Origin: a virus
Taxonomy: Duplodnaviria > Caudoviricetes
Virus record (IMG/VR): IMGVR_UViG_3300022752_000032
Span: 39,450 to 103,449 of that record
DNA: 64,000 nucleotides
Reading direction: 5' to 3' (one strand)
Below the pieces are notes generated by a model. It saw nothing but the letters and a program-made list of their open reading frames with translations. It was not told the origin of the DNA and did not search any database. This document shows positions 1 to 64,000 of the stretch, piece after piece; positions within the stretch are counted from its first letter, which is position 1, and each line of letters starts with the position of its first letter. The position numbers and the translations under genes were made by a program.

Positions 1-635
1 TCGTTTGTTCTTTCCACATACATACGCCTTACTTTATAAGGAGGCTGTAGTGGGTCTGGATTTGCCATTTGCTCTACTGTCAACGCACCAAGAATGTCGT
101 AAAAATATGGTGCTTGAATTGCTAGTTGACCTTGTAGATATGGACGGTGTCTTCCATCCTGGCTTGTTCTTGACATAGCAGTAAGTACAACTGCTTCAAG
201 AGGATTTGTAGCATGCATAGTTAGATCGCGAAGATCACGAAGAAGCCCACCCATGTGACGAAGAAGTTCGCCCCACTGTTGCATCTTCATTTGTTCTGTA
301 CCTGCGATGCTATCCATACATTTAACTTGTAGTTCAGAGATTGAATCAATAATCAAACTCTTGAAATGATGCTTTCCAAGTTGTAACCACTGATAAACCT
401 TGATAACAGTGTCATAGTCACGAACTGTAACTACAACAGTGTCCCAAGTTCCATCAGCGATTGGTGGTTCCTCGCGAAGAGGATCCCAATACTTAACAAC
501 GATAGGTAGGAATCGGTGCCCACCCTCGACGTCAAGCATGAGTCGTGGGTATGGAGCAGTTACAGCAAAAGTAGATTTACCTACCTTGCTTTCTCCGTAC
601 ACCATAACCGTAAGAGAGCGTTGGATCTCACTCAT
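1..635 (-). CDS. AAA_24/Sak4-like ATPase (3' end truncated by window edge)
   Basis: Not in ORF track; manual translation from ATG 635 gives MSEIQRSLTVMVYGESKVGKSTFA...SLIIDSISE (Walker A GESKVGKS, Walker B IIDS), open to the window edge; adjacent to exonuclease. Confidence 0.85.
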   Translation of the reverse strand, partial: MSEIQRSLTVMVYGESKVGKSTFAVTAPYPRLMLDVEGGHRFLPIVVKYWDPLREEPPIADGTWDTVVVTVRDYDTVIKVYQWLQLGKHHFKSLIIDSISELQVKCMDSIAGTEQMKMQQWGELLRHMGGLLRDLRDLTMHATNPLEAVVLTAMSRTSQDGRHRPYLQGQLAIQAPYFYDILGALTVEQMANPDPLQPPYKVRRMYVERTN

Positions 636-638
636 ACG

Positions 639-1565
639 TCACTCGCCTCCTTTTTTCTCTGTGTCGTAATATGCATAAGGATCAGTCTCCTCATACATTT
701 CACTAAGTGCTTGTTCAGCGGCGCTTCCGTCGTCAAACATTGGGCAGATAGCAAAAAATTGGCATTTCCATTTACAGTCACGACTTGGTTTTGGATAAGC
801 ATTAAAGGCATGACTCTCGCCAGCATCTAACGCTTGTCTTACTCTCATTAAATCTGTGATTGTTCCGTGAATTCTATTCCAGAAGGAACGTAAAGTAAAT
901 ATGTTATGGCGAATTTCTACTTGATCATAGAACGGAGGTTTAGCAGCCGCAGTTCTACGAACTTTTTTAAGAAGAGTAAATATTCCGCCTTCACTTCTTT
1001 CTTTTTCATCTGTTTTAGTAGACTCTAAAAGCATGTATGTCATAACCTGCTCATTCATGTGAGCCATATTTGCAAACTCAGATAGAGAGCCTCCTACAGT
1101 TTTAAAATCTCTAAACATTCTTACGCCATCGGCTTTACGACGAACACGCATATCAAGTTTTCCTTGAAGTTCTACTTCCCCATTAAACAGTGGAGCAATA
1201 ATTGTTTCTTCAGTTGAAATCATCTCAAGCTCTGCATCAATACCATTTTCTTCTACCCATTGCTCATAGCCCTCGAGCATGATGCGACCTAACTCTCCTT
1301 CTGTTTCAAGGTTAGACACATCTCTAAAATCTTGTAGTAAAAGTTGTTTATCTTGTTCAATTAATTCAGAGTGTGCAGTTAGTAGAGGAACACCTTTTGC
1401 GTAGTGAGCATCTAAAGCGGCGTGAATTCTACTTCCCATAGCAAGTGGACCAGTCATATCTTGATGCTTAGGTTTTAATGAACGGTAGTAAGTTAGCCAC
1501 CAACGACGGCGACAATCTTTAAATGTCTGTATTTCCGAGTTAGATAGTCTTATGACTCCACTCAT
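639..1565 (-). CDS. PD-(D/E)XK Cas4/RecB-like exonuclease
   Basis: N-terminal SxSxxxxFxxCRRRW, GKLD...DFKT catalytic motif, C-terminal CKWKCQFFAIC cluster. Confidence 0.85.
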   Translation of the reverse strand: MSGVIRLSNSEIQTFKDCRRRWWLTYYRSLKPKHQDMTGPLAMGSRIHAALDAHYAKGVPLLTAHSELIEQDKQLLLQDFRDVSNLETEGELGRIMLEGYEQWVEENGIDAELEMISTEETIIAPLFNGEVELQGKLDMRVRRKADGVRMFRDFKTVGGSLSEFANMAHMNEQVMTYMLLESTKTDEKERSEGGIFTLLKKVRRTAAAKPPFYDQVEIRHNIFTLRSFWNRIHGTITDLMRVRQALDAGESHAFNAYPKPSRDCKWKCQFFAICPMFDDGSAAEQALSEMYEETDPYAYYDTEKKGGE

Positions 1566-3361
1566 AGGTTTCCTGTCTTATCATCTTGTAGTAGTTTTAG
1601 AAGTTGATCTTTATCTTTAACAATTTGTTCAAAGTTATCGGCTTTAGTTTCTAAAACTTGGATAACTCTCTCTTCTATAGTTCCTTCCGTAACATAGTCG
1701 GTAATTACTATAGAGTCATGTATTTCACTTCCAATTCTGTGTACGCGATCTAATACTTGCTTATAATCAACTAAAGACCAAGGTCTTTGAAGCATTATCA
1801 GACGACGAGCAGCGGTCAGTGTGATTCCAACTCCTCCCGCTTGGGCTGTAAACAGAATCCATTTTATTGCTCCAGACTGAAAATCGTCAATAGCCTTCTG
1901 ACGTTCATCCTCATCTTGATCTCCTGTAATTAATCCGTGAGAAATTTTTTTCTTTGTTAACTCAGCGCTCAGCAGATTAATAAGTTGTTTAGAGACGGCG
2001 CTTACCGCTACAGAGTCATCTCCAAAGTCTCCGTTTTCAATATCATCCATCAGAGCATCAATTTTGCATGAAGGAGCATCTAATACTGCTCTAGGCTCAC
2101 CAGTAACTTCATTGGTGGCAATAGTTGCATAAGAACTAGCAAATTGAAGAAGTCTAATTGTTTGAGTTAGAACGCTAGGTGCTGCGAGAGTATCGCCAGA
2201 CTCAAGTTCAGAGATCATTAAGTCTCTCATCTGCTCATAAGCTTTTTTCTGCTTAGTAGACATCTCTACATCTCTGCGCTCTTTTAGAACTGGAGGCAGG
2301 TTTGGTAGTACAACCTTTTTAAGCATGCGTCTCATGTATGGATTTACGCTTTTATAAAACTCATCCTGCATCTGAGGCTTAACTCCTAGAACCATCATTC
2401 CACCAAAAGCATTAAGCATTACATCAACCATTCGATCAATCCATTTTGTCTTGCTAGGCCAGTCCTTTGGAGAGATCCAGTGAAGTATTGACCAAAGATC
2501 TACAACATTGTTAGCAATAGGTGTTCCAGTTAATGCAAAGCGAATCTCAGAAGTGCCAGAGGCAGACCAAAGAGCACGAGACTGTTTTGACTTGGGGTCT
2601 TTACTTCTATGAATCTCATCTGCAACTACTGCTTTAAATTTAAAGTTGTTTAACTCTCTTAAATGTACTTCGCAACGATTCTCGCTAATCTTTTCATCTT
2701 GACCACCACAAGCACGGCATCTTGTTAAAGAGATAGATCCGTAAGGAGAAAGTCTTGAGTGAGAACGGAGTGACTCCCAGTTAATAATAAAAATTTGCGC
2801 TGGTTGTTCAAATTGTTTTTTGCGTTGAACAGCAGATCCTTTAATAACTTGTGTACTTACATCTGGCCACCATCTAGCAAACTCTCTTGCCCAGTTATTC
2901 TTTAAAGTGTTAGGGCAAACAATAAGGATAGGGAAAACCTCTTCTCCTTTATCGTTTAACTCTTTTAAAGCTCTAATAGCCTGAGCAGTCTTACCTAAGC
3001 CAGGTTCATCGGCTAGAAGGGCTCTTTTAGCGGTTGCTAGGAAGGCAACTCCTGCTCTTTGATGAGGGAATAGCACCTCATCGCCTTCATAGGTCTCTAA
3101 CTCTCTTAAAGCGTTAGCAGGGGCAATTCTTGTCTCTAACTGATTAGCTGCCCAAGCGCCTAAAGTAGGTTTTATCTCTAAATCACTGCGGAAAGTGGAG
3201 CGTAAGGCTAAACAGGTTGTCCAACTTAGGGGGACTCTCCAAACCTGCTCAGAAGCGCTCCAGGAGGCTCCTGGGAGGCTTTTACAGAGTTCTTTGTAGC
3301 GCCAGTCAGCACTTATAAGGATATGTTCGCCTTGGGCATCTATATCTACAGATACTGCCAC
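1562..3361 (-). CDS. SNF2-family helicase
   Basis: LADEPGLGKT, VVADEIH, LTGTP, AGGVGITLT, QVLDRVHRIG motifs. Confidence 0.92.
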   Translation of the reverse strand: MAVSVDIDAQGEHILISADWRYKELCKSLPGASWSASEQVWRVPLSWTTCLALRSTFRSDLEIKPTLGAWAANQLETRIAPANALRELETYEGDEVLFPHQRAGVAFLATAKRALLADEPGLGKTAQAIRALKELNDKGEEVFPILIVCPNTLKNNWAREFARWWPDVSTQVIKGSAVQRKKQFEQPAQIFIINWESLRSHSRLSPYGSISLTRCRACGGQDEKISENRCEVHLRELNNFKFKAVVADEIHRSKDPKSKQSRALWSASGTSEIRFALTGTPIANNVVDLWSILHWISPKDWPSKTKWIDRMVDVMLNAFGGMMVLGVKPQMQDEFYKSVNPYMRRMLKKVVLPNLPPVLKERRDVEMSTKQKKAYEQMRDLMISELESGDTLAAPSVLTQTIRLLQFASSYATIATNEVTGEPRAVLDAPSCKIDALMDDIENGDFGDDSVAVSAVSKQLINLLSAELTKKKISHGLITGDQDEDERQKAIDDFQSGAIKWILFTAQAGGVGITLTAARRLIMLQRPWSLVDYKQVLDRVHRIGSEIHDSIVITDYVTEGTIEERVIQVLETKADNFEQIVKDKDQLLKLLQDDKTGNL

Positions 3362-3422
3362 TTTTACTCCCTACCTATATATGGACTGAAATAGTTTTTA
3401 AATTATTTTTTTCTGTCCATAC

Positions 3423-3902
3423 CTATTTTAACAGAACTAATGGCTTCCAACCGATCTTAACCAACTTTAAAAGGGCGTGTCGTATGGCGTCATTTGCATG
3501 GCCTTCTCCGCCTTTATGCCAAGTGCCTAACTTCTTTAAAGCATCATTAGGAAACATAGTTTTGGCATCAACAGGGGATTGAAAAATAATTTTTTCAGGG
3601 TCATATTCTTTAGTTCGACACATATGCTTTAAAACCCCTATCTGTTCAAGGCTAAATGGCGCTTGTGAGTTTCTCACTGTCTGAGCAGTAATAACAAATC
3701 GCTCACAAACCACCAAAACATTATCGTAGGACGCAGCCGAGGAAAAAGCAATAGACATAGCCGTGTCTATCCAAGAAGCAAAAGTTTCTGGATCAACTTC
3801 TGCTGACATCTTTACTACTGGAGCCTCTTCTGGCAAGCCAGACCATTCAACTAAACAAACTCCTGTTGCTTTACCAGGATCTACAGAAACTATATATTTC
3901 AT
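3423..3902 (-). CDS. RuvC-like Holliday junction resolvase
   Basis: Start reassigned to ATG 3902 overlapping polymerase TGA; IVSVDPGKATG, VVCERF, HANDAIRH acidic RNase H-fold motifs. Confidence 0.75.
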   Translation of the reverse strand: MKYIVSVDPGKATGVCLVEWSGLPEEAPVVKMSAEVDPETFASWIDTAMSIAFSSAASYDNVLVVCERFVITAQTVRNSQAPFSLEQIGVLKHMCRTKEYDPEKIIFQSPVDAKTMFPNDALKKLGTWHKGGEGHANDAIRHALLKLVKIGWKPLVLLK

Positions 3903-5722
3903 CAGTACTTTTGTCCCCAGTTCTCTAATGGACCATCTATTCCAGCAGTTAGTGGAACATCCCAACCTTCAGTGGTTGTCATACACTCCTGAACTACTTT
4001 TTTTACTTCCTCTGCTTCATCCCTAGGTGCTTGTAAAACAATTTCATCATGTACAGGGACGATAAGGTACTCGGTCAAGTCTGCTTGATCAAGTTTTATT
4101 AGATTACTTTTAAATATTTCTGCAGCCCCGCCTTGGATTAAGTAATTAATTAGCGTGTAGACACGTCCTTCATCGCAAGGAATCTTACGACCAGTCCAAG
4201 TGTAAATGTAACCCTGACCTTCATCCCTCTCCCTACGAGCACCAAGATTTTCAATATCTCTTTGAAACTTAATCATTCCTGGATAACGCTTATCAAAAGC
4301 ATCTGATACAGATTTCATCTGAGACTCTAGAACTCCAGCAGTAAGTGCTTGTTTAGCAACACCAGCGCCATAGAGACGACCATAAACCATTCCCTTAATT
4401 AGGTTACGTCTTTTATCTGCACGAGTCATCTTTGGTTCTTGATAAACCTCTCGACCAATTTCAGTAAAGGGATCTGAGCCAGTTGCATCAGCGCGATTAA
4501 AAAGATTAATTAAATTAGGATCTTTAGATAAAGAAGCAAACATACGAAACTCAACTTGGTCAAGGTCTGAGGTAATAATTACGTGATCTTTATCTTTAGG
4601 TATAAATGCTCTGCGAACAGTGTCATCTCCTTTTGGCAGGGTTTGTAGCGCTGGATCGGTGATAGACATGCGAGATGTACGAGCACCTAAGGTCTTTACA
4701 GAAGGGTGAACAATGCCATCAATGGACTTATTTAAAAAGTTAAGGAAGTAGGTGTTTGCCAGTTTATCTGCTTTACGTTGTTTTAAAATTGTCTCAGCAA
4801 GGTTTTTAACCTCATCATTGCCATGAATTGTTAGTAGGTGAAGTTGATCTTTACTTGCAGACTTTTGACCAGAAGGGGTGGTTTCAGTTATCTCTGCGCC
4901 AAGTTTTTCAAATAACCTAACTAGTTGAATATTACTAGTTATGCTAGTTCCAGCATAGGTTTTAGCAGCCCAATCTTTTACCGACTCTGTGTAATCAATA
5001 AGTTCTTCGTACTTACGTTTTGAATACTCTAAATCAACTCTTGCCCCGTTTATCTCCATACGGGTAACTATTTTTCTAGCAGCCATCTCGATCTCATAGG
5101 CTTTGTGATAAGGCTGATTAGGGCCGCACTTCTCGTAAAACTTTTCCCAAAGACGCATTGTTAAAATAGTATCGAGTGCTCCGTAAGACCAATAAGGCTC
5201 AAAGTTTGTAGGAACAGTTCCCCAAGTCCAACCATTTTTTGCTAGGTCAACATCTAACTTATCTTGAAGGTGCGCAGCATGGCCATCTACAAGTCTTGCT
5301 GATAAAGGCTTTAACCCGCCAGGACCTAGAGGATCAATAAGATGAGCCATAATCATTGTGTCATGTGCTCGATGCCAAGGCATTTCCCAATTAGATTTAA
5401 TTGCAAACCATCTTGCTTCAAATGCAATGTTGTGGCACACAATAGGTCCATCAAATTTATTCATTGCTTCATAAAAAACTCCAGACCATTCTGCCCAAGG
5501 AATAGACCAGCCATGCATACCATCACCAACTTGAACCAAACGAAGGTCACCATGCCAAGGAGATAAAGCATGATCTCTAGGTGAACCTAATTTTTCTCCA
5601 GTCTCGGTGTCGATTGCAATTGCATCATGAGGACGTCGCTGGCCCAACCAAAAAATAAATTCATTTGCCTTTTCTACAGAATCAACAAGGCTTACTTGAA
5701 TTCCATCTAATCCGTTTGTCAT
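3902..5722 (-). CDS. polA: Family A DNA polymerase with 3'-5' exonuclease domain
   Basis: Exo motifs DTET, HNIAFE, YGALD; polymerase motifs SDLDQVEFR, KGMVYGRLYG, QGGAAE, VHDEIV. Confidence 0.95.
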   Translation of the reverse strand: MTNGLDGIQVSLVDSVEKANEFIFWLGQRRPHDAIAIDTETGEKLGSPRDHALSPWHGDLRLVQVGDGMHGWSIPWAEWSGVFYEAMNKFDGPIVCHNIAFEARWFAIKSNWEMPWHRAHDTMIMAHLIDPLGPGGLKPLSARLVDGHAAHLQDKLDVDLAKNGWTWGTVPTNFEPYWSYGALDTILTMRLWEKFYEKCGPNQPYHKAYEIEMAARKIVTRMEINGARVDLEYSKRKYEELIDYTESVKDWAAKTYAGTSITSNIQLVRLFEKLGAEITETTPSGQKSASKDQLHLLTIHGNDEVKNLAETILKQRKADKLANTYFLNFLNKSIDGIVHPSVKTLGARTSRMSITDPALQTLPKGDDTVRRAFIPKDKDHVIITSDLDQVEFRMFASLSKDPNLINLFNRADATGSDPFTEIGREVYQEPKMTRADKRRNLIKGMVYGRLYGAGVAKQALTAGVLESQMKSVSDAFDKRYPGMIKFQRDIENLGARRERDEGQGYIYTWTGRKIPCDEGRVYTLINYLIQGGAAEIFKSNLIKLDQADLTEYLIVPVHDEIVLQAPRDEAEEVKKVVQECMTTTEGWDVPLTAGIDGPLENWGQKY

Positions 5723-5759
5723 TTATCCTTCTGTCGTTTTGATTTAGTTTAGTTCTTTT

Positions 5760-6230
5760 TTATGGAATTGTCTCTACTCTATAGATAAGATCTATATTCT
5801 CGTCATTCTTAGCGGCAATGTCTAGAAGTTTCTGAGCAACATAGGTGAGGTATCTTGCCCCATTCTCGTTATATTTGTAAAGTGCGTCTAATACTGGCTG
5901 AGGATTATCACTTACCTGAGCCCAGTAGCGATACTTTTCTGGAAAAATAATAGGTAAAGATCTATTAGGGGAGCACTCTTCACAAGGAATGGCGTCATCT
6001 TCAAGGTTTTCGGTGAACTCGTCAACTAAATTATATCGATCTACCTTTTCACAGGTTGCGCCGTGATAAATTAAAGAAACTCCGATACGAGAAAGTACAT
6101 AAGAACCGTTTTCAGTTTTATAAAGAGCAAACTCAATCCAGCGAACAGATCCCTTACGCCATGAAGAAGATTTACTCAGTAGTGTTCCATTAAACTGTAA
6201 AGTTCTAGAACTATCTTTTACCTCAAACAT
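5760..6230 (-). CDS. Hypothetical protein (C...CxxC)
   Basis: 156-aa ORF in operon orientation, coupled to upstream stop (TAATG). Confidence 0.7.
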   Translation of the reverse strand: MFEVKDSSRTLQFNGTLLSKSSSWRKGSVRWIEFALYKTENGSYVLSRIGVSLIYHGATCEKVDRYNLVDEFTENLEDDAIPCEECSPNRSLPIIFPEKYRYWAQVSDNPQPVLDALYKYNENGARYLTYVAQKLLDIAAKNDENIDLIYRVETIP

Positions 6231-6394
6231 TATGTTTCTTTAGTTTCAGTTTCAGTAATCTTTGCTATCTCCATAAGTTGAGTTAGGTCAGCACGAAGGG
6301 AGGCAATCTGTCCTTCATAGTTTGCAGTAATTTCACCAATACGTTGTTGAAGGGCAATAATCATTAATTCGTTTTTTGTCTTTGGAGTATCCAT
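6230..6394 (-). CDS. Small coiled-coil protein (54 aa)
   Basis: Manual ORF MDTPKTKNELMIIALQQRIGEITANYEGQIASLRADL...; fills the gap exactly. Confidence 0.7.
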   Translation of the reverse strand: MDTPKTKNELMIIALQQRIGEITANYEGQIASLRADLTQLMEIAKITETETKET

Positions 6395-6403
6395 GTAGAT
6401 ATA

Positions 6404-6646
6404 TTACTCTGCCTGAATAGAGCTGTACTGAGCCTCAAGCGCTGTAATCTGAGCAATTGCTCTTGTTATAATTTTGTTTGCACTTGCTATCACGCTCTCT
6501 TCGGGCTCCTCTAAAGCATTCTGCTCTAAAATGCTTAACTCAGCGCTAAATTTGTCAATTTCTATATCGCGTATACGGGCCTCAACAAGGTTTAACTTAT
6601 CTTCTTTGCTTACAGTGGCTACTAATTGTTGCGATGTTTCCGTCAT
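6404..6646 (-). CDS. Small helical tail-region protein
   Basis: 80-aa ORF; shares NALEEP and QYS motifs with the upstream neighbour. Confidence 0.7.
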   Translation of the reverse strand: MTETSQQLVATVSKEDKLNLVEARIRDIEIDKFSAELSILEQNALEEPEESVIASANKIITRAIAQITALEAQYSSIQAE

Positions 6647-6658
6647 TTTATCTTTACC

Positions 6659-6871
6659 CTATCCGTTTAATAATGAATACTGATTCATTAATGCTGCTTT
6701 TTTCTGTTCTTCTTTGCTTAGTTGAGTATTTAGGTTAGTTATTAGTTCTTGATCTGGTTCTTCTAAAGCATTTGCAGATATTATTGATATATTTATATTG
6801 TAAATAGATGTATTTATGCCTTTAATGTGTTGCGACACAATTGCCTTTTTTTCATTATTACTTAGTTCCAT
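6659..6871 (-). CDS. Small helical tail-region protein
   Basis: Start reassigned to MELSNNEKK (ATG 6871) behind GGAGG; paralogous to 6404..6646. Confidence 0.7.
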   Translation of the reverse strand: MELSNNEKKAIVSQHIKGINTSIYNINISIISANALEEPDQELITNLNTQLSKEEQKKAALMNQYSLLNG

Positions 6872-7175
6872 TTTGTCCTCCGTATATGTCATTTCCATTA
6901 TCATCTATAACATCTTCTACCTGTTGGATTGCTCCCCATTTTCCAATCGGGCAACTCGCATGCGGTAACTTGGCTTTTTCTGTCATAAAACAACCACATT
7001 TTTTACAGGTGTTTGTTAATTTAATTAACGAAGGGCAATTTAGGCAGTTATCTTTAAACCTATAATTAAAAGTTTCTTCATCTACTCTGCCTATATTTGG
7101 ATTTAACAAGTCCCATGGTCTAACAGAATCCCCAGATTGTTTTTCTTTCCAAAGTTGCCAAGCAGTCTTAGACAT
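6858..7175 (-). CDS. Cys-rich small protein (CxxC-x-CxxCGC-x-CPxxKW)
   Basis: CLNC...CKKCGCFM...ASCPIGKW; follows the tail fibre. Confidence 0.75.
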   Translation of the reverse strand: MSKTAWQLWKEKQSGDSVRPWDLLNPNIGRVDEETFNYRFKDNCLNCPSLIKLTNTCKKCGCFMTEKAKLPHASCPIGKWGAIQQVEDVIDDNGNDIYGGQNGTK

Positions 7176-7178
7176 TAA

Positions 7179-7430
7179 CTACCCCTGCGCTACTTGTGGC
7201 TCTGGAGCAGAAAATTGCTGTGTTTCGGAGTTGTATGCGCTTCCTATTCCTACTATTCCACCGTTTCCAGCCAAATTGTCACTAACATCTACTATTATTG
7301 GATTGCTTGTAAAAATTGCTGACAATCTTTCATCGGTGTGTAGTATGTCTACAACTTCTCCATCCAAAATAAAGGCTAATTTAATTGGCGGTAGCACTGG
7401 TTGCTGTTCTTGTTGCACTTCTTCTGACAT
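7179..7430 (-). CDS. Tail-fibre-associated acidic protein (possible chaperone)
   Basis: 83 aa, GGAGG RBS, directly downstream of fibre gene. Confidence 0.65.
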   Translation of the reverse strand: MSEEVQQEQQPVLPPIKLAFILDGEVVDILHTDERLSAIFTSNPIIVDVSDNLAGNGGIVGIGSAYNSETQQFSAPEPQVAQG

Positions 7431-7482
7431 TATTCCTCCTTGTTTTTATTGATTGTATTATACATAGTTTTCCTATTTTTGT

Positions 7483-9483
7483 TTAATATATACTTAAATT
7501 ATCATAGAGTGTTCCTACATTGTTTGGGCTGTACGCTTTAACTACCCCCGCTGAGGTTTCTCCATTTGCATTTTGTTTAGTAGGGCTAGATACTGTTTTT
7601 CCTACTGTTTGTCCAATAACACCTCCTCCAGAATCATATGCTGTAGCCGTTACAGTGTTTCCACTTGTAGAAGCTGTTATGTTGTAAATACCTGTCCATC
7701 GAGTATTATCAAATGAGCCTGCTACTAAATTAGAGGCCACCTGTCCTGATGAATAAGGTGCGTCCCAAGACTGAACTGCTACTGTTCCAGAAATTGCTGA
7801 AAACAATTTTATTTTGCTGTTGTAAGAATATGCACTAACTGTCGCAAGTTCATTGATATTGTAAGTGTAACTGTATTGTGTGCCTCTAACTTGGTAATTT
7901 GAAGTATATGTTGTTACATCTTCATATGCGTAAACAGGGTAAGTATATGCTTGTTGCCTAATAGAATAGCTCTGTGTATAAGTTGTTACGCTACTATAAT
8001 TTGGATTACATGCACCGCATCGATCTCCACTATTAGGTCCAGTATCTGGGCAACCCACTGTTGTTGCCGATCCAGTACAAGTATTAGATACAGTTGTTGT
8101 TCGACACCTCCATCTTGTAGCACTACCTGAGCAACCAGTAGATACAATTGAAAGAGTTCCTCCTGGACAGGATGGTGCCACTGGATCAAAGTTTCTGCAT
8201 AATCCAAAAGTATCCACTGTGCTAGAAGAACTTTGCCTAATAGAATATGTATATCCAGTTAAAGTGTTAACTGTCGAGGAAGTTTCCGTACAAGCTCCGC
8301 ATCTATCTCCGACATTTGGTCCAGTATCTGGGCAAGTTCTACCTGAGTTAGAACCTGAACCAGTACATGTTGTAGTAGAGGTACAACTTCCGCATCTGGC
8401 GCCTACGGTTGATCCTGTACTTGGACAGGATGAGCCAGAAGACGATCCTGAACATGTTAAAAGTTGTGTTGTTGAAGAAGTATTGGAATTAGTGCAATTG
8501 CAATAATCTCCAGCCAGTGATCCTAAATTATTTGTACAACAATTAAAGCCACTGCAGGTATATGTAACTCCATTTTGTCCGCATGGATAAGTTATTGTTG
8601 CTGCTGGACAAGAACTGCATCTTTGTCCTGTTAGACTTCCAAAAGTAACGCCACTACAACAATTTAAACCAGTGCAAGTCTCTGTACCAGTACATGATAC
8701 TTGGGTTGTGGTAGTTGAGTCATAATCATAATAGGATGTAACGGCATACCAAGAGTTTGCAGATGTAGTCCAAAAAGCAACTCCTTGCCCTCCCTTTCCA
8801 TCTGGTAAGTCGATTGAATAGTTTTTGTTCGGACCACCTGTTTCAATTGTTTGAAGTGGATGGCTACTTGCCACAGCACCAGAAGAGACTGCAGTTGAGT
8901 TCACTGCACGAGCCCCGTTTGTTGACCAAGAGCCCGTTGAGTTGCTGTAAGAACTATAAATATATCCACTACTTGAAGTTCCTAAACCACCTGAAGTTGT
9001 TCTATTAAAATTATCTGTTATGTCGCCAATGTACGCTGACAATGGAGTACTGTAAAAATAGTATGTTGTTCCGTTTAACCCGACTACCGCATCCCTTGTA
9101 TAAAAAACATAACTTGGTGTACTAGCATCTAGTTGGGTAACTGTATATGTTGAAGTTAAAACTGTACTAACGGTATCTGTTGTTGAAGCATCTGACACTG
9201 TATCTGTTGCTAAGGCTTTAACTAGCGAGTGTGTTTTTGAGGAAAAACTTGTATAGGACCCAGCCGTGCCTCTAGTAATTGATGTAAAAGCTTTTCCAGT
9301 TCCACCAGGAATGGAAGGAGCAGAGGTTTGTGGTGGCACTGATACAGCTGAAAAAAACAAGTTCCAAGCCCCAGATATATTTATATACGCACTTTGCATG
9401 CTTTGCCAAGAAGAGCCTATTTTCATAGCAATTGCGCTTATTGAATTACTCCAACTACTTGCAATCTTTACTCTAAAATCCAT
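7483..9483 (-). CDS. Tail fibre / receptor-binding protein with Cys-rich insert
   Basis: S/T/G-rich 666 aa, last large tail gene; DNFNR-initiated beta-sandwich-like domain interrupted by 28 Cys. Confidence 0.7.
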   Translation of the reverse strand: MDFRVKIASSWSNSISAIAMKIGSSWQSMQSAYINISGAWNLFFSAVSVPPQTSAPSIPGGTGKAFTSITRGTAGSYTSFSSKTHSLVKALATDTVSDASTTDTVSTVLTSTYTVTQLDASTPSYVFYTRDAVVGLNGTTYYFYSTPLSAYIGDITDNFNRTTSGGLGTSSSGYIYSSYSNSTGSWSTNGARAVNSTAVSSGAVASSHPLQTIETGGPNKNYSIDLPDGKGGQGVAFWTTSANSWYAVTSYYDYDSTTTTQVSCTGTETCTGLNCCSGVTFGSLTGQRCSSCPAATITYPCGQNGVTYTCSGFNCCTNNLGSLAGDYCNCTNSNTSSTTQLLTCSGSSSGSSCPSTGSTVGARCGSCTSTTTCTGSGSNSGRTCPDTGPNVGDRCGACTETSSTVNTLTGYTYSIRQSSSSTVDTFGLCRNFDPVAPSCPGGTLSIVSTGCSGSATRWRCRTTTVSNTCTGSATTVGCPDTGPNSGDRCGACNPNYSSVTTYTQSYSIRQQAYTYPVYAYEDVTTYTSNYQVRGTQYSYTYNINELATVSAYSYNSKIKLFSAISGTVAVQSWDAPYSSGQVASNLVAGSFDNTRWTGIYNITASTSGNTVTATAYDSGGGVIGQTVGKTVSSPTKQNANGETSAGVVKAYSPNNVGTLYDNLSIY

Positions 9484-9484
9484 A

Positions 9485-10474
9485 TTAATACACTATAACT
9501 ATGTCGCCGTCATCAAAACTCGCTGCGCTTGGAAGACTTGCATAAGCGTATATGTTTCTTATGCCAGCCCCTCCAGCAACTGTACCTGAAGCTGCAGAAG
9601 GCATGGTTATGTTGTAAAAAGATACCATTTCAGGAGCCTGAAATTCAATTTTCACCGCTGCATTAATAAATAAATATCCATCGTTTGACGGGCCGTCGGC
9701 GTTAATAATAGTTCCACTACCTCCAGCAAACTGATAAATCTCAAAATATGGAGAGGCTGTTGGACCCCAGGTTAAACTTGGACTGTTATACAGCAAGGTA
9801 TTTGTAAGTGTAAACTGACCGCCTAAAGCTCCAGCAGCAAGTTGAATAGTGGCTCCTGTTATGGTTCCTCCGCTGATGGTTCTTCCAGTCAAAGTTCCAG
9901 TTGTTATGTTTCCTGCATCAAGATTTGAAACTGTAATAACAGAAGCATCAATTGTTCCAGCGGTAATTTTATTTGCAGAGATACTTGCAAGGGCATTATT
10001 TCCTAAAGTAAATCCTACCCAAGTTGAAGTTGCCGAACTGTAACGATATATTTTATTATCGTCATCAGTGTCAAACCAAACATCGCCAGTAACATATGTA
10101 CCACCTGTAGGCTGTGTTGTCTGACGATAAATAGTATTTTTTCCATCTGCAGATGCTTGCGCATTGACATCTTTTATCTCTAAATAATCTCCTTCTTCTT
10201 CCGAGTAAATAGAAGCAGCATTATCATCTGGATTTATAACTAATAATCCATCTTTTGGATTGAGTACGTCATTTTCAGGATCACTGCTAACTACTGCAGT
10301 ACCAAACCCAACCTCATCCGCCGTAATACTGCTAGGGGCTATAGCAGCACCCTTAATAACTCTATTTTGAAGCCTAGTTCTTATAGGCTTTCTTTCCATA
10401 CGTCGCAGACGTCTTTGTATGTCAGATAGATTAGTTCCTAAATTTTTCTTACTGTTACGTCTTCTACTAGACAT
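9485..10474 (-). CDS. Minor tail protein
   Basis: DGKNTIY...GDVWFDTDD motif and ISANKITAGTIDA beta-helix-like repeats typical of tail proteins. Confidence 0.75.
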   Translation of the reverse strand: MSSRRRNSKKNLGTNLSDIQRRLRRMERKPIRTRLQNRVIKGAAIAPSSITADEVGFGTAVVSSDPENDVLNPKDGLLVINPDDNAASIYSEEEGDYLEIKDVNAQASADGKNTIYRQTTQPTGGTYVTGDVWFDTDDDNKIYRYSSATSTWVGFTLGNNALASISANKITAGTIDASVITVSNLDAGNITTGTLTGRTISGGTITGATIQLAAGALGGQFTLTNTLLYNSPSLTWGPTASPYFEIYQFAGGSGTIINADGPSNDGYLFINAAVKIEFQAPEMVSFYNITMPSAASGTVAGGAGIRNIYAYASLPSAASFDDGDIVIVY

Positions 10475-13121
10475 TTTTTCTATCCTCCTTCCATTCAGTT
10501 TGAAGAGTTAATGTTACTTTTTCTGGAAAAGATGGAGTTTCTGGAACACTAACTGTGTACGCAATAATTTTACGAACAATTACATCACCTCTAGGCTCTA
10601 AATCAGTTGCTAAACGCATTCTAACAAACTCATCATCAAGAATTATTGAGCACCAGTCCCCTGGGTAGTAAGACCCAACAACAGGATCTAAAGATCCATT
10701 AACCTCTATGTTAAAAGTTGCCTCTGGGGGTCTAGATTCTCCTAAAAAGTCTAAAGCATAGTTATACAAAGCCTCTTTACCAGCAGCAACAGTGTCTACA
10801 TCATTTTTTTCTTCAATTTCATCTAATAGTGGCCAGCCTTGATTTAATAAATCTTTTGAAGCAGCTGCTGCGTAAGGCTGGCTAGCAGTGCCGTCTAATC
10901 CATCAGCAGATCCGCCTACCCACATTCTAGTGGCAGAGTCTTCTGCATTTTCATTTAAAGTAAATTGAAAAATATTGCCTGGATACTCAAAAACATATTG
11001 ATCAGCGCCTAAAACACTTAACGGATGAACCACTCCTATATATCCTGTAGATGCAGTAGAGGGGACATTGTTGTTGTAAGAGTAAAAAGTAAAGGTAGTT
11101 GCGGTAGGAGCGCTAACAACAGTGACTGTTCCATCAAATGATGAGCCAACCTCTGTAATAACAATTTCATCCCCTGCAACTAACCCATGGGCAGTGCTTG
11201 TAGTTATTGTTGCAATATTAGATGTTAGTTGTTTAAATGTTACAGGTATTCTTACAGGTGGATCAATAAAGGGAACAAAAGTAAATGTTCTAGTAAAAGC
11301 ATCATTTTCAAAATCACAATCTATTCTGTACTCAAAACCTTCAAGTTCTTTAGAAAAATCTTCTAATATATCTCCAAAAGATCTTAAATCAGAGCCTCTA
11401 AATACTTTACTACTTGACCCTAAATATTTTGCACTTAATTCTTGGGTAGAGTCTATTCCTATATCAGAGTTAGAAGAGTATGAACCATAAGTACCAGCAA
11501 CTAATCTGCCTCCCCAAGAAACAGTGCCGCCAGAAACTCCTGTGGTAACATAATTTAAAGTAGAAAAAACTGTGTATTTTATAGTTTTAACATCTGGCAC
11601 CGATGCTACTACATAATTACCATCATAATCACTTCCTATATTCTCAACAATAATACTAGTGCCCGCAACTATTCCGTGATTAGTGGATGTAGTTAAGGTA
11701 ACAGTTTTATAAGAAGCCTCACCTGTATTTGCAGCGACAGCGGTAGTACCAATATCAGCACTGTCTACTGGTATTGTAAAAGTTGTGCTAGTTGGTATTG
11801 AAATAACGTTAGTAGTTCCATTTAGTACAGATTGATTTGTAAAACTTACAGTTTCAGAAGTTATAGCAGATAAAGTAGGTTTGTTTAAAGTAACAGTAGT
11901 TCCAACTATTTTTTCAACAATAGTATTAGCGCTAAGTTTCCCAGCTATAGAAACTAACATTCCTGCTACTAAGTTAGTAGCACTTGTAACCGTAAGGGTA
12001 GTAGAGGCACTAGATGCAGAGGCTGTCTTACTGTAAGAAACGCTGTTATCTAATTTTGCTATGCTCACATAATCTCCTACTGCAAGCCCATGAGCAGAAC
12101 CTGTAGTTATTGTTGCAATATTAGATGAAACTGCCTTAAATGTTATAGGTAGAGTAGTAGTAGATATGCTTTTTGAAGTTACATCATAACTTGTATACGG
12201 GGTTACAGCAGCAGTTGAAATATTTACAGAACCAGTAACGTTGTATTTAATAGTTGTGCTGGTTGGGACGGCTGTAATAGTTTGGTAGCCGTCTAGTAGA
12301 TCATCTACAGCTGCAATTTCAACTAGTTGACCTACTATTAAATCATGCGGCCTATTTAAAGTTAGAGTAACACTGTTTGAAACACAAAGTTTATTGGTAA
12401 CTGTGTACTCTTCGTCCGTGGCTGGGAAATTTATACGTCTATCGCCATAAGCCTCATCATTTAAAAAATCATTTGTAACAAAATCCTCATTTAACCAGCC
12501 TAAAATATCTCTAGCAACATCATATGAATCAACAACAGAACGAGCCTGACCTATATCAGAAGGGCTTAAAGAGAGCGTCGCAGCGGAGGCAAAAGAAAAA
12601 CTTGAAGCAGATGGGATTGCTGTTATTACATGAGTACCATTTAAAGCATTATTTAATGCATAAACCTTTACAACATCTCCTACTTCAAATTCATGCTCTG
12701 TACTAGTATAAATAGTTGCTGTACCAGATGCTGCTTGGTATTTGCTACAGTAGTAAGGCTCACTTCCATAATAAAGAGTTTGCCATACCATTCTATGATA
12801 CAAATAACTTATAAACTCTGCACCATCTACAGTTAACTCTTTATTAATGGGAGAGTAACTTCTGCTCCATATAATTCCGCCCCAGACGCAGACACCGTTT
12901 CTAAGAATATATATTGCTGTTTTTCCTGGCATAGTGTTTTCATATAAATTTAAATGAGCATTTGCTTCAACTATAGGAATTGACCCAGAAAAAGAGCCTG
13001 CTTTACTTAGAGCCCTTCCATAAGTAACATCTACAAACGGAATTTCTACCAACAAGGTGTTTGTAAGTAAATCTACAGCGTAGTATCTGTAATCAGCTGG
13101 GTTAATTTCATTAGTTGTCAT
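10467..13121 (-). CDS. Tail hub/baseplate (siphovirus Gp37-like) protein with five inserted beta domains
   Basis: YRYYAVDLLT...RNGVCVWGGIIW N-terminus and GWPLL, PGD C-terminal motifs; position after Dit-like gene. Confidence 0.75.
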   Translation of the reverse strand: MTTNEINPADYRYYAVDLLTNTLLVEIPFVDVTYGRALSKAGSFSGSIPIVEANAHLNLYENTMPGKTAIYILRNGVCVWGGIIWSRSYSPINKELTVDGAEFISYLYHRMVWQTLYYGSEPYYCSKYQAASGTATIYTSTEHEFEVGDVVKVYALNNALNGTHVITAIPSASSFSFASAATLSLSPSDIGQARSVVDSYDVARDILGWLNEDFVTNDFLNDEAYGDRRINFPATDEEYTVTNKLCVSNSVTLTLNRPHDLIVGQLVEIAAVDDLLDGYQTITAVPTSTTIKYNVTGSVNISTAAVTPYTSYDVTSKSISTTTLPITFKAVSSNIATITTGSAHGLAVGDYVSIAKLDNSVSYSKTASASSASTTLTVTSATNLVAGMLVSIAGKLSANTIVEKIVGTTVTLNKPTLSAITSETVSFTNQSVLNGTTNVISIPTSTTFTIPVDSADIGTTAVAANTGEASYKTVTLTTSTNHGIVAGTSIIVENIGSDYDGNYVVASVPDVKTIKYTVFSTLNYVTTGVSGGTVSWGGRLVAGTYGSYSSNSDIGIDSTQELSAKYLGSSSKVFRGSDLRSFGDILEDFSKELEGFEYRIDCDFENDAFTRTFTFVPFIDPPVRIPVTFKQLTSNIATITTSTAHGLVAGDEIVITEVGSSFDGTVTVVSAPTATTFTFYSYNNNVPSTASTGYIGVVHPLSVLGADQYVFEYPGNIFQFTLNENAEDSATRMWVGGSADGLDGTASQPYAAAASKDLLNQGWPLLDEIEEKNDVDTVAAGKEALYNYALDFLGESRPPEATFNIEVNGSLDPVVGSYYPGDWCSIILDDEFVRMRLATDLEPRGDVIVRKIIAYTVSVPETPSFPEKVTLTLQTEWKEDRKNV

Positions 13122-13145
13122 TTTAGTTCCTTAAGTTTTTTAAGT

Positions 13146-15287
13146 TTAAGCAAGCCATCCAGAACGATAGTCTACAGATAAAGTAGCCGTTGAATTGGCA
13201 GCATCGCCTATGTCATAAAAACTAATTGTGTTATTGCCTGGGTATAAATTAATCCATTCGTTATACACTTCTAATTTTGCTCTTGCTCCTAAATACTCTC
13301 CATTTAAAAATACAGATCTATCATATGTGTTGATTTCTAAAGTATCTGGACCATAGGCAAGGCTCCCACTACCAGCTCCATAAGCGACGTTAGAACCAGT
13401 TGCTGCATATGTAAATGTGCTAGTTGTAGGAACACTAAGTACTACAAAATCCCCGTCATACGGTGAACCAAGACCAGAAACAGTAACAACATCACCAACA
13501 ACTAATCCGTGAGTGGTAGTAGTTGAGAGGGTTACTAAATTATCAGTTAAGCCTCTGTTATTAATTGTTTTAGTAGTAGCAGCTCTTAGAGCACCTGTTA
13601 TATTAATTTGTTCCTCGGAAGTGTCATTAGATATTACCGCTGGACCAACTAGCGGACCAGTAATAGTTAAATATACGCTAACAGGGTAGTTACCTTCATT
13701 TTCTATAATCTCGGTTCCATCCGCGGCTGTAGATGTTGCTTCACACGGTATTAATACGTTTTCATAGCCGTAGATTGGGTCTTCTGTATTCCACTTGTAC
13801 TTTATAGGATCTGCTGCTCTAAGTCCGATAGAAAACTCAGTACGCCCGCGAGCATTTACTGTTTGTATTTCTGGGTCTCCGCTTAATCTTACATAAGATG
13901 CTTTAATGTAAGAGCCTTCATTTGTCTTAAGCCATCCACCTGTATAAACTAAATTTGTAGCCGCAACAAATCTATCTCTAGCAGCAGCAAGTAGAGAAGG
14001 ATCTGGGGTCAAAATGACACCTTCAAAAGTTATATCTCTTGCGTTGTATTTACCTTTAACATCGTATGAACCATCGCCCCATCCTCTAGAGACCTCAGGG
14101 ATTTCAGGAGAGGGATGTTGCCACCAGCCACCAATATCAGTGACTACCCAAATAACTCCGTATTCATCAATTGTATTAAAAGTAAAGTCATTCAGCGATA
14201 TATCTGCCTGTAACTTCATTCCCGTCAAATGAGGCTGTGGAAGTGGGGCTAAAGCAAGGTTTACCTTTGAAGTTTCATTGGCTTGATTAGAGTTAACAAA
14301 AAAGCCCTCTACTGAGTCAGACTGCTCTAATAAAACAGCATCAAGTAAAAATGTTTCGGCTTTAGTACCAGCGGTGCTTTGAATAAAAGCAAAGTTTGCA
14401 TGAGTTGAAGTGGCTGGTGCGGTGAATACTGCCGTGATTCTTTGCCAACCTGAGGAACTAGTTAAATCTCTTGCAGTATTACTACTTATTGAAACTATGC
14501 TTCCAGCAGTAGATGCGTTATACCAAATAGCTTTAATACTAAAAGAGCCTTCTTCTGCGCTGGTAGGAACTTTTACATACCCAGAAACTGCATAACTAGA
14601 TAACGCTGTAGTAGCAATTCTGTCGGTAGTAATTACTCCAGAGTTAGCCTGAGCAGACTTGGTTATTTCTAAAGAAGAAGAGCCTACAAAATAATCAGAG
14701 GTGACTCTTGCTAAAGATGTAGTGGCAATTACTGCGGTTCCAGTGTCGGCAGCGGATGTAATAGTTCCAGAGGTAGAGGTTGTGTAGGTAAAGGTAGTAT
14801 CGCTAGGAACTCCTGTAATTGTGTAAGTACCGTGTAATGGGGTGTTGCCATTAGTTCCAGCAATGGTTACAACATCTCCTACTACAAAGCCGTGAGAGGC
14901 TGAAGTAGTAATTAATGCTGTTGTAGTACTCCTTTGAGAGTTGCTAATAGTTTTTGTATTTGCAGAAGGTGCTAGCCCAAAAACAGTGGCAGTTCCTGTA
15001 TCGGCTGCTGAAGTTATGGTTCCAGAGGTTGAAGTTGTGTATCTAAATGTTGTTGAAGTTGGTACTGCTGTTATTGTATAAGTACCGTGTAAAGCAGAGT
15101 TCCCATTAGTTCCAGAAATAGTTACAGTATCGCCAACTAAAAAGCCGTGAGCAGTGCTTGTAGTTATGGTTGCAGTAGTAGAACTTCTTTGAGAGTTAGT
15201 AATTCTTTTATTTATATTTTGAGCAGCAGACCAGCCAGTAGTGTTAGTTTGATAGGTAGGGTTTGTAAATAAATTTGAGCGACTCAT
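13146..15287 (-). CDS. Distal tail (Dit-like) protein with carbohydrate-binding-like and repeated beta domains
   Basis: Follows tape measure; ARDITFEG, LRAADPIKY, NEGNYP, LYPGNNTI motifs; N-terminal NLFTNP...DAVLLE CBM-like domain. Confidence 0.75.
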   Translation of the reverse strand: MSRSNLFTNPTYQTNTTGWSAAQNINKRITNSQRSSTTATITTSTAHGFLVGDTVTISGTNGNSALHGTYTITAVPTSTTFRYTTSTSGTITSAADTGTATVFGLAPSANTKTISNSQRSTTTALITTSASHGFVVGDVVTIAGTNGNTPLHGTYTITGVPSDTTFTYTTSTSGTITSAADTGTAVIATTSLARVTSDYFVGSSSLEITKSAQANSGVITTDRIATTALSSYAVSGYVKVPTSAEEGSFSIKAIWYNASTAGSIVSISSNTARDLTSSSGWQRITAVFTAPATSTHANFAFIQSTAGTKAETFLLDAVLLEQSDSVEGFFVNSNQANETSKVNLALAPLPQPHLTGMKLQADISLNDFTFNTIDEYGVIWVVTDIGGWWQHPSPEIPEVSRGWGDGSYDVKGKYNARDITFEGVILTPDPSLLAAARDRFVAATNLVYTGGWLKTNEGSYIKASYVRLSGDPEIQTVNARGRTEFSIGLRAADPIKYKWNTEDPIYGYENVLIPCEATSTAADGTEIIENEGNYPVSVYLTITGPLVGPAVISNDTSEEQINITGALRAATTKTINNRGLTDNLVTLSTTTTHGLVVGDVVTVSGLGSPYDGDFVVLSVPTTSTFTYAATGSNVAYGAGSGSLAYGPDTLEINTYDRSVFLNGEYLGARAKLEVYNEWINLYPGNNTISFYDIGDAANSTATLSVDYRSGWLA

Positions 15288-18112
15288 TAGGCGGCTCCCT
15301 TACGAAGTTGGAAGGCAATCTGACGAGAGACAATAGAAGCAAGTTCTCTTTCATCCATGCCAGCAGAAGGATTAATTGTTATGTTTATCCCAGAACCTGC
15401 TCCGCCAGACAGCATTTGAATCATTGCTTTATCACGCTTTGACAGACCATCGGGGTCAAGTGGTTCAATACGCTCTGGTCGACCTGCTTCACCGATTGTG
15501 GCAAGAGTTCCTTCAGCGCTTGGCATTACAACTCCACCTTTTGCAAGAGGAGTAATTTTTGGGAATCCAATGGTTCCGCCGCCGAATGGCCCAATTTTAG
15601 GTAGCGTAATCTTTAAATTACCAAGACTATTATTCCAAACTGATATTAATGCATTTATTGCACCTTTAACTACTGAAATTACGATACTAAAAGCCTTGCT
15701 TACAGCACCTGCAATTCCGCTAAATGCATTTGTTAAAAGACCTACTACATTTATCAGTGAGGAAATTACACCAGCAACAGTTTTTATAGCAGTAACTAAA
15801 ACTACACTAATTATTGGAACTATAAATTTTCCTAAAAAATCACCAAGCATTTTAAATACATTCATAATTCCAGAAAGATCAAAACCATCTATAGCAGTTT
15901 TTATTGTTGTAAATGCACCTGTTAACGCACCACCAACAGCAGAAACTAGCTTTCCAATAGATTCTCTAAATATCTCGCTATTTTGATAAAGAAGAACAAA
16001 CACAGCTACAACAGCTGCGGCAATTGCAATTGGTGCAGCAAACTGCGCTGCAAGTGCTCGTAGCGCCGGGGCTAAAAATTGAACTTCCTTAACAAACTTA
16101 ATAATCGAAAATAAAGGTCCTAAAAGTACTTTTCCAAAAAATACTACCACTTTAGATATTAATCCAAAGGCTGCTAATAAAGGAAGTATTTGAGCAGATA
16201 TTCTAAGCAATGATTGACCAAATTCACTATTTAAAAAATCATTTAATTTTTTAAGAGCTCCAGATAAAGTGTCAAAAAATATTGTTATAGACCCAGAATC
16301 TGTAACTGTTTTTACAAGGGTTGAAAACTCTATTAAAAAATTACCAAAAGAAGGTAAAGAAGAGTCTAAACTTTCACCTATATCGCCGAAGATACCATTT
16401 ACTACTTTAAGTTGATCTAAGAAAATTCCTAGACCTTTATTGTCGGCTAATTTGATAAAGCCACCAATAATATCTCCTAGAAGTCCTAGAAGTTTTGTGC
16501 CGTTTACTGCTGCATCTGCAAAAAAGTCTTTTAGAGGGCGTCCATCTATTGTTTGTAAATTTTTAAATGCTAAAGATATTTTCTTAAAATAATCAAGAAA
16601 TATTTGACCACCGCTGCCAGGGCCTACATTTGCTTTTACAAGATTCTTAAATCCACCAAAAACGTTTCCAAGAATAGTGCCTAAATCTTTTAATATTCCT
16701 TTAGCAATTTTAAAACGCTCTCCAAGTTTTCCAGTTGCTTCATCAAGTTTTAAAGTTTCTTTCCATGAGCCAGTAACATTCTTTAGCCATTCACCAAAAG
16801 CATCAATTAAAGGTTTAGCAGCGTTTAAAAGAATTAAAAATCCTTCATAAAGATTGGCTATTGCACTACCAAAATTGTCTATAAATTTATTATTTGTCTT
16901 CCATATGGACTCTAGTCTTTTTATGTTTTCTGATTTTGTTATTACTTCAGATATTCTTATTGCTACTTTACCTAAAACATCTCCAGTTTCGGTAAGAAGA
17001 GGTCTTAAAGCAGGAAATAAATTTTTTACTAGGTTATCTATTGCTTTTTCTAGTTGAGGGAAAAGTTCTTGTCCAGCAGCTGCCTTTAGTTTTTTAAACT
17101 CTCCCTGTATAGAAACTAAATATCGAACAAAACTTTGGGCTTCTTTTGACAAGTTAGAGAGGGCATCGGCGTAAGCATCTGCTCCAGATCCTTGTAAAGC
17201 AGCATCTCTTGCTTCTGTTGCTTTTATTAAGTTTCTTTCAGCATCTAATTCTGCTTTTTTAGCGTTGACAACTACTTTACTTGCTTCAACTTGAGAGGCT
17301 AAATCAGGACCTGCTTTTGCATTTTCTGCTTCTGCCTTCTTTAAATCATTGTTACGATCAACCGCTCTTCTAAGATTTAAATCTGCCTCAGCAAACGCAA
17401 GTTGAGCCTCTTTACGAGCACGAGAGTTAGGTGGAAGATCTGAAACACGAGCAAGGGTCTCGCGAGCTTTTTCAAGTTCTAGTGCGGCTTTTTGTTCATT
17501 AATTGCAGCATCTTCAGAATCAAAACCTAATTGTTGTATCTGCTCAATTGCAGTTTCTCTAGCATCATTTACTCCTTTTTGAGCATCTGCCAGATCTTCA
17601 TATGCTTTTGCTAAATTTCTTTGAGCATCTATTTCTGATTTTGCAGCAGAAGCACTTTTTTTGGAGTTTTTAGTTCCTGCTTGTACTGCTTTAGCCACCC
17701 CAGAAAATGCTAATTTTAATGTCAGTGCGGCTTGACCAGCGGCTGTAAATGCTCCAGCTAAAGTAATTAATGCTGGAGTAGCAGCGGCTCCAATTATTGA
17801 AGTTAAAGAGATAAGTCCTGTACCAAGAAGACCGATAATTCCACCTAATGCTGTAAGTGCTGGCGCTAACGCATATCCCGCTCTTGTTAAAGATGAAAAT
17901 TGTTCTTTAGCAGCTATTGATTCTGTTATAAATGTTGAAGGAAATATCCCTCTTCTATTAGATCTACTAAAACCTCTTTGTATTCCATTAGATATATCTA
18001 CTCCAGCTTTTTCACCTACTGCGTCCACACCTTTGAAAGATTTTTGAATATCTCTTTCAACACTAGTAGTGATGGCGCGAACTACTACATATGCATCACC
18101 AACAATTGCCAT
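15287..18112 (-). CDS. Tape measure protein
   Basis: 941 aa, helical Ala/Gly/Leu-rich, C-terminal LAKGGVV...IGEAGRPE; follows tail chaperones. Confidence 0.9.
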   Translation of the reverse strand: MAIVGDAYVVVRAITTSVERDIQKSFKGVDAVGEKAGVDISNGIQRGFSRSNRRGIFPSTFITESIAAKEQFSSLTRAGYALAPALTALGGIIGLLGTGLISLTSIIGAAATPALITLAGAFTAAGQAALTLKLAFSGVAKAVQAGTKNSKKSASAAKSEIDAQRNLAKAYEDLADAQKGVNDARETAIEQIQQLGFDSEDAAINEQKAALELEKARETLARVSDLPPNSRARKEAQLAFAEADLNLRRAVDRNNDLKKAEAENAKAGPDLASQVEASKVVVNAKKAELDAERNLIKATEARDAALQGSGADAYADALSNLSKEAQSFVRYLVSIQGEFKKLKAAAGQELFPQLEKAIDNLVKNLFPALRPLLTETGDVLGKVAIRISEVITKSENIKRLESIWKTNNKFIDNFGSAIANLYEGFLILLNAAKPLIDAFGEWLKNVTGSWKETLKLDEATGKLGERFKIAKGILKDLGTILGNVFGGFKNLVKANVGPGSGGQIFLDYFKKISLAFKNLQTIDGRPLKDFFADAAVNGTKLLGLLGDIIGGFIKLADNKGLGIFLDQLKVVNGIFGDIGESLDSSLPSFGNFLIEFSTLVKTVTDSGSITIFFDTLSGALKKLNDFLNSEFGQSLLRISAQILPLLAAFGLISKVVVFFGKVLLGPLFSIIKFVKEVQFLAPALRALAAQFAAPIAIAAAVVAVFVLLYQNSEIFRESIGKLVSAVGGALTGAFTTIKTAIDGFDLSGIMNVFKMLGDFLGKFIVPIISVVLVTAIKTVAGVISSLINVVGLLTNAFSGIAGAVSKAFSIVISVVKGAINALISVWNNSLGNLKITLPKIGPFGGGTIGFPKITPLAKGGVVMPSAEGTLATIGEAGRPERIEPLDPDGLSKRDKAMIQMLSGGAGSGINITINPSAGMDERELASIVSRQIAFQLRKGAA

Positions 18113-18133
18113 GCGCCATCACCTCCTAATCTC

Positions 18134-18555
18134 TTAGCCCAAAGGGGCATCTAGTACTGATCCAAACGGCTTTTGCATGTCTGGATTAAAATCTGTTGGC
18201 GGAACAAACGGCTTCACTGATTGACTGCTTGGGTCAAACGGAGTGATGTCGCTGTAGTCAAAATCTCCAACAGAGTTGTCAAAACCTGCGTTTTGACTTT
18301 TTTTAGTTGTCTTATATTTATAAGTAGTTTCATAGAAATCCCTATAAATAATTTCTCTTACTTTGTCTTTGACGTCAACTTGTTCTGCACTAGCGACGGA
18401 GGTCATGTCATCTTCAAAAATTACATGGATAACATCTAGCATTTCTGCTAGTTCCATAGAAGATAGTTGTAGGCCGTTCATCAGTGCTTTCCCGTTAACA
18501 TAAGGCCAGAGATCTACTGCCCACTCTGCGAGTCCTCTAGCCCCGGTATAGGACG
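18134..18555 (-). CDS. Tail assembly chaperone, downstream (-1) frame (gpT-like)
   Basis: Open frame overlapping the end of 18514..18867 in the -1 frame, no convincing own start near the overlap; canonical position before tape measure. Confidence 0.65.
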
Positions 18556-18867
18556 GCTTGAGTACTGCTCGACCAACCAAGAAGTTATTTCACCTAATTT
18601 TTCAACAGTTACAATTTTGCTAGGATCATCTACCAGTTTTAGAAAACGATCTAAACTTTCTGGCAATAAAACCTTTGCAAAGAACTTGTCAATAAGAGCA
18701 GCTGCCATTCCGTTTGAGTCAGAACCAGCGTCTGCAACCATGTCTAAAAGAACTTTACCTTGAAGAGCCGTCTTACATTGGAAATCTTCTCCGTAAAGTT
18801 TGAAAGATAAAGGTTGCGTGTTTACATCACCACCGCTACCAAAATCCTTAAACCTACCTGTTGTCAT
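18514..18867 (-). CDS. Tail assembly chaperone (gpG-like)
   Basis: 117 aa ending ...WLVEQYSSRP, as in actinophage chaperones; synteny. Confidence 0.8.
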   Translation of the reverse strand: MTTGRFKDFGSGGDVNTQPLSFKLYGEDFQCKTALQGKVLLDMVADAGSDSNGMAAALIDKFFAKVLLPESLDRFLKLVDDPSKIVTVEKLGEITSWLVEQYSSRPIPGLEDSQSGQ

Positions 18868-18927
18868 GTTGATATTCCTCTTTTCTCATTTGTCTTTTAT
18901 TTACTATTTTTATAGTAAATATTGTTA

Positions 18928-19311
18928 CTATTTTACCAACTTTAAGTTATCTGATAGATAGCGATTTGCTTTAGTTCCAGGATGCATAACCGAAGTCGTG
19001 TAAATAATCCTTGAACCTCTAACAAATCTCAGCACTTTTGCCCTATCTGGTCGAATAACATGAGGCTTAGTTCCTTGATGGTGTAGCAAAGCGTAGTCCA
19101 GATTTGATCCAATTTTTACATACTGACCCCGAGAGTCTCGTAAATGTCTCATGTGGATTGAAGAACGAAGTGCTCCTGTTCTTACGCCAACTTGAGCCTT
19201 AGCAGCAGCGGTTATTAGACGACCTTTTTTTGCTAAGTATTTTCCTACATCACCTTCAGGAGAGTTAAGTAAAAAATCTAACTCTGCCCTGCGAAATACT
19301 ACTGTTGCCAT
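18928..19311 (-). CDS. HK97 gp10-like tail completion protein
   Basis: VRTGALRSSI, YALLHHQGT, HPGTKANRYL motifs. Confidence 0.8.
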   Translation of the reverse strand: MATVVFRRAELDFLLNSPEGDVGKYLAKKGRLITAAAKAQVGVRTGALRSSIHMRHLRDSRGQYVKIGSNLDYALLHHQGTKPHVIRPDRAKVLRFVRGSRIIYTTSVMHPGTKANRYLSDNLKLVK

Positions 19312-19312
19312 T

Positions 19313-19819
19313 TTATGGAACGGCTGCAGTCAGGGTAAGAGTTACAGTTTGAAAGCCACCCTCAGGGGCTTGAACTTCAACAGTTGCAATAACTCCGAGA
19401 CCAAAACCAGAAGACTCCCAAGTATCTAATTGAGAAGCGCTATCTAATAAAATCCATGCATCATACGCAGCAATTTCTGAAGCACTCTCTATTGTTTCAG
19501 CAGAAGGTGGTCTACCGTTCTGACCAACTACTGGCACCGCTCTTGATACGGAAACATTAATTGTTGCACTCCTTGGATCACTACATCTACGAGGCTGAGT
19601 TGCTTCATCCCCAGGGGCACCAACATACATTTGTACAAAAGAAACAACTACTTGTTCGCAATCAACTACAGGCTGTCCTAATGTGTAGTATCTACGCAGA
19701 GGGAGCGGCATACTGTAAGAAGCGTAAGAAGTAACAACTTGAGCAAGTACTGCATCTAAAAATACAGCAAGATTTTTGGCGTCACTACTAACAGTTGCCT
19801 TATTTATCGTTGTCGACAT
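19313..19819 (-). CDS. Tail terminator-like protein
   Basis: DCEQVVV and PEGG motifs; neck-gene synteny. Confidence 0.6.
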   Translation of the reverse strand: MSTTINKATVSSDAKNLAVFLDAVLAQVVTSYASYSMPLPLRRYYTLGQPVVDCEQVVVSFVQMYVGAPGDEATQPRRCSDPRSATINVSVSRAVPVVGQNGRPPSAETIESASEIAAYDAWILLDSASQLDTWESSGFGLGVIATVEVQAPEGGFQTVTLTLTAAVP

Positions 19820-19846
19820 TTGTCTCTCCTACTTGTTGTCTATATC

Positions 19847-20989
19847 CTACAGTGTGTAAATTGGCTCTACTCTTGTGTAAAGTTCAAATGATACGTTTGC
19901 TGTAAGTAGGTTAATTACTTCATCAACAGCAGGGTTTGCCAAACTAGGTCTAGTGCAATAGATGTCATAAACACCAGGCTCTCTTGGACCAATAATATCT
20001 AATATTTGACTATAAGTTGGAGAGATAGTTATTGTTCCATTAACACGACTTAGGCTAATAGAATTTTCTAAGTTCTCTGACTTTGTATAAGAGTGATCAG
20101 AAACTGTTAAAGATACATCCCATGCTGGATCATCTTCTAAGAAACTTCCATTTATTTCACTTAAATAAAGAACTAGTGCTGAACCAGATGTAAGTACCTT
20201 TAAATCATAAGGAGTCTCTGTCAATTGATATGGCTTAGGAATAGGACGACGTGCTCTAGGAGTATCTGGACTAAATACTTTTGCTTTTGCTCTTGCTCTG
20301 TCTGGGTTAGTTGTTTTTAGGAAAAGATCTACAGCATATAAACCAGTTCTAAGTTCATCAATAAAATCTTGATTATCAAGAATTGTGTATGAAACACCTT
20401 GACGAGCAACAGAGGTTACACGTTGAGGTAAGGCGCAAGTATCATCATTTTCATATAACTTAACAAGTTCAATGGCAAGTAAGCGAGCAGCAGCTTTTCC
20501 TGCTAATGGTGGTGGTGTTCCATATGAATAAGTAACTTCAATATTAGAAGATGTCCAACTAGCCCCTGGCGTAGCAAGAATTGTAGAGTGCTCTACTAAA
20601 TAATAATCTCTTGGATCTATTACGTTACCATCTCTATCCCTTAGAGTATGAACTCTTATTACTTTACGACCACGAAGACGTACACGAGTGCTTGCAGATG
20701 TTCCATCCCCTGAGAAATCATCTTGTTGATATGGTCCTGAACCATTTAATCTAATATTTTCAACATTTCCTCTAACTAAAGTAGGAGAGTATGTAAGCAT
20801 AGAGGCGCCTGTGCGGATGTAAGGATCATAAGAAGATACATATCGCTCAGTAACAGTTGTTACTCCAGAGTATTTTCTTCCAGACATACCCCAAAGTAGG
20901 TAGGAAGCTGTTTTTACAGCATCATATGCGTACTGAGACTCTGCATAAGTAGATCCAAGTTCGTTAACATCTACCCAAAGACTGCTCAT
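19847..20989 (-). CDS. Head-to-tail adaptor
   Basis: ASYLLWGMSGR, EVTYSYG, CALPQRVTSVARQGVS, TGLYAVDLF motifs of actinophage adaptors. Confidence 0.8.
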   Translation of the reverse strand: MSSLWVDVNELGSTYAESQYAYDAVKTASYLLWGMSGRKYSGVTTVTERYVSSYDPYIRTGASMLTYSPTLVRGNVENIRLNGSGPYQQDDFSGDGTSASTRVRLRGRKVIRVHTLRDRDGNVIDPRDYYLVEHSTILATPGASWTSSNIEVTYSYGTPPPLAGKAAARLLAIELVKLYENDDTCALPQRVTSVARQGVSYTILDNQDFIDELRTGLYAVDLFLKTTNPDRARAKAKVFSPDTPRARRPIPKPYQLTETPYDLKVLTSGSALVLYLSEINGSFLEDDPAWDVSLTVSDHSYTKSENLENSISLSRVNGTITISPTYSQILDIIGPREPGVYDIYCTRPSLANPAVDEVINLLTANVSFELYTRVEPIYTL

Positions 20990-21012
20990 TATTTATACCA
21001 ATCCTAAAGAGT

Positions 21013-21068
21013 AAGGGCGAACAACGGTTAGTGGTATCAATGATACGACCAGCACGTCGTCCGCCCTT
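21013..21068 (-). terminator. Long stem-loop after major tail gene
   Basis: AAGGGCG...CGCCCTT outer stem with inner GTATCA/TGATAC stem. Confidence 0.55.
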
Positions 21069-21080
21069 CTTTTACTTATA

Positions 21081-22130
21081 TTAAGAGGTTGGATCCTCTG
21101 ATGAAGCAATAATGAAGTCAACAGCGTTGTCAGCATTATATGTACTGCTACCAGGTACGTTGTACGCAGTAGTAGATCCTTGAGAGGTGAAGTCTGTAAC
21201 TGCCCAGTATCCATAATCAACAAATGCAGTTCCAGTATCAGCAGCAGAGGTGATAGTTCCGCTTGTTGTAGTGGTGTATGTAAATGTTGTTGTTGTTGGA
21301 ACTGCAGTAATTGTTTTAGTACCGTGAAGTGCAGAGTTTCCGTTGGTACCAGCAATAGTTACAGTATCTCCTACACGGAATCCGTGAGCAGTAGATGTTG
21401 TAATAGTTGCAGTAGTTCCAGTGCGTTGTGAGTTACTAATAGTCTTAGTAATTTCAGGATGCCACTCGTAGAAGCCCTTTAGACCAGTTGGTGCCCATGA
21501 ATCGCGAGCGTATGAGTATGGACGCTCTGCTGCAACTGGGAACTCCCAGCGGCCGTCTGGACCTGCATCAAAGAACTCATTTCCAAGACCGTAGCCTTCA
21601 AAAGTGTTTGCAAGTAATCCGTTTTCAATTACACGATCACCTGATTGACGCAATTTAACATATGGGAAAACCCAGTGGAAGTATGGACGAGTTGTTGCAC
21701 GCTTTCCATCCTTCACAGCAAATGACCAAACTTCAAGAGCAACGCCGTTTCCAGCAGGGTCATCTCCAACGGCTGGTGCGGCCCAACCAATTGATGTGCG
21801 ATCTGGTGCAGCATAAGTTCCTAGATTCTTACGAAGCAGTAAACCTCCTGCTAACAAAGCAGTAAGTTCTGTATCTGGCTCACAAATTGCCAGTTCCATA
21901 GTAATTCTTTTAAGAGTGTCTGGGGCTTTGTAGGAAACGCAAACTGTACCGTTTGCTGACTTCTCTACGATTTCATCGCCCTCTTCGTACTCTGGTGTAA
22001 ATGAAGCGCGAAGGAACGCCGAGGTTGTATAACTATCACCTGGTTGGGTGAGTAGGTTACCTGAGGCGTCCAGTCTAGTGACACGGATCGCCACACCTTG
22101 GACGCTTGCCGCGTAGTCCTGAGTGGCCAT
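21081..22130 (-). CDS. Major tail protein with an inserted C-terminal beta domain
   Basis: IRVTRLD...PEYEEGDEI...ANGTVC...YFHWVFP motifs; position after capsid genes. Confidence 0.85.
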   Translation of the reverse strand: MATQDYAASVQGVAIRVTRLDASGNLLTQPGDSYTTSAFLRASFTPEYEEGDEIVEKSANGTVCVSYKAPDTLKRITMELAICEPDTELTALLAGGLLLRKNLGTYAAPDRTSIGWAAPAVGDDPAGNGVALEVWSFAVKDGKRATTRPYFHWVFPYVKLRQSGDRVIENGLLANTFEGYGLGNEFFDAGPDGRWEFPVAAERPYSYARDSWAPTGLKGFYEWHPEITKTISNSQRTGTTATITTSTAHGFRVGDTVTIAGTNGNSALHGTKTITAVPTTTTFTYTTTTSGTITSAADTGTAFVDYGYWAVTDFTSQGSTTAYNVPGSSTYNADNAVDFIIASSEDPTS

Positions 22131-22169
22131 ACTGATTTCTCCTTTAGTTGGTTTTTACTTGTTCTTATT

Positions 22170-23036
22170 TTACGCTGTTAAATCAACTCTGATTGCTAAA
22201 TGTATAGATGTATCAAAGTAAACCGCCGCTGGGCGAATTGCTTTAATACGCATATCATTTTGATTTCCCGCTACATCATAGCTTTGAGCCAGATTGTCAG
22301 CTACGACATCAACATCACCAATAAGTGTCTTGATTGTGCCAGTGCCGTACATCCATTTGTTTGTCGCTGACGCTGTTGCGCCTGTCTGTGAATCTGGACC
22401 ATTTCCGGTGTAACCAGAGCCAACAATAATTTTAGTTCCACTAACTGTCTGAAGGTGGCCTTTTTCTTTATTATCAAAAATCATATAGTTAGCAGATAGA
22501 AGACCAGCCATATCCTTTGTCATGTGAATGACACCGTTTTCTCCACAAGGGGAGGTATCAGACAATTCATAGTCAAGTAATGCAAGTGCACGTTGAACAG
22601 AAAGTGCTGTAGTTCCATTAACAAGTGTTGCACTTGCGGCACTAAGTGCTTTATTTTCGTGGGATTCGCCTTTTCTAATCGCGCCATCCCATAACTCACG
22701 CTCCATTGCTTTCTGTGTTCCACCTTCGAGTTGACGCTTAACTCTTGCAACGTAGTCAAATCCAGTAAAACCTAATGTTGAGCGATAATCTTCAGCTTCA
22801 ATAAAAAATGGTTTAATTTCTGTGTAACGCTTAGGGGTAGCATTAGATACTAACGCACTTGACGTTGTATCAGTATCGTCATAGTTAACAAGACCACGGA
22901 GAGTTGTGTCCCATTCTTGTGAGAATCCTCTGATCCATTGATCTTCTTTTATTTTAGTATCAGGCTTTGCTACGGTGAATAGACCGAACTCTGAAGGTGT
23001 GATCTTTGGAGCTTCAAATATTCCGGTAAAAGCCAT
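22170..23036 (-). CDS. Second capsid protein (major capsid pentamer-like)
   Basis: Directly after major capsid; PFFIEA, ERELW, GVIH, IIVGSGY, WMYGTG motifs resemble the pentamer proteins of Rosebush-like actinophages (recalled, not searched). Confidence 0.65.
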   Translation of the reverse strand: MAFTGIFEAPKITPSEFGLFTVAKPDTKIKEDQWIRGFSQEWDTTLRGLVNYDDTDTTSSALVSNATPKRYTEIKPFFIEAEDYRSTLGFTGFDYVARVKRQLEGGTQKAMERELWDGAIRKGESHENKALSAASATLVNGTTALSVQRALALLDYELSDTSPCGENGVIHMTKDMAGLLSANYMIFDNKEKGHLQTVSGTKIIVGSGYTGNGPDSQTGATASATNKWMYGTGTIKTLIGDVDVVADNLAQSYDVAGNQNDMRIKAIRPAAVYFDTSIHLAIRVDLTA

Positions 23037-23079
23037 GTTCTCTATTCCTAACTTAAATCTAGTTTTTGTTTATTGTATC

Positions 23080-23104
23080 GGGGGAGCCTATTTCTAGGCC
23101 CCCC
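23080..23104 (-). other. GC-rich stem-loop between the two capsid genes
   Basis: GGGGG-A-GCCTA/TAGGC-CCCCC inverted repeat; no U-tract on the minus strand. Confidence 0.6.
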
Positions 23105-23124
23105 TTCAACAAATGGGTTACGGC

Positions 23125-25260
23125 TTAGTACTCGATTGTTGCTGCAGTCAATCCACCAAGTGTATCGCGAAGAGCAGCTGCTACTCCGTTTACATTGATG
23201 GTTGATGTTACCTGTAGAGACTCGACGCCAACAAGGGCAACGTTCTCGAAGGTTTCAACGAACATCTTGTAGTCGTTGGTGCCGACAAGTGTTGAGTCAC
23301 GGATAACTCCGAGATCCAAAGTGCCGCCATCAAGGAACAAGAATGATCCTTCAGCAAAGATGTACCAAACAAATGTGTCTGGGAATTCAACCATTGCGCC
23401 AGAACCCTGTGCACCGAAAGGAGAAGCTCCTGCTGCGGTGTCTAGAGCAAATGTAGCGATGATTCCGCGAGATGCGATATAAGCATCAATCTCTGCATAT
23501 GCATTGAGAGTTGAATCTCCAGGCATTGAAAGAGTTAGATCTGCTGCCATTGCGTCTTTAACCCATGCTGGGATAATTGCGCGAAGTGGAGCATCTGCAT
23601 CTAGACGGTGACGTGCACGGTAAGCAGCAGAAGCACGACCTAGTTGAACTAGGAAGTCACGACCCATTCCAATTACGGAAGTTGAAGTAACGGCTGTTGA
23701 TGCTGAACCGATTTTTGCCATAAGATTTCCTTCAGCCTCGCGAGCATGTTGAATTAAACCAAGCTCGTTGTGACGAGCAATTAATTCAGGATATGCACGG
23801 CTTAGAAGGTTACCGAATTGTAGTTGCAAAGTAACAGCATCAGTTGAGACAGTTGTCTCAGCAGCTGCGGCTACAGTTAAGCTCAACTTTGAAGCTGGGC
23901 TTGGTGTTTCTGCTGAATCGTTAGCAGCAGTCCATACACCAACAGCGCTAGCATATGAGCTAAGTACTGGTGGAGTGATGTAGCGAATACCGCCACGGTC
24001 TGCTTGGAAACGAGGTAGTGAATCGCGGACTGGGCGCACTGCTGAGCCAAGACCGAAGATGTCGTACTTAACCTCGAAAGGTGCTTGATGTCCACCAGAA
24101 GCAACAAGTGCCTCAGGTCCGACTACAGCTTGTACCTTGTCCCAGTTAGCTTGTGCATCCTGATTAAGGGTGCGAGCCTCTGGAAATTGTGTAGAAATAG
24201 AAGCAACAATGTGTTGTTCTCCATCTCCACCATTTACACGGCGTAGGCCATGTAGACGCTTGGCCATTGCTTCTGCAACTTCTGCCATGCTTGAAATTGA
24301 GCTGCCTGCTGTATATCCAGGAATGTCAGCGCCCGCAGTGATTGCCACTGTTGCTTCTGTTGTCCGAGATGTTGGGCGGCGGTCAGCCGGTACCTCAATG
24401 TTGAGGTTATCTGCGTTATCTGCAGCGGCGGTCACGGGTGCCTCCATAGTTTCTTGTGCTGTTTGCACAGTTTCTGTTTGTGTTGGTGTTTCAATGATTG
24501 CTGCTTCAGCACCTTCAGTAACAACAACTGCTGCTTCAGCTGCAGGAGCATCTTGCGATACTGCTACCTCTTCTACAACTGCTGCTTCTGCTACTACTGG
24601 TACTTCTGCTGTTGTTGTTGCTGGTGCTTCTTCAGCAGCTGCAACAACTGTTTCTTCCACAGCTACTGCTGCTTCAGTTTTTTCTTTAACTTCAGTCGAA
24701 AATTCAGATTTCTTATCTGCTTCGGTTGACGCTTCAGTCATAGTTTTTTCCATTTCCTTTTCTTCCTTTTTGTCTTCTTCCATGTCTGCAGGAGATTTTT
24801 CATCTTCTACTTCTGGAGTAACTTCTGGAGTTGCAGGCATTGCTGCTGCTTCTTCCATTTTTTTCTCCTCTTCCATGGTTGGGGCAGGAGTTTCAGAAAC
24901 AGGTGCTTCTTCAGTTACAGGTGCTTCTTCAGCAGGAGCGGCAGGAGCCTCTTCATGCATTGCAGCATCTTTAACTTCAGTAGTTTCCATGTCTTTATTT
25001 TCGTCTTCTTTTCCGTATACGCGATTAGTTGCTTCTGCTGCTTTTTGAGCAAGTTCTACAGTTGCTACCTCACGACGCTTGATTTCGTTTCTAACTCCAT
25101 CGAGCATGTCGGCAAGTGACGTCATAGCGTCAACTGTCTGCGGAGTAGGATCCTCCTTCTCGACCGATTCAAATTCGCTGAGGATAGATGCCTGAAGTTC
25201 ACTAACTTGTTCGTCAGTGATGTCAGACAACTGATCCATCATTTGTTTGATTTGGTCCAC
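23125..25260 (-). CDS. Major capsid (hexamer) protein with N-terminal scaffold-like region
   Basis: Acidic, low-complexity N-terminal ~300 aa; ALVASGG...LPRFQADRGGIRY...LDLGVIRDSTLVGTNDY core. Confidence 0.85.
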   Translation of the reverse strand: MDQIKQMMDQLSDITDEQVSELQASILSEFESVEKEDPTPQTVDAMTSLADMLDGVRNEIKRREVATVELAQKAAEATNRVYGKEDENKDMETTEVKDAAMHEEAPAAPAEEAPVTEEAPVSETPAPTMEEEKKMEEAAAMPATPEVTPEVEDEKSPADMEEDKKEEKEMEKTMTEASTEADKKSEFSTEVKEKTEAAVAVEETVVAAAEEAPATTTAEVPVVAEAAVVEEVAVSQDAPAAEAAVVVTEGAEAAIIETPTQTETVQTAQETMEAPVTAAADNADNLNIEVPADRRPTSRTTEATVAITAGADIPGYTAGSSISSMAEVAEAMAKRLHGLRRVNGGDGEQHIVASISTQFPEARTLNQDAQANWDKVQAVVGPEALVASGGHQAPFEVKYDIFGLGSAVRPVRDSLPRFQADRGGIRYITPPVLSSYASAVGVWTAANDSAETPSPASKLSLTVAAAAETTVSTDAVTLQLQFGNLLSRAYPELIARHNELGLIQHAREAEGNLMAKIGSASTAVTSTSVIGMGRDFLVQLGRASAAYRARHRLDADAPLRAIIPAWVKDAMAADLTLSMPGDSTLNAYAEIDAYIASRGIIATFALDTAAGASPFGAQGSGAMVEFPDTFVWYIFAEGSFLFLDGGTLDLGVIRDSTLVGTNDYKMFVETFENVALVGVESLQVTSTINVNGVAAALRDTLGGLTAATIEY

Positions 25261-25381
25261 TACTGTCCCTCCTTAGGGTCAGTTAGGATAGGGCTTTTCC
25301 CCATCTCGCTGATCAGTCGAGGCTGAGGGACTCGCGGACGCAATAGATGCGTGGAGGCACTCCACCTAATACTGAATACTA
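25261..25381 (-). promoter_or_regulatory. Structured 5' leader and putative -10 (TAGTAT) of capsid gene
   Basis: Hairpins GTGGAG/CTCCAC, ACGCA/TGCGT, GATGGGG/CCCTATC; GTCCCTC complementary to RBS GAGGGAC. Confidence 0.55.
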
Positions 25382-25429
25382 CATTAGTTCTTATAGTGTG
25401 ATTTTCTTTTTTTGTACTGTTTTTACCGA

Positions 25430-28400
25430 TCAGGTAAGTAGTCTAAGTAGCTTAGACATTTGACTAGATATCTCACTCTGGCTGTATACCTCTTGACCTG
25501 ACATGAAGTCCTTCATACCTTTAGTAGCGATATCTGCGTCTTTTTGACCAATTTTATTCTCAACCCTAGTGATCATTTTTTCCATTAGATCCTGTAGGGC
25601 AGGTGGTACATCACTAAATCTGATCTTCTGAGCATCTTCTCCAAAGGCAAAAGGTAGGTTAGCAATAACCTTGCCTAACTCTCCAGCACTGTTTCTAACA
25701 TTGCCTATAGCCTCAGCGTTAAGTGCTCCTGTATCTAATCTATCTACAATATCTAGCAAATCGCCAGCAGCCTTGGCTGCTTCAGCGTAGTTACCAGCAT
25801 TATCTAGATTATCAACCTCTTCAATCTTCTTTAATGCAGCATCTGATCCAGCATCACCTAGGTCCAGTTTCAACCGAGCAAGCACTTGTCGAAACTTCCC
25901 TGTGGCATCACGGGGTTGGGTTTTAGGTGTGTATTTAGCTCTGGACTTTTCTGCGTCTTGCTTACTCTTAACTTCTTTTTTTAGTATATCTGTTTCTTCA
26001 TCTGTAAGACCTTTTAGATCTTCTTTTGTTAAATCAGGTGTACCAACAGGCTCACTTTGATCTACTACATAAGGATCTTTTTCAGCAAATGTTTCAGAAT
26101 TGGCTAAAAAATCTGCTTCTGAAGCCTCTCCCATTTCATTTAAAATGACAACAATCATATCTTCTGGCTCCCATTGAGCGTCATATAGATCATCTGGTTG
26201 TTGAATAATTTTGCTTATAGGCATTTGTAGTTGATCCTGTGGAATCTCCATCTGCTCCATTGTCTCTGGCATGTAATCACTAGAAAATTCTTCTACAGAA
26301 TTATTCTTAGCTCTATCACGCTTAGCATGTGTTGCAGTGTAAATACCTAAAGCATCTTTATGACGTAGTTGACAGTAACCCTTAGCACGAGGACCTAGAT
26401 ACTTTGCTAAATGCTTTACGCATCTACTCCAGTCACCAGGTGCTCCCCAACGGATTTTTGCAGCTCCTTCGCCTCTTGTCCAGTAGCGACGAAGCGTTTC
26501 AGCGTTTCCCCGGTTACGATCCAAACCGCCAGCGGCAACAACTGATTCAACAATAGAGATTCTTGCTCTTAAACTAGCAGCAATACTATCTGTATCGTTT
26601 ACGGATGCTTCTTTCCAGTTCTCTGGAATTAGATCTTTTCGATCTAACTGACGAGCCATCTTTACAATATGACGGCGAACCAAACCACGATTTCCTGGCT
26701 TAGCACGTCCATATGCATGAACAGCATTTTTTAGATCAGAAACATTTCTAATTGGGAATGACCCATCTGGAAGTGCTTTTTTATCTTTTGCTAATTCCAT
26801 ACGTTGTTTGCGAGTAATGACTGCTAACTCTGAATCTGAGTTATCAATACTTTGAAGCATATAAGAAGAAGATTCTTCTTTCATCTTATTTACTCTATTA
26901 GATAATTCAGATGCTTTAATAGCAGCAGTAATTGTTCTCATTCTATCTTTAGCACTATTACTAGCCGCAATTAATGGTGCTTCTAGTTTATCAATTCGAG
27001 TATGTAACTCTGCTAAAGGATCGTTCTTTAGTTGAGCAAGAACGCTTGCACCAGCAGCAACAAGTGCCATAACTTGACCTGATGCAACACGAGCACGAGC
27101 AATTGGGAAGCCAGGAACATTTACCTGACAAATTGCTACAAGCTCTAAAGCACCTTTAATTGGTCTCCAATCTCCTGACGGAGCAGAGGCACGTAAAGCA
27201 CGAATTTGTTCTGGAGTTGTGCCAGGGCGAAGTGCTCCTGATACCCAGATACCATAAGCATCTTCTCCAGCATGTACATCTGCTACTGCAGATGCTGTGT
27301 CGTCATAATGACGAACTGCTTCTGAAGCACTTGCTTCAAGAGAAGCATGTCCTCCAGCTAAAGTTAATTGTCCAACTGGAACATCTGTTCCATCGTCAGC
27401 ACGTACAGCACCAGTGTGGAAGTATGCATAACTGCTCTTACTCCGAGGAGGACGAGTTCCATAAGACATTCCAATATGATCTACATGCCATGCAGCAATG
27501 TGACCATACACTTGACCTTCATCAGTTACTGTTAGTGCGGTTGGTTTTTTTAATTTTGGGTTAGCAAACCAATCTTTCGGCGGAGTAACTGGTATTGACC
27601 CAGCCACAATTCCACACGCTACTAACGCTGATGCGTCTAAAGGATTTAATCCTTCGACATACACTCCATCAGATATCACTTCTTCCTCCTGCATTTCTCC
27701 GCTTTGGTCTGCGAGTTCTACTCGACATTCCTGAAAAGCGGGCTTGGGGACAAGAGTTACAGCCATAACCCTTGCCTTAGTTATGTTCATTTTACCTGCT
27801 CCAACTTTTTTGTTAGAGTCATTTTCAGCATTTTCTTTTTCTTCATCTGCTTCAAACATGTCCATATCAGCAGAAACTCCACGGATGAAGCCTCCACGAA
27901 CTAATCTTTCCGCTTCTTTTCCGTATTCTCCAGTATCAAAATATCCTCTGGCATTTCCAATACCTTGTTCTACTCTTTCCATCTGAAGAATTGTTCCAAT
28001 TACAACTGATCCAGAATGACCCTCGCCAGTCTTAATTTGCCATAAAAATGGAAGAGGAAGTTCACGCATAGTAATAGCGCCTTTTTCAAACTTACGACCA
28101 TCTCCAGACTCTATGTCTTCTGGGATAACTAAAGGAATAACAAACTCTGCTCCTTTAAAATCTTCTATCTCTGCTCCTGCTAAGACAACTCTGTTTCTGG
28201 CATCCGCTGCTCTTGCTTTAAGAGAGGTTGCTTCGAGTATGGCTTCAGAAGGAAGTATAAAATCTGTGCTAAACGCGTCCGCTCTAACTCCTTTTTTGCC
28301 ATAAAGTTGACGATGCTCCTTATCTCCAGTCCACATGCCAGTTGCTTCTTTATGACGCAATGCACAGTAGCCTTTTGCTCGAGGACCCATGTATTTTGAA

Positions 28401-30622
28401 AGTTGGCGAACGCAGCGGGTCCAATCACCTGCGGTATTCCAACGAATTTTTGCTGCACCTTTTCCATATAACCAATAACGACGAAGTTTTTCAGCATTTC
28501 CTTTGTTACGGTCAATTCCTCCAGCAGCAATTAAGGAAGAAATTATTGAATCTGTAATATATGCAGATGCAGTTTTAGCAGCTGAATCTATTTGATCCAA
28601 AACTATTTTTAAGGTGTCATCATCTAAGACAACAACTGGTGGAGGTGTAGGACTCTTTAAATCAGAAAGAATTGAGTCATCTTTTTCCCATACTCCTGGC
28701 TTACGCTTCCATGTAGAAGTTACAACAGAGTCTTTACTAGTAGGTATTAATGAAACTAATTCCATTACCGCTTGAGGGTCATCAGGTGAAACAATTGCCA
28801 TATAAATTGGTGGAACATCTGAAGTATCTGGCGTTAATGCTACAGATGCAGCAGAGGTAAGACCTTTAGCAGGTTGTCGAAAAGCAGGTGGAACTTTTAA
28901 TCCAGGGGAAGGAGTTAAGTCTTTAGTTGGCTTGTAGCCTTCTATTGAAGAAGGATCTACTTTTGGTTGATACCAAATTGAATTAGGATAAGTAGTTTCT
29001 CCATTTACTACAACTTTTTTCTCTAAAAACTTTCTTAAACTTGGATCGTTATAAGCATTAGGAGTTTTTGTTTCTGTGCTAACAGCCGTAGGAGCGATAG
29101 GAGAAGATGCTTTTAATCTTTGATCAGTGCTCCACGCTGGAAGATCATTTAATATTGTTTGAACTTGAGCAGTGTTTAATTGAGGAAGTTTTCCAGGAAG
29201 AGTGGCATTAGGGGAATCAATAGGAACTCTAGGCTCTCCTAAAATTCCTTTAGTAAGTTGCTTAGTAGATGTTAAAGTTTTTTCTTGTGGAAGTGGTTTA
29301 AAAGTATCTGCAGGCTCTGTAGTATTAGCAGGAACATCAACATACTTTCCATTATCTAACTTAACCTTAACGCTTTGAGTAGCAGGGTTAATAGATTCAA
29401 TAGTTCCTGAATACTCTGGCTTTTTACCAATAACAACTCGTCCACCAGACTTGGCAAACTTACCTATAGCATCTCTTACCTGAGAACGTGCTTTCTGAGA
29501 GCGCTCTTCTGGAGTGTAATTTCCATCTTGATTAGTTACAGGAGTTCCTGCTGTCGGAGCAGTGGCAGCAGTTAAAGAAGAGTCTGAAAACTCCTCATAC
29601 TCGCTATACATATTTTCATCATAAGAAATCTCATTAATTAAATCCCAATCAATTTTATCCATCTCATCTACAAATATGTCAGACTCTTCTTGATTAATTT
29701 GAGATATAGAAATTGATTTCATAGGATTAGAGTCTAAGTTTCCTGAAACAATAATTGCAGTTTCTGTGTCTACAGGAACATGTATTTTCTCAACCATGTC
29801 ATAGGGATCATCGAGGCTTTTATCGTAAGTGTGAAAATCATAGTTAATATTTCCAAGATCTTCCCACATTGCATCGTCCCAAACAAAGACTGATCCATCT
29901 GTATTTACTTTGTATAATCGATCAATACCACTACCATCTAAACGAATACGAATAAAGAACTGAGGAGCCATATCTTCTGGCAACATCTCTGACTCTATAA
30001 AAGAGTTAAGTTCTACCTTTTCTGGAGACTCATAGTCGGTCATAACAAATTTATACGAAGCAGTAATTGAGTTTGCCTGAGCCTTCTTATTTTCACGAGC
30101 AACTATTGCACTAGCCCAACGCTCTCCTGCATCTCCACCCCAGAGCGCCCAAGCGATACGTCCATTTGAAGGATAGCCAGGTTCTGAAGGCTCGTAGCCT
30201 TTTCCTTTTTTATCTACTTGATGACGTGGAAAGTATTTAGCAATGTGACGAACTTTTCTAATACCAATTTGACCACCACGAGCAAGAGTTCTAGCAGTAT
30301 TTAAACCTACAGGTGTACCACCACGATCATGCTTTTTACGCCACTCTAAGGCACGTTTTGCCTCTGATTGAACTGATTTTGGAATTGTGTATAAACGATC
30401 ATTATTTGAAAAAATTTTTATATCTAAATCTGATATTGCAGCGGTTGCTAACTCGTAAGTAACAGAGGATGGATTCTCTTGGCTATCATCAAGAGTAAAG
30501 GAGGCAATAAGCGCATCTGCATAGTCAATAGAAGAAACTAAATTTCTTTTCTCGTCAATTACTACAGCCTTGTTTTCAAGCACAAATAAAGCGTTATTCC
30601 CACTACGACCTATAAATTGCAA
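25430..30622 (-). CDS. Giant mosaic capsid maturation protease-containing protein
   Basis: 1730 aa upstream of capsid; ESGDGR...LPLP...GH...IG...GVSAD...TLVPKPAF prohead-protease-like segment (~27700-28140); GRIAWALWGG domain, duplicated LRRYW...RC...GYC...H domain, ALPDGSFPI domain. Confidence 0.75.
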   Translation of the reverse strand: MQFIGRSGNNALFVLENKAVVIDEKRNLVSSIDYADALIASFTLDDSQENPSSVTYELATAAISDLDIKIFSNNDRLYTIPKSVQSEAKRALEWRKKHDRGGTPVGLNTARTLARGGQIGIRKVRHIAKYFPRHQVDKKGKGYEPSEPGYPSNGRIAWALWGGDAGERWASAIVARENKKAQANSITASYKFVMTDYESPEKVELNSFIESEMLPEDMAPQFFIRIRLDGSGIDRLYKVNTDGSVFVWDDAMWEDLGNINYDFHTYDKSLDDPYDMVEKIHVPVDTETAIIVSGNLDSNPMKSISISQINQEESDIFVDEMDKIDWDLINEISYDENMYSEYEEFSDSSLTAATAPTAGTPVTNQDGNYTPEERSQKARSQVRDAIGKFAKSGGRVVIGKKPEYSGTIESINPATQSVKVKLDNGKYVDVPANTTEPADTFKPLPQEKTLTSTKQLTKGILGEPRVPIDSPNATLPGKLPQLNTAQVQTILNDLPAWSTDQRLKASSPIAPTAVSTETKTPNAYNDPSLRKFLEKKVVVNGETTYPNSIWYQPKVDPSSIEGYKPTKDLTPSPGLKVPPAFRQPAKGLTSAASVALTPDTSDVPPIYMAIVSPDDPQAVMELVSLIPTSKDSVVTSTWKRKPGVWEKDDSILSDLKSPTPPPVVVLDDDTLKIVLDQIDSAAKTASAYITDSIISSLIAAGGIDRNKGNAEKLRRYWLYGKGAAKIRWNTAGDWTRCVRQLSKYMGPRAKGYCALRHKEATGMWTGDKEHRQLYGKKGVRADAFSTDFILPSEAILEATSLKARAADARNRVVLAGAEIEDFKGAEFVIPLVIPEDIESGDGRKFEKGAITMRELPLPFLWQIKTGEGHSGSVVIGTILQMERVEQGIGNARGYFDTGEYGKEAERLVRGGFIRGVSADMDMFEADEEKENAENDSNKKVGAGKMNITKARVMAVTLVPKPAFQECRVELADQSGEMQEEEVISDGVYVEGLNPLDASALVACGIVAGSIPVTPPKDWFANPKLKKPTALTVTDEGQVYGHIAAWHVDHIGMSYGTRPPRSKSSYAYFHTGAVRADDGTDVPVGQLTLAGGHASLEASASEAVRHYDDTASAVADVHAGEDAYGIWVSGALRPGTTPEQIRALRASAPSGDWRPIKGALELVAICQVNVPGFPIARARVASGQVMALVAAGASVLAQLKNDPLAELHTRIDKLEAPLIAASNSAKDRMRTITAAIKASELSNRVNKMKEESSSYMLQSIDNSDSELAVITRKQRMELAKDKKALPDGSFPIRNVSDLKNAVHAYGRAKPGNRGLVRRHIVKMARQLDRKDLIPENWKEASVNDTDSIAASLRARISIVESVVAAGGLDRNRGNAETLRRYWTRGEGAAKIRWGAPGDWSRCVKHLAKYLGPRAKGYCQLRHKDALGIYTATHAKRDRAKNNSVEEFSSDYMPETMEQMEIPQDQLQMPISKIIQQPDDLYDAQWEPEDMIVVILNEMGEASEADFLANSETFAEKDPYVVDQSEPVGTPDLTKEDLKGLTDEETDILKKEVKSKQDAEKSRAKYTPKTQPRDATGKFRQVLARLKLDLGDAGSDAALKKIEEVDNLDNAGNYAEAAKAAGDLLDIVDRLDTGALNAEAIGNVRNSAGELGKVIANLPFAFGEDAQKIRFSDVPPALQDLMEKMITRVENKIGQKDADIATKGMKDFMSGQEVYSQSEISSQMSKLLRLLT

Positions 30623-30639
30623 CTTAAACTCCGTCTCTT

Positions 30640-30924
30640 TTACTTCGCTGACTCGTACTCTTTTAGTTCGTTTATTCCAATAGCCTCACTGGAACCTTCG
30701 GCTTCGTCGTATACGGCTATAAAGGCGGGGTCAACATATATGACCATTAAACCATCAAAATCAAAGTGGTCATCCTCGTCAGATAGCTCAATCCAGTCAC
30801 CATTCTGTCTGTAGAAAGTGCCTTCATCTGACTCGTAAATTACTACTACTACCTCATCAAATTCTGTATCAATCAGTGCATACAAATCTGAAATGTTTTT
30901 TGGTTTATCTGGTGTGAAAGCCAT
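30640..30924 (-). CDS. Small acidic protein (YRxxGxW motif)
   Basis: 94 aa, strongly acidic, AGGAG RBS. Confidence 0.7.
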   Translation of the reverse strand: MAFTPDKPKNISDLYALIDTEFDEVVVVIYESDEGTFYRQNGDWIELSDEDDHFDFDGLMVIYVDPAFIAVYDEAEGSSEAIGINELKEYESAK

Positions 30925-30926
30925 AA

Positions 30927-31709
30927 CTACTCCTTTGCCTTAGAGTCATCAATTGGACCACCTGCAACCCAAGCGTTACAAGTCCTGGAAGCGGCGCATT
31001 TAAAATCAAATGCTTCGCAGTAACCAAGTTCAGCAGCATCTACAGCGTCCCAAGCGTTATCTTTACTTGATCCACCTTGCTCAATGCCTTGAGCAATGCA
31101 GTCTTTCATTTTAGTAGTTGTAATAAACATTACGCAGTTTCCGCAACGTGACTTTTTTGCTTCATCTATTGTTATAGACCAGCGTGTTGATTTTTCTTGC
31201 CAAAACTCTTCATTTGGTTCTGCTGGATTTAGTGGACCATAAGCAGCATCTTTAATTGCCTTCTCGCGGTTGGCAAGATTGATGGAGATATCTTGTGTTG
31301 CAGGAGGACAAGCATCTGTTGCAGCAGCAGCAGCAGTTACGGGTTCTACTGATTGATTTTCATTTCTTATTTCTAATGAATCTTGAGTATCACTAGTCTC
31401 GTCAATAACTGCCTGCTCAATTGTGTCATAAGGCTCTGATACATCAAAAGGCATAACAGAGACTCGACTCATATTTTCTGAAGCAAGTACTGCCCAGTCT
31501 GTTGGAGTTGTAGGTAATTCTAAATTAGAAGCAGTGTATAAATCTTTTGCCATATCAATTCTTTCTTGAGTAAGGCCATATAAGTCCACAACTTCTTGCG
31601 GTGCAGCAAAAGCAACATCAGTATTAGAAGCAACAATGGAGAATATATGATCTCCGTCTTGAATAGGCAGGTCAGAGTTTATGTATGCTCTAAATATTTC
31701 TATAGCCAT
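30927..31709 (-). CDS. Two-domain head-module protein with C-terminal Cys-rich domain
   Basis: CPPATQD...YGPLNP...RCGNC...GYCEAFDFKCAASRTCNAW after a VTAAAAA linker. Confidence 0.75.
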   Translation of the reverse strand: MAIEIFRAYINSDLPIQDGDHIFSIVASNTDVAFAAPQEVVDLYGLTQERIDMAKDLYTASNLELPTTPTDWAVLASENMSRVSVMPFDVSEPYDTIEQAVIDETSDTQDSLEIRNENQSVEPVTAAAAATDACPPATQDISINLANREKAIKDAAYGPLNPAEPNEEFWQEKSTRWSITIDEAKKSRCGNCVMFITTTKMKDCIAQGIEQGGSSKDNAWDAVDAAELGYCEAFDFKCAASRTCNAWVAGGPIDDSKAKE

Positions 31710-31718
31710 TTTTATCTC

Positions 31719-34700
31719 CTAATTCCTTCCCGCTAAACCAGTACGCCATTTTTCTTTACTTATACCTCTTAGTGCTTCTAAACGACTAATAACCTCGTCT
31801 AAAGTTTCTTTACTAATATCAGAACCATACATTCTTTTTAGTGCTTGGATCGCTTGTTGAGCAGTCATGTCTATTAATTCTTTATATGCAGTTGCTCCAA
31901 TTTGTTTAGCTACTGCCCTATTAATCTCTCCACCTGATCTAGCATCCCTGCCCTTCATGTGGGTAAATGGATCTGTAACACTTCTACTACCACCACCATT
32001 TAGAAGTTGAGCGTATCCGTGATCAATTGGTAAAAGTTGAATTTCTTCATAACCATTTTTATCTACGCCTTTATTGTCAACGACTCCTGCTAAGAAATTT
32101 TGTACATGTCTATCAGTATTGTAAATAACAGCATCAAGGACTGCTAAACCAACTACATCTGCAAGAGAGGCTCTTTTAGCAATAGTCTCGGTTGAAGATT
32201 TACCAGGGAATTCATCAAATAACACTGGCTTATTCTTAAAATCTATTCCGTCGCCAGCATTTGTGATTATAACTGTTCTAGAATCATTTGGGTGCTTTTG
32301 AACATATGCTGCACCTGCAATACCCAAAGATTGAGCTATCTTTGAAGAAATATACTCTGCATTAGCTGTTCCCTCTGTTTTTTCTCTCTTAAAGTAAACA
32401 ACTTGACCACTCTGTCTATGTATAAGTCTAAAGTTGCTACCGCTATTTATACCTTGAGAAACTCTTTGAATATCAAAGCCAGTGTCATTTCCATCTATAA
32501 CTAACTTTTTACGAACTCCTGAATTAAGAGCTTTTCCAAAATTTAAAATTTTAGTAGGATCTACGTTTAATAAAGCATCTGCTGGTCCAATATTAGATCT
32601 GTTTGGACTATAAACCATTTTTTCATCGTGCAGTGCTTTTACTAAAGTAGCAATTTCATTTATATTCTTTTCTGTCTCAGCCTCATCTGCGCCCTGCATA
32701 CCTTCAGGATTTCTAATCTCCTGACTTGCATACTGAGCCAAAGCCTGACGAGCCTTTTGATCTAGTTTTGCTAAAGAAGCACCGCCTTCTAGAGCAAAGA
32801 ATTCTTTTAGTTGCTCTTTGTGAGGATCTAGATAAGAGTTCTGTTGATAAATTTCATCTGAGGCAAAGGCAGAGCGTAGTTTGTTAGAGGCGTTGAATTC
32901 ATTATCTTTATTATTAACTCTTTTTTCTGCTTCAGCAACAGGATCAATAAACTCCATGTTTGCTTTAGCAAAAGGCTTCTGGTTTGCTGCTTGTTTTTGT
33001 TTAATAAGTTCATTAAGTTGATCTATCTTATCGCCCAAAGCCTCATACCTAGCATCGCCTGAATTTTTTAAGTATGTAGATACTCGAAGTAAATCAGAGG
33101 GATCAATTCCTTCAATAACTTGACCTTGATCTATCTCTCTAGCAAAACTATCTAGATAATAAGCAGCCTCACTTGCTTTTCGATTAGCGCCTCTTTCATT
33201 CCACTTAGGAAGTTTGATAGAGATTACTTTTATAGCCTCTTTAATTTTTTCTTCATCGAGACCGTTTACATCTGCTGGAATTAAGTCATCTGGTATTGGC
33301 TCATTTAATATTTTTTCAAATTCAGCACGTCTTGCTTTATCTTTTTCATTCTTGTATTTTTCTATTTCCTTCTTAAAGTTTTCTACATAGTCAGCAAGAA
33401 CTAATGCATTAGGGTTATTTTCTAAATCTCTCACTCTGCGTAGTTTACGAATTGCTGAATCTAAAGGAGATGTGGAAAGATCTTCTATTTTTTCTCCAGC
33501 ATTTAGTCTATTAACTAGTTCATCTAGTTTTTTACCAGCATTACGGACTTCATCGTTTGCTGCATAATCTCTTGCTTTAGGGAAATACTTAACTCTAACT
33601 CTCTTAAGTTCTTTTTGAACAAGTTCTTCATTCATATCAGCAGCGTCAGGAATTTTTTCTGCTATTGGCTCTGCTTTAGGAACCTCTACCTTAGGAGCAT
33701 CTGGTGCAACATCTCTAGCCTCAGGTGCAACGCGAGCAGGACCTGCGCCGTCTGCTTGCTTAACAATCATTCTTGACTTCCACAAACGTGGACCGTCTTC
33801 ACCAGGGACTTGTACCCAAACATAGTCTTTGTAAACTTTTCCGTTACGACCAATTCCACCAACCTTTTTGGCTTCATCAATTTGGTCTCCAGCGCGAACA
33901 ACAACTACACCCTCGCCGTACATCTCATTCTTTTTTGCGTTTCCATGACGAACTCTGTCACCAGGTTTTAAAACAATTCCATTTTTATCTTTATAGAAGC
34001 CTTCTCTGTATGCAAATCCTCCTACATCGCGACCAGCAACTACTTCAACTCTTTGTTCTAGTGGCTGTCTTAGGGCGCGACCACGCTTTGGTCCGTCTCC
34101 TTTATTTTCTTCTGACGGAACTCTAAAATCTTCAGGTACTTCTCCAGTACCAAGACGACGCATGTTGCGAATAGGAGAGCGACGATCAAAGAAACGGAAA
34201 TACTCTTTTTGATTTCTTGGATCTTTAATTAAGAATCTGACTCGACCAAAAGGTGCTGGTTGAATATCAAGAATTTCTTCATAAACTTTATTAAAGTTAT
34301 TCCACAAGAAGTCACCAATTTTTACATCTCTTGCTTTAGTAGGAGCAAGACGTCCAGCATTTGCTTCAACAAAAGCATTTACTTTAATTACTTCAGGGTT
34401 TTCTTCTACATAAGTTTTATCTTTTGGCTCTTGATTGTCGTCAAGTTTTGCCTGCTCAACAGGGACATTATTAATTTCTTGTGGTTGTTGATTATCTTGA
34501 TTATCACCAATACCTACTAAATCAGCATCAATAATTTCTTTTAAGCGATCAGCATATTTATCATATGCTGCTTGATCTTTCCATTCAAAGTTTCCATCTG
34601 AATCAATCTTTGCGAATGGACCATCTTCTGGTAAACCATTATCGTCATAGATTTCGATAGGTGCTTCTGCACGAGGACCGCCATCATCAGGCTTTAGGAA

Positions 34701-37700
34701 CATAATTCCGTTATCTAACCAGTCCATCTCTGCAACACCTTTTTGAAGTTTATCTATTTGATCAGCAGTAGGTTTGTAGTCTCCAACAACTGCTTCTGGC
34801 TTTGCTTCTGGATTCTCTCGAGCATACTTAGCCTCTCTTGCGCGAATCTCTTCACGAGGGATACCTGTAGCATCTGCAATGTCTTGTAATGACTCTCCAG
34901 CCATACGTCGGTCAAAAATCTCTTTATCAGTGATTTCAACTGCGACTGGTGAACCTTCTTTACTATTCTCAATCTTGCTGAGAGTAAATGTTCTTCTGTC
35001 TCCGTTTGCGTCAATTGCTCTTACATTTACATTTGAATTTCTAGGGTTCTCGAATACTTCTACAGGAAGAACTAAACGCTCAGTGCCGTTATAAAGGAAT
35101 GCAATTTTTTGTTTAGCAGCAATTGCATCTTTAATTTGAGTCTCTAGTGGAACATCTCCATCAACAATAAGACGTATAGCATCATCAGCAGGGATATTTA
35201 CATCGGCTACATCCTCTACTTGACCAACTAATCCTTCTTCAGCAATTTTTCTTAACTCAGCGTTAGTGTCTATGCCTTTAAGTTGAAGAGCATCTCTAAC
35301 TGCTTCTCCTGGCACGTTTGCAACAAAATCTTCTCCATCATCTGTAGGAAGGGCTATTACAGCAGCACCTGGAACCTCGTTACCTGGTTCTACAGATCGA
35401 CGTAACTCTTTTAATAAATCATTTGTAGAAATTTCTTGCGCTAAGAAAACAGGATTATCTGAGAATCCTTCAGGAAGAATTGCATCAGGATTTTCTGCAG
35501 TTACATCTTTCCATGCTGCAAATGGCTCTGGGCTAAGAGGGTTATAGCCTTCTGGCATCTGAATCTCTTCATTTTTAGGCAAGTATGGAATGTGATCTTT
35601 TGTTTCATTAAATTGATCTAACTCTTTTTGGCTAAGACCTTCTAGAAGCGGAGGAAGTGGAATCAAATCCATCTCTTTAGCATCAAACTTTGGTTCTTGA
35701 GTAGGAGGCTCTAAATCAGGATTTTGTTCTGTAACTTTTTTAAATGACTCGGCAAGTTCTGGAGTATTGCCAGAAATAATTTCTGCTTTCTTTCTAAAAT
35801 CATTTAATGCTTTTTCATTGTTATCAGCACCAAGTTTTTTATCATAAATCTTTGCTAACTCCATAGGAGCATCAATTCCTGCTTCTTCTAAAGCAAAGAA
35901 AAGTGCTTCAGCAGGAACAAACTCATCGCCTTTAGCAAAAGGAAGAGCGCCTACTCCTAAAGCATTCTCCCCGTTTTCTCCTGGAGAAACTGCTTGCTCT
36001 AATGCAACAAGTATGTCTCTTTCATCTTGCTTTTGAGCAAGTTCAATAGGGTCATCTGTAAAGTCTGGACTATCTTCATCTACGCGCCCTTGAGGATCAT
36101 ATGCAGAACCTTGCTTAATTTTATATGCCCCAGGTGGGTAGTTAAATTCAAAACCACCTTTAGTTTCAACTGGAGCATCTGGTTGTTTAGGAAGATCTGC
36201 CTTCTTTTTATTATTGCCAGGGAAATCTCCAGCATCATTTATAATTTTTAATTTTTGACCAAAACTCTTCCACTTTTCTTCTTGTTGCTTAGATGGAGCA
36301 TCTACCATAGCTGAGTTCATGTAGTCATCTAATGCACTAGCAAATCCTTCTGGTTGAAGTTTTTCATCTAAAAAGAAACTAGCAATCTCATCAGCAGACA
36401 TTGCATCAATCTTGTTTAGATCTTCTTCTTTATACCCATAAGCAGGAGCAAAGTTTTTAATCTCTTCACGAGCCTTTTGAGCATACTCTGTAGCTCTAGC
36501 ATCTTTATCTTTATCTACATAAGCCCAGTTCTGATAAACCTTATCTTCTAAAAGATTGTTTACATCTTTAACTGAAATCTCGCCTTGCTCTACAACTCTT
36601 GCTACAAAGTTATCTTGCTTGTATACGTTCTCTAAATCTGCTGGCTCTGTTGCTCTGCGTAACATAAGAGCATTGTTCTTCTCTTCAATATCCCAGCCTT
36701 CAGGAACAGTGCGATCTAAAGCATCTACTCTGTCATCAGCATTCTTCTTTAACTCTGCTTTACGATTTGCAAGAGCGTTTTCTTTATCCTTTTTCTCAGC
36801 CATAAGTTTTTCATATGCATTTGGCCCTGGTCTATCTTCAGCAGGAATTAAGCCTTGTCTAAATGGAAGATTTGCTTTTGGATTTAATAGTTTATCTTCA
36901 TTTCCTTCTAATTTATCTTGAACATCTGCCCAAGTCTTTACTACACCAATTTGCTCAGCGGACTTAGCGTTTAGTATTTGATAATCTTTTGTACCGTCAT
37001 CTTGTTTAGACACAAAAACTACAAATTCTTTGTTAGAATCTACATATCTCTCTACTTTATCGCCAAACTCTTTATATTTTTCATCTTTTTCCCAGCCGTT
37101 AGGGGCATCAAGAAATACTAAATCTTTTTCATTTATAACTTCATCAGTTACGCTTGGAATTATAGGTTCAGGAGAGTAGCCATCTGGAGTAGGTAGAACT
37201 GCTTTTATATATTCACCTTTAGCAGGATTTATTTCAGCGATTTTTCCATCTGGAAACTCTACTTCTACATCTTTACTATTTTTAGCGTTGGCAACTACTC
37301 TTCCACTAAGACTAAATACATTTCCGTCAAGGCGTCGAATGAGAGCACGAATGCCTCCACCTTCATAAGCAAATCTTCCTTTACGATCACGACGTTGACG
37401 TCTAGCACGAGCACTACGTGACTCAAAAGAGTTTCCATCAGATGCTGCAATTAAAGCCTCGCCTGGAATCATTCCTTGAGGAAGTGAAAGTAGTATTGAA
37501 GTGTAGTAAAGATGCTCCACAGACCCTGGTATAGATTCAAATGCTGAAGCAAGAACTGCTTTTGCTCTTTCATCTGTAATCCTTGGATCAGCAGCAAACC
37601 AACGAGAGCGTGCAATTCTTAATGCACTAGCAGTCATTGAATGCTCGCGAGTTGAGCGTGGGTGAGAGATTGGTAATAAATCTGTATTAGTTGCGTAGAA

Positions 37701-37982
37701 AAAATCACTTTTATTATGTTTAGCAAGTGATATGTACTTATTAAGTTCTTTCATTGCTAAGTGCTCGCGGAGAGATAGTGGCAATCCTTTGCTCTCTTCT
37801 AGAGAGCGCATAACTACAGAAAAAGCAGCTTTTTTAGTAATCTTTCTTGCAGTAGATGTTGAAAAGTTAGCATTATCTACAACTGACAAAACTTTATCTC
37901 TTAAATCTACTGCTTGCTTAATAGCAACAGCACGACGACCTTCAGGAGTGATGGCATAACTAATTCTTCTTATTCTACTCAT
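31719..37982 (-). CDS. Giant polyvalent protein with WYL-like, HTH and C-terminal HipA/PI3-PI4-kinase-like domains
   Basis: 2087 aa; kinase motifs YFK, AEYISSKIAQSLG, NTDRHVQNF, PIDHG; WYL-like IAFLYNGTERLVLP...RTFTLSKI; HTH GESLQDIADATG. Confidence 0.75.
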   Translation of the reverse strand: MSRIRRISYAITPEGRRAVAIKQAVDLRDKVLSVVDNANFSTSTARKITKKAAFSVVMRSLEESKGLPLSLREHLAMKELNKYISLAKHNKSDFFYATNTDLLPISHPRSTREHSMTASALRIARSRWFAADPRITDERAKAVLASAFESIPGSVEHLYYTSILLSLPQGMIPGEALIAASDGNSFESRSARARRQRRDRKGRFAYEGGGIRALIRRLDGNVFSLSGRVVANAKNSKDVEVEFPDGKIAEINPAKGEYIKAVLPTPDGYSPEPIIPSVTDEVINEKDLVFLDAPNGWEKDEKYKEFGDKVERYVDSNKEFVVFVSKQDDGTKDYQILNAKSAEQIGVVKTWADVQDKLEGNEDKLLNPKANLPFRQGLIPAEDRPGPNAYEKLMAEKKDKENALANRKAELKKNADDRVDALDRTVPEGWDIEEKNNALMLRRATEPADLENVYKQDNFVARVVEQGEISVKDVNNLLEDKVYQNWAYVDKDKDARATEYAQKAREEIKNFAPAYGYKEEDLNKIDAMSADEIASFFLDEKLQPEGFASALDDYMNSAMVDAPSKQQEEKWKSFGQKLKIINDAGDFPGNNKKKADLPKQPDAPVETKGGFEFNYPPGAYKIKQGSAYDPQGRVDEDSPDFTDDPIELAQKQDERDILVALEQAVSPGENGENALGVGALPFAKGDEFVPAEALFFALEEAGIDAPMELAKIYDKKLGADNNEKALNDFRKKAEIISGNTPELAESFKKVTEQNPDLEPPTQEPKFDAKEMDLIPLPPLLEGLSQKELDQFNETKDHIPYLPKNEEIQMPEGYNPLSPEPFAAWKDVTAENPDAILPEGFSDNPVFLAQEISTNDLLKELRRSVEPGNEVPGAAVIALPTDDGEDFVANVPGEAVRDALQLKGIDTNAELRKIAEEGLVGQVEDVADVNIPADDAIRLIVDGDVPLETQIKDAIAAKQKIAFLYNGTERLVLPVEVFENPRNSNVNVRAIDANGDRRTFTLSKIENSKEGSPVAVEITDKEIFDRRMAGESLQDIADATGIPREEIRAREAKYARENPEAKPEAVVGDYKPTADQIDKLQKGVAEMDWLDNGIMFLKPDDGGPRAEAPIEIYDDNGLPEDGPFAKIDSDGNFEWKDQAAYDKYADRLKEIIDADLVGIGDNQDNQQPQEINNVPVEQAKLDDNQEPKDKTYVEENPEVIKVNAFVEANAGRLAPTKARDVKIGDFLWNNFNKVYEEILDIQPAPFGRVRFLIKDPRNQKEYFRFFDRRSPIRNMRRLGTGEVPEDFRVPSEENKGDGPKRGRALRQPLEQRVEVVAGRDVGGFAYREGFYKDKNGIVLKPGDRVRHGNAKKNEMYGEGVVVVRAGDQIDEAKKVGGIGRNGKVYKDYVWVQVPGEDGPRLWKSRMIVKQADGAGPARVAPEARDVAPDAPKVEVPKAEPIAEKIPDAADMNEELVQKELKRVRVKYFPKARDYAANDEVRNAGKKLDELVNRLNAGEKIEDLSTSPLDSAIRKLRRVRDLENNPNALVLADYVENFKKEIEKYKNEKDKARRAEFEKILNEPIPDDLIPADVNGLDEEKIKEAIKVISIKLPKWNERGANRKASEAAYYLDSFAREIDQGQVIEGIDPSDLLRVSTYLKNSGDARYEALGDKIDQLNELIKQKQAANQKPFAKANMEFIDPVAEAEKRVNNKDNEFNASNKLRSAFASDEIYQQNSYLDPHKEQLKEFFALEGGASLAKLDQKARQALAQYASQEIRNPEGMQGADEAETEKNINEIATLVKALHDEKMVYSPNRSNIGPADALLNVDPTKILNFGKALNSGVRKKLVIDGNDTGFDIQRVSQGINSGSNFRLIHRQSGQVVYFKREKTEGTANAEYISSKIAQSLGIAGAAYVQKHPNDSRTVIITNAGDGIDFKNKPVLFDEFPGKSSTETIAKRASLADVVGLAVLDAVIYNTDRHVQNFLAGVVDNKGVDKNGYEEIQLLPIDHGYAQLLNGGGSRSVTDPFTHMKGRDARSGGEINRAVAKQIGATAYKELIDMTAQQAIQALKRMYGSDISKETLDEVISRLEALRGISKEKWRTGLAGRN

Positions 37983-39142
37983 GATTGATCCTCCTCTTCT
38001 AGTACTGGAAGCAAATCTGCATCTAAACTACCTTTTCCTAGTGAAGCAAGAAGTGATGCTCTTAAGAATGGATCTTCTCCATTTTTAACTGCTCTTAACC
38101 AACTTGCTCTAATTGCAGGCTCTGCTTCATATCCATAACCTAGATACTCAGTCATAGCAAAAATTGCATCTTCTACAGTTTCATAATCTTCTTTGTTCTT
38201 TAGTAGAACATTTAACTCTTGATCTATTACGTACTCATCTAATTCATCTTTTACTTCAGTTAGATTTTTACTGCCTTCTACATTAACAACTCCGTCAGGT
38301 ATTACGGCAAATCTACATTTTCCTGTTGGCTCAACTGGGAGAGCAATGATTTTACAATTCGAACCCCCAGCATATAGAACGCAATTGGCGCAAGTAACAC
38401 CAATAGAAGCAACTTCATTTTCCGCTGGCGGCGTGTAGCCTGCCCAAATACCTTCTTCGTCTTCATTAAATTTTCCATACTTCTGCGAGATCTCAATCAA
38501 TGCATTTGCTAAATCTTGTTCTTCAGGAACTAAACCTGCTGCAGTAATAGAGTTTGATTTTTTAGTGCTACGAGGATGAGAAGATGGTAGCAAATCATTG
38601 TCTGACTTATAAGCAGCATTTGTTGGTCTGCCAGACTTAAGTAGTTTTAGAAAAGCATTTACTCTTCCCATTGCCCACTGATTACGGTTCATACCAGGAC
38701 GATGAGAAACAGAAAATGCTCCAGCGCCACGACGATAAACTGCTTTTAACATACCTAAAGTTGCTCTTCTTCCTTTAGGACTTTTCTCGTTATGATTAGA
38801 GACTTTCTCTTTAAGAGAGTTCTCTACTGCTTTAGAAAAAACAACTTTACGAGAACCTGATGCAGATCCTTTTTTATTTTTACTAGAACCCTTAACTTGA
38901 TCTTTCTTAGGAGCAGGAGTCTGAGAAATTGTTCTTTTATTTTTTGCTGCAAACTCTGAATCATCTGAAGCATCGATAGGAACGCAGTTGGGTACCATAT
39001 TTCCATTCTTACCTTTTTTCATTCCAACCTGCTTATAACCATCCCAACATGGACCTTTACCAGCAGCAGAAATACCTGAAAAAGGGATGTAGTCCCTATT
39101 TTCATCTTTTACCCAATCTAATGGATTAATCTGCTTTGACAT
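37979..39142 (-). CDS. Multidomain head-module protein
   Basis: PCWDGYKQVGMK...VPNCVP motif, LKAVYRRGAGA...QWAMGRVNAF domain, CANC...C...CRF cluster. Confidence 0.75.
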   Translation of the reverse strand: MSKQINPLDWVKDENRDYIPFSGISAAGKGPCWDGYKQVGMKKGKNGNMVPNCVPIDASDDSEFAAKNKRTISQTPAPKKDQVKGSSKNKKGSASGSRKVVFSKAVENSLKEKVSNHNEKSPKGRRATLGMLKAVYRRGAGAFSVSHRPGMNRNQWAMGRVNAFLKLLKSGRPTNAAYKSDNDLLPSSHPRSTKKSNSITAAGLVPEEQDLANALIEISQKYGKFNEDEEGIWAGYTPPAENEVASIGVTCANCVLYAGGSNCKIIALPVEPTGKCRFAVIPDGVVNVEGSKNLTEVKDELDEYVIDQELNVLLKNKEDYETVEDAIFAMTEYLGYGYEAEPAIRASWLRAVKNGEDPFLRASLLASLGKGSLDADLLPVLEEEDQS

Positions 39143-39145
39143 TTA

Positions 39146-39601
39146 TTACATTCCTTGATTAGTGGTTGCTTTTAATTGCCAATCCCATTTGGCATGCATA
39201 TCAATACGCTCTGCAATAAAGTTTGCAATACCTTGCTCATTTGCTTGGTTTGCTATATCAAATGCTTTTCTTAAATCGTTAAGCATTACAGCATTATAGA
39301 TAAGAATGTCTCTAGCAAGATCTAAACACATATAACCTACATCTGTGTCTTCAATGTTTGACATACGAGCAAACTCAACTAATCGATATGGAGATATGGC
39401 TCCAAGTTTTCTTATGTTTTCAGCAAAAGGATCTATAGATCCATCAATGTCTTCATATATTTCACCAAAGAACTCATGAAACTCTGGGAAGTCAGATCCC
39501 ATAACATTCCAGTGCGCTCCTTGCACTTTATGAGAAAGTACTACAGCATCACTAAGACCAACTGCTAGAGCATTAACTAGTTCTGGTTTTTCTACGTTCA
39601 T
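39146..39601 (-). CDS. dps: Dps family ferritin-like protein
   Basis: HWNVMGSDFPEFHEFF...IDPFAENIRKLG...HAKWDWQL Dps signature. Confidence 0.92.
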   Translation of the reverse strand: MNVEKPELVNALAVGLSDAVVLSHKVQGAHWNVMGSDFPEFHEFFGEIYEDIDGSIDPFAENIRKLGAISPYRLVEFARMSNIEDTDVGYMCLDLARDILIYNAVMLNDLRKAFDIANQANEQGIANFIAERIDMHAKWDWQLKATTNQGM

Positions 39602-41325
39602 TGTGTAACTCCTTGTTGCTCAGTGGGGGGTTGTGTTGCTTGTTGTAAAACTTGTTCTACCTCTGGTGGCAGAGGAGCAACAGAATTTTCTTGCTGTGTA
39701 TCTCTAACTGCATTCATCATTTCTGGAGCAACAGTGTTCAACATTGCTTCTGTTAACTCTGGACCAATTGAGCCCTTCTCGGAAAGCATACGGATAGCAA
39801 GTTCATTCGGTGTTGGCGCATCCATAGATGAGAATCCATGAGCACGTCTCCATGAGTCGTAAGAAATAGCACCACGATCAAATCCTGAGTCAGCATCGGC
39901 TGCTTTATCATTTCTAGTAGCAACTGCTGAAGGGTCATACCAAACAACAATTCGATCTACCTCTGATTCAGTAAATCCTTGTGCCTTAAGGTATGGACGT
40001 AAGTAAACAACTGTTAAAGCATCAGCAATTAATAGCATTAATGGTTCGATATGTGCCTTATATAGTGACTCATCGATTTGAAGTGCATTTGAATACTTAA
40101 CGTTTGCTAGACCAGTAACAACATCCTTAGGAACATCTAGTCCTTGAAGGATTCGCTCTAACACTCTGTCGGCGCGAGAAGCAAGTGCTGGATCAAATGA
40201 ACGCTCAAACTTAAATTGTTTAATCTTGTCGCCAAGTTCGGCAGGACCGCGAATAATAAGTGGAACTACTGCGCTAGCAGACTCCTCATCACGAATAGGA
40301 GTTGTCATAGCGTCAATTAATTGTTCTTCAAACTCATCCTCTGCTTCTTCTGCAGTAAATCCTGGGTTTGCTTCGCTATCTGTGTCATATGGATAATCTG
40401 GGTCGCCACCTGCTGCAACTGACAAGCCGTCTGGTAAATAAAGTGCACCAGCGTTTAGACGTGAACGTGCTGTAGCACGGAATGTTCTATTAAGAAGTAA
40501 AAGTTCTGCGCAAAGATCTAGTAAGCCACGAAGAGATGAATCTGCTTCATCTGAGTAACGAGGATGTGAACGCCAAATGCGTCCTACAAATGCACTCTTA
40601 GAAAGTTTATTATTGGCTGTCATATTTCCACCAATACTTTGTTCTCTACGACCAACAACATTAAATCCACCACGAGTGTCAGTCATAATCTCATCTACGG
40701 ATTTAATATCCCAAGACTCTGGAATTCCTGAACCAGCACGTTCTGGCATTTGAACTAAGTAACATTCACCAGCAACTGAAATGTTTAATGCAGCATCGCG
40801 AAGAAGTCCTGCTTGTCCACCGTACGCGGAATCTAAACGAGCAAGTGCTCGCTCGGCTGCCGCTGCTAAACGTGGATCAATAACACTAGATAGCGCAACT
40901 GGTGCTGGTGCTTCTGCAGCGTTGTCAACAGCAGCAGCGTAAATACGAATACGAGAAACAACGGAGGCAACTAAGTTAAATGCGTATTTGATTTCTCCGA
41001 TGGCATCATAATATTCCCACGCTTCGGATTGCCATGCGCTAGATCCAGCAGAGCGACGTTGTTTGAATTGTTCAAACTCGCCTTTATCATTAATTTTAAT
41101 TTGTACTGCAGCAGCAGTTAAAGTTCTAGGTGTTGAGTAGGAAACTGATTGAGCATTAGAGGAAATAAATATTCCAGCAGCGCCTGTAAGTTTTGGTTTA
41201 ATGTTTCTAACTATCTGAGTTGAACGAGTAGTAGACTTTTTTCTTTTTCTAATTTTCTTTGGAGCAATTTCAGACGCAACAATAGGGGTAGGCTCTATCG
41301 GCTCTTGGTGTTTAAAAACACTCAC
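39598..41325 (-). CDS. Portal protein
   Basis: Start reassigned to GTG 41325 behind GAGGAG; WQSEAWEYYDAIGE, VAGECYL, RIWRSHPR, SRLNAGAL, VVPLII motifs. Confidence 0.85.
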   Translation of the reverse strand: MSVFKHQEPIEPTPIVASEIAPKKIRKRKKSTTRSTQIVRNIKPKLTGAAGIFISSNAQSVSYSTPRTLTAAAVQIKINDKGEFEQFKQRRSAGSSAWQSEAWEYYDAIGEIKYAFNLVASVVSRIRIYAAAVDNAAEAPAPVALSSVIDPRLAAAAERALARLDSAYGGQAGLLRDAALNISVAGECYLVQMPERAGSGIPESWDIKSVDEIMTDTRGGFNVVGRREQSIGGNMTANNKLSKSAFVGRIWRSHPRYSDEADSSLRGLLDLCAELLLLNRTFRATARSRLNAGALYLPDGLSVAAGGDPDYPYDTDSEANPGFTAEEAEDEFEEQLIDAMTTPIRDEESASAVVPLIIRGPAELGDKIKQFKFERSFDPALASRADRVLERILQGLDVPKDVVTGLANVKYSNALQIDESLYKAHIEPLMLLIADALTVVYLRPYLKAQGFTESEVDRIVVWYDPSAVATRNDKAADADSGFDRGAISYDSWRRAHGFSSMDAPTPNELAIRMLSEKGSIGPELTEAMLNTVAPEMMNAVRDTQQENSVAPLPPEVEQVLQQATQPPTEQQGVTQ

Positions 41326-41365
41326 CCTTGAAACTCCTCGTCTCTGTGGCGGAGTAGAAGAACTA

Positions 41366-41656
41366 TCACTTTTCTTCATACGCAGCCAACAAACCAGCAA
41401 TAGCAGAGATTGCTAGAACAACCTCTACTGGATGTACTACATTAGGGATAATGATACGTGATATTTCAAGTAGTGATGCGACCCAAATTGCAGTACACCA
41501 CATACAGGTAAATAGATAACCAAACTTAGATCTCTCTGGAGGAAACTTTTTCCAAATTGCATTTCTTAATTTAGAGAATATCTCGTCTTTAACAATAAGC
41601 CTTGCTATTCTATAGGTCGCAAGACCAGCCACTGATAACTCAAATAAGTTATCCAT
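41366..41656 (-). CDS. DUF1360-like membrane protein
   Basis: LATYRIARLIVKDEIF...LFTCMWCTAIW, hydrophobic; usual position before portal. Confidence 0.75.
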   Translation of the reverse strand: MDNLFELSVAGLATYRIARLIVKDEIFSKLRNAIWKKFPPERSKFGYLFTCMWCTAIWVASLLEISRIIIPNVVHPVEVVLAISAIAGLLAAYEEK

Positions 41657-42016
41657 TTACTCTTCCCCTCCAACAGTAATTATTGACCCGTATGGGTTCC
41701 AAGACCTAAGCCTAGAGCCACATCCGCAGTTATCGTCTTTAGTAAATGCAATAAGTTTTCCAGACTCGGTGGTAACCCTATGGACTCTATCTATTTTGCT
41801 ATGAGAAACATAAGTTTCATTGAAGACTACATTGGCTCCTGTAGGGGTATCTACAGCAATTAAGAGTTTATTATTCAGCAAGATTGCTCTACATCTATCT
41901 ACATGCCTAGTGCCTGCAGGAGATGCGCCCTTAGGTAGAAGTTCATTTATATCCTCTAAAGATCCTGGTAAGGCTAAGGCGACCATCGCTGGAAATACAT
42001 CAGCTACCACGTTCAC
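41657..42016 (-). CDS. Hypothetical protein
   Basis: DVFPA...CGCGSRL motifs; coupled ORF. Confidence 0.7.
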   Translation of the reverse strand: MNVVADVFPAMVALALPGSLEDINELLPKGASPAGTRHVDRCRAILLNNKLLIAVDTPTGANVVFNETYVSHSKIDRVHRVTTESGKLIAFTKDDNCGCGSRLRSWNPYGSIITVGGEE

Positions 42017-42360
42017 ACAACCTCCTTATACTCGGAAGGTATGTGAAAATCTTCCCAGCCGAAATATGATTTAGCGATTGTTAGAGGTACTAGAAGAGGT
42101 TTTTCTCTGGAAGCACCTTTAGGAGTTAACCATACATCTATGTCCTCTACTTTAACTACAACGGGGCATAGAGCCCAGACTTTATTTTTCTTAAGAAGAT
42201 TTAATGGAAAAGCAATTGGATTAGGAGATTCCTTGGAAGTAATTGTTTCTAGACGTCTAGCGTTTGGTCTAGCACCTTGCTTCTCTGGGTTTAGCCATAT
42301 GGCAACAACTAGGTCTTTATCTAAGTATGTTCCAGAAGAGTTCTTATATGTTTTAGCCAT
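42013..42360 (-). CDS. Hypothetical protein
   Basis: 115-aa ORF overlapping both neighbours by a few bases. Confidence 0.65.
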   Translation of the reverse strand: MAKTYKNSSGTYLDKDLVVAIWLNPEKQGARPNARRLETITSKESPNPIAFPLNLLKKNKVWALCPVVVKVEDIDVWLTPKGASREKPLLVPLTIAKSYFGWEDFHIPSEYKEVV

Positions 42361-42853
42361 TGCTTATTCTTCTAGCCATGGCTCGATATGTAACGCCAGC
42401 GGATTCAGCGATAGCGGCGGTTGAAACTCCTTGATTATGCAGACTCCTTGCAAGTTCAGTTAAAGCAACATTTGCTAAGGCTGGTTCACTATTTGCTGCG
42501 CTCTTTGATCTATAGCGTCTAGAAAGGCTAGAAAGGTGTTTTAAACGTGCTCTAATCTCAGGAGGTACACCAAGAGATATAGAACGAAGTCTAGGCGTAT
42601 CAGCAATAGGGGAAAGAACCGTTAAAGACTTGGATGGAGTTTCTGGGATAGGTTTTATTTGTTCCTGCTGAGTAGCATTTTTAACCCAGAAATGAACAGT
42701 TGATTTTGGTCTAGGCGGAGTAAAAGACTCAGCGATAATCCCAAGTGACCAGCCTGCTTCCCAGAGGGAGCGAAGGCGAGCAGTAAAGGCATCTTGGGAA
42801 AGAGAGAGTAAAAACTTAATCTCTTCTTTAGGTAGTTTTGGTTTGTTTTTCAC
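42353..42853 (-). CDS. Double helix-turn-helix DNA-binding protein
   Basis: GWSLGIIAES...KSTVHFWV and GVSTAAIAESAGVTYRAMARRI. Confidence 0.75.
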   Translation of the reverse strand: MKNKPKLPKEEIKFLLSLSQDAFTARLRSLWEAGWSLGIIAESFTPPRPKSTVHFWVKNATQQEQIKPIPETPSKSLTVLSPIADTPRLRSISLGVPPEIRARLKHLSSLSRRYRSKSAANSEPALANVALTELARSLHNQGVSTAAIAESAGVTYRAMARRISNG

Positions 42854-43320
42854 TCCTTTATTTTACATTGTTTTTAAATGTCGTACAGGAAGAGGGCATT
42901 GCTTATTGGACGAAAAGACAAAAATATGAAGGTTTCCATTATTTGCTTTTGGCCTGTGAGAAGGCTCTGCATGCATTTCGACATTTTCTAAATCGTTTCC
43001 GGAAAGTTTTTTAATGACACTAGGCTTTTTTACTTTTTTAGGTTTTAAGGCAAGAAATACTTTTATTTTTTATATCTATGTTTAGTATTGTTCTATAGGT
43101 ATAGGCTTGTAGTCAAGGTTGAGTCAAGGTGGATCAAGTTTGGTTAGCCTAGATATATCAGGGCTTAGATGTTTCACAACTAAAAAAATTGTTCTAATGT
43201 TGAATGCACCAAAGCCAATGTTTATGGTTTGACTGCTCTTGCCTTTAAGTCTAACTATCAACCTTTACTCTAGATATTCTTAGAATATTTGCCTGATTAA
43301 GACACGCCTATATTAGATAC

Positions 43321-43349
43321 TTGACAACTAAAAATATGTGTAATATCTT
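43321..43349 (+). promoter_or_regulatory. Sigma-A-like promoter
   Basis: TTGACA-17-TATCTT upstream of the only plus-strand gene; GACACGCC at 43301. Confidence 0.65.
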
Positions 43350-43396
43350 TATGCTTATAAGCACAAGGGGTGCTTAGGAATACGAAAGGGAAACAA

Positions 43397-43618
43397 ATGA
43401 CACAACATGGAGTGAGTATCACAACAGAAGGACACCACTACAACTTTGTAGTAGATACCACCGCACAGGTTAGAGAATTACTACTTGACACCACCGCACC
43501 CATCTCTGAGGTTATTGTTATGGAGGAAGGCTACGGCAAGGAAGCCCGTATGCTAAACGCTGAGGAAATCTTGGCTATTGTTCTCAATCACCCAAAAACA
43601 GCCTTATCTCTAGCCTAA
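43397..43618 (+). CDS. Hypothetical protein (only clear plus-strand gene)
   Basis: GAAAGGG RBS, own promoter and terminator. Confidence 0.7.
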   Translation: MTQHGVSITTEGHHYNFVVDTTAQVRELLLDTTAPISEVIVMEEGYGKEARMLNAEEILAIVLNHPKTALSLA

Positions 43619-43630
43619 AAAGGCTTGATA

Positions 43631-43658
43631 AAAGCCCCCCGCATAGGGGGGCTTTTTT
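43631..43658. terminator. Bidirectional intrinsic terminator
   Basis: AAAGCCCCCC-GCATA-GGGGGGCTTTTTT between convergent genes. Confidence 0.85.
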
Positions 43659-43662
43659 AATT

Positions 43663-44151
43663 CTAGTAGGCTATTGCTACCTTTGTATTAGCAAACAACT
43701 TCTTTAATGTGGCTTGGTTAATACCTTCACTACCGCAGAACTCTAATAATGCCTTATGGGTATTTTCCTTATACCAACCTCGTTTATCTATATCGGCATC
43801 GGCATATCCTTTTGATATCAATTGCTCTTGAACTAAAGCAACTGACCTAGAGTTTCTTTCTTTGTTGCTAAGAATTAACTTAGACAAGACAACAACTTCT
43901 CCATCTTGATAACTGGCTGCTGTTGTAAATTTTTTACTTTTTGCTTCTTCAGCCGCAGGTGTTTCAACTTCAGCCGCAGGCTCTGGAGTAGCAACAACTT
44001 CAACAACTGGCTCTGGCTCTGGAACTACAACTGGCTCTGGCTCTGGCTCTGGCTCTGGTGGAGTATAAACAACTTCAACAACCGCAGGGGCTTCAGCCTC
44101 GGCAGGTGCTTCCCAACTGAGTGGGGCTTCTTGATTTAATTCATCGCTCAC
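43663..44151 (-). CDS. Pro/Glu-rich protein with C-terminal peptidoglycan-binding-like domain
   Basis: PEPEPE repeats; SVALVQEQLISKGY...GWYKENTHKAL resembles PG_binding_1; GTG 44151 overlaps upstream TAG. Confidence 0.6.
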   Translation of the reverse strand: MSDELNQEAPLSWEAPAEAEAPAVVEVVYTPPEPEPEPEPVVVPEPEPVVEVVATPEPAAEVETPAAEEAKSKKFTTAASYQDGEVVVLSKLILSNKERNSRSVALVQEQLISKGYADADIDKRGWYKENTHKALLEFCGSEGINQATLKKLFANTKVAIAY

Positions 44152-44753
44152 TAGATTGCTCCTTCTGGGAACTTGGTAATCCATAAGTTATACATGGCTT
44201 GGTCGGTATCACCATTATAAGGGAACTTACCTACCCCCCATGATGACCAATCGCTTCCTTCGTTGCTCATGTAGTAAGCAATCTGGGCATTAACAACTGG
44301 GTCGAATAAGTCTTTATTAGAGTCAAGACCAAACTTATCACGCCGTGCTACGCCTAATCCACCAATCATGTTGATTTGGAATATGCCGTATGAGTTATCT
44401 CCTGTTTTAACATTGCCATTAAAGGCTAGGGGGCGTCCATTTGATTCTTTCTTCACAACTGCCCACGCTACTTTGAGTGCCTTACCTTCGAACCCAACTG
44501 CGCTTAACATCTTGACTAACTCTTCGTCAGAGAAAGAACCCTTCTGTTGAGAGAACTTCTTTAACTCTAGAGTCTTAATTTTTACTTTATGCTCTTCTAT
44601 TTCTTTGTCAATCTGGATTTTTACTGCATCTTTTGTTTGTATTGCTTGCTGTGCAACAGATGACTGAATATAAGTAGAGAAGATCGAAACAAACATCACC
44701 GCAATTAGTATGCTTGCTATTTGTTCGACAACTCTATTACTGGGTTTGTGCAT
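44151..44753 (-). CDS. Membrane-anchored lysozyme-like transglycosylase
   Basis: N-terminal TM; AWAVVKKESNG (catalytic E), SYGIFQIN, DPVVNA, WSSW. Confidence 0.85.
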   Translation of the reverse strand: MHKPSNRVVEQIASILIAVMFVSIFSTYIQSSVAQQAIQTKDAVKIQIDKEIEEHKVKIKTLELKKFSQQKGSFSDEELVKMLSAVGFEGKALKVAWAVVKKESNGRPLAFNGNVKTGDNSYGIFQINMIGGLGVARRDKFGLDSNKDLFDPVVNAQIAYYMSNEGSDWSSWGVGKFPYNGDTDQAMYNLWITKFPEGAI

Positions 44754-44921
44754 TGATTTTCCTTTGTTAGGGGACAGAGACAAGGTTGCTTAACTAGCCA
44801 ACCCGTGCCACCCGCTTTGGGGAGACAGGTATTACAACTACCTTTCTAATGCGTCCGTAAGTCGTTCGGTCTTTATAGGTATTAGATTACCATAAATAGT
44901 GCAGGAAAGTCAGGTTTTGGG

Positions 44922-45032
44922 TCAGCAACTCTCGCAAATGAGCCCATTTCGGTAGTCAATCTCCGCTACAGCCATAGATTTGCCACATTTCCAGCAAGAA
45001 ATGTAAATGATTTGCTTTTTGATCGTTTTCAT
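44922..45032 (-). CDS. 36-aa zinc-ribbon microprotein
   Basis: Manual ORF MKTIKKQIIYISCWKCG...ICESC with AAAGGGGG RBS and own promoter. Confidence 0.65.
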   Translation of the reverse strand: MKTIKKQIIYISCWKCGKSMAVAEIDYRNGLICESC

Positions 45033-45054
45033 CTAAATATCCCCCTTTAGGTCA

Positions 45055-45095
45055 AATAGTATCACCTTCCTGACAAATAGTCAAAGACACGCCGA
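45055..45095 (-). promoter_or_regulatory. Promoter with GTCAGGAAGG operator-like spacer
   Basis: TTGACT-17-TACTAT; spacer ATTTGTCAGGAAGGTGA. Confidence 0.65.
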
Positions 45096-45160
45096 TACAG
45101 CAAAAAACCCCCTAGTAGCAACCATTTCTAGGGGGCTCTTGTTAAACCTATCTTTTTGGC

Positions 45161-45313
45161 TTACTTCTCTCGACTAGCCAAAGTAGCAGAAGCAATTGAT
45201 AAAAGACCAAATGCCACTACATAAGTCATATCACCCTGCCATGCTGACAGTAGGGTCGCAAGTCCTAAGACTATTGTTCCTACGGCAGTCCATACTATGT
45301 TTAAGTTATTCAT
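45161..45313 (-). CDS. 50-aa two-TM membrane protein
   Basis: Manual ORF MNNLNIVWTAVGTIVLGL...; ATGA coupling. Confidence 0.65.
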   Translation of the reverse strand: MNNLNIVWTAVGTIVLGLATLLSAWQGDMTYVVAFGLLSIASATLASREK

Positions 45314-45510
45314 TTCTTGCCCTTCGTTTTGTTAGGTTTAGTCCGACCTCTCAAACGAGAAGAAGGATCTCTTAATTGCACTCCACCATTACGGATAGCC
45401 TTCCTAGCAGTTCTATAACAAACTCCTAGTTCAGCCGCAACACTATCGATAGCCAGACCAGATGTATACAGTTCTGCAGCCTGACTTTCTAGTTTTTTAC
45501 TTTTTGCCAT
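45310..45510 (-). CDS. Small HTH DNA-binding protein
   Basis: LYTSGLAIDSVAAELGVCYRTARKAI...GVQLR. Confidence 0.8.
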   Translation of the reverse strand: MAKSKKLESQAAELYTSGLAIDSVAAELGVCYRTARKAIRNGGVQLRDPSSRLRGRTKPNKTKGKK

Positions 45511-45673
45511 TAAAACCAGATCCCTGTTTTCTCTTAACTGCTCTGTAAATCAGGACTCCAAACAACACTACAAGTGCCGCGGGAGTATAAACAGAGATAT
45601 CAAAGAAGTTGCTAGATAAATCAATCCACTCGAACTGACATCTGAAGGTGTTGCACTCTGGAAATTGTTCCAT
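45497..45673 (-). CDS. 58-aa membrane protein
   Basis: Manual ORF MEQFPECNTFRC...ALVVLFGVLIY...GKK*; stop lies in the repeat core. Confidence 0.6.
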   Translation of the reverse strand: MEQFPECNTFRCQFEWIDLSSNFFDISVYTPAALVVLFGVLIYRAVKRKQGSGFNGKK

Positions 45674-45675
45674 TT

Positions 45676-45822
45676 TTACTTTTTACCCTTCTGTAGTTTC
45701 TCGGTTAGTTCTTGGTTCTCTCTAAATAAAGCACCATACTTTACGATAGAGAGCACCATTACAAAGCATGAACAAGCAAGCGCAATAATAATAGCGACCA
45801 TTGTTCCCGTGTCAAGTATCAT
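45676..45822 (-). CDS. 48-aa membrane protein
   Basis: Manual ORF MILDTGTMVAIIIAL...KGKK*; stop lies in a repeat variant. Confidence 0.6.
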   Translation of the reverse strand: MILDTGTMVAIIIALACSCFVMVLSIVKYGALFRENQELTEKLQKGKK

Positions 45823-45823
45823 A

Positions 45824-46111
45824 TTATTTCTCACTTCCTACTAGTTGTGGGGCTATATCTATTTCCTCTAGGTGAAAGATATACCCTTCTCTGTCTTTTT
45901 TCCTCGTGGCGCAGTAGATAAAAGTCCTACTTTCTTTGTTTTCCTCTAAGCAATAGAACGGTGCATGCTCTCCTGTTCTATCTTCATAAATCTTAAAATA
46001 GAACTTATTACTTTCTTTCCCTTTCCCTTTCCAAGACTCAAGAACTGTCCAGTTAGGAACTTCGTTCCATTTCTCAGTTAGTTTTTCAAGGTGATTATGC
46101 GTATCAGACAT
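45824..46111 (-). CDS. Hypothetical protein
   Basis: 95-aa coupled ORF. Confidence 0.65.
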   Translation of the reverse strand: MSDTHNHLEKLTEKWNEVPNWTVLESWKGKGKESNKFYFKIYEDRTGEHAPFYCLEENKESRTFIYCATRKKDREGYIFHLEEIDIAPQLVGSEK

Positions 46112-46323
46112 TAGTTTGCCTTCATTTCTGACTGCAATTTTTCTATTTCTTGTTTTAACAGTTCTATCTTTTCTTGAGTAGTCGGCTTTGGAGTGCCACC
46201 TAACTCAATCATTTTTGCTCGGTATATTTCATCATATTCAGCACGGTGGCGCTTGATTAGTTCTACCCTTGCAAAACTTTGTGCCGCTACACCCGGTTGA
46301 AATTTCTTTGGCTCTATATTCAC
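46111..46323 (-). CDS. Hypothetical helical protein
   Basis: 70-aa coupled ORF. Confidence 0.65.
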   Translation of the reverse strand: MNIEPKKFQPGVAAQSFARVELIKRHRAEYDEIYRAKMIELGGTPKPTTQEKIELLKQEIEKLQSEMKAN

Positions 46324-46475
46324 GGATAGAGCAAATCTAGGCAGAATTGGTTCATCTGCTCTGTCGGCACTTTACACATATCAGGTGTAGTTGCGTTGTT
46401 AGCCCAAACAATAAGACCAACTACCACAAGTGCTACTACCACTCTGCGTCTAATATACTTTGCCTTCGTTTTCAT
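46320..46475 (-). CDS. 51-aa membrane protein
   Basis: Manual ORF MKTKAKYIRRRVVVALVVVGLIVW...C...C; AAGGGG RBS. Confidence 0.65.
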   Translation of the reverse strand: MKTKAKYIRRRVVVALVVVGLIVWANNATTPDMCKVPTEQMNQFCLDLLYP

Positions 46476-46516
46476 TTAGGTCCCCTTAGTCCTATTGACA
46501 ATTTGCCAATAAGATA

Positions 46517-46567
46517 ATTATACAGACTTTCCTGACAAAATCAACCTTCCTGACTTTCGGCGTGTCG
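46517..46567 (-). promoter_or_regulatory. Promoter with two GTCAGGAA(A/G)G boxes and GACACGCC
   Basis: GACACGCCGAAAGTCAGGAAGG-TTGATT-TTGTCAGGAAAGTCTG-TATAAT. Confidence 0.65.
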
Positions 46568-46571
46568 CCTA

Positions 46572-47102
46572 TTAGTTTCTCCAAGCCTCAACGCTTGCCT
46601 CTTTAAGCCACTTCTCAAAGCGACCATTAAATAGGGCGTGCTTGCTTCTCTTGGTTCTAATCAAGTTAATGGCTTCATCTGCCGTATAACCTTCACGAAT
46701 AAGAACTAGAGCCATGATTAAACCTGAGCGGTTCATACCTGCTTGGCAACGAATTAAGACACGCTGACCACGCTTCCAATCCTCATGTGCCATGCGAACA
46801 ATTCCTTGTAGGTCATTTGGGTCAAAGTCTGCCATGTCGCTGTCATAAAATCCGAAACGGATTTCTTTGACAAACCAATCAACAGGATTAGCCCAAGCGT
46901 ATGCCGTAATTACCAAATCAAAATCCTTCTTAGTAATTGCTGGAGTTGCTAGTTGGTCGTGTATGTCATCATCATCAGTTCCACCCTGCCATAAGCCGGG
47001 AAGAACCTCTGACCATAACTCTTTTGGATAGTCAATCGTATAAGAGCGTGGTGCTATTTTTGTTTCTAATAGTTCTATTGCTTCATCTTGTAAAGAAAAC
47101 AT
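46572..47102 (-). CDS. Dual-specificity/tyrosine protein phosphatase
   Basis: EVLPGLWQG, VLIRCQAGMNRS (CX5R), AINLIRTKR. Confidence 0.9.
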   Translation of the reverse strand: MFSLQDEAIELLETKIAPRSYTIDYPKELWSEVLPGLWQGGTDDDDIHDQLATPAITKKDFDLVITAYAWANPVDWFVKEIRFGFYDSDMADFDPNDLQGIVRMAHEDWKRGQRVLIRCQAGMNRSGLIMALVLIREGYTADEAINLIRTKRSKHALFNGRFEKWLKEASVEAWRN

Positions 47103-47139
47103 TTAGTTCCCCCCTTTCTTTTTGTATTTTAGTAAATAA

Positions 47140-47316
47140 TTAGACTTTTGTCAAATTACTTTTTTTATCTAATTGTTTTTGTATTGCCTTGTTTATTATA
47201 TTGTTTAAGAAATCAGCAGTTGCTTGATACTCCTTAGCACTACGGCGTCTTTTGTGCCTCATGTGTTTAATACGACCATAAGTTCCTACTATCGCACTAT
47301 CAGGTAAGCCTCTCAT
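47140..47316 (-). CDS. Small basic protein
   Basis: Start reassigned to ATG 47316 behind AAAGGGGG. Confidence 0.6.
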   Translation of the reverse strand: MRGLPDSAIVGTYGRIKHMRHKRRRSAKEYQATADFLNNIINKAIQKQLDKKSNLTKV

Positions 47317-47347
47317 TGAGTCCCCCTTTCTCCTACCTTGTTTCGTA

Positions 47348-47376
47348 AGATTAGCACCTTCCTGACTTTTTGTCAA
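47348..47376 (-). promoter_or_regulatory. Promoter with GTCAGGAAGG spacer
   Basis: TTGACA-AAAAGTCAGGAAGGTGC-TAATCT. Confidence 0.7.
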
Positions 47377-47599
47377 GAAGGCAACAATTTCCATAGTTGA
47401 CCTTCAGAAAAAGCGCTGACTTCCTACGCTCACTTTGAGCCCGCTTTGAAATCTACAAACAACTTACGCAGCGGCAAATAGCCAGGCTGCTGTATTTTTT
47501 TACTTTTTGCTATGACCATGCTGTTGTCAGTCCAGATTTACAAACAACTTTTGGATCTGCATACCGCCTAGACGAAAAAAATGTAAAGGTTTTTACAAT

Positions 47600-47630
47600 A
47601 AAAAAACTCCCTGCCGTAAGGCAAGGAGTT
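47600..47630 (-). terminator. Intrinsic terminator
   Basis: AACTCCTTGCC-TTAC-GGCAGGGAGTT followed by a T run. Confidence 0.8.
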
Positions 47631-47644
47631 AGTTTGATTTTATG

Positions 47645-47737
47645 TTAGGCAGATTCGCAGTCGTGTCCGTAGGCGTATTCCTCACGAGTCATTGTTTGTG
47701 AGCACTCTACGCACTTTATTGTTAGTAGATTTATCAT
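47645..47737 (-). CDS. 30-aa CxxC...HxC microprotein
   Basis: Manual ORF MINLLTIKCVECSQTMTREEYAYGHDCESA; TAATG coupling. Confidence 0.6.
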   Translation of the reverse strand: MINLLTIKCVECSQTMTREEYAYGHDCESA

Positions 47738-48045
47738 TAGTTCCCCTCGTATTCTTCATGTTCACCCTGTCCTATTAGGATTTCGAAGCCAGCGTTTGGA
47801 TCTATGTGGTTAGTAGTAACCGCTTGAATAAATCTAAGCCCGCAAGAATTTGAATACCAGTTTTGCAAGGTTGTTAGCATTTCTTCAGGTGTGCAATATG
47901 TGCTTCTAATTAGTGGGTCATACTCGTAGCCACGCATTGTTTCTACCTGCTCATCGTCCATTAGCAAGTAAATCTTGTGGCAACTATCCCAAGCGATAGC
48001 CTTAGCATCGCCAACTCTTTCTTTTACTAGGTCGAAGTTCGCCAT
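47737..48045 (-). CDS. Hypothetical protein
   Basis: IAWDSCHKIY...SCGLRFI; GAGGGGG RBS. Confidence 0.7.
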   Translation of the reverse strand: MANFDLVKERVGDAKAIAWDSCHKIYLLMDDEQVETMRGYEYDPLIRSTYCTPEEMLTTLQNWYSNSCGLRFIQAVTTNHIDPNAGFEILIGQGEHEEYEGN

Positions 48046-48182
48046 TTTATTTCCCCCTCTTTCAATACAGATACTATCATGTTAATAAGTTGTTGGCAAG
48101 TATGTTGCTCTGGTGTTTCTTCCTAGCAAAAAGTAAAAAAATATATCTTCAGGTGTCAGTTGAGTCAGATCGAAACAACTTT

Positions 48183-48755
48183 TTAAGATCCGAAGTGCTG
48201 TACCGCAATATTGATCGGCAGCCCTGTGCTTGGATCTAACTTGGCAGCGATAGTTATTGCTTGTCTAATAACATTCTTGGCTGTGCCTAAGGTTTTCTTT
48301 TTGCTGTCTAGGCTTGCCAGCATTGCTCCCATTGCGTATCCACCACCAGAACCTATGGCATATACGCCTGTTTCATCATGTGCCCAAGAATAGTCATCAC
48401 CAATTTCGTAGATAGTTCCATTAACCGCAACCATTACTTGAGAGTCATGCTCTCCATCTTTGCTGTAAGAGTTTTCCTCGAAGCAGTGTTTCATATCTTG
48501 GATAAAGACTGAGGAGATAAACTTGTCTAACTTTGCCCCGTAAAGGTTTGGATTTATGGCAGGTGGCTTAAAAACATGTGTAAGTATGTTAATGGCACGC
48601 ATATCTCCAGCCGCGCCAATTAAGTATGGACCGTTTCTATTTACTTTTCCATTGTCTTTAGGCAGCGTATAGATCTTGCTATTGTCTTCAGTCAGTCTTG
48701 CGTCATACCCTATGGCAGCCCAGTTCTCTCCCTGTATCGCTGCAATAGTTGTCAT
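48183..48755 (-). CDS. Ntn-hydrolase, proteasome-beta/HslV-like peptidase
   Basis: N-terminal MTTIAA nucleophile, LIGAAGD, YAIGSGGGYAMG. Confidence 0.85.
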   Translation of the reverse strand: MTTIAAIQGENWAAIGYDARLTEDNSKIYTLPKDNGKVNRNGPYLIGAAGDMRAINILTHVFKPPAINPNLYGAKLDKFISSVFIQDMKHCFEENSYSKDGEHDSQVMVAVNGTIYEIGDDYSWAHDETGVYAIGSGGGYAMGAMLASLDSKKKTLGTAKNVIRQAITIAAKLDPSTGLPINIAVQHFGS

Positions 48756-48787
48756 AGTCTTTTCCCCAATTGTTTTTTACTTTTTGC

Positions 48788-49033
48788 TTAGTCTAAAAAC
48801 CCGTCCCACAAGTCTTCTCTAAGTTTTTCATACTTATCTCCGTGATATCCATTGTTTCTTGCAGAAATATCTTCATCTCTAAGTAGAGAGTCTAGCGAAA
48901 GAACAGCAGTAAAGTCCCTCTCGTCAAACATGATAACAATTTTTGTATCTCCATCAGCGGGATCATCAACAAGGGCGGCAATAAAGGGAACGGCAGAACC
49001 ATTTGAGTGGTAATACTTATCTACAATCTCCAT
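48788..49033 (-). CDS. Hypothetical acidic protein
   Basis: 81-aa ORF. Confidence 0.6.
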   Translation of the reverse strand: MEIVDKYYHSNGSAVPFIAALVDDPADGDTKIVIMFDERDFTAVLSLDSLLRDEDISARNNGYHGDKYEKLREDLWDGFLD

Positions 49034-49084
49034 GGTTAAAAAATACCCTACTCTCGAAAGGGTGATTTTGTTGGATTAAACACC

Positions 49085-49183
49085 AAACCCCCCAGATCGG
49101 TGGGGGGTCGGCGGAGCAAGAAGGGGTGTTTTCTGCTCTCAACTCGGGACGGAAAAGGGGATTAACCGCTACCCAAGGTGAGA
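49085..49183 (-). ncRNA. Candidate small RNA with C-rich loops (6C-like)
   Basis: Two hairpins with loops TTAATCCCCTTTT and AACACCCC, then terminator-like ACCCCCCA/TGGGGGGTTT; G-U pairs favour the minus strand; TAAACT -10 at 49187-49192. Confidence 0.55.
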
Positions 49184-49227
49184 ATTAGTTTAGCCTGATT
49201 TTTTACTTTTTATTTGCTCAGGTGCTC

Positions 49228-49575
49228 TTAAATCTTATCAACTATGGATATAGGGACTACGGCATTGGCAGAGTAAATCTCCCCCTTCGAGTTTGTTCTA
49301 GCGAACCTACCTTTAGGTTTATCAAAAGTAATAGTGATTTTACTTCTCCTAATAGCAACCACAGTTCCCTCATCTCCTATCAAAGACTTAGTTCCGCAAC
49401 TACTATTTAGAACAATCCTATCTCCAACTACAAAATCCTTTATATCCGCATCTGCCCTCACGATACTTAATCGCTCCTCTATAAGTTTTTTAAGGGGAAC
49501 TAGTTGTTTGTCTAGTTCTCCTCTAGAAACGGCATTACAGGTTTCATCAAACAAGTCTATGGAAGTCTTAATCAT
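49228..49575 (-). CDS. Hypothetical SH3/KOW-like protein
   Basis: FVVGDRIV...GTVV pattern. Confidence 0.65.
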   Translation of the reverse strand: MIKTSIDLFDETCNAVSRGELDKQLVPLKKLIEERLSIVRADADIKDFVVGDRIVLNSSCGTKSLIGDEGTVVAIRRSKITITFDKPKGRFARTNSKGEIYSANAVVPISIVDKI

Positions 49576-49816
49576 CTTTTATTTTCATCTCCTCTTCTAA
49601 CATCACTTTTAAGATTTCTAATTTTATTATGTGATACCTGCTTCTCTTCTTGTCAAAGTTGTCCGCAATCAAAAATTCTGTGTGATACTTAATCATTTCA
49701 AGTATCCTTTCTTTCTTAGAAAGTTTTCCAAATCTGTCGTATTCGTCTTTAGCAGGTCTTGTTAATTGTGCCTTTGTTTGCGACCTTATTGATATGCTTT
49801 GTTTTGTTTCGCTCAT
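49568..49816 (-). CDS. Hypothetical protein
   Basis: Coupled ORF. Confidence 0.6.
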   Translation of the reverse strand: MSETKQSISIRSQTKAQLTRPAKDEYDRFGKLSKKERILEMIKYHTEFLIADNFDKKRSRYHIIKLEILKVMLEEEMKIKDD

Positions 49817-50034
49817 ACTTCTACCCCTTCTTCATCTACAACCCCAATACTATTAGCAACTGACGCTACATCAAAGCCGTAGTATTCGTTCATGAATACA
49901 GACGCAACACGAACCGCAAAGTCATTATCTACTTCGCCCTCATTTCTTAGTTTCTCATCTAAGACTACAGTAGTCATTAGCGTAAAAAAATCACCAACAA
50001 ACATTACTGTTCGGCTTGGAAGTATGTTATCCAT
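49813..50034 (-). CDS. Hypothetical protein
   Basis: Coupled ORF. Confidence 0.6.
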   Translation of the reverse strand: MDNILPSRTVMFVGDFFTLMTTVVLDEKLRNEGEVDNDFAVRVASVFMNEYYGFDVASVANSIGVVDEEGVEV

Positions 50035-50194
50035 CTATTCCCTTTTCATAGTCAATCAAAGCCTTGAGTTGTTTCTCAGTTATCACACTAGTTAATCTAC
50101 CAACTAGATACTCAACAGCGTTCTTTCCGTAGTTATCTCTTACCAACTTAGCAAGAGTATCTACTGTGTATTCCAACTCTACTTCTTTAATCAT
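50027..50194 (-). CDS. 55-aa hypothetical protein
   Basis: Manual ORF MIKEVELEYTVDTLAKL...; fills the gap. Confidence 0.6.
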   Translation of the reverse strand: MIKEVELEYTVDTLAKLVRDNYGKNAVEYLVGRLTSVITEKQLKALIDYEKGIDG

Positions 50195-50199
50195 AGTTA

Positions 50200-50412
50200 T
50201 TACACCCTTTCCTTAACTGTCTGATAAATCATGTCGTAAGAATTTGTTAGACATGGAATTACAGACTCATACTCGTTAGCAACTTCAGCAAATACTTTAT
50301 CCGAAACCTCAAAGTGTTCGCCAATATAATACTGATAGATAACAGGCGAGTCTAAATTCTCTACCTTCATCAAGTTGTCAATCAACTCTCTAACTGTAAT
50401 GTGCCCAGCCAT
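50200..50412 (-). CDS. Hypothetical protein
   Basis: ITVRELIDNL...DSPV N-terminus common in small phage proteins. Confidence 0.65.
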   Translation of the reverse strand: MAGHITVRELIDNLMKVENLDSPVIYQYYIGEHFEVSDKVFAEVANEYESVIPCLTNSYDMIYQTVKERV

Positions 50413-50414
50413 GA

Positions 50415-50666
50415 TTACTCCTGCTCTCTTAAATGTTCAGCAATTGTTTCGGGGTCAGCCCCAGCGGTGATAAGCACCTTGCGCCAAAGGTTAGCAACTC
50501 CAATTTTGGTATCCATTAGAAAGAATAATTTATCCATAGAAGTATCCTTTTTATTTTTCCAGCCATCTATATCAGAGCCAAGCATTTCTAATAGCAATGC
50601 CAAACCCATATTTACGAAGCCCGCTTCCTCTTCGTTTAACTTTAGTTCTAATACCTCAGAGTTCAT
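50415..50666 (-). CDS. Hypothetical protein
   Basis: AAAAGGGG RBS and upstream promoter. Confidence 0.65.
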   Translation of the reverse strand: MNSEVLELKLNEEEAGFVNMGLALLLEMLGSDIDGWKNKKDTSMDKLFFLMDTKIGVANLWRKVLITAGADPETIAEHLREQE

Positions 50667-50733
50667 TTGTTTCCCCTTTCCCTGATATCCGTATTATTAC
50701 ATACTTTAGTCAATAAGTCAAACTACCTAATAA

Positions 50734-51210
50734 CTATATATTCCATTGACCCATCATTTTTCTAGATAATTCAATTCCGTCGTTGTCTAATTCCCAACAG
50801 CCCCAACTAATTGGCTCTGCTTGAGAATCAAATGTTAAATACAACTCATAATTTAAGTTATCGCCCAACCATAAACAAGCCTTATCCATCCATTCAGAGG
50901 CTTCATCTTCGTATCTTGCGGGAAGAGTTTCATCAAATTGTCTAGCGGTTAAATCAATTATCACTCCGCTTAATCCATAACTGTATAAAAATCTTTCATT
51001 ACCCTCTTGACCTATATCGGTGTAGATAGCCCAATGCTCTCTTTTTCCATAATTTGCACCAGTAATTCTAATTAAACCTTGATTATGTTTTTTTGCATAA
51101 AGTTTTGATTGCCACAAGCATTGACCAAACGCTTTAACCGGGTCGGCTATGCCTCTCGACATCAATCTTGGTGTTTTATTTATTTTCATAAAGCAGATAC
51201 TAACAGACAT
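50734..51210 (-). CDS. Hypothetical protein (GxC...H...IIDLTARQF)
   Basis: C/H/D arrangement suggests a papain-like/transglutaminase-type triad; tentative. Confidence 0.55.
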   Translation of the reverse strand: MSVSICFMKINKTPRLMSRGIADPVKAFGQCLWQSKLYAKKHNQGLIRITGANYGKREHWAIYTDIGQEGNERFLYSYGLSGVIIDLTARQFDETLPARYEDEASEWMDKACLWLGDNLNYELYLTFDSQAEPISWGCWELDNDGIELSRKMMGQWNI

Positions 51211-51292
51211 GTCCTACTTTGGCAAGTTGTTCTTAGTCGTGTCGCACTGGGCATCTTGGTAAATTTTTACTTTTTGCTATTACCGCATAAAG

Positions 51293-51319
51293 AAAAACCC
51301 CGCACTCAAGCGGGGCTTC
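51293..51319 (-). terminator. Intrinsic terminator
   Basis: CCCCGC-loop-GCGGGG followed by TTTTT on the minus strand. Confidence 0.75.
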
Positions 51320-51329
51320 TCCTTTTATT

Positions 51330-51794
51330 TTAGATTTCTTTTTCTGCGTGTTTCTTTGTGTCGGCAATTACTTTACTGTGGATAGCACTTCTCATCTCGG
51401 AGAAAGCACTTGCTTCCCAAGCGGTTTCATAAACACGAACTAAAAGTTTTGTTAGTGGGTGTTTATCATCTATCTCTAACGCTTTATTTAGGTTATCTAA
51501 AGCAAGTTCGCTTTCCTCGTTCTCATATAAAAACGCTGAATAAATTGCGTATAGGTCAAGAAGTTCTGAACTATCCACTTCACTTATCATTTTTTTACAT
51601 AGAGAAATCATAAAAGGTAGTCCAAAGTCTTTCGGCATACCCATAAAGTAATCACGAAGTAGTAAATTTTTACTTAATGCTTTACTAGATATTTCTAACG
51701 CTTCTTTGTCTAACTCATTTGTTTCCATAAAGTTAGTGGCAAGAAAGTTAAAAGATTTTACTGCTTCACCTATTGTTATTGTCTTTGTAGTCAT
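51330..51794 (-). CDS. DUF4192-like/TPR-like helical protein
   Basis: LRDYF...ALDNLNKALEIDDKHPLTKLL. Confidence 0.55.
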   Translation of the reverse strand: MTTKTITIGEAVKSFNFLATNFMETNELDKEALEISSKALSKNLLLRDYFMGMPKDFGLPFMISLCKKMISEVDSSELLDLYAIYSAFLYENEESELALDNLNKALEIDDKHPLTKLLVRVYETAWEASAFSEMRSAIHSKVIADTKKHAEKEI

Positions 51795-51850
51795 TTTTCC
51801 CCTTGTTGTTGGGAAACCCCCGCAATTAAGCGGGGGCTTCTTTTTAATTA

Positions 51851-52255
51851 TTACCGAGTTGTTTTTAGAATTGTGTTGGTGCTTTGTGAAGTGAAAGCCT
51901 CAACAAGTGGTAGAAGTTCAGGATTTTCCTGTAAAAACTTTTCTTTATCAAAGTTCGTGCGAGTTTGTGTTCCTACTTTGATAACGGAAACTCCGTCAAT
52001 AGTGCCTTCCTCTGCGACACCTATCCATTTATCGCCTACCTTCTTGTATCCAAGAAGTGAGTAGATTTCGGATTGTAGTTCTTTGTATTGGGCTTCTAAG
52101 GTTGCCTTGTCTGCCTTGTTTGCCTCGAACTTCGCTAGAAGTTCTTTAGCATTAGTTTCGTCAAGAGCGATTACTTTTGTATCGTTCTTGATAGTTGTAG
52201 TTGTAGAGCGAATTGCTACTACTGTATCTACAACACCTTTGACTTTATTAGTCAT
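51851..52255 (-). CDS. Hypothetical protein
   Basis: Coiled coil followed by RTNFDKEKFLQENPEL. Confidence 0.7.
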   Translation of the reverse strand: MTNKVKGVVDTVVAIRSTTTTIKNDTKVIALDETNAKELLAKFEANKADKATLEAQYKELQSEIYSLLGYKKVGDKWIGVAEEGTIDGVSVIKVGTQTRTNFDKEKFLQENPELLPLVEAFTSQSTNTILKTTR

Positions 52256-52508
52256 TGTGTCTTTTTTCCTTTCGTTTTTGTAAGAGAGAGTTTCTCACTT
52301 ACATAACGCACAATACGCCCTTGTTCTAGGAAAGTCAAGTCTAAAAGTCAGGAAAGTCTAAAATATTTTTATGGACCTGGCAGCGGCAGCCAAGTGATTT
52401 TTTTACTTTTTGCTATGTTAGAGCCGCCAGGGCCGCAGACTTCCAAACAACTTTTACAAAAAAAAAGAAGATCCAGCGTTAGCCAGATCTTCTTTTGTGG
52501 GAAGTTTA

Positions 52509-52883
52509 TTATCTATACATGCTACTCATTAGATAGGCGGTAGGTATAACTTTTTTGTCATAGCCCAGCCAGTAAGCGACTTGCTCGTCAGTAAGACCTA
52601 AAGTCTCACCCTCAGCATCAACGCTTCCAGTAATAATTACATTACCTAGAATTGGATTACTCGCATTGAAAGCATCTGAGTAGATAGCCGAAGCAATCAT
52701 GTTTAACTCCAGACCTTCAGCGATGCCATTTTCATTGCACCATAAGTCCGCATCTTTTAAACTAACACACTCAATCATGCCACCTACGGCATCACTAAGT
52801 AGTTGATAAGACTTTTGAAACTCAAACTCAACGACGGACTTGTGTCCTTCTGTTGAAATGATTACTGCTTTTTGCTTTTCCAT
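52509..52883 (-). CDS. DUF3846-like protein
   Basis: AVGGMIECV...WCNENG...LNMIAS...ILGNVIITG. Confidence 0.8.
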   Translation of the reverse strand: MEKQKAVIISTEGHKSVVEFEFQKSYQLLSDAVGGMIECVSLKDADLWCNENGIAEGLELNMIASAIYSDAFNASNPILGNVIITGSVDAEGETLGLTDEQVAYWLGYDKKVIPTAYLMSSMYR

Positions 52884-52972
52884 TTTTCCCCTTTTCTTAC
52901 TGTTGATCTAATAATATCAGTTTAAAATAAAAAGTCAAGCAGCAACAACCACCTGATTTTTACTTTTTGCTT

Positions 52973-53110
52973 TTACGCTGAAACCAATACTCGTGGGTAG
53001 TGTGGTTTTTCTACTCCTTTGTCCCAGAAGCAAACCGCACCGCCCATACTGTCTATCCACAAATCAAAATCAGTTGTAATCTCCCAACCGCAACTTTGGC
53101 AAGTTATCAT
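52973..53110 (-). CDS. 45-aa CxxC...C...H microprotein
   Basis: Manual ORF MITCQSCGWEI...AVC...HYP; TAATG coupling. Confidence 0.6.
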   Translation of the reverse strand: MITCQSCGWEITTDFDLWIDSMGGAVCFWDKGVEKPHYPRVLVSA

Positions 53111-53334
53111 TACTCGTTCTCCAATCCGGCTGTCATACTCTCCCAGCACTTTGGGTGAGTTCCCGAAATAATTTGTTCTCTTAAAGATTTGTCTAGTTCA
53201 GGAAAAGCCTCTTGTATTGCCGCACCTCTTTTGTATTTCATATATCCTTCAGAAAAAACTTCTACAAACCCACCAGCACTACACATTAAACATGTTGGTG
53301 TCCGCATTAAAACTGTTGTATTACTTGTCATCAT
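53110..53334 (-). CDS. Small Zn-binding protein
   Basis: CLMC...IQEAFP...REQIISGTHPKCW. Confidence 0.7.
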   Translation of the reverse strand: MMTSNTTVLMRTPTCLMCSAGGFVEVFSEGYMKYKRGAAIQEAFPELDKSLREQIISGTHPKCWESMTAGLENE

Positions 53335-53345
53335 TACCCCTTATC

Positions 53346-53879
53346 TTAAAAGTGAAAGTCTACTGGAACAAGATATTGCTTTTCAGGATTTTTGTCAAGC
53401 CTATCCTTAAAGTATTGCAAGTTAGCCGTATGCTCTTGTAAGTCATATACGCCAGTATCAGAACACCAATCATTATTTAGTATCTTGGAAATTCTTTGTA
53501 GTCGCCACATATTCATACCACTATCGTCAAATCTTTGTTCGTAAGGATTATATTCAGATATTGATTTCTCTACATCAAACCCAATTCCTTTTTTCATTTC
53601 GTCCCAAAGGTTTTTGGCTTCAGTTATTCGGTAAGAAACAAACTCTTTAATAATGTCATCTGCTAAAACTTTATTCTCGGCGTAGCAAAGAACATCTCGG
53701 TTCTCTTCCCAGCCTAGAAACAATCCAGACCAGCGTCCAGCCAAACCCTCACCTAAACCTCCGTGCCAATCAGACCAAGCAGGGTAAGGAGTTTCCGCAT
53801 GGGTAATCGTGCCTCTTACATAACTCAGAGCCTCCTCTGCGCTATCAGCCTCTACTAACATAATCTGACATGTATGCAT
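53346..53879 (-). CDS. Hypothetical protein
   Basis: MH...WSDW...GRWSG...VDFHF pattern. Confidence 0.75.
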   Translation of the reverse strand: MHTCQIMLVEADSAEEALSYVRGTITHAETPYPAWSDWHGGLGEGLAGRWSGLFLGWEENRDVLCYAENKVLADDIIKEFVSYRITEAKNLWDEMKKGIGFDVEKSISEYNPYEQRFDDSGMNMWRLQRISKILNNDWCSDTGVYDLQEHTANLQYFKDRLDKNPEKQYLVPVDFHF

Positions 53880-53928
53880 TTTTTACTTTTTCCCCTTTCG
53901 CTTTAAATATATTATTTCATAATAGTCT

Positions 53929-54381
53929 TTATTTGTCAAGCATGTCAGGCATGCCAAGAAGTGTCTCCGCATTGAAATACTCCGCATAGACATACTCTTT
54001 TGCCATATCAATAGCCTCGTTCAACATGTGACTTGGCATATCAAAGTGTTCTCCGTAGCAGTAAAGGTCAAACCAAGAGTTCATATCCATAACTAGGCTC
54101 TCGTCCTCAGTTGCTTTATGAAACTTAGTGTCCGTATCAAAGCCGCCTAATATTAAATCCGCACCGCCCGTGTAATACTGATCTGTGCTTCGGTTATATA
54201 TTTTTGTATCTCCGTCGCAATAAATATCAACGGCAAAGCCTTCATATAAAACTGTGGCTATATGACCTTCACCAGCATAGAAACAAGCATCAAATCTTGT
54301 GATGCCATAAGTTTTAAGTCCAGCCGAAGGCAACATGTGAGATGCGTATTTAATAACAAACTTGCTTTCATCTCTTTCCAT
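53929..54381 (-). CDS. Hypothetical protein
   Basis: Probable start ATG 54381 directly after a repeat core. Confidence 0.6.
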   Translation of the reverse strand: MERDESKFVIKYASHMLPSAGLKTYGITRFDACFYAGEGHIATVLYEGFAVDIYCDGDTKIYNRSTDQYYTGGADLILGGFDTDTKFHKATEDESLVMDMNSWFDLYCYGEHFDMPSHMLNEAIDMAKEYVYAEYFNAETLLGMPDMLDK

Positions 54382-54471
54382 ATTTTTTACTTTTTGCTTT
54401 CGCCGCTGCCGCAAATAACTAGCAGAGTGAAACCCCAAAGGGGTGGAAGGAGTTCCACTCGTTCTTTTTGG

Positions 54472-56247
54472 TTAAGCACTTTCACGCTCACCAATTCTTG
54501 TCATAACTGCTTGCGCTGACCTGCCAATAACTTCGGCAGTTTCAGCAGGTTGATTTATATTTAGAACAATCTCGGCGTAATCTCCACCAATATCTTTCGC
54601 ACTTCTGCCTTCATCAAAGGGCAACCATAAAACCGCAACGCCTGACGCTTTACATTTTTCCATAACTTCTCTTGCTCTTTTGTTTTCCTCAGGAGTGTAT
54701 TCGCCGTCAGAAACAATTACTAGAAGTCTTGCGCCAGTTCCGTGAAGTAAGTTTAGTGAGCCGTCTAGTGCTTGGAAGGCTTTCTGAAACTTTTCAGTTC
54801 CGTCCGAAGCAGAATAAACATTTACTTTACTTAATCTTTGTCCAGCAGATAAAGTTGGGAATACATCATTTCCGTAATAAACCATAGCGCAGTTTCCCTG
54901 AATACGATTTACTGCTTCACTCATTACCCACGCAGTTGTAGCCATTGGGTTCATAGCACTTCCCATAGAACCTGAAATATCAACCATTACACCAACATTA
55001 AGAGTTGGTTCGTCTGTGTGTTTGCGAACTGTTCTACGGAAAGGTTTTGCTTGTGCCATTTGTCCTCTAGCACGATAAGCAGTATTTTGGACAATAGCAC
55101 GAGAGCGAAGTCGTCCGGGTGGAACGGAACTAGAAACTTGTAATTCATCTCTCTCACGATACTTGGCTTTTTCTAACGCTTCACCAATAATTAAAGAAGC
55201 ACGCAATTCCTCAAAGGTAGGTTCTCTACTCTCAATTAAAGTGCTGTTAGTATCTGATTGACCCGGACCTGAACTCTTACTGAATACTTTCTGAGCCACC
55301 ACTTCATTTTCTTTCTGCTCATTAGCGTCAGAAGCCTTAGCCTTAACTTCCTCTTTCCAATCCTCAGATTGTTCTTGCTCGGCAAGTTCGCCAAAGTTAT
55401 TTAGTTCTACTGAACCACTTGCTTCTCCAAGTGCGCCCATGATTGCTTTAAGAAGTTCTTTAGGCATTTTCATACCTTCACCAGCGTTTTCATCTCCACG
55501 CTCTTTAGCAGTATCACGAACAATCTTTGCCCACTCTTTTGCTAGTGGATAAAGTTCTGTTGCGTCCCTGTGGTTATCATGAAGTTGTGCTTTACGAACT
55601 ACTTCTCTTAATTTAGAAATAACATCAAGACCAAGTTGCTTCTCAATAATTGTAGTTACATCTTTTACTTCATGTTCATCTAAGATACCAGCGTCAATAC
55701 GAGCATGAACAAGTCCAACAAGATTAGTTAGCGATTGCGTTTGTGTTTCATTTTCCATATCTTTTGTATCACCAATAACAATTTCCATAGCGCAAGAGCG
55801 AAGGAAGGCACGAGCCTTTGGATTAGCAACAACACCCTGATACTCAATACGACTTTCCTCTAATAAAATTAAGGCTTTGTATTCATCTTTTTCTAATTCC
55901 TCATACGCTTTAGGCATAGACCAACCTGAGAAGCGAGCATGAAAGGCTTCATGAATAATTGCGCCAGTTGCTTTAGGAAACTCATACTGAGTAGAGCGAT
56001 TAGAAATATCACCAATCTCTAGTGGAGTAACTCCTTTTCCGAAAGCGACATCAACATTTACTTCTACTTCTGCTGTCATTGGGTTGTAACACGCAGGCGC
56101 AGAGCCACCAGCACCCGGACCAACATAAGCAACCAAGTCCTCACGAAGCGACCATTTGTTTGCTAACTGCCCAACATCTCTACCAATCCCTAACCACTCT
56201 TTAGGTGTGGCTTCGGCACGAGTTTCACTCATTTTTATATGAGCCAT
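54472..56247 (-). CDS. HExxH metallopeptidase-like plus VWA domain protein (CobT-like MoxR partner)
   Basis: HEAFH, LEESRIE, MIDAS VDISGSM, IVSDG. Confidence 0.85.
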   Translation of the reverse strand: MAHIKMSETRAEATPKEWLGIGRDVGQLANKWSLREDLVAYVGPGAGGSAPACYNPMTAEVEVNVDVAFGKGVTPLEIGDISNRSTQYEFPKATGAIIHEAFHARFSGWSMPKAYEELEKDEYKALILLEESRIEYQGVVANPKARAFLRSCAMEIVIGDTKDMENETQTQSLTNLVGLVHARIDAGILDEHEVKDVTTIIEKQLGLDVISKLREVVRKAQLHDNHRDATELYPLAKEWAKIVRDTAKERGDENAGEGMKMPKELLKAIMGALGEASGSVELNNFGELAEQEQSEDWKEEVKAKASDANEQKENEVVAQKVFSKSSGPGQSDTNSTLIESREPTFEELRASLIIGEALEKAKYRERDELQVSSSVPPGRLRSRAIVQNTAYRARGQMAQAKPFRRTVRKHTDEPTLNVGVMVDISGSMGSAMNPMATTAWVMSEAVNRIQGNCAMVYYGNDVFPTLSAGQRLSKVNVYSASDGTEKFQKAFQALDGSLNLLHGTGARLLVIVSDGEYTPEENKRAREVMEKCKASGVAVLWLPFDEGRSAKDIGGDYAEIVLNINQPAETAEVIGRSAQAVMTRIGERESA

Positions 56248-56369
56248 TTTTACTACCCCCTTTGTTAATCTAATTATTGCATACTAGGTATTTATTGTCA
56301 AGTTAATAGGGGAGAGCGAGTTTCACCTAGAGAAACACGCTCTCGACCCTACCCAGCCAATCTAATAAA

Positions 56370-57422
56370 TTAGATTTTGGCAGGCTTTGCTTCTACCCCA
56401 TACGCTCGGGTTAGAACATCTGCGACTACTGCCCTATCGTCAGTTGGGGCTGACGCAATCATGTTGGCAATAGCAAACTCAGTTCCGAAAGTTGTTGCTA
56501 TATCACGAAAGGCGAGAAGTTCTCGCATTTGTGGCGACCAACTTATTCTTTCTTTATTCAGAACTTTGCGATACAAGTTTTGTGCGCAAGTTACCATTTG
56601 TGTTGGCACTCCTAAACTGCGAGCCAAGTTCCAATCAGTTGTCATTTCTGCTTGGACAACAAAGCGAGATAGTAATGCTTCGCTAAGTCTTACACCCGGA
56701 GCCTTTGGATTAGTTGCGGCAACTACATAAAAATCAGGGTGAGATTTTACTGTTCCTCTTTCAGGATTAGCAGTAATTGTTATCTCTCTTTTTCCGTCCA
56801 TAAGATTGTAAATAACTGAAAGAACCTTAGGGTCAATCAGACCAATCTCATCTATGAAATAAACTTCCCCATTTTCTGCTGACTTAACTAGGTCGCCATC
56901 AACCCACTCAAAGTTTCCACTTGGAGTTTGGACATAAGAACCAATTAGGTCGGCAACTTCTACATCACCATTTCCAAGTAGTGTGCGAACACCTTCGCCA
57001 AAAGAAGCCTCAACCAGCGCAGTTTTACCTGTTCCGGGAACTCCATAAAGCATGGCGAACATTGGTTGTCCAACACCAGTTAGAACTGATTGCTTTGTTG
57101 CTTCTCTTGCTTTGCGTAAAACTTCTACATCTTTGTTTTGACCCCATATACGAGCATGGTAGGCAGAACCATTAGGACGCAAGTAAATACTTTCGCCACC
57201 CAAAGCCTCAACACTCACGAGAGCGTCTGCCTTTGTTTTGCGTGCTTTTCTGTCAGAGCCAATCGCTCTCTCAACATAGCGTCCTTGCGGAAGCACATTG
57301 GTAGATAATTGCTTTGACGCATTTTCATTTACTCCTTGCGTTGCTACATCTATAATCATTTCCCAATAAGTCGGTGAAAGATTAGGACTTAGTTCTTTGT
57401 ATTTCTCTTTTAGAGTAGTCAT
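56370..57422 (-). CDS. MoxR/CobS-like AAA+ ATPase
   Basis: GVPGTGKT, FIDEI, AATNP, EALLSRF. Confidence 0.9.
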   Translation of the reverse strand: MTTLKEKYKELSPNLSPTYWEMIIDVATQGVNENASKQLSTNVLPQGRYVERAIGSDRKARKTKADALVSVEALGGESIYLRPNGSAYHARIWGQNKDVEVLRKAREATKQSVLTGVGQPMFAMLYGVPGTGKTALVEASFGEGVRTLLGNGDVEVADLIGSYVQTPSGNFEWVDGDLVKSAENGEVYFIDEIGLIDPKVLSVIYNLMDGKREITITANPERGTVKSHPDFYVVAATNPKAPGVRLSEALLSRFVVQAEMTTDWNLARSLGVPTQMVTCAQNLYRKVLNKERISWSPQMRELLAFRDIATTFGTEFAIANMIASAPTDDRAVVADVLTRAYGVEAKPAKI

Positions 57423-57440
57423 AGTTTATCCCCTTTCCCC

Positions 57441-57896
57441 TTATACCAATTCAGGAAAGGCGAGTGCTTTCCTAGAAATATGAATACGATAAATAACCTT
57501 GTTAGGTGTTTTGCTCTTACCAATATCATCTGCGTCATGACGAGAGATTTCAGTAAGGATAGGAGTTTTCTCCATAGTCCAACCATGAGAAATAAGGTTG
57601 TCAAAATAGGAAGTTGTATAGCGCATACGATTTTCCGTAAAATCATCTTTAGCACTATCAGGTAAGACTTGACTATTATCAATCAAATCTTTTACTTCTT
57701 TAGAGTTAATGGAAGTAGTTCTCCATTGTTTCTTAGGTGTCGCAGGTGTAACTATTCTGCGGTGGAAAGACATTGGAACTAGGCTTCCCGAAGTGTTATA
57801 TGCGTCAGGTGTTACAAGTATCTGCATGACTTGTCCCGGCTTTCGGAACTCGGCATACACCGCAACTCCCTGAACTTTCTTTTCTTTATCCAGCAT
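57441..57896 (-). CDS. Hypothetical protein
   Basis: 151 aa, GAAAGGA RBS. Confidence 0.7.
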   Translation of the reverse strand: MLDKEKKVQGVAVYAEFRKPGQVMQILVTPDAYNTSGSLVPMSFHRRIVTPATPKKQWRTTSINSKEVKDLIDNSQVLPDSAKDDFTENRMRYTTSYFDNLISHGWTMEKTPILTEISRHDADDIGKSKTPNKVIYRIHISRKALAFPELV

Positions 57897-57939
57897 TTCT
57901 TTTCCTTTCTAGGTTAAGGTTTCTTGCTAGGTGTAGTTA

Positions 57940-58341
57940 TTATTGCATACCTTTGACTATTTTGTCAAATTGCTCTTTTACCAGCGTTTCGTCTTGGCAG
58001 AAAGTTTCTAGGTTTATTTCCCCTAGAACATTTTCAGGATTACTTGTTTCCCGAATAGATACTTTTCCTTTATGCCACTCAACTACCTGAATTGTGTCGT
58101 AGTCAGGTGAGCAGAAAGTATTTACTGAGATGCCATGTCCCAAAGTATCGTTCCAACTATCACCAACAATTTGTGAAATACAAATACGAGTTGCGTAGTC
58201 GGCATCTGTCCAACGACTTTCTGATTTTTGTAAAGCATTTACTAGGATTTCTTTTTGTGCTTCTCCACCCCATTGGGAGTAGATATAAATTATTGGGTCG
58301 GCAGATTTTGCCTGAAACCCAACTACCATGCGGTCACCCAT
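57940..58341 (-). CDS. Hypothetical protein
   Basis: MGDR...YSQWGG...DYATRICISQ. Confidence 0.75.
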   Translation of the reverse strand: MGDRMVVGFQAKSADPIIYIYSQWGGEAQKEILVNALQKSESRWTDADYATRICISQIVGDSWNDTLGHGISVNTFCSPDYDTIQVVEWHKGKVSIRETSNPENVLGEINLETFCQDETLVKEQFDKIVKGMQ

Positions 58342-58383
58342 TTTATTTCCCCTTTTCTTTAGGCTTGATAGAACTTTATCAAA

Positions 58384-59046
58384 TTATTTTTCTTTTGTCA
58401 ATACCAGTTCTTGTTTGGCGTGGATTTCTATTGGCTTTAGATTTTCAGGACAATCTTGATAAAGGTCGCTAAAATCGCCATCAAAGTTTTCACATCTCCA
58501 GCAATCGCCATAATTGGCTTCTATTTCTTCGGCATGAGTTTCTGGTATGTCCCACTCTTTAATAACTTCAGCAGTAGAACCATTAAAAACAATCTCTCCA
58601 CCCCAACCCTGTTCTTCACGATATTCCAAGTTAATGTTTAGATTAGGATTTTGTTGTGCCAGTTTTTCTATTACTGGAGTTGGTGGCGACCAAGCAGTAT
58701 CAAACTTATAGCGAAGACATGTTTCATGTTCTTCTGTAAGTTCTACATCACGAGCATCCCACTTAGTTCCCCACTCACGAACATTAAAGTTATACCAGTT
58801 GTATTCAGTATCGCCTGTTTTTTCTCCATTGGCGTATCCATGAACAGCGTGATACTCATCTAACTTATCTTCTGGTGGTGGAAGTATGTTCATAAAAGAA
58901 AAGATAGGTTCTCTATCTACTTCTTCATTTATCTCATCTGCGCTTTTATATTTTGTTTTGACAGTTGCGCCAACCTGCGCTTTTAATTTTGCTATGTCTT
59001 CTTTAGAACCTTCTACTGTTAAATAGTTATATACCCAGTTAGGCAT
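58384..59046 (-). CDS. DUF1281/Api92-like ferredoxin-fold protein
   Basis: MPNW, WYNFNVREWGTKWD, FDTAWSPP. Confidence 0.85.
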   Translation of the reverse strand: MPNWVYNYLTVEGSKEDIAKLKAQVGATVKTKYKSADEINEEVDREPIFSFMNILPPPEDKLDEYHAVHGYANGEKTGDTEYNWYNFNVREWGTKWDARDVELTEEHETCLRYKFDTAWSPPTPVIEKLAQQNPNLNINLEYREEQGWGGEIVFNGSTAEVIKEWDIPETHAEEIEANYGDCWRCENFDGDFSDLYQDCPENLKPIEIHAKQELVLTKEK

Positions 59047-59305
59047 TTTTCCTCCCTAATAAATTTTCACGAAACTCAGGTAAAGTAAAATCAGGAAGTC
59101 CAAATAAAAATCCGCCATCATTACCTTCAGGGTCTTTAGAAACTTCCATCTCTATAATTTCCCCTGTTGAGAGTTTTACTAGAAACTGTGGAAAACCAGT
59201 TCCACCAAACTCTTCAGGAACAGTGCCAAGAAAACGAATAATCTTTGCCCCATTTAGAGCAGAGTAATATCCTTCGTTCCAGCGTTCTTGTATATCGTCT
59301 TTCAT
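59039..59305 (-). CDS. Hypothetical protein
   Basis: DPEGNDGGFL motif; AAGGGGG RBS. Confidence 0.7.
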   Translation of the reverse strand: MKDDIQERWNEGYYSALNGAKIIRFLGTVPEEFGGTGFPQFLVKLSTGEIIEMEVSKDPEGNDGGFLFGLPDFTLPEFRENLLGRKNA

Positions 59306-59394
59306 ATTTCCCCCTTATTATTTTGTAGTCCGTGTTCGCAAGTAGCGGACTAACCCACCCTCACAAATCGCTCATATAAGCGGTGCGAAACGAC

Positions 59395-59423
59395 ATCATA
59401 TAAGAACCGCATCTTTTTGTCAA
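59395..59423 (-). promoter_or_regulatory. Sigma-A-like promoter
   Basis: TTGACA-17-TATGAT. Confidence 0.75.
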
Positions 59424-59726
59424 ACACCCTTGCCACTCGTTCAGATGACAAACGCTGGAATAGCACCACATCACAATAACTTCGGCATCTGCTCAGTTAA
59501 ATTAGCAGCGGCAATTTTTTACTTTTTGCTTGCCCGCTGAGCCTGTTTTTTACTTTTTGCTAAGGAGTCTTCCAACTTGCGGAGTAGTGTATGAACAACT
59601 TTTATAGATGCATTTTACATTTTTTTTGTCTAGGAAGAATGGGGGGTCTTTTTGAAAATACAAAAGGCGTGCCTTTGCCGCATTTCTATACGGGCTTAAA
59701 AGACACGCCTAAGTAAGTTGAGAGTA

Positions 59727-60113
59727 TTACACAGTTGCTCTAGTTTTCCAACCCTCGCCAGTTATTTTTATATTGAATACCGCTTCAAAGGCGGTAGCAA
59801 CAAAGTCCGTTATATCTACCCACTTATCCGTTTCGCCCCAGAGCGAGCCAGCATTAGGGATATTAGGTAGATCCGCATCCGTTGTGTAATCACCAAGCAC
59901 TACAACCCTGTCGCCAGCCCAGCGACCTGAGATGCCTGTTTCGGGTAAATCTCCCCCGCCTCGGTTTGGAGAAGTCATGGTTAAAATATACTGAGCATCT
60001 GCTAGTGAAGCAGTTCCCCCGATATGTTCCCATTGCTTTAATCCCATGCCGAGCCCGTGTGGTGTTACAACTTCTTTTTTGTCTAGGTTTACTAGAACAT
60101 GATATTGACCCAT
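59727..60113 (-). CDS. Hypothetical protein
   Basis: MGQY...NLDKKE...GRWAGDRVVVLGDY. Confidence 0.75.
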   Translation of the reverse strand: MGQYHVLVNLDKKEVVTPHGLGMGLKQWEHIGGTASLADAQYILTMTSPNRGGGDLPETGISGRWAGDRVVVLGDYTTDADLPNIPNAGSLWGETDKWVDITDFVATAFEAVFNIKITGEGWKTRATV

Positions 60114-60117
60114 TTTA

Positions 60118-60273
60118 TTATTGCCCCTTTTCTGTCGTAGAAACTACATCAAAGTTTGAATATATTTCATCTATAGAGTTCTCTAAAGAATCTATAAATA
60201 GGCTTAGTTGATTGTCATCTAACTTAGCGACCATGTCTTGTGTAATGGTATGTTGCCAAATTGCTTGACTCAT
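60118..60273 (-). CDS. 51-aa hypothetical protein
   Basis: Manual ORF MSQAIWQHTIT...; GAGGAG RBS. Confidence 0.6.
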   Translation of the reverse strand: MSQAIWQHTITQDMVAKLDDNQLSLFIDSLENSIDEIYSNFDVVSTTEKGQ

Positions 60274-60276
60274 TAC

Positions 60277-60408
60277 TTAATCTCCTCTAATTTCAATTGC
60301 TTCAATATAGGCTTCTAACTCCTCATTAAACATTTGATCACAATTAAAGCAAGTTCTAGCCTTTGTAGATAATCGATAACCGCATTCACAAATTACTGTT
60401 TGACCCAT
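60277..60408 (-). CDS. 43-aa CxC...CxxC microprotein
   Basis: Manual ORF MGQTVICECG...TCFNC; flanked by direct repeats. Confidence 0.6.
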   Translation of the reverse strand: MGQTVICECGYRLSTKARTCFNCDQMFNEELEAYIEAIEIRGD

Positions 60409-60584
60409 TACTTAATCTCCTCTAGTGAGATTTGTAAGTTTGATGTTGAGTATTCCTCATCATCTCCCTCACTTGTAATAGGTTCTTCAATTTGTGGTGC
60501 TACATGCCCTATTAAATTATCTTGCTCGTCAGATGAAAGTTCTTTATCTGTCTCGAAAGAAATCAGCATTTGATACTTAGCCAT
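60408..60584 (-). CDS. 58-aa acidic protein
   Basis: Manual ORF MAKYQMLISFETDKEL...; AAAGGGG RBS. Confidence 0.6.
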   Translation of the reverse strand: MAKYQMLISFETDKELSSDEQDNLIGHVAPQIEEPITSEGDDEEYSTSNLQISLEEIK

Positions 60585-60623
60585 TTGGCTACCCCTTTCT
60601 AGTTATCTTTATCTTAACAGTTT

Positions 60624-61547
60624 TTAACTGTTTGTCAAGTTAAACTGCTTAGGATAAAAGAGTGTCGTAGTTTTGTAAGCATTGACTAGAGAAGCATTAA
60701 CGCTAGCCAAAACCGCAGTTAGGTTTTCACCCGCAGATAATCTTTTAGTTAGGTAAGTAGCAAAAGCCACAGTTGAGTTAGAAGTTCCAAAAGAAACCTT
60801 TTTATTATCTGAAAGATCAGATGTTGTGTATTTACCATTTACAAAATAATCAACATCAGAGTTGTAGTTAGAAATAGCCATAATTGGATACACCCAACCT
60901 GACACCTCTTTCATGGCATACCTATCCTCAGTTGCGCCCACCGCAATCGCTTGTGGGATACAAGCAGGGTAGTCAATCTTGGTAGAGCCACCATTACCAA
61001 CCGCAATAGCAACAGGTATTCCTGAAGCCATTAAGTTAGTAATTTGTGTTTGTAGGTTTCCAACTATCGGACACTCAGTTGATTTGTAAGAGTTACCTAG
61101 CGAAATAGAAACCGCACCAACATTTAGTCGTGCCTTATTTGCTTCCACATAATCTAACGCCCAAGAAATTGCTTTGGCTGTGTAAGGATTAGGAACGCCC
61201 TTAGCAGTCATACCAGCAACTCGGATAGAAACAATTTTTACATTTGGATCAACCGCAACCGCAACTGAAGCCATTTGAGTTCCATGACTAAATGAACCAG
61301 CAGTTGTCATAGCAGGAGTAATCTTTGATGCACCAGCACCAATCATTTGTGAGAAGCCATTTGGACATCTATTAAACTCAACGAAGCATGCCTCATCTAT
61401 GACCGCACTTTTAGCCCAAGCCAAATCTGTATTTATGCCTGAGTCAATAATTACTAAAGTTTTTTCTCCAACTGCACTCGCAGTTTGAGTTGGAAGTAGA
61501 GTTGCTGATATCGCAACTACTATAAGTATAATTTTATTTTTTGTCAT
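60624..61547 (-). CDS. Secreted subtilisin-like (S8) serine protease
   Basis: Signal peptide ending ASA; IIDSG, HGTQM, AVGN, GTS triad motifs. Confidence 0.9.
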   Translation of the reverse strand: MTKNKIILIVVAISATLLPTQTASAVGEKTLVIIDSGINTDLAWAKSAVIDEACFVEFNRCPNGFSQMIGAGASKITPAMTTAGSFSHGTQMASVAVAVDPNVKIVSIRVAGMTAKGVPNPYTAKAISWALDYVEANKARLNVGAVSISLGNSYKSTECPIVGNLQTQITNLMASGIPVAIAVGNGGSTKIDYPACIPQAIAVGATEDRYAMKEVSGWVYPIMAISNYNSDVDYFVNGKYTTSDLSDNKKVSFGTSNSTVAFATYLTKRLSAGENLTAVLASVNASLVNAYKTTTLFYPKQFNLTNS

Positions 61548-61723
61548 TTGCTTAATACCAATCTTTGTCCTAGTCCTAATCCCAGCCCCTTGCCAAGACT
61601 TTCAAAACAAGACTGACACATATTTGCCCACGCTGAGCCAAGTATTGTCTGTCCATCATAATTTGCAACCTGTCCGCAAAAATCGCAGTTAGGTAAATTA
61701 GCCACCCTTACTTCCTTAGACAT
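61544..61723 (-). CDS. 59-aa Zn-finger protein
   Basis: Manual ORF ...CDFC...YDG...WANMCQSC...GLGLGLGQ. Confidence 0.7.
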   Translation of the reverse strand: MSKEVRVANLPNCDFCGQVANYDGQTILGSAWANMCQSCFESLGKGLGLGLGQRLVLSK

Positions 61724-62033
61724 TTAGTTCCCTTGCGCTATCTGCCATTGCTTTGGCATCAACTAGATTATTCCAGTCTTCATCTCTAATGTCAAGTAAG
61801 AATTCCATTGGTTCAGAACTTCCACCAACACTAGCCAGCACAGACGCTCTGTGATGAATGATGTCTTTGTTCGTATGACCTTTGTGGTCTTGGACAACCA
61901 TTTCTAAAACATGGATGCCATTAGTACTGAAGTTGTGCGACTTCTCGGGATACTGATTGAAGTTGAGCATTTTTGCGGTATCGATCAGCCTTTTTAGAGT
62001 TTTCGAGTTTACTGCTTTGTATTCGTTTGTCAT
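61716..62033 (-). CDS. Hypothetical protein, possibly leaderless mRNA
   Basis: TTGACA-18-TATAAT (62040-62069) ends 6 nt before the ATG. Confidence 0.7.
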   Translation of the reverse strand: MTNEYKAVNSKTLKRLIDTAKMLNFNQYPEKSHNFSTNGIHVLEMVVQDHKGHTNKDIIHHRASVLASVGGSSEPMEFLLDIRDEDWNNLVDAKAMADSARELNV

Positions 62034-62209
62034 AGAAATATTATAATCACACGATCAAACGTTTGTCAAATCAATCTTCGATACGGCATTTCTCGTGTTC
62101 ATTCATACAACAGACACAATAGTTCTCATGACCATCATGGGTGCAACATCTATCAGGATCTGCTTTATCTAAACGATTATTTATCCAGCGATTTAATGTG
62201 TCAGCGATT

Positions 62210-62623
62210 CTATGATCCGACTCGGACGGGATTAATAGTTGTTTCTGTATCTGATTCACTTTGTACGCTATGTACCCAAGAAGTAGCATCCGCTTTAATC
62301 CCCGCTTTCTCTGCTCTGTCAATTGATCTCTTAAACTTAACAATAACCATCCGTTCGTCTTCTGTCAAGCCACCCCACACACCGAAGTTCTCGGGCACCG
62401 CTAATGCGTGCTCTAAGCACTCCGTCTTGATAGGGCATGCCGTACATATTTTTTTAGCGGCACTCTCCCGTGCCTGCTTCTCAACACCGCGAAGCATGTC
62501 ATCATTAAAGAACACCGTCGCGTCCACGCCGTTACTTTTGCACAGCGCTTTATCTTGCCAGGACCAGTTACGGGCAGACGGCACTAATGCATCGTTCGGA
62601 TTGAAGACGGGTTCCATAGGCAT
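62210..62623 (-). CDS. whiB: WhiB-family transcriptional regulator
   Basis: WQDKALC...FF...AKKICTACPIKTECLEHAL...GVWGGLTEDER (4 Cys and GVWGG). Confidence 0.93.
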   Translation of the reverse strand: MPMEPVFNPNDALVPSARNWSWQDKALCKSNGVDATVFFNDDMLRGVEKQARESAAKKICTACPIKTECLEHALAVPENFGVWGGLTEDERMVIVKFKRSIDRAEKAGIKADATSWVHSVQSESDTETTINPVRVGS

Positions 62624-63062
62624 GCCGTTATGGTAGCAATGGCTCAAGCCGTTTGTCAACAACCGCTGTACCAAGCCGCTTGCCGATTAAATAACATCTA
62701 AACAATTTTCTGTTTTTAACTTTTGGCAGTGCTGCCAAAAGCTACCCTACCAGTACTGTCAAGCCGTCGAGCCCGTTGAGCTAACCAGGTAGAGATGTAA
62801 ACAACTTCTGTAGATTGTCCTCACAGCTGCTGTACCAGGCCGCTTTTTTACTTTTTGCTATCCAGAGCTCCGCCGAGCTAGAAAGATGAGAACAATTTCT
62901 TGATGTGCGGCTTCTATTTAATTTTCTGAGCGTGGAGCTCCAGGAAGAACCCGCATTTGCACACTACGAACAACTTTAGTTTCTACAGCCGCAGATCTCC
63001 AGACCGTAGCATCTATACACAGTTAGAATTAAGGCTGTACGAATCCGTTGAATCCCTGACGC

Positions 63063-63173
63063 TTAGACATCCTCTTCCGTTTGCGTTTTACATCTATGAG
63101 CACCGTCTAACTCTGCACTCTCGTACGACTCCTTACAGAAGTAGCACACCGTCACTATCCGTTCCATGTCCAC
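63063..63173 (-). CDS. 36-aa CxxC...HxC microprotein
   Basis: Manual ORF ...MERIVTVCYFCKESYESAELDGAHRCK; AGGAGG RBS. Confidence 0.6.
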   Translation of the reverse strand: MDMERIVTVCYFCKESYESAELDGAHRCKTQTEEDV

Positions 63174-63203
63174 AGCGTTACCTCCTATACCCCATGCCGC
63201 TTT

Positions 63204-63386
63204 TTACTTTTTGCTCTCAATGGCCAAGCCGCTTGTCAACATCTTGATATTGTTTAGAAGTTCGACAGCTTCGTTAGCTCGAGCCGTTACCCGTATGTGT
63301 TCAGCACGAGTTGAGCACAGAACTATGTCCTCCTCAAGCCGCTTTGCCAGGCGAGCCGCTAGTTCTTCTAAGTTGTTTATACTCAT
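63204..63386 (-). CDS. Hypothetical protein
   Basis: 60 aa, ATGA coupling; stop lies in the repeat core. Confidence 0.65.
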   Translation of the reverse strand: MSINNLEELAARLAKRLEEDIVLCSTRAEHIRVTARANEAVELLNNIKMLTSGLAIESKK

Positions 63387-64000
63387 GAGTAGGTTTCTTC
63401 TGAGCTTGCCGCTTCATCCTTTTTCTCAACGGGTGCTATATAGGCACCGTCTTTATCCATCTCTAGTTCAATCATGTGCTGTGCACCAGCGGCCAATCGG
63501 GCAAGCCGTTCTTTAATAACCTCATGTGGACTACGGACCGTTACATCCACGCCGACATCTAACTCCACGCCGCCTCGGACTCCAGCTCGGTCAAGGATCT
63601 CCGTCGATGCTTTTAATCTGACGGGTTCTGATTGGGCAGACTCCATTAGTTCCTCAAGGACATCAACTGCGTAGGGTGCAGATTGCAACAACTTCTGACG
63701 GGCCCGTTCGACATCTGCTCCAGGCCGTCTATTGGTACGAAGGTGGATACGACACAAGCCGTCATCTTTCGGACGCCCGCTACTCCAGAGTAGACATCTC
63801 AAGCCGTCTTGTTTAATGATCCGACATCTATGTGGTTGAGAGGCAGGGGCCCGTTTCGCGGACTTCGGCCCGCCGTTCTCTTGTTCTGCTAGGTAGGCAC
63901 GAGTCGCGCCGATAACCCAAGGGGGTGTGATTCGGCTGGCCTTATCGTCAACGATGAGATCTAGGCCCGTTAAGAAATCTGAGTTGTTGTTATCTGGTTC
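63383..64000 (-). CDS. Terminase small subunit-like protein with C3H zinc motif (5' end outside window)
   Basis: Frame open to 64000; RC...RC...LCRIH then AVDVLEELM...VRLKASTEILDRAG, typical of small-terminase-like proteins. Confidence 0.55.
   Translation of the reverse strand, partial: EPDNNNSDFLTGLDLIVDDKASRITPPWVIGATRAYLAEQENGGPKSAKRAPASQPHRCRIIKQDGLRCLLWSSGRPKDDGLCRIHLRTNRRPGADVERARQKLLQSAPYAVDVLEELMESAQSEPVRLKASTEILDRAGVRGGVELDVGVDVTVRSPHEVIKERLARLAAGAQHMIELEMDKDGAYIAPVEKKDEAASSEETYS

Follow-up and report, generated by a model that had tools for sequence, protein, structure and literature searches.

A cysteine-free giant head-module protein of an uncultured lake actinophage with a predicted C-terminal kinase and a candidate active-site partner

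The giant proteins reported here are an undescribed family of nearly cysteine-free proteins that combine a shared header with shuffled modules. The window analysed, 64,000 nucleotides from the 103-kb record of an uncultured lake actinophage, encodes a member of 2087 aa in its head module, and the C-terminus of this protein is modelled as a kinase fold in which the catalytic residues are all intact. We favour, with moderate confidence, the reading that the giant is a packaged and ejected polyvalent cargo whose active kinase is held off by a partner encoded in the next gene; the complex of the two is modelled, and packaging, ejection, inhibition and target are what we infer.

The giant protein and its genomic setting

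The features of the head module are as follows.

39598..41400, minus strand: portal protein (phrog_776, E 1.1e-106; 64% identity to the Microbacterium phage Pumpernickel portal)
39146..39601: Dps/ferritin gene beside the portal (PF00210, E 7e-15)
37979..39142, minus strand: 387-aa DUF5824 protein, p387 (PF19141, E 3.8e-07), with a 4-nt overlap between its stop and the start of the giant
31719..37982, minus strand: cysteine-free giant head-module protein (P0001), a single open frame
30640..30924, minus strand: acidic 94-aa protein, p94, a conserved head-module component by its identity profile and its occurrence next to kinase-less giants
25430..30622, minus strand: 1730-aa head protein, protease-like in one region and carrying two RDxxGKF motifs (phrog_18402, 1.4e-57; phrog_859, 3.5e-93)

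The 2087-aa ORF is a genuine gene, read in one frame with no stops. It encodes no cysteine, against 83 in the 10,937 residues (0.76%) of 20 other ORFs of the window; the window's tape measure and capsid proteins also lack this residue. On sequence grounds, namely three WhiB genes on the record and the relatives of the portal, the host is an actinobacterium. Two genes, encoding Dps/ferritin and the DUF5824 protein, occupy the interval from portal to giant, and downstream of the giant follow a 260-aa gene, the 94-aa gene, the 1730-aa protein and the major head protein (phrog_777). Moreover, the giant's gene is translationally coupled to the head genes. The original prediction had placed it between portal and protease. 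This holds loosely: two genes intervene on the portal side, and the Peptidase_S78 match of the 1730-aa protein (E 0.0011, 19.6 bits) lies below the cut-off of 21; the labels of phrog_18402 and phrog_859 are head maturation protease or portal.

Within the giant, the N-terminal and middle modules are these.

36873..37982, minus strand: family-defining header, aa 1-370 (helical 1-195; beta domains 206-262 and 282-348), from an alignment of 39 sequences and AF2
37620..37922, minus strand: helical module resembling DUF5824, aa 21-121, a paralogue of aa 100-204 in the 387-aa protein
37197..37394, minus strand: nearly invariant RRDRKGRF motif (aa 197-204) and small beta-barrel (aa 206-262), proposed head-loading module
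35832..36062, minus strand: repeat copy 1, aa 641-717
35229..35465, minus strand: repeat copy 2, aa 840-918
34965..35141, minus strand: WYL-like small barrel, aa 948-1006 (PF13280, E 0.0043)
34827..34907, minus strand: sigma-70 region-4-like HTH, aa 1026-1052 (PF04545, Sigma70_r4, E 0.045)

We found 92 relatives of the giant, and all but a few of the family sequences are metagenomic. Cysteine is absent from 71 of the 92 and never exceeds two residues. The header is common to the family and was matched in nearly all relatives, some partial proteins being without it. Its AF2 model (pLDDT 80.3, pTM 0.47) gave no convincing likeness to solved structures (best Z 5.9) and nothing among the BFVD viral models at E<=1e-3. 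The header HMM matched the 387-aa protein (E 1.1e-12), with tblastn cross-matches of 32% identity. The RRDRKGRF motif that had been read from the sequence varies hardly at all across the 39 aligned sequences, and the motif-plus-barrel module recurs in the 1730-aa protein (aa 365-442, E 2.7e-09), in gp82 and gp84 of Microbacterium phage Pumpernickel and in the DSL-LC01 gene adjoining the portal. All three matches of the pattern R[DE]x(1-2)G[RK][FWY] in the window lie in frame in the giant and the 1730-aa protein. The header with this module is most likely a procapsid-loading element. The likening of the giant to MuF-type proteins was not upheld, as Pfam and fold searches of the header detected neither MuF nor any other known capsid-targeting domain. 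SH3/KOW-like segments had also been proposed; no such Pfam family was found at E<=0.1, the Atlas search was empty, and weak small-barrel structure matches (Z 4.4-4.5) came from aa 208-262 only.

The remaining modules had been noted in the original prediction. When pairwise BLAST is restricted to the two copies of the duplicated domain, they share 41% identity across 80 columns (E 1e-11), whereas unrestricted self-BLAST of the giant listed only the diagonal. Both copies are recognisable in the family consensus. The WYL-like segment matches PF13280 over profile positions 4-67 of 70 at 17.5 bits, below the cut-off of 21.8, as do 7 of 9 homologous segments; this module changes position and is duplicated among relatives. 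The HTH that follows it reaches 25.6 bits (E 8.8e-06) against PF04545 in the homologous segment of P0041, above the cut-off of 24.1, and E 0.0023 in that of P0017.

The C-terminal kinase and its exchange

31722..33665, minus strand: hypervariable C-terminal block, aa ~1440-2087 (helical region and kinase), by sliding identity to the related locus L006
31722..32600, minus strand: atypical kinase domain, aa ~1795-2087, with the catalytic set K1865, E1876, D1957/H1959/N1962 and D1987

The last ~290 residues of the giant were modelled by AF2 as an atypical kinase fold (pLDDT 92.8), in agreement with the original prediction of a kinase here. In VIA-align the best match was CotH (5jd9, Z 14.2, 247 residues aligned, rmsd 3.8), with PI4KIIa (4pla, Z 12.5), CtkA (3akk, Z 11.9) and HipA (4pu5, Z 11.7) behind it; Foldseek TM-scores were low, at 0.3-0.4. 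PF00454 matched the window kinase (E 7.5e-05) and 18 of 24 relatives, with scores of 20.4-23.2 bits, under the gathering score of 27.1. PI4K2B was a further profile match (E 0.0027), and HipA_C matched 2 of the 24 relatives below threshold. The K, E, DRHxxN and IDHG motifs are intact, as had been claimed: K1865, E1876, N1955, D1957-R-H1959, N1962 and D1987 are present, and across 24 sequences sharing only 19-43% identity with the window kinase each catalytic position is either invariant or conserved to at least 90%. Among 83 representatives of the domain, most lie at the extreme C-terminus of proteins of ~2,000-4,200 aa, and the rest are shorter proteins or fragments.

A C-terminal kinase match was found in 66 of 93 family members, mostly ending no more than 6 residues from the C-terminus. 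That this end of the protein might be swapped in relatives had been suggested, and three comparisons agree. P0017 is 85% identical over aa 116-1063, yet ArdcN (4e-31), MPTase-PolyVal (4.4e-30) and SprT replace the kinase block. Identity of the giant to L006 is 90-98% over residues 1201-1380, then 63%, then 23-62% from residue ~1441. The kinase of L018 is 24-25% identical to those of L023 and L024, with headers 94-95% identical. To judge from these alignments, the kinase-bearing block is exchanged between near-identical phages. Further modules among relatives include RNase_T, a UvrD-type helicase and NUDIX. The same post-portal slot holds a 3289-aa relative in DSL-LC01 and, in cultured Pumpernickel, the 2235-aa gp82, whose N-terminus bears the motif and whose residues 2010-2165 match the kinase core (E 3e-16). 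Given the shared header, the shuffled modules and the ArdC and polyvalent-type zincin of an 85%-identical relative, the polyvalent-protein class is a better frame for the giant than MuF.

A partner domain encoded beside the kinase

31347..31709, minus strand: N-terminal domain of the 260-aa protein (aa 1-121), a kinase partner by co-occurrence and co-divergence that the complex model predicts to plug the active site
30951..31334, minus strand: Cys-rich domain on the C-terminal side of the 260-aa protein (aa 126-253), mobile and not tied to the kinase in relatives' gene layouts

Two candidates for a kinase inhibitor had been named, the N-terminal domain of the 260-aa protein (30927..31709) and the acidic p94, and only the former is linked to the kinase. 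The partner domain occurs in all 13 loci that bear the kinase and in none of the 11 that lack it; 7 of the 13 had served to train the partner HMM, and the 11 form a group of their own in phylogeny. Partner and kinase co-diverge with a Spearman coefficient of 0.84 over 45 non-independent pairs, compared with 0.64 for kinase and p94 and 0.56 for kinase and header. They are separated by just 9 nt and therefore linkage alone accounts for part of this co-divergence. Identity of the partner to the window tracks that of the kinase and not of the flanks: L005 has 99% in the kinase and 96% in the partner, and L006 has 93% in the header and 89% in p94 with 48% in the kinase and 35% in the partner. Moreover, recombination breakpoints fall mid-gene, inside the 260-aa gene, and stand-alone partner forms of 118 aa exist. 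In Pumpernickel gp83 the partner domain was not detectable, despite the kinase core in gp82.

The modelled complex places the partner in the catalytic cleft of the kinase. Three runs gave ipSAE values of 0.79, 0.61 and 0.77, a median of 0.77, and the highest value among 3 controls was 0.00; the runs agree in at least 83% of contacts, with a partner pLDDT of at least 82. In calibration of the tool, which holds only roughly with our own alignments, 58 of 80 solved complexes reached the mark, as did 2 of 110 mismatched pairs. A profile search of the partner against solved proteins found no likeness, which makes it less likely that the score reflects a structure already known to the predictor. The predicted interface includes K1865, D1957, H1959-N1962 and D1987 of the kinase and the invariant Y9, E49 and N79 of the partner. 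Closest to the catalytic Asp residues lies an invariant Asn of the partner, and the Ser81 beside it varies, which argues against a simple phospho-acceptor role. A partner so placed could be a substrate, activator or adaptor instead of an inhibitor.

The other two domains behave differently. The Cys-rich domain, without a Pfam match, holds all 7 cysteines of the 260-aa protein, at or after residue 134; in L018-L025 it forms a gene of its own, located between portal and p387, and in the kinase-less L001, L052 and L053 a fusion joins it to a p94-like domain. p94 keeps 87-99% identity even where that of the kinase falls to 48%, and its domain also adjoins kinase-less giants (L001, E 3.3e-07; 201-aa and 244-aa ORFs, E 0.004-0.012); it is not specific to the kinase.

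Comparison with known systems and proposed role

HipS inhibits HipT by sitting against its Gly-rich loop and catalytic residues, and the window partner is likewise a small separate protein predicted against these elements. The window kinase shares the atypical fold of HipA/HipT (PDB 4pu5, 3tpv, 7ab3 and 8ezr; Z 9.9-11.7). Unlike them, the window system lacks HipB, a toxin-antitoxin operon and the HipA N-subdomain, and its partner lies downstream. The NTDRxxxN and ID(N/H)G catalytic motifs of PI4KII (4pla) align with the window kinase; however, identity to PI4KII and CotH (5jd9) is only 7-17%, the N-terminal helical extension differs, and nothing in the comparison points to a lipid or spore-coat substrate. 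DarB and T4 Alt are large head-loaded enzymes delivered with the DNA that act before phage gene expression. By analogy the giant may be loaded and delivered alike; its sequence showed no relation to theirs, and it differs in enzymatic activity.

Polyvalent proteins are presented, in passages of Iyer, Burroughs, Anand, de Souza and Aravind (2017, PMC5512222), as multi-module proteins of very large size whose genes adjoin those for portal and head, and which are predicted to be packed and injected; DarB of the P1 Dar system and T4 Alt are mentioned there as head-packed injected enzymes. The same hallmark ArdC-N and MPTase-PolyVal domains, plus exonuclease and helicase, are found on the giant's header in relatives. 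The kinases in those passages are a truncated Ser/Thr/Tyr-kinase clade of (pro)phages of Verrucomicrobia, Chlamydia and Bacteroidetes and the main text mentions neither HipA nor PI3, whereas the window kinase is PI4K-II/HipA/CotH-like. Nor do the main-text passages describe the giant's header, Cys scarcity or co-varying kinase partner gene. MuF polymorphic toxins with downstream immunity genes, as described in parts of Jamet et al. (2017, PMC5576092), resemble the giant in being head-module proteins whose C-terminal effector domain varies and whose gene precedes a small cognate one. They differ in that the giant has no detected MuF domain, is far longer and multi-module, has a kinase as effector, and has a partner fused to or replaced by other domains. 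Lastly, passages of Benler et al. (2021, PMC8008677) report for the 'Gratiaviridae', Bacteroidetes gut phages that also encode Dps, a HipA-family kinase between portal and major capsid genes, linked to an ATPase and a glycosyltransferase and read as superinfection immunity; neither a giant fusion nor a partner cassette, both present in the window, is described in those passages.

We propose that the conserved header, with the RRDRKGRF-plus-barrel module common to the 1730-aa neighbour, loads the giant into the procapsid; nucleic-acid-type binding modules (WYL-like and HTH) would come next, and the C-terminus would be an active PI4K-II/HipA/CotH-like kinase. Synthesised late and packed in the head, the giant would leave it together with the DNA and enter the next actinobacterial host, where the kinase would phosphorylate host targets, probably proteins, for takeover or counter-defence. 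The producing cell must keep working until lysis, and we propose that the kinase is therefore kept silent there by the partner domain in its catalytic cleft; the partner would be shed on packing of the cargo or on its unfolding for ejection.

Less probable, though the strongest of the alternatives, is that the giant is a head assembly or structural part (scaffold, inner-body or DNA-organising) and undergoes no delivery, its kinase acting on phage proteins in the producing cell or procapsid and its partner being a substrate or regulated adaptor. The position between portal and capsid genes, the coupling to head genes, the header modules in other head-module proteins, the modelled occupation of the substrate site and the retention of the 94-aa and 1730-aa neighbours whatever the cargo's C-terminus all suit such a role. 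It leaves unexplained, however, why ArdC, zincin, exonuclease, helicase and NUDIX replace or join the kinase on the same header, and why kinases of 24-48% identity sit on backbones of 93-95% identity; the invariant Asn and unconserved Ser81 also speak against a phospho-acceptor. We regard as improbable an unpackaged kinase that acts late in the infected cell in superinfection block or envelope remodelling, as for the 'Gratiaviridae' kinase, despite the same slot, the Dps gene beside the portal and the immunity favoured in the passages of PMC8008677. The window kinase is the terminal module of a Cys-free 2087-aa protein whose relatives carry anti-restriction ArdC, no glycosyltransferase or AAA ATPase occurs among the neighbouring genes examined, and a dedicated partner from the same operon, predicted in the active site, fits an enzyme silent in the producing cell.

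Actinobacteria typically make phosphatidylinositol lipids, and with an actinobacterial host the enzyme might be a lipid or small-molecule kinase acting, for example, on these lipids and not on proteins. Its sequence-level matches are only to PI3/PI4 kinases (PF00454 and PI4K type II) and PI4KII-alpha is its second-best fold match, but the best and several nearby matches (CotH, CtkA and HipA) are protein kinases; the Z differences are too small for the fold to decide, and we hold this reading to be slightly more doubtful again. An inactive pseudokinase serving only as a binding platform is very improbable: sub-threshold Pfam scores would suit it, but Lys, Glu, Asp-Arg-His, Asn and Asp are retained across highly divergent sequences. 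Returning to the packaged cargo that we prefer, kinase and predicted plug pass between phages as one cassette, and the modelled pair has the look of an enzyme that the virus carries along with a built-in safety catch.

The giant gene and its place in the head operon

The source record (103,449 bases; estimated completeness 78%) carries three WhiB-family genes, all above the Pfam cut-off (E 4e-23, 2e-18 and 1e-12). The portal is 77% identical to that of DSL-LC01, a metagenomic Actinomycetia phage; cultured Microbacterium phages have portals with 58-64% identity to it, and Arthrobacter phages with 47%. A portal search matched 877 records, for the most part actinophages by name. Taken together, the portal relatives and the three WhiB genes point to an actinobacterium as host. 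The genes concerned are as follows.

39598..41400, minus strand: portal, first of the head operon in listed order
39146..39601, minus strand: Dps/ferritin (PF00210, 6.9e-15), between portal and p387
37979..39142, minus strand: p387, a 387-aa DUF5824 protein, upstream neighbour of the giant
31719..37982, minus strand: the 2087-aa giant ORF, in the head operon
30927..31709, minus strand: 260-aa protein, directly downstream of the giant
30640..30924, minus strand: p94, an acidic 94-aa protein, after the 260-aa protein
25430..30622, minus strand: 1730-aa protein, after p94, matching PHROGs labelled head maturation protease or portal
23125..25260, minus strand: major head protein (phrog_777), followed by adaptor, tail and tape-measure genes
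62348..62560 (G000:C1:101797-102009 in the whole record), minus strand: WhiB gene (Pfam)
G000:C1:35387-35584 and G000:C1:36419-36622: two more WhiB genes (Pfam), upstream of the window

There is a 4-nt overlap at the start of the giant gene, and the gaps downstream of it are 9, 2 and 17 nt. The giant is surrounded by virion genes (portal, protease-like protein, capsid and tail), and DSL-LC01 and the cultured Microbacterium phage Pumpernickel have their giants in the same slot. The match of the 1730-aa protein to Peptidase_S78 is sub-threshold (E 0.0011; 19.6 vs 21 bits). This protein has two RDxxGKF motifs (aa ~382 and ~1570), the first within a module homologous to one in the giant, and its aa 1338-1451 repeat an internal segment, as seen in self-like tblastn matches. 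The major head protein has 711 aa and its phrog_777 match begins at residue 162, leaving an N-terminal extension of ~160 residues that is possibly a scaffold-like delta domain. The Dps gene is present in the homologous loci L002, L003, L014 and L027 and missing from that slot in L004-L013 and L015-L026; given this patchiness among otherwise colinear head operons, we regard it as an indel. Dps also occurs in phages with a HipA-like kinase, according to passages of Benler 2021 (PMC8008677).

A family of cysteine-poor, shuffled giants

The header of the giant (aa 1-370), modelled from 39 sequences (pLDDT 80, pTM 0.47), is helical over aa 1-195 and continues with a linker of low confidence and two beta domains. 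The linker holds RRDRKGRF at aa 197-204, as originally predicted. The best fold match of the header among 48,161 PDB representatives had a Z of 5.9, and BFVD gave none at E<=1e-3. The slot is one where MuF-type proteins usually lie; the giant has no match to PF04233 (Phage_Mu_F) at E<=0.1. Header aa 21-121 resemble p387 aa 100-204 (E 1.1e-12), and the motif with its following barrel (aa ~185-265) has a counterpart in the 1730-aa protein at aa 365-442 (E 2.7e-09). This motif-plus-barrel module is also found at the start of gp82, the giant of Pumpernickel, and within gp84 of that phage. The motif pattern has three matches in the window, all in-frame in the giant and the 1730-aa protein. We infer that this is a head-loading module.

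Further along, the predicted duplication is present as a repeat of ~80 aa (aa 641-717 vs 840-918; 41% identity, E 1e-11) when comparison is limited to the two regions; an unrestricted self-BLAST of the giant returned the diagonal alone. A WYL-like domain followed by an HTH had also been proposed. Residues 948-1006 align near end-to-end with PF13280, at 17.5 vs the 21.8 bits of the cut-off (E 0.0043), and 7/9 homologous segments match the same family; we call the segment WYL-like, which is short of proof of a WYL domain. A profile of it found chance-level PDB matches alone (E>=0.63). The HTH at aa 1026-1052 scores poorly in the window giant (Sigma70_r4, E 0.045) and is above cut-off in the homologous segment of the relative P0041. 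No confirmation was obtained for the SH3/KOW-like segments, and aa 1065-1460 had no usable match in the ESM Atlas.

A word-indexed search recovered 92 relatives of 1,194-3,613 aa. The stretches aa ~1-370 and ~600-930 of the window giant recur in nearly all of them, and the remaining modules are moved, duplicated or replaced. A kinase HMM matches 72 of the 93 family members, the window giant included, and 21 lack a match; six of the 72 matches are internal, ~70-95 residues long and far from the C-terminus. A C-terminal kinase is therefore present in 66/93 members (65 without a 60-residue partial match in P0056), mostly ending <=6 residues before the protein end. The C-terminus is indeed swapped among relatives, as the original prediction proposed to check: P0017 is 85% identical to the window giant over aa 116-1063 and then carries different modules, namely ArdC-N (PF08401, 4e-31), the polyvalent-type zincin MPTase-PolyVal (PF18818, 4.4e-30) and SprT, in place of the kinase. 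Other relatives have RNase_T, UvrD-type helicase or NUDIX domains, and the last 700 residues of four kinase-less giants match no Pfam family. Neither PHROGs nor NCBIfam had a match to the giant, the 260-aa protein or p94, save one borderline PHROG for p94. By phmmer, neither the whole giant nor the 1730-aa protein matched PDB sequences, and a tblastn search of 50,697 phage records with the giant found DSL-LC01 alone (34% over aa 24-739). Two loci (L052/L053:4581-22856) contain a single 6091-aa frame with the header motif module, ~3x the length of the window giant, followed by a 244-aa fusion of a p94-like and a Cys-rich domain.

The giant has no cysteine in 2087 residues. The 20 other ORFs of the window have 83 in 10,937 residues, a rate that predicts 11-16 for the giant. 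Among the 92 relatives, 71 lack cysteine altogether and the others have at most two; the tape measure and capsid proteins are likewise Cys-free. This absence fits a protein that exits the cell and travels through the tail, without proving it. A 666-aa ORF of the tail region (7483..9483, minus strand) is the opposite of these Cys-free proteins, with 28 Cys (4.2%).

These features recall the polyvalent proteins, which Iyer et al. 2017 (PMC5512222, in part) predict to be packed into heads and injected, and where the T4 Alt and P1 Dar proteins are cited. The giant combines several unrelated domains in one polypeptide (header, two repeats, WYL-like, HTH and kinase), its family shuffles domains including the hallmark ArdC-N and MPTase-PolyVal, and its gene lies amid the virion genes of a portal-terminase phage; the window giant itself has one recognisable enzyme only. 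The architecture is the same as that of the Iyer proteins, but the kinases described in those parts of PMC5512222 belong to a different, truncated Ser/Thr/Tyr clade and other phyla. The terms 'HipA' and 'PI3' do not occur in its main text. Polyvalent head cargo as an idea is thus already known. The header family, the cysteine avoidance, the PI4K-II/HipA/CotH-like kinase module and the partner cassette were not found in the literature searched, supplements apart, within which this kinase family is not yet reported for polyvalent proteins.

The C-terminal kinase and its downstream partner

A search of 1.84 billion proteins with aa 1700-2087 gave 83 representatives, mostly matching at the very C-terminus of proteins of ~2,000-4,200 residues; the remainder are shorter or fragmentary proteins. 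When 24 of them are aligned (19-43% identity to the window kinase), K1865, E1876, N1955, D1957, R1958, H1959, N1962 and D1987 are each conserved fully or to at least 90%. The AlphaFold2 model from this alignment (pLDDT 92.8, pTM 0.92) was compared with solved structures by re-scoring Foldseek matches with VIA-align over 220-250 aligned residues. The closest are CotH (5jd9; Z 14.2, rmsd 3.8, 247 aligned), PI4K-II alpha (4pla; Z 12.5), CtkA (3akk; Z 11.9) and HipA (4pu5; Z 11.7), followed by MavQ (Z 10.3) and Vps34 (Z about 10). Foldseek's own ranking puts Vps34 top, with low TM-scores of 0.3-0.4. Both the bilobal fold and the residues of the PI3/PI4-kinase, HipA and CotH class (Lys, Glu, DxHxxN loop, metal-binding Asp) are found, in agreement with the C-terminal kinase originally predicted. 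On model and alignment, the giant ends in an atypical kinase whose catalytic set is complete and which is predicted to be active.

That set argues against the alternative, a very unlikely one, that the domain is a pseudokinase. A lipid kinase is another alternative, and the sequence-level matches are to PI3/PI4 kinases only: PF00454 has E 7.5e-05 on the domain, below the gathering score (20.4 bits for the whole giant and 23.2 for the domain alone, against a cut-off of 27.1), and matches 18/24 kinase relatives at E<=0.01 (best 2.4e-06); HipA_C matches 2/24, and PI4K2B was found by profile (E 0.0027). The substrate class cannot be read from these fold and sequence matches. The setting is not that of HipBA or HipBST, with HipB HTH antitoxin, HipS and autoregulated operon, but a late head operon. 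BFVD lists further phage proteins of similar fold, several fused to head-morphogenesis, portal or ADP-ribosyltransferase parts. Among them, gp67 of Gordonia phage GodonK (1479 aa, post-portal) matches the kinase model in fold (E 3.9e-4); it has no detectable relation to the kinase HMM (E 0.0076 over 47 residues) and is therefore no more than a lead. In Gordonia phage GMA2 the post-portal slot contains no giant gene.

The 260-aa protein has two domains, the N-terminal partner domain (aa 1-121) and a Cys-rich domain (aa 126-253). The latter is mobile, being a separate gene between portal and p387 in L018-L025 and fused to a p94-like domain in the kinase-less DSL-LC01, L052 and L053; the partner domain can also stand on its own, as a protein of 118 aa. 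In those fetched loci where the giant gene is complete and the sequence continues downstream of it, the partner is the very next ORF in 13/13 kinase-bearing contigs at E<=3e-32 (L002, L005, L006, L007, L010, L012, L013, L014, L018, L023, L024, L025 and L037) and is missing from 10/10 kinase-less IMG/VR contigs (L038, L039, L041-L045, L048, L052 and L053) and from DSL-LC01. The partner HMM was trained on 7 of the 13 positive loci, and the kinase-less loci form a separate clade. As ArdC-type loci were found on truncated contigs only, the kinase-less set comprises the RNase_T-type group and DSL-LC01. The count leaves out L046, L047 and L049, where a 1730-aa-type protein was taken for the giant owing to the common loading module, L054, which has no downstream sequence, and L033-L036, which are contigs counted already. 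Pumpernickel has the kinase core and no detectable partner domain.

Kinase and partner also change together on near-identical backbones.

Identity to the window (%) in two related loci
Locus: header; kinase; partner; p94
L005: 96; 99; 96; 90
L006: 93; 48; 35; 89

Between L018 and L023 the identities are 94 for the header, 24 for the kinase and 23 for the partner. Over 45 non-independent pairs from 10 sequences, the Spearman correlation is 0.84 for kinase and partner, 0.64 for kinase and p94, 0.56 for kinase and header and 0.47 for partner and p94. In sliding windows the identity breaks near aa ~1440 of the giant and again midway along the 260-aa gene; against the window, L005 has 90-100% identity in the partner domain and 50-67% in the Cys-rich domain, and L002 shows the reverse. 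Part of the co-divergence is explained by close linkage.

Complex models of kinase and partner (24-row and 12-row alignments) gave ipSAE values of 0.79, 0.61 and 0.77 (median 0.77), and 0.00 for the best of three controls; the ipSAE mark, reached by 58/80 solved complexes and 2/110 mismatched pairs, is only roughly calibrated for custom alignments. At least 83% of contacts agree between runs, with partner pLDDT of at least 82. In the models the partner contacts the Gly-rich loop (V1841-S1847), K1865, D1957, H1959-N1962 and D1987 through invariant Y9, E49 and N79, with N79 facing both catalytic aspartates. Ser81, beside N79, is not conserved, which favours a plug over a phospho-acceptor. The best match of the partner profile to solved chains has E 0.26, and HipS is not among the matches; recall of HipS-HipT is thus an unlikely explanation of the score. 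The modelling supports binding of the partner in the catalytic cleft, as a predicted interaction. Linkage and modelled placement in the active site agree with the idea that this N-terminal domain may inhibit the kinase. As in MuF toxins, the variable effector module lies at the C-terminus and a small matched gene comes next.

The other proposed inhibitor, p94, was rejected, since its domain lies next to kinase-less giants (E 3.3e-07 in DSL-LC01; 0.004-0.012 in 201-aa and 244-aa ORFs). It keeps 87-99% identity where the kinase is swapped, and its domain occurs in Pumpernickel gp83 (E 7e-04). Conserved regardless of the kinase, p94 is a general component of the head module and not the inhibitor of the kinase. 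In the RNase_T-type kinase-less loci L038-L045 (e.g. L041:17327-17932) and in L048:14790-15384 the first downstream ORF has 201 aa, with an N-terminal domain of no Pfam family fused to a weak p94-like domain. The C-terminal domain of these giants likewise has no Pfam family, and the N-terminal domain of the 201-aa ORF may be its matched partner. If so, a terminal module plus partner would be a general rule.

A possible role as head cargo

T4 Alt and the P1 Dar proteins act on the host before the phage's own genes are switched on. The position of the gene and the avoidance of cysteine are circumstantial evidence that the giant likewise travels in the virion and reaches the host. Most likely it is made late. 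Its header would then serve to load it into the procapsid, and the head would carry it until it is ejected along with the DNA, with the WYL-like and HTH modules perhaps holding it on nucleic acid, and the kinase would then act on host targets ahead of any phage gene expression. The partner would keep the kinase silent in the producing cell and would come off during packing or on unfolding of the cargo for tail passage. A purely structural or assembly role for the giant, a less likely reading, would also suit a slot among virion genes, and would have to accommodate the enzymes exchanged at the C-termini of its relatives. Another less likely alternative is that the kinase acts late and unpackaged, as passages of PMC8008677 propose for Gratiaviridae.

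Under the delivery reading, the repeated replacement of kinase and partner on near-identical backbones is a sign of an arms race, either against the host (its targets or defences) or among phages. A more speculative scheme, which we consider improbable, is that kinase and plug form a polymorphic phage effector-immunity system. The injected kinase would be needed for takeover, and plug from an ongoing infection (or lysogen) would block only the cognate kinases of superinfecting kin, such that phage-phage competition, besides host defence, drives cassette swaps on 93-95% identical genomes; the substrate could be phosphatidylinositol lipids of the actinobacterial membrane.

Actinobacteria of fresh water rank with the commonest lake bacteria and, to our knowledge, nearly all of their phages are uncultured. 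The giant family spends 6-18 kb of the head operon on a modular Cys-free protein, probably cargo, one recurrent module of which is a predicted kinase with its own matched partner. Moreover, the cultured relative Pumpernickel, through gp82, makes virion proteomics and genetics feasible. If true, the plug model would explain how an enzyme destined for the next cell can be produced in a cell that the phage still needs, and would provide natural sets of cognate and non-cognate kinase-inhibitor pairs.

Follow-up and report, generated by a model that had tools for sequence, protein, structure and literature searches.

A clade-specific repeated word at the boundaries of early transcription units in uncultured freshwater actinobacterial phages

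Two kinds of short regulatory words in actinobacteriophages are close analogues of the element described here, namely the SAS/ESAS elements of cluster K and the stoperators of cluster A, so the remark in the first-pass annotation of this DNA that no element of such geometry had been described was too strong. The SAS is an asymmetric 13-bp word present in 11–19 copies, nearly all in one orientation and in the non-structural half of the genome, which adjoins start codons, at times includes the stop codon of the gene upstream, and stays conserved from one subcluster to another before unrelated genes; about half of the copies have a second conserved element a few tens of bp off. All of these features have counterparts here. 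However, the SAS contains an AGGAG Shine-Dalgarno (SD) core and lies 3–9 bp before nearly every associated start, whereas the word reported here is A-rich and lacks an SD; only about a quarter of its copies reach a start, and many stand behind terminators. The ESAS is a pair of imperfect inverted repeats of 15–17 bp around SigA-like −35 and −10 elements upstream of the SAS, whereas the partner box found here has neither dyad symmetry nor a proper −10. The sequences of SAS and ESAS are unrelated to those of our core and box.

The stoperators of cluster A mycobacteriophages (L5 gp71 type) are described, in the part of the source used here, as asymmetric 13-mers that occur more than 20 times and occupy short intergenic spaces, their orientation following transcription (PMC9283540). 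In the same part, they are spread over the whole genomes of temperate phages, with one copy overlapping the early promoter, and a protein specific to the lineage reads them on the DNA; this immunity repressor is monomeric, has two domains and causes an orientation-dependent elongation block (PMC9283540). The sites found here are likewise asymmetric, numerous, located in short intergenic spaces and oriented with transcription, but they are confined to the early region instead of being genome-wide and avoid promoter-proximal DNA, and their reader is putative, with no repressor homologue found.

The Actinomycetia phage DSL-LC01 (OQ999401) shares its phage family and gene order with the DNA analysed here. 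Its early region contains 23 cassettes on one strand, built on AAAG(A/T)TGTTATAAT and sited after GC-rich hairpins, for which we found no printed description. Their two-word design, a promoter word and a ribosome-binding-site word 17–35 nt apart, resembles our core and box, and the promoter word has AAAG(A/T)TGTT in common with the box. In contrast, the promoter word of DSL-LC01 is plainly recognisable as an extended −10 promoter (TGnTATAAT), and the other word as a ribosome-binding site a few nt before the ATG, whereas neither word here fits a standard signal and canonical −35/−10 promoters stand separately beside them. Phage-specific words among host-type early promoters are also known from the middle promoters of T4, which combine a MotA box with an AsiA-remodelled sigma-70, and T4-type "promoter-early stem-loop" cassettes, consisting of a terminator stem-loop and a promoter, flank small early genes and can mediate shuffling. 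Unlike these, the word here has no host-type −10 and its promoter activity is putative; we know of no MotA or AsiA relatives in these phages.

The window, a stretch of 64,000 nt analysed as a whole, carries all of its genes on the minus strand, and the element therefore has to be read as the reverse complement of the form originally annotated, its sense-strand core being GCAAAAAGTAAAAA. The 13 exact copies of this 14-mer reported before, 12 on one strand and one inverted at 48126, were all recovered, ranging from 43.9 to 63.2 kb, versus 0.01 expected (mean of 100 shuffles, none of which reached 13). Allowing up to two mismatches yielded 24 matches versus 2.93 expected, 20 of them within 43027–63214 and the remaining four outside, each with two mismatches. 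No further exact copy was found in the whole 103,449-bp contig, in agreement with the earlier statement that none was seen in the replication and virion half.

Conservation in related phages, suggested earlier as a check, was observed in four IMG/VR phages, which carry the 12-mer AAAAAGTAAAAA in 16–24 copies per genome in their early regions, co-oriented with the genes, while it is absent from 17 lineages with a portal at most 77% identical. Several of these 17 lineages have other repeated words. The copies span 19–28 kb in the five related contigs of 62–125 kb, with a single one-mismatch match outside. This 12-mer is the invariant part of the core, whereas positions 1–2 vary; the full form is (t)A-GC-AAAAAGTAAAAA-(a), and its full-length version (tA-GC...) is best kept in copies away from starts. 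The 12-mer is identical in 95 copies of the five early regions, the flanks of which differ, and in 105 distinct flank contexts from 55 IMG/VR stretches on 29 contigs. Judged from the sequences compared, this invariance amid differing flanks is selection on the letters, and copies are kept at orthologous positions across diverged genomes. The comparison supports a cis element that is under selection, is conserved in a clade of uncultured freshwater actinobacterial phages and belongs to their early-gene region. Of the 95 copies, 82 point in the gene sense and 13 are antisense, five of the latter being followed by an antisense ORF of 45 aa or more that starts no more than 170 nt downstream. All counts out of 91 refer to those copies whose flanks are less than 70% alike.

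Following the window in the gene sense, all copies lie on the minus strand except one. The exact core at 63201..63214 provides with its internal TAA the stop codon of ORF 63204–63386 and is followed by an SD and a GTG; the partner proposed for it at 63247 (ATATTGTT) has two mismatches and is weak. Core 62845..62858 is located within the 529 nt of intergenic DNA that precede the WhiB gene, between the variant box AAATTGTT at 62891–62898 (32 nt upstream) and a box at 62800–62807 (37 nt downstream), and a third box of this region, AAGTTGTT, stands on the minus strand at 62969..62976. The next two cores form a tandem pair, 31 nt start to start: 59547..59560 has a box at 59594–59601, 33 nt upstream, with a terminator-like hairpin beyond it, and 59516..59529 has AAGTTATT 33 nt downstream and a canonical promoter (59423–59395) about 90 nt downstream. 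Core 54384..54397 ends 2 nt before ATG 54381 (150-aa reading, ORF 53929–54438), and its counterpart in relative G001 is fused to the ATG. The variant GGAAAAAGTAAAAA at 53880..53893 lies between the SD and the ATG of ORF 53346–53879, with a canonical promoter upstream (53939–53911), while the orthologues of this ORF in G002 and G003 show an ordinary SD-spacer-ATG in its place. Core 52957..52970 is situated 2 nt past the stop of ORF 52973–53149 and 18 nt upstream of the −35 of a canonical promoter (52938–52911). At 52400..52413, the order in the gene sense is terminator (52496–52463), box (52446–52453), 32 nt, core and canonical promoter (52338–52310). Core 51264..51277 follows a terminator stem by 21 nt and precedes an inverted box at 51224–51231 and the next ORF start at 51210, with no canonical promoter (9 of 12 or better) between the core and this start.

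Further downstream, the variant ATAAAAAGTAAAAA at 49200..49213 is found shortly past the stop of ORF 49228–49575, and core 48774..48787 directly past the stop of ORF 48788–49033 and 19 nt before the ATG of an HslV-like gene (48183–48755), an arrangement present in all four relatives compared. The sole inverted core, on the plus strand at 48126..48139, indeed has a box on each side (48087–48094 and 48174–48181), the whole box-core-box unit being reversed. The clearest such unit surrounds core 47497..47510, where a terminator (47630–47605) is followed by a box (47543–47550), 32 nt, the core, 31 nt, a second box (47458–47465) and ORF 47140–47394. The last A of the variant GTAAAAAGTAAAAA at 45673..45686 is the A of the ATG of ORF 45497–45673. 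Two cores lie in coding sequence, as had been noted of some copies: 45494..45507 directly follows the ATG of a 66-aa helix-turn-helix-like gene (45310–45510) and is read as A K S K K, a position also seen in three of four relatives compared, and 43931..43944 lies inside ORF 43663–44184, preceded at 48 nt by a box at 44000 and followed at 32 nt by one at 43898, core and boxes all being kept in the orthologues. The variant TAAAAAAGTAAAAA at 43027..43040 falls within the 809-nt gap upstream of ORF 42353–42853.

Across the clade, the copies cluster at the boundaries of transcription units. A sense terminator stem ends within 60 nt upstream of 14 of the 91 cores (about 2 expected), in ten cases at 12–25 nt, but a stem lies downstream of only one; the random values are 2.4% upstream and 2.2% downstream. 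Seen from the 51 sense terminators, a core follows within 150 nt after 21, a canonical promoter after only four. Among 13 cores close to a terminator, seven are not followed by a canonical promoter (9 of 12 or better) on the way to the next ORF, so something there must start transcription, unless these terminators leak. Canonical sigma-70-type promoters exist separately, and cores tend to be upstream and are rarely downstream of them: such a promoter occurs within 300 nt upstream of 5/91 cores (P = 4e-4) and downstream of 32/91 (P = 5e-4), against a baseline of 19%. Cores lie on or adjoin an upstream stop codon in 25/91 cases; 25/91 abut a start codon and two more directly follow one, and in 18/91 the core shares its last A with the ATG of an ORF of 45 aa or more. 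Identity with the SAS was rejected: the short asymmetric word, its prevailing orientation and its early-region location agree, but copies next to a start are a minority, instead of nearly all of them standing 3–9 bp before one, and AGGAG is missing from the word. The core was also considered as the T-tract of antisense intrinsic terminators, with a GC-rich stem-loop ending 0–2 nt before the T-run, but none of 11 plus-strand terminator-like sites at 43.5–63.4 kb abuts a core.

The partner box is of the type AAGTTGTT, or AAGTTGTT(tgTAgtT) in extended form. In 9 of the 13 window cores, a box with at most one mismatch stands 31–33 nt away on either side and in either orientation, compared to a mean of 0.10 cores and a maximum of two when the sequence between the cores was shuffled (n = 1000). 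The preference for a nearly fixed distance noted before is thus stronger than in shuffled controls of the window, but the gap widens to 25–40 nt across the relatives, again on either side and in either orientation. The GC-side gaps of 32 or 33 nt at 47510, 52413, 59560 and 62858 (the last to AAATTGTT) were reproduced, as were the T-tract-side partners at 43898, 47465 and 59475. A general box-core-box site of about 94 bp did not hold up; full units occur at only three window copies (47497, 48126 and 62845), and most cores have one box or none. Identity with the ESAS was rejected as well, since the box arms show 2.11 complementary positions of 7 versus 2.15 for permuted partners, only 22/169 boxes have a TAnnnT just past them, and boxes occur on either side of the core. 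The spacers are unrelated between copies, but the GCNGC noticed in them was confirmed, GCAGC and GCTGC each occurring 13 times within 32 nt downstream of cores versus about one expected, and 11 of the 18 GCWGC sites at 43–64 kb of the window lying within 30 nt of a core.

Most likely, the word is a clade-specific signal controlling where early transcription units start or stop. As to how, we tentatively prefer a promoter-type restart site read by the host polymerase together with a putative phage factor, with the boxes as regulator sites. The core would head transcription units of the early-gene region as a clade-specific cis signal, and host RNA polymerase, redirected by the putative factor, would use it as a restart site with the message starting at, or just past, the last A of the word. 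Fused to an ATG, the word would give a leaderless or near-leaderless mRNA, with readthrough mRNA from upstream still served by the displaced SD; after a terminator, it would restart transcription for the next gene or genes. The boxes about 30 bp off may be sites of a second, orientation-indifferent DNA-binding regulator tuning the cores.

For the promoter we counted the selection on the letters, the direction, the limit to the early region, the terminator position, the spacing to promoters, the ATG register and the A/T composition; the A/T word lies between flanks of 0.54 GC versus about 0.44, which fits the expectation for a melting site. Three of the sister lineages examined have repeated early-region words which are plainly parts of promoters, in DSL-LC01 as described above and in the others CCTGATATAAT or TTGACAAAGTGCAGGAA, and this family habit was counted in the same direction. 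On the other side, neither Pfam nor PHROGs detected an RNA polymerase or sigma factor gene in the contig, and the word has no sigma-70 (SigA) features, with no conserved −35, no TAnnnT in the right register, an internal TAAAAA without the final T of a −10, and upstream conservation only at −1/−2. The assembled RNA contigs showed no transcript 5' end, and some of them bridge cores. Where an orthologous gene start lacks the word, an ordinary SD spacer rather than a canonical promoter takes its place. An SD-like purine run is retained just upstream of 18 of the 25 start-fused copies versus 14 of the 66 others (P = 1e-5), and GG occupies positions 1–2 in nine of 25 versus two of 66; no SD lies within the word, only upstream of it or overlapping positions 1–2. 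These copies are therefore certainly inside translated mRNA, and a promoter would need a dual-use argument there. A promoter after the start codon of the helix-turn-helix gene would not serve that gene either.

The main rival, somewhat less probable, is a stoperator-like operator, an asymmetric DNA site of a putative clade-specific repressor, for which the helix-turn-helix-like proteins of 45310–45510 and 42353–42853 are candidates. Bound in one orientation at junctions and past leaky terminators, it would halt the elongating host polymerase and shut off the early region, be it at a late stage of infection or in a carrier state; the boxes would be a second operator type or the site of a second domain. 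A letter-perfect, co-oriented asymmetric 12–14-mer that lies in narrow gaps between genes and over stop and start codons, at the copy number found here, matches the L5-type sites as far as described in the part cited (PMC9283540), and the maximal overlaps of the word squeezed between SD and ATG (GG at positions 1–2, A shared with the ATG) are expected of a site fitted into a junction without destroying translation. The tandem cores, which lie 31–33 nt apart, would suit an operator, the site at the 5' end of the helix-turn-helix gene would allow autoregulation, and a core 12–25 nt behind the stem of a terminator might keep the polymerase on the U-tract. However, the cores are depleted behind canonical promoters, the best location for a roadblock, and many stand behind terminators, where little transcription should arrive. 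Known stoperators also span whole genomes, nothing related to a cluster A repressor turned up, and the candidate protein P0004 had no match in a sequence search of solved structures and, in a poor single-sequence model (pLDDT 58.8), no significant fold match.

It is rather unlikely that the core acts in the mRNA as a translational operator, enhancer or endonuclease site by early-gene starts, read by a phage or host RNA-binding factor, as has been proposed for the start-associated sequences of cluster K. The sense-strand bias, the copies abutting or directly following starts, the SD kept upstream of them and the replacement of the ordinary SD-ATG spacer would all fit, and the word is unpaired in the minimum-free-energy folds of all seven window units. 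However, these units show no conserved RNA structure (z-scores −0.4, −2.6, 0.0, 0.9, 0.1, 0.3 and 0.3), nor does a closing stem enclose the core (P = 0.36). Of the 91 copies, 66 are away from starts, where the full-length form is best kept, and many follow a terminator but precede the next promoter, a stretch in which little RNA is expected. Boxes in non-coding DNA face both ways (24 sense, 27 antisense), which argues that at least the boxes act on DNA.

The idea of the first-pass annotation, a phage protein wrapping box-core-box arrays for genome entry or segregation, or identical sequences aiding cassette shuffling, appears very improbable. It could draw on the preferred distance, seen on either side of the core and for either box orientation (of the 78 boxes found within 120 nt of a core, 48 stand 25–40 nt off), on a recurrence of boxes at 77–89 nt in two arrays, and on the window-unique genes 50734–51210 and 53346–53879, which begin at cores. 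Of the 24 synteny-block ends in the closest relative, six are no more than 25 nt from a core, a count uncorrected for both features being intergenic. Over four relatives, the same confounded comparison gives 9/92 block ends within 40 nt versus 5.8 at random (P = 0.13), leaving a weak hint of the suggested breakpoint link. Only three window copies have boxes on both sides, and wrapping leaves the strongest regularities, which that annotation had missed, unexplained: the co-orientation with genes, the register with terminators, stops and starts, and the place upstream of canonical promoters argue for control of transcription units instead of a bend or wrap as such. A miniature mobile element or a chance repeat is scarcely credible: inverted AAGTTGTT/AACAACTT do stand on either side of the inverted copy at 48126, but shared internal sequence and terminal inverted repeats are both missing, box dyad symmetry does not exceed column composition, copies keep orthologous positions, and the shuffles exclude chance.

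The word joins the known actinophage regulatory words, SAS/ESAS and stoperators, as a new variant. Beyond the restart promoter, there is a small chance that word and boxes together make up a switch of a new type, placed at the boundaries of transcription units, read by a putative clade-specific protein and causing either restart with leaderless messages or a stop. Its reader might be one of the WhiB-like or small helix-turn-helix proteins of the phage acting on the host polymerase at a 12-bp word that has no −35 or proper −10 and is placed 12–25 bp behind terminators or fused to starts. If so, this would be a class of promoter or roadblock without precedent in Actinobacteria and would provide a tractable model for the unsolved SAS/ESAS problem.

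The 103,449-bp IMG/VR virus record, of which the window forms the final 64 kb, has an estimated completeness of 78%, and its nearest named relative is Actinomycetia phage DSL-LC01, which shares its gene order and has a 71% identical capsid protein. Every sizeable ORF of the window is encoded on the minus strand. In gene direction, about 47 small genes extend from 64.0 to 43 kb, most of them without annotation; those matched by Pfam or PHROG include genes for a WhiB-like protein, an S8 peptidase, an AAA ATPase, an HslV-like protease subunit and a phosphatase. Beyond this early-type region come the genes for the portal, the giant proteins, the capsid, the tail, DNA polymerase and helicase. No match to the region was obtained in the phage collection by megablast, an Rfam scan of 42–64 kb returned only three matches, all sub-threshold, and no tRNA genes were found.

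Several features of the contig were recorded alongside. The phage carries three WhiB-like genes (contig 35087–35611, contig 36368–36646 and window 62210–62674), of which the 174-aa one has, in addition to the WhiB domain, a lysine-rich tail and a zinc-ribbon-like CxxC...CxxC segment; the three might modify host sigma A. Flanked by the portal and capsid genes, a 2087-aa ORF (window 31719–37982, minus strand) had been labelled a WYL/HTH fragment, which we could not reproduce: it gave no PHROG hit, a sub-threshold Pfam match to PI3_PI4_kinase and Atlas look-alikes below 0.9. With these PHROG and Pfam results, it was rejected as a candidate polymerase or binding protein. In DSL-LC01, a 3289-aa ORF occupies its place. 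Outside the window, contig 1–30 kb contains four collagen-repeat genes in one block (453 to 1169 aa), along with many genes with Gly_rich_2 domains and six tandem paralogues of about 175 aa; the contig's commonest k-mers (GCACCAGT and similar) derive from this stretch. Throughout the contig, short palindromes are strongly under-represented relative to the Markov expectation (AGCT 0.24, CCGG 0.23, GGCC 0.39, CCWGG 0.42–0.47, CGCG 0.49), which looks like restriction avoidance.

Because all genes lie on the minus strand, the repeated 14-mer of the early region has to be read as its reverse complement. In gene sense, this core is GCAAAAAGTAAAAA, usually with tA before and a after it. The first-pass annotation had reported 13 exact copies confined to the early region, and both statements held: 0.01 copies are expected, 12 of the 13 are in gene sense, and none occurs in the contig's other 39 kb. 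With up to two mismatches, we found 24 matches (2.9 expected), 20 of them inside 43.0–63.2 kb. Scanning the collection for the box, 28–36 nt and the core retrieved 55 stretches on 29 viral contigs; throughout their 105 distinct core contexts, the 14-mer is unchanged while the flanks differ. Conservation in related phages was likewise evident, as five long relatives contain 17–25 copies each (at most one mismatch), which span only 19–28 kb apart from one stray one-mismatch hit and show strand ratios of 16:1, 18:2, 20:5, 15:4 and 17:2. The letters of the core vary only at positions 1–2 (GC 64, GG 11, CC 8, others 12; n = 95). Of 571 portal relatives, those with 7.9 kb or more of DNA upstream were compared: the invariant 12-mer is present in all six loci with a portal at least 80% identical and in none of the 17 with a portal 69–77% identical. 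DSL-LC01 has no core copy, and of the 44 papers matched by a literature search for the 12-mer string, the ten listed have nothing to do with phages. A degenerate core at 43027 and a plus-strand ORF (43370–43618) lie in an 809-nt stretch devoid of minus-strand ORFs (42854–43662), which is situated between a two-way terminator (43630–43656) and a helix-turn-helix-like gene (42353–42853) and may separate the early module from the packaging module.

Of the partner box, AAGTTGTT in gene sense, the contig has 17 sense-orientation copies, and the early 21 kb accounts for 12 of these. The box had been described as lying at a nearly fixed distance from the core, and in the window the distance is indeed tight: a box with at most one mismatch is present at 31–33 nt from nine of the 13 cores, compared with a mean of 0.10 and a maximum of two cores in 1000 shuffles. 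Across the related phages, the near-fixed distance did not hold. Five early regions together contain 165 copies of AGTTGTT (79 sense, 86 antisense; consensus AAGTTGTTtgTAgtT). About half of the exact box 8-mers are coding, and there a box can arise from E-V-V or N-N-F codons; the non-coding ones are divided into 24 sense and 27 antisense copies. Boxes near cores lie upstream or downstream, in direct or inverted orientation, and 48 of the 78 within 120 nt of a core are found 25–40 nt from its edge, none of this group being closer than 25 nt. Therefore, the pairing of core and box is real, as a preferred distance and not as a rigid bipartite site. The box shares AAAG(A/T)TGTT with the promoter word of DSL-LC01 and has no usable -10 element. 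Two roles for it were discarded, one as a dyad operator, since it is not a dyad, and one as the -35 element of a core promoter, for which the spacing is unsuited as judged by eye. The GCNGC motif noticed in the spacers holds in the form GCWGC, which is concentrated beside cores; GCWGC is not depleted genome-wide (0.94–0.98), yet it is rare in the early region except at these places. A terminator-core subfamily (window 51240–51263 and relatives) carries a spacer motif, ACCAAGAT(C/G)(G/C)C(T/C)AGTG, that starts some 3 nt past the core and has an inverted box behind it; these modules precede different genes in different genomes.

The placement of the core was analyzed on 91 copies with flanks less than 70% alike from the window and four relatives, after dropping four near-duplicates, using consensus scans for terminators and promoters and mechanical ORF calls. 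In 18 of the 91, the last A of the core doubles as the A of an ATG that begins an ORF of at least 45 aa; the start lies 1–4 nt beyond the core in five further copies, and a start codon directly precedes it in two. An SD-like purine run just upstream of or overlapping positions 1–2 accompanies 18 of the 25 start-adjacent copies and 14 of the other 66 (P = 1e-5; this and the following P values overstate independence, as the 91 copies include orthologous sites), and GG at positions 1–2 occurs in 9/25 versus 2/66. At orthologous gene starts, the core alternates with an ordinary short SD-ATG spacer. In 25/91 copies (random 4.9%), an ORF of at least 50 codons has its stop codon starting at -12 to +8 of the core, nine of these stops being TAA inside the core and seven TAG formed by tA plus G. 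Sense terminator stems end within 60 nt upstream in 14/91, ten of them at 12–25 nt (random 2.4%); a terminator follows within 60 nt in only one copy (random 2.2%). Counted from the 51 sense terminators, a core comes next within 150 nt in 21 cases and a canonical promoter in four.

Canonical promoters, taken as sigma-70-type sites that match at 10 or more of 12 positions, are numerous and point in the gene direction (94 sense vs. 20 antisense), and only two of 92 have a terminator within 60 nt upstream. They lie within 300 nt downstream of a core in 32/91 cases (baseline 19%, P = 5e-4) and within 300 nt upstream in 5/91 (baseline 19%, P = 4e-4), and seven of 13 terminator-proximal cores have none before the next ORF. 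A perfect TTGACA-18-TATAAT promoter (window 62040–62069) is located 6 nt before the ATG of ORF 61716–62033, which is a canonical leaderless gene. Besides this one, 43.5–63.4 kb contains at least ten more strong sigma-70-type promoters, and its 18 best-scoring promoter-like sites are all on the gene strand. The core itself was rejected as an antisense terminator tail by a terminator scan of 43.5–63.4 kb, and as a leaderless SigA promoter by the absence of TAnnnT at -12 to -7.

From these patterns in the sequence, we tentatively favor the core as a promoter-type signal, which would restart transcription after terminators. Candidates for the protein that reads the core or the box are the clade-conserved early proteins, namely those of ORFs 45310–45510, 42353–42853, 49813–50034, 47737–48045 and 48788–49033 and the three WhiB-like proteins. 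Such a function explains the position of cores behind terminators, their complementarity with canonical promoters and the genes otherwise lacking a promoter, and it matches the lineage-specific promoter words that the sister lineages carry. It also explains the exact ATG register, because leaderless messages are common in Actinobacteria and a canonical example is present at 62069–62033. Its weaknesses are that Pfam and PHROG scans found no recognisable polymerase or sigma factor, that the core lacks the standard hexamers, that an SD is retained at ATG-fused copies, which needs a dual-use argument, and that a core copy is sited after a start codon.

By analogy with the stoperators of cluster A mycobacteriophages, the core could instead be a DNA operator or roadblock, which we consider less likely. 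This would account for the perfect asymmetric word and its orientation, for the way it is fitted into junctions so that it overlaps SD and ATG as far as possible, for the tandem copies and for the core at a helix-turn-helix gene's 5' end. However, it leaves the avoidance of the first 300 nt behind promoters unaccounted for, as well as the gathering behind terminators, unless a bound protein strengthened termination there. P0004, the protein considered as repressor candidate, had no sequence match among solved structures, and a poor single-sequence model of it gave no significant fold match.

More doubtful is a word acting at the RNA level, which would suit the start-adjacent quarter of the copies but neither the majority behind terminators and ahead of promoters nor boxes in both orientations. 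RNA structure was not supported by folds of seven whole units (z-scores -0.37, -2.60, 0.04, 0.91, 0.12, 0.31 and 0.31), by spacer folds (mean z -0.5 and -0.7) or by a closing stem around the core (11 copies with at least 5 bp vs. 9.6 in permutations, P = 0.36). In one metatranscriptome run, 95% of the sampled words of 45–55 kb were present, and several contigs from the four runs bridge cores, these being assembled contigs that do not show starts, ends or strand. As a single anecdote, the end of a low-depth contig (59856 to 59546, gene sense) falls 1 nt beyond the core at 59547, which is the first of a tandem pair, and 17 nt short of the second. An architectural or recombination element, as the first-pass annotation had envisaged, is improbable, since synteny breakpoints compared with cores gave no significance overall, and a mobile element or chance is scarcely credible; part of the probability falls to none of these readings.

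The closest described systems are the start-associated words of cluster K (SAS/ESAS) and the cluster A stoperators. The overall pattern of SAS and ESAS resembles that of core and box; however, the SAS includes the SD and is found at almost all associated starts, and the ESAS consists of an inverted repeat that encloses a SigA-like promoter (PMC3203893, PMC11373665). As of 2025, the function of these words had yet to be tested (PMC12699233). Stoperators share the asymmetry and the dependence on orientation, but they occur genome-wide and are read by a known two-domain repressor (PMC9283540). Because the core shares the descriptive features of both systems and lacks one defining feature of each, it is a member of neither family.

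Several of the lineages with 69–77% identical portals and DSL-LC01 carry other repeated words, three of which are visibly promoter parts (AAAG(A/T)TGTTATAAT, CCTGATATAAT and TTGACAAAGTGCAGGAA), and DSL-LC01 additionally has a ribosome-binding-site word. At 23.5–43.4 kb, DSL-LC01 (OQ999401) contains 23 near-identical early cassettes on one strand, each consisting of a GC-rich hairpin, (GA)TTCT-AAAG(A/T)TGT-TATA(A/G)T, a 17–35-nt A/C-rich leader, ACGACGAAAGGACAA and ATG, the second element representing an extended -10 promoter flanked by GATTCT/AGAATC. We know of no description of these cassettes; the literature search turned up one paper that names the phage. A same-gene match was rejected by eye, as the cassette-preceded orthologues of DSL-LC01 differ from the core-preceded genes here. 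Of two further sister lineages, one (L131) has a tandem array of units of about 10 nt (CTACACGCCA-like) at 8.0–8.3 kb, and the other (L098) carries, at 5.1–7.4 kb on the opposite strand, six nearly identical promoter cassettes whose -35/-10 spacer contains a conserved word.

Freshwater Actinobacteria are infected by abundant phages, and because these hosts are largely uncultured, nothing is known to us about gene timing in the phages. The clade described here offers a sharply defined regulatory word with a partner box at about 20 boundaries per genome, kept across at least 29 metagenomic contigs, with different words in the sister lineages. In practice, the word flags the early region and the gene orientation in fragmentary contigs of this clade. 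Three questions thus become testable with oligonucleotides and a few small proteins: what factor of the phage redirects host transcription, whether actinophage lytic growth involves non-canonical promoters or stoperator-like roadblocks, and what role the long-unexplained SAS/ESAS-type words of actinophages play.

Follow-up and report, generated by a model that had tools for sequence, protein, structure and literature searches.

Small RNAs and repressors directed at ribosome-binding sites

The phage protein RegA of T4 holds down the translation of a group of early mRNAs by acting at the regions where initiation takes place. Among the small RNAs of Firmicutes, LhrC of Listeria (RF00616) exposes CU-rich loops on its hairpins, and RsaE/RoxS likewise carry a C-rich/UCCC motif. 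In mycobacteria, 6C (B11, RF01066) uses C-rich apical loops to bind ribosome sites rich in G, AGGGGGG of panD among them, in a chaperone-free manner that needs neither Hfq nor ProQ; the same report describes many G-rich targets, dnaB included, states that 6C overexpression stops growth, and mentions the hypothesis that C-rich stem-loops serve as alternative terminators (PMC6486639). A phage-encoded example is the c4 antisense RNA of P1/P7, which blocks translation of a phage mRNA through loop sequences that base-pair around its ribosome-binding site (PMC12197685). That source, a 2025 review of phage small RNAs, contains 0 occurrences of 'Actinobacteria' or 'mycobacteriophage', and a literature search on phage small RNAs, C-rich or Shine-Dalgarno-directed, listed nothing closer to the case reported here.

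The RNA element described below resembles 6C in belonging to the actinobacterial world, in the C-runs of its apical loops and in a terminator-like last hairpin, the last hairpin of 6C doubling as the terminator. An earlier, sequence-only reading of this DNA had cited C-rich loops acting on G-rich ribosome sites as its precedent, which is indeed in print for 6C, and had proposed a search with the Rfam 6C model. That search gave no match at E up to 10 (the gathering score of the family is 47 bits), while the same model found 6C at 54 bits in an actinobacterial genome. The architectures also differ: the phage RNA has three hairpins, with 4–6 C followed by UU in loop 1 (CCCCUUU) and ACCC in loop 2, whereas the 6C examples have two hairpins with 6–7 C per loop. 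Moreover, 6C resides in high-GC Gram-positive chromosomes, whereas the phage RNA was found only on phages and its candidate targets are the phage's own genes. The phage RNA is not a 6C member. The likeness to LhrC, in which GCGGUUAAUCCCCUUUUCCG aligned to the LhrC terminator loop, is at chance level, with 17.8 bits where the gathering score is 110 (E = 4.5), and LhrC comes from another phylum and has another architecture. The c4 RNA shares with our element a phage origin and loops complementary to a phage ribosome site, but it has one target (the ant operon) and an immunity role in a temperate coliphage, whereas the word that the present RNA would address is common to many genes and there is no sign of an immunity role. 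RegA differs in being a protein, whereas the repressor proposed here would be an RNA that recognises its targets by base pairing.

The phage and the locus

The window, by which we mean the whole stretch of DNA analysed (64,000 nucleotides), corresponds to bases 39450–103449 of one 103,449-bp virus contig, has a G+C content of ~40% and carries nearly all of its long ORFs on the minus strand. Its portal protein is 77% identical to the counterpart in Actinomycetia phage DSL-LC01, whose genome was assembled from lake water (PMC10611076), and phages of Microbacterium, Arthrobacter and Gordonia give more distant matches. This likeness to a lake phage and to actinobacterial phages therefore points to a freshwater actinophage. 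ARAGORN detected zero tRNA or tmRNA genes in the window, and a blastn search with positions 48000–50500 against 50,697 phage records returned zero matches. The element lies on the minus strand, in a 194-nt gap between two ORFs, and the locus is composed of the following parts, listed in the direction of transcription.

49228–49575, minus strand: 115-aa ORF, upstream of the RNA element
49199–49211, minus strand: repeat core AAAAAGTAAAAAA, 6 nt 5' of the -10 hexamer
49187–49192, minus strand: -10 hexamer TAAACT of a putative promoter, 7 nt before ACCU
49077–49181, minus strand: small RNA, extent given by covariance model R1 (109.5 bits, E 9e-21; single copy in the genome)
49143–49177, minus strand: hairpin 1, with loop UUAAUCCCCUUUU at 49153–49165, complementary to AAAAGGGGAUUAA
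49114–49138, minus strand: hairpin 2, with loop AACACCCC at 49123–49130
49081–49113, minus strand: hairpin 3, long stem CGCCGACCCCCC/GGGGGGUUUGGUG, terminator-like, followed by UUU only
49038–49064, minus strand: extra hairpin ACCCU/AGGGU with a U6 tract, just 5' of ATG 49033, in group 1 of the relatives only
48788–49033, minus strand: 81-aa ORF, downstream of the RNA element, with its ATG at 49033
48183–48755, minus strand: gene for an HslV-like peptidase, next after the 81-aa ORF

The -10 hexamer, the stem-loops, the terminator-like hairpin and the upstream repeat core had all been noticed in the sequence-only reading, and all were present on the minus strand where that reading had put them. 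The RNA is predicted to start at about 49179–49180 and to end beyond hairpin 3. A coding reading of the element was also considered, as a TTG/ATG frame runs across it (41 aa here, 49017–49142); it was rejected, since the peptides are unrelated and of unequal length in the three groups of relatives, and the changes in the stems are compensatory rather than synonymous.

A family of elements on freshwater phage contigs

A search with the HslV-like protein led to 13 IMG/VR loci. At the seven nearest of them the gap is 93–99% identical, although the adjoining 115-aa protein is only 82% identical in several. The remoter loci, in which the HslV-like protein is 66–71% identical, gave no blastn match, yet they carry a homologous element in the same place with changed stems. 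We scanned a degenerate pattern derived from the shared part over three collections and then applied covariance model R1, which separated members of the family (68–118 bits) from everything else (at most 20 bits). Members made up 16 of the 19 IMG/VR pattern hits and at least 21 among the 116 metagenome pattern hits listed, at least 3 of the latter being the same records as IMG/VR contigs, while none of the 102 pattern hits from bacterial and archaeal genomes qualified. Similarly, R1 had no match in the 151 actinobacterial genomes sampled (from the class of a Microbacteriaceae genome), and the element was not found by R1 in the whole DSL-LC01 genome. Among the matches listed, the family therefore spans three sequence groups and at least about 35 contigs of related freshwater phages; all members found are on phage contigs, from a clade of freshwater actinophages.

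The neighbourhood is largely kept. All groups have the 81-aa and HslV-like genes downstream of the RNA, from which the 81-aa gene is separated by two additional genes in group 3; upstream, groups 1 and 3 share the 115-aa gene. The extra hairpin at 49038–49064 has an invariant stem and a variable loop (8 sequences), and it overlaps a possible -10 (TATTTT, 49040–49045) for a downstream gene that would be leaderless. The repeat core AAAAAGTAAAAAA is within the loop of a weak CCUGA/UCAGG hairpin in our phage; relatives of group 3 have the motif 8 nt 5' of their own -10, and group 2 is without it.

Rfam gave 0 matches in the whole window at gathering thresholds. At E up to 10, positions 48900–49400 matched only LhrC, at the score given above, and a snoRNA, and four relatives (L251, L008, L010 and L022) showed no 6C, the matches in L008 and L022 being off the element and far below threshold. 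The RNA element is uncatalogued, in that Rfam 15 is without a family for it.

A structured, strand-specific RNA with exposed loops

Positions 49077–49181 encode on the minus strand a conserved, structured and strand-specific RNA element of ~100 nt with three hairpins. The 103-nt RNA (49179–49077) folded into these hairpins at -42.8 kcal/mol with z = -3.9, and 1 of 200 shuffles was equally good, while the opposite strand gave z = -0.5. Representatives of all three groups, folded separately, adopted the same three hairpins, with z values of -3.9 to -7.2.

For the pair counts, 22 distinct sequences were aligned to the covariance model. Standard pairs occupied 94.4% of cells, and 11 of the 27 pairs had changed on both sides (6, 1 and 4 in helices 1, 2 and 3, respectively), figures that are somewhat inflated because the alignment was fitted to the structure; the first alignment, made with MAFFT/RNAalifold, pointed in the same direction, with double changes in 8 of 22 pairs. 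Changes on both sides affected 6 of the 10 pairs of hairpin 1 and 4 of the 11 pairs of hairpin 3, where one G-U pair is kept in 22/22 sequences, and hairpin 2 showed an A-U to G-C change in 6 sequences. Observed pairing and covariation score were equalled in 0 of 500 shuffles, and sliding the partners by 1–3 columns lowered the pairing to 40–53%. Covariation among related phages had been put forward as a check on the sequence-only reading, and these counts bear it out. Of the stem that this reading had drawn with TCTCA/TGAGA at its base, the inner part, hairpin 1, is kept in all groups; the outer pairing, located at or before the predicted RNA start, is absent from the other two groups. Since G-U pairs are kept and the sense strand folds better in all three groups, the RNA strand is taken to be the gene-sense strand.

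Outside the stems, conservation is confined to short motifs, namely ACCU at the 5' end, CCCC(C)UU in loop 1, the linker UGAGA directly 5' of hairpin 2, and ACCC in loop 2; hairpin 3 conserves GCUCCGCC(A/G)AC and GU(U/C)GGUGU. The loop-1 core CCCCUU was invariant in 22/22 sequences, in keeping with the expectation that the loops be conserved. The loop-1 motif also had an unpaired probability of 0.76–1.0 in 21 of the 22 sequences (0.80 in our phage), the exception being a sequence cut at its 5' end, while the loop-2 motif was half occluded in some group 1 variants (unpaired probability 0.50).

GGGG-type ribosome sites are concentrated in the early-type block

Genes were called with our own rough script, which gave 147 ORFs, and the label 'early' is our own rough inference, the early block being taken as the minus strand of the window from 44000 onward. 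Among its 44 ORFs, 16 have GGGG at positions -20 to -4, 9 have GGAG/GAGG only and 19 have neither; the corresponding numbers for the 103 ORFs elsewhere are 6, 44 and 53. The enrichment of GGGG (16/44 against 6/103) has a Fisher p of 8e-6, or 1.5e-6 for ORFs of at least 50 aa. GGGG-type ribosome sites are thus concentrated in the early-type gene block, and the contrast in ribosome-site type between this block and the other genes, as drawn in the sequence-only reading, holds. Its wording that early genes 'mostly' use AAAGGGG was an overstatement, given that GGGG itself precedes 16 of 44 early ORFs and that 19 of 44 have neither word.

AAAGGGG occurs 15 times in the whole genome, 12 times on the minus strand, and 11 of these 12 copies lie between 45048 and 60598, each 4–12 nt before a start codon. 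They include the eight sites named in the earlier reading, all confirmed, and three more, before the starts at 47316, 56247 and 60113.

60592–60598, minus strand: AAAGGGG before ATG 60584
60124–60130, minus strand: AAAGGGG before ATG 60113
58349–58355, minus strand: AAAGGGG before ATG 58341; AAAAGGGGA, 9 nt complementary to loop 1
57430–57436, minus strand: AAAGGGG before ATG 57422 of an AAA ATPase gene; AAAGGGGAU, 9 nt complementary to loop 1
56257–56263, minus strand: AAAGGGG before ATG 56247 of a 591-aa gene with a weak, sub-threshold VWA domain match
53892–53898, minus strand: AAAGGGG before ATG 53879
52888–52894, minus strand: AAAGGGG before ATG 52883; AAAAGGGGA, 9 nt complementary to loop 1
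50673–50679, minus strand: AAAGGGG before ATG 50666
47323–47329, minus strand: AAAGGGG before ATG 47316
47111–47117, minus strand: AAAGGGG before ATG 47102 of a phosphatase-like gene
45042–45048, minus strand: AAAGGGG before ATG 45032 of a 36-aa ORF

Complementarity between loop 1 and the GGGG sites

We scored complementarity as a perfect match to loop 1 within -25 to +3 of the start codons. Matches of at least 7 nt occurred at 13 of the 44 early ORFs and at 0 of the 103 others; at least 8 nt, at 6 and 0; and at least 9 nt, at 3 and 0, respectively. The seeds within the ribosome sites of our phage are therefore short, 7–9 nt. Pairing of loop 1 with AAAGGGG uses Watson-Crick pairs only, whereas the 16S tail (CCUCCUUUCU) forms one G-U pair on the same word, and on AAAGGAG, or on the GGAGG sites of the virion genes, loop 1 would meet an A-C mismatch. 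The tail sequence GGAUCACCUCCUUUCU was confirmed in a Microbacteriaceae genome. As a general matter, any C-rich loop is complementary to some Shine-Dalgarno site.

Within the 22-kb early block, CCCCTTT has two sense-strand copies only. One is the loop of hairpin 1, and the other is the loop of a second hairpin:

54425–54460, minus strand: second hairpin complementary to the sites, directly 3' of the 591-aa gene; 12-pair stem, loop UUCCACCCCUUU

In 7 relatives the loop of this second hairpin, UACCCCUUU (also given as (U)ACCCCUUU), is kept, and the 3' arm varies while the stem is still paired.

The word also recurs before early genes on contigs of groups 2 and 3, as (AG)AAAGGGG(G)AA, typically AGAAAGGGG(G)AA, where single matches to a contig's own loop 1 reach 12 nt. 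Nevertheless, a preference for the own loop is absent within the family: the mean longest match to the own and to other loops was 6.9 and 7.0 in group 1, 7.5 and 7.3 in group 2a, and 8.0 and 7.9 in group 3. Since the fit to a group's sites is no better with its own loop than with another, only the core relation between CCCCUUU and AAAGGGG is conserved, and the 12-nt matches in groups 2a and 3 are not a conserved feature. Co-evolution of the loop-1 flanks with the ribosome-site flanks inside the family was accordingly rejected.

The exposed CCCCUU loop mirrors the GGGG sites of the early-type genes, and this relation suggests that the RNA would probably damp their translation. We give a rough probability of 0.45 to the reading that the RNA damps translation of the phage's own GGGG-class genes, for which the evidence is the complementarity itself. 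According to the proposal, the host polymerase would transcribe the element as a separate small RNA, which would act in trans and chaperone-free, as 6C does. The single-stranded UCCCCUUU(U) of loop 1 would then pair with the (A)AAAGGGG(A) words that mark about one third of the early-type ORFs, and, as the RNA accumulated, 30S binding would be occluded on the GGGG class and spared on the GGAG class. The expected discrimination follows from the pairing rules given above, since loop 1 forms Watson-Crick pairs only on GGGG sites and would suffer an A-C mismatch on GGAGG. Compared with the sequence-only reading, which had proposed a small RNA switch silencing the early gene class by ribosome-site type, what stands is an RNA that is conserved, structured and specific to one strand, that has a conserved -10 of its own, and whose exposed C-rich loops are complementary to GGGG sites. 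The notion of a switch for the early class as a whole fares less well, given that only 13 of 44 early ORFs carry a match of at least 7 nt and that the gene lies inside the block. In positional terms, the RNA gene sits inside the early block that it would silence.

The same small RNA could instead act mainly on host mRNAs, as a functional mimic of host C-rich-loop regulators such as 6C that would pair with G-rich 5' leaders of host genes and so turn host functions off, in which case its match to the sites of the phage itself would be secondary. The wide range of G-rich 6C targets, dnaB included, and the growth arrest caused by 6C overexpression (PMC6486639) fit such a role, as do the C-runs in the apical loops of the actinobacterial 6C RNAs found in this analysis and a core motif without variation, flanked by loop bases that show no tendency to follow the sites of the phage itself. 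However, the RNA is not homologous to 6C, and host targeting leaves unexplained both the concentration of GGGG in the phage's early block and the loops of the phages DSL-LC01 and Pumpernickel described below, which follow the phages' own site words including bases unpaired by the 16S tail. We therefore regard a mainly host-directed role as unlikely.

A promoter-like hexamer at a fixed distance and the question of a cis role

The three groups have TAAACT, TAAAGT and TAAAAT (TAAANT) as their -10 hexamer, each exactly 7 nt before ACCU, although the surrounding sequence differs. No -35 element is recognisable, and a sigma-70 consensus scan omits the TAAACT site. The repeat AAAAAGTAAAAA was considered as a -30 box and rejected, as a -10-like hexamer follows 6–9 nt downstream only at the RNA gene and at none of ~13 other copies. 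Directly 3' of hairpin 3, groups 2 and 3 carry a near-consensus promoter (TTGACA/TTGACT, spacing of 16–17 nt, -10) for the next gene. The U tract after hairpin 3 is limited to UUU in group 1 and is missing in groups 2 and 3, so that in the latter two read-through into the downstream genes may occur. The reading of the element as an intrinsic terminator only was rejected on account of its three consecutive hairpins with invariant loop motifs and of the U tract missing in groups 2 and 3.

These features bear on whether the element is a cis-acting part of a longer early transcript, for instance a structured leader or a module serving as insulator, terminator or antiterminator, placed after the 115-aa gene and before the 81-aa and HslV-like genes, with C-rich loops that act intramolecularly or just stabilise the fold. 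A hairpin 3 without U tract in groups 2 and 3 would suit a longer transcript, and so would the position, which stays beside the neighbouring genes named above. In addition, the second CCCCUUU hairpin and the hairpin found in DSL-LC01 (below) start directly after a stop codon, which leaves no space for a promoter, and C-rich stem-loops have been hypothesised to be alternative terminators (PMC6486639). On the other hand, a cis-acting module would not account for a -10 hexamer held at 7 nt from hairpin 1 in three diverged groups, and it sits poorly with the strong separate promoter after the element in groups 2 and 3 and with the two additional genes that separate the RNA from the 81-aa gene in group 3. 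Invariant loops on covarying stems are, moreover, the pattern of a recognition motif rather than of a mere terminator. Taken with the fixed hexamer, this makes a purely cis-acting role quite unlikely.

Parts of the region appeared in 5 RNA-library runs from 2 studies. Contigs of 4 of these runs (X2–X5) cover both flanks and not the element, and such contigs cannot show ends or levels; those of X2 and X5 stop at 49187 and 49181 and resume at 49063 and 49012, respectively, which is uninformative either way. One X2 contig ends at 49063 with adapter letters, a single record that we did not count as evidence.

Hairpin loops complementary to ribosome-site words in other actinophage lineages

Early genes of DSL-LC01 use another stereotyped word, ACGAAAGGACAA; GAAAGGAC precedes at least 18 genes, and GGGG precedes 1 of 67. 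The complement TTGTCCTTT occurs once on the plus strand in 129 kb, where 0.23 occurrences are expected, and it is situated in a hairpin directly 3' of the homologous gene, within a 22-nt loop closed by a stem of ~16 bp. We examined five lineages with one pipeline, in which the commonest 7-mers before start codons were determined and their reverse complements were sought in the loops of intergenic hairpins. In our own phage the top word AAAGGGG was matched by CCCCUUU in 2 loops. In DSL-LC01, AAAGGACAA was matched by loop UUGUCCUUU, and two of four near-equally common words (19, 19, 18 and 18 genes) match a loop. In Pumpernickel, GAGAAAGG was matched by loop CCUUUCUC, with the top three words all represented in the loop UUCUUUUCUCCUUUCUC; a blastn search with this hairpin found only that phage's own two records. 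For Zooman, the match was to the third-ranked word only, in a hairpin with a 16-bp stem and a 19-nt pyrimidine loop, and Mimi gave no loop match in the pipeline. Random words of the same length hit a loop in 6% of cases in our own phage, 1.5% in DSL-LC01 and 1.2% in Pumpernickel, and random words of loop composition did so in 0.8–6% of trials over the lineages, rates that are indicative only because the idea arose after seeing DSL-LC01.

At the level of sequence, it is clear and, as a pattern, new that unrelated hairpins in related phages carry loops complementary to the phages' own ribosome-site words, in 3 of the 5 lineages with our own phage included. The loop words follow the part of the site word that the 16S tail does not match, which favours RNA-RNA pairing over imitation of the 16S tail. 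For this reason we consider it very unlikely that the RNA serves, without any RNA-RNA pairing, as a decoy for a protein that binds pyrimidine-rich single strands or as a mimic of the 16S 3' tail (candidate partners being ribosomal protein S1, Rho, or a nuclease or modifier of that tail encoded by phage or host): group 3 loop 1 (UCCCCUUUCU) does differ from the 16S tail CCUCCUUUCU at only 2 of 10 places, the Pumpernickel loop contains CUCCUUUCU, and the hairpins of Zooman, DSL-LC01 and Pumpernickel all have long stems and mostly pyrimidine loops of 18–22 nt, but the loop words track the phage-specific part of the site (GGGG, GGACAA), which the 16S tail leaves unmatched, and no candidate protein is indicated by any result.

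Repression of the phage's own GGGG-class genes by loop-site pairing is plausible as a functional proposal, and the pattern across lineages strengthens it. A broader version, which we regard as doubtful though possible, is that the clade may use an RNA switch on translation classes. Early-type genes would be tagged by a phage-specific Shine-Dalgarno word (AAAGGGG, AAAGGACAA or GAGAAAGG), and large exposed loops of exactly complementary sequence on non-homologous hairpins would outcompete the 16S tail on that class alone. Such a switch would be an RNA counterpart of T4 RegA that arose more than once, the loop and the word having changed in step from lineage to lineage.

Implications

The relation between loops and ribosome sites is open to computation alone on several thousand sequenced actinophages, and two ribosome-site alleles together with one RNA could serve as an orthogonal translation switch for Actinobacteria. 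If the proposal is true, this RNA would be the first from a phage to control an entire class of that phage's own genes by way of a common ribosome-site word, and the chaperone-free mechanism of 6C, in which a C-rich loop meets a G-rich site, would no longer be limited to bacterial chromosomes but would extend to viruses. The stereotyped, non-consensus Shine-Dalgarno words of the early-type genes in these phages would then be explained as well.

Hairpins with loops complementary to ribosome-site words

Besides the candidate three-hairpin small RNA, the early-type block of the window, the stretch of minus-strand genes in which AAAGGGG ribosome sites are concentrated, contains further hairpins with C-rich loops. 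One of these, the second with a loop complementary to the ribosome-site word, lies directly 3' of the gene for a 591-aa protein. The features concerned are as follows.

Window 46572-47102, early-type block: dual-specificity phosphatase-like protein
Window 54472-56247, early-type block: 591-aa protein, with a weak, sub-threshold match to a VWA domain
Window 56370-57422, early-type block: AAA ATPase
Window 54425-54460, minus strand: second anti-site hairpin, loop UUCCACCCCUUU
Window 43355-43375, minus strand: small intergenic hairpin, stem AAGCAC/GUGCUU, loop CCCUU

The loop UUCCACCCCUUU is conserved in seven relatives, among which the 3' arm of the stem varies with its pairing maintained. At the equivalent position, group 3 of the three sequence groups of the RNA family has a branched fold whose loops are CCUUCCA and CCACCAC. 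The CCCUU loop of the small intergenic hairpin is one more C-rich loop within the early-type block. The AAA ATPase and the 591-aa protein are homologous to a pair in the actinophage DSL-LC01 that carries the annotations AAA ATPase and 'cobalamin biosynthesis protein', the 591-aa protein being 47% identical to its homologue there.

Comparison with DSL-LC01 and two other actinophages revealed long-stem hairpins whose loops, 18-22 nt long and mostly pyrimidine, each match by complementarity the commonest early ribosome-site words of their own phage.

L252 (DSL-LC01) 30143-30200: loop complementary to its own word AAAGGACAA
L266 (Pumpernickel) about 4270-4320: loop complementary to its own word GAGAAAGG
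L267 (Zooman) about 12384-12434: loop complementary to its own word GGAAGGG

These three hairpins share no homology with one another or with the small RNA of the window. Early genes of DSL-LC01 (L252 24000-43400) carry a nearly invariant leader, ACGACGAAAGGACAA(N)3-5ATG. The plus strand has 18 copies of GAAAGGAC, the minus strand none.

Sequences flanking the RNA gene

The 81-aa gene 3' of the RNA lacks a Shine-Dalgarno site in every group.

Window 49033-49045; L008 about 1990-2004; L010 about 1285-1301 (the latter two in relatives): start regions of the 81-aa gene
-10-like hexamers 6-7 nt 5' of its ATG: TATTTT, TAGTCT, TACCCT

The position of these hexamers so close to the ATG suggests a leaderless mRNA. 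Several Pumpernickel genes have GATAGACT 6 nt 5' of ATG or GTG. At window 49063 a contig of one RNA-library run (X2) ends and continues into sequencing-adapter letters, a single record, given no weight as evidence, that could represent a fragment end between the last hairpin of the RNA (hairpin 3) and a second hairpin.

Non-coding DNA also contains a conserved 15-mer, TTCCGGAAACGATTT.

Window about 42990-43010, minus strand: TTCCGGAAACGATTT
L007 65-80; L008 1700-1715; L010 1000-1015: TTCCGGAAACGATTT in relatives

Group 2 has this 15-mer ~150 nt 5' of the RNA; in the window's phage 6 kb separate the two, and a copy of the AAAAAGTAAAAA repeat adjoins the 15-mer.

A repeat of the early-type block

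The early-type block is the only place with the repeat (T)AGCAAAAAGTAAAAAA.

Window 43026-63212, minus strand: copies of (T)AGCAAAAAGTAAAAAA, for example at 62856, 59558, 59527, 54395, 52411, 48785 and 47508
Window 48128, plus strand: single copy of (T)AGCAAAAAGTAAAAAA

Exact 13-mers number 13 on the minus strand, and allowing up to 2 mismatches gave 35 matches versus 13.2 expected. A stop codon stands directly 5' of most copies, and no shared -10 hexamer was found 3' of them. In the window's phage and in group 3, the copy belonging to the RNA gene is held in a hairpin loop. The repeat is possibly a regulator site or, as another possibility, a promoter element.
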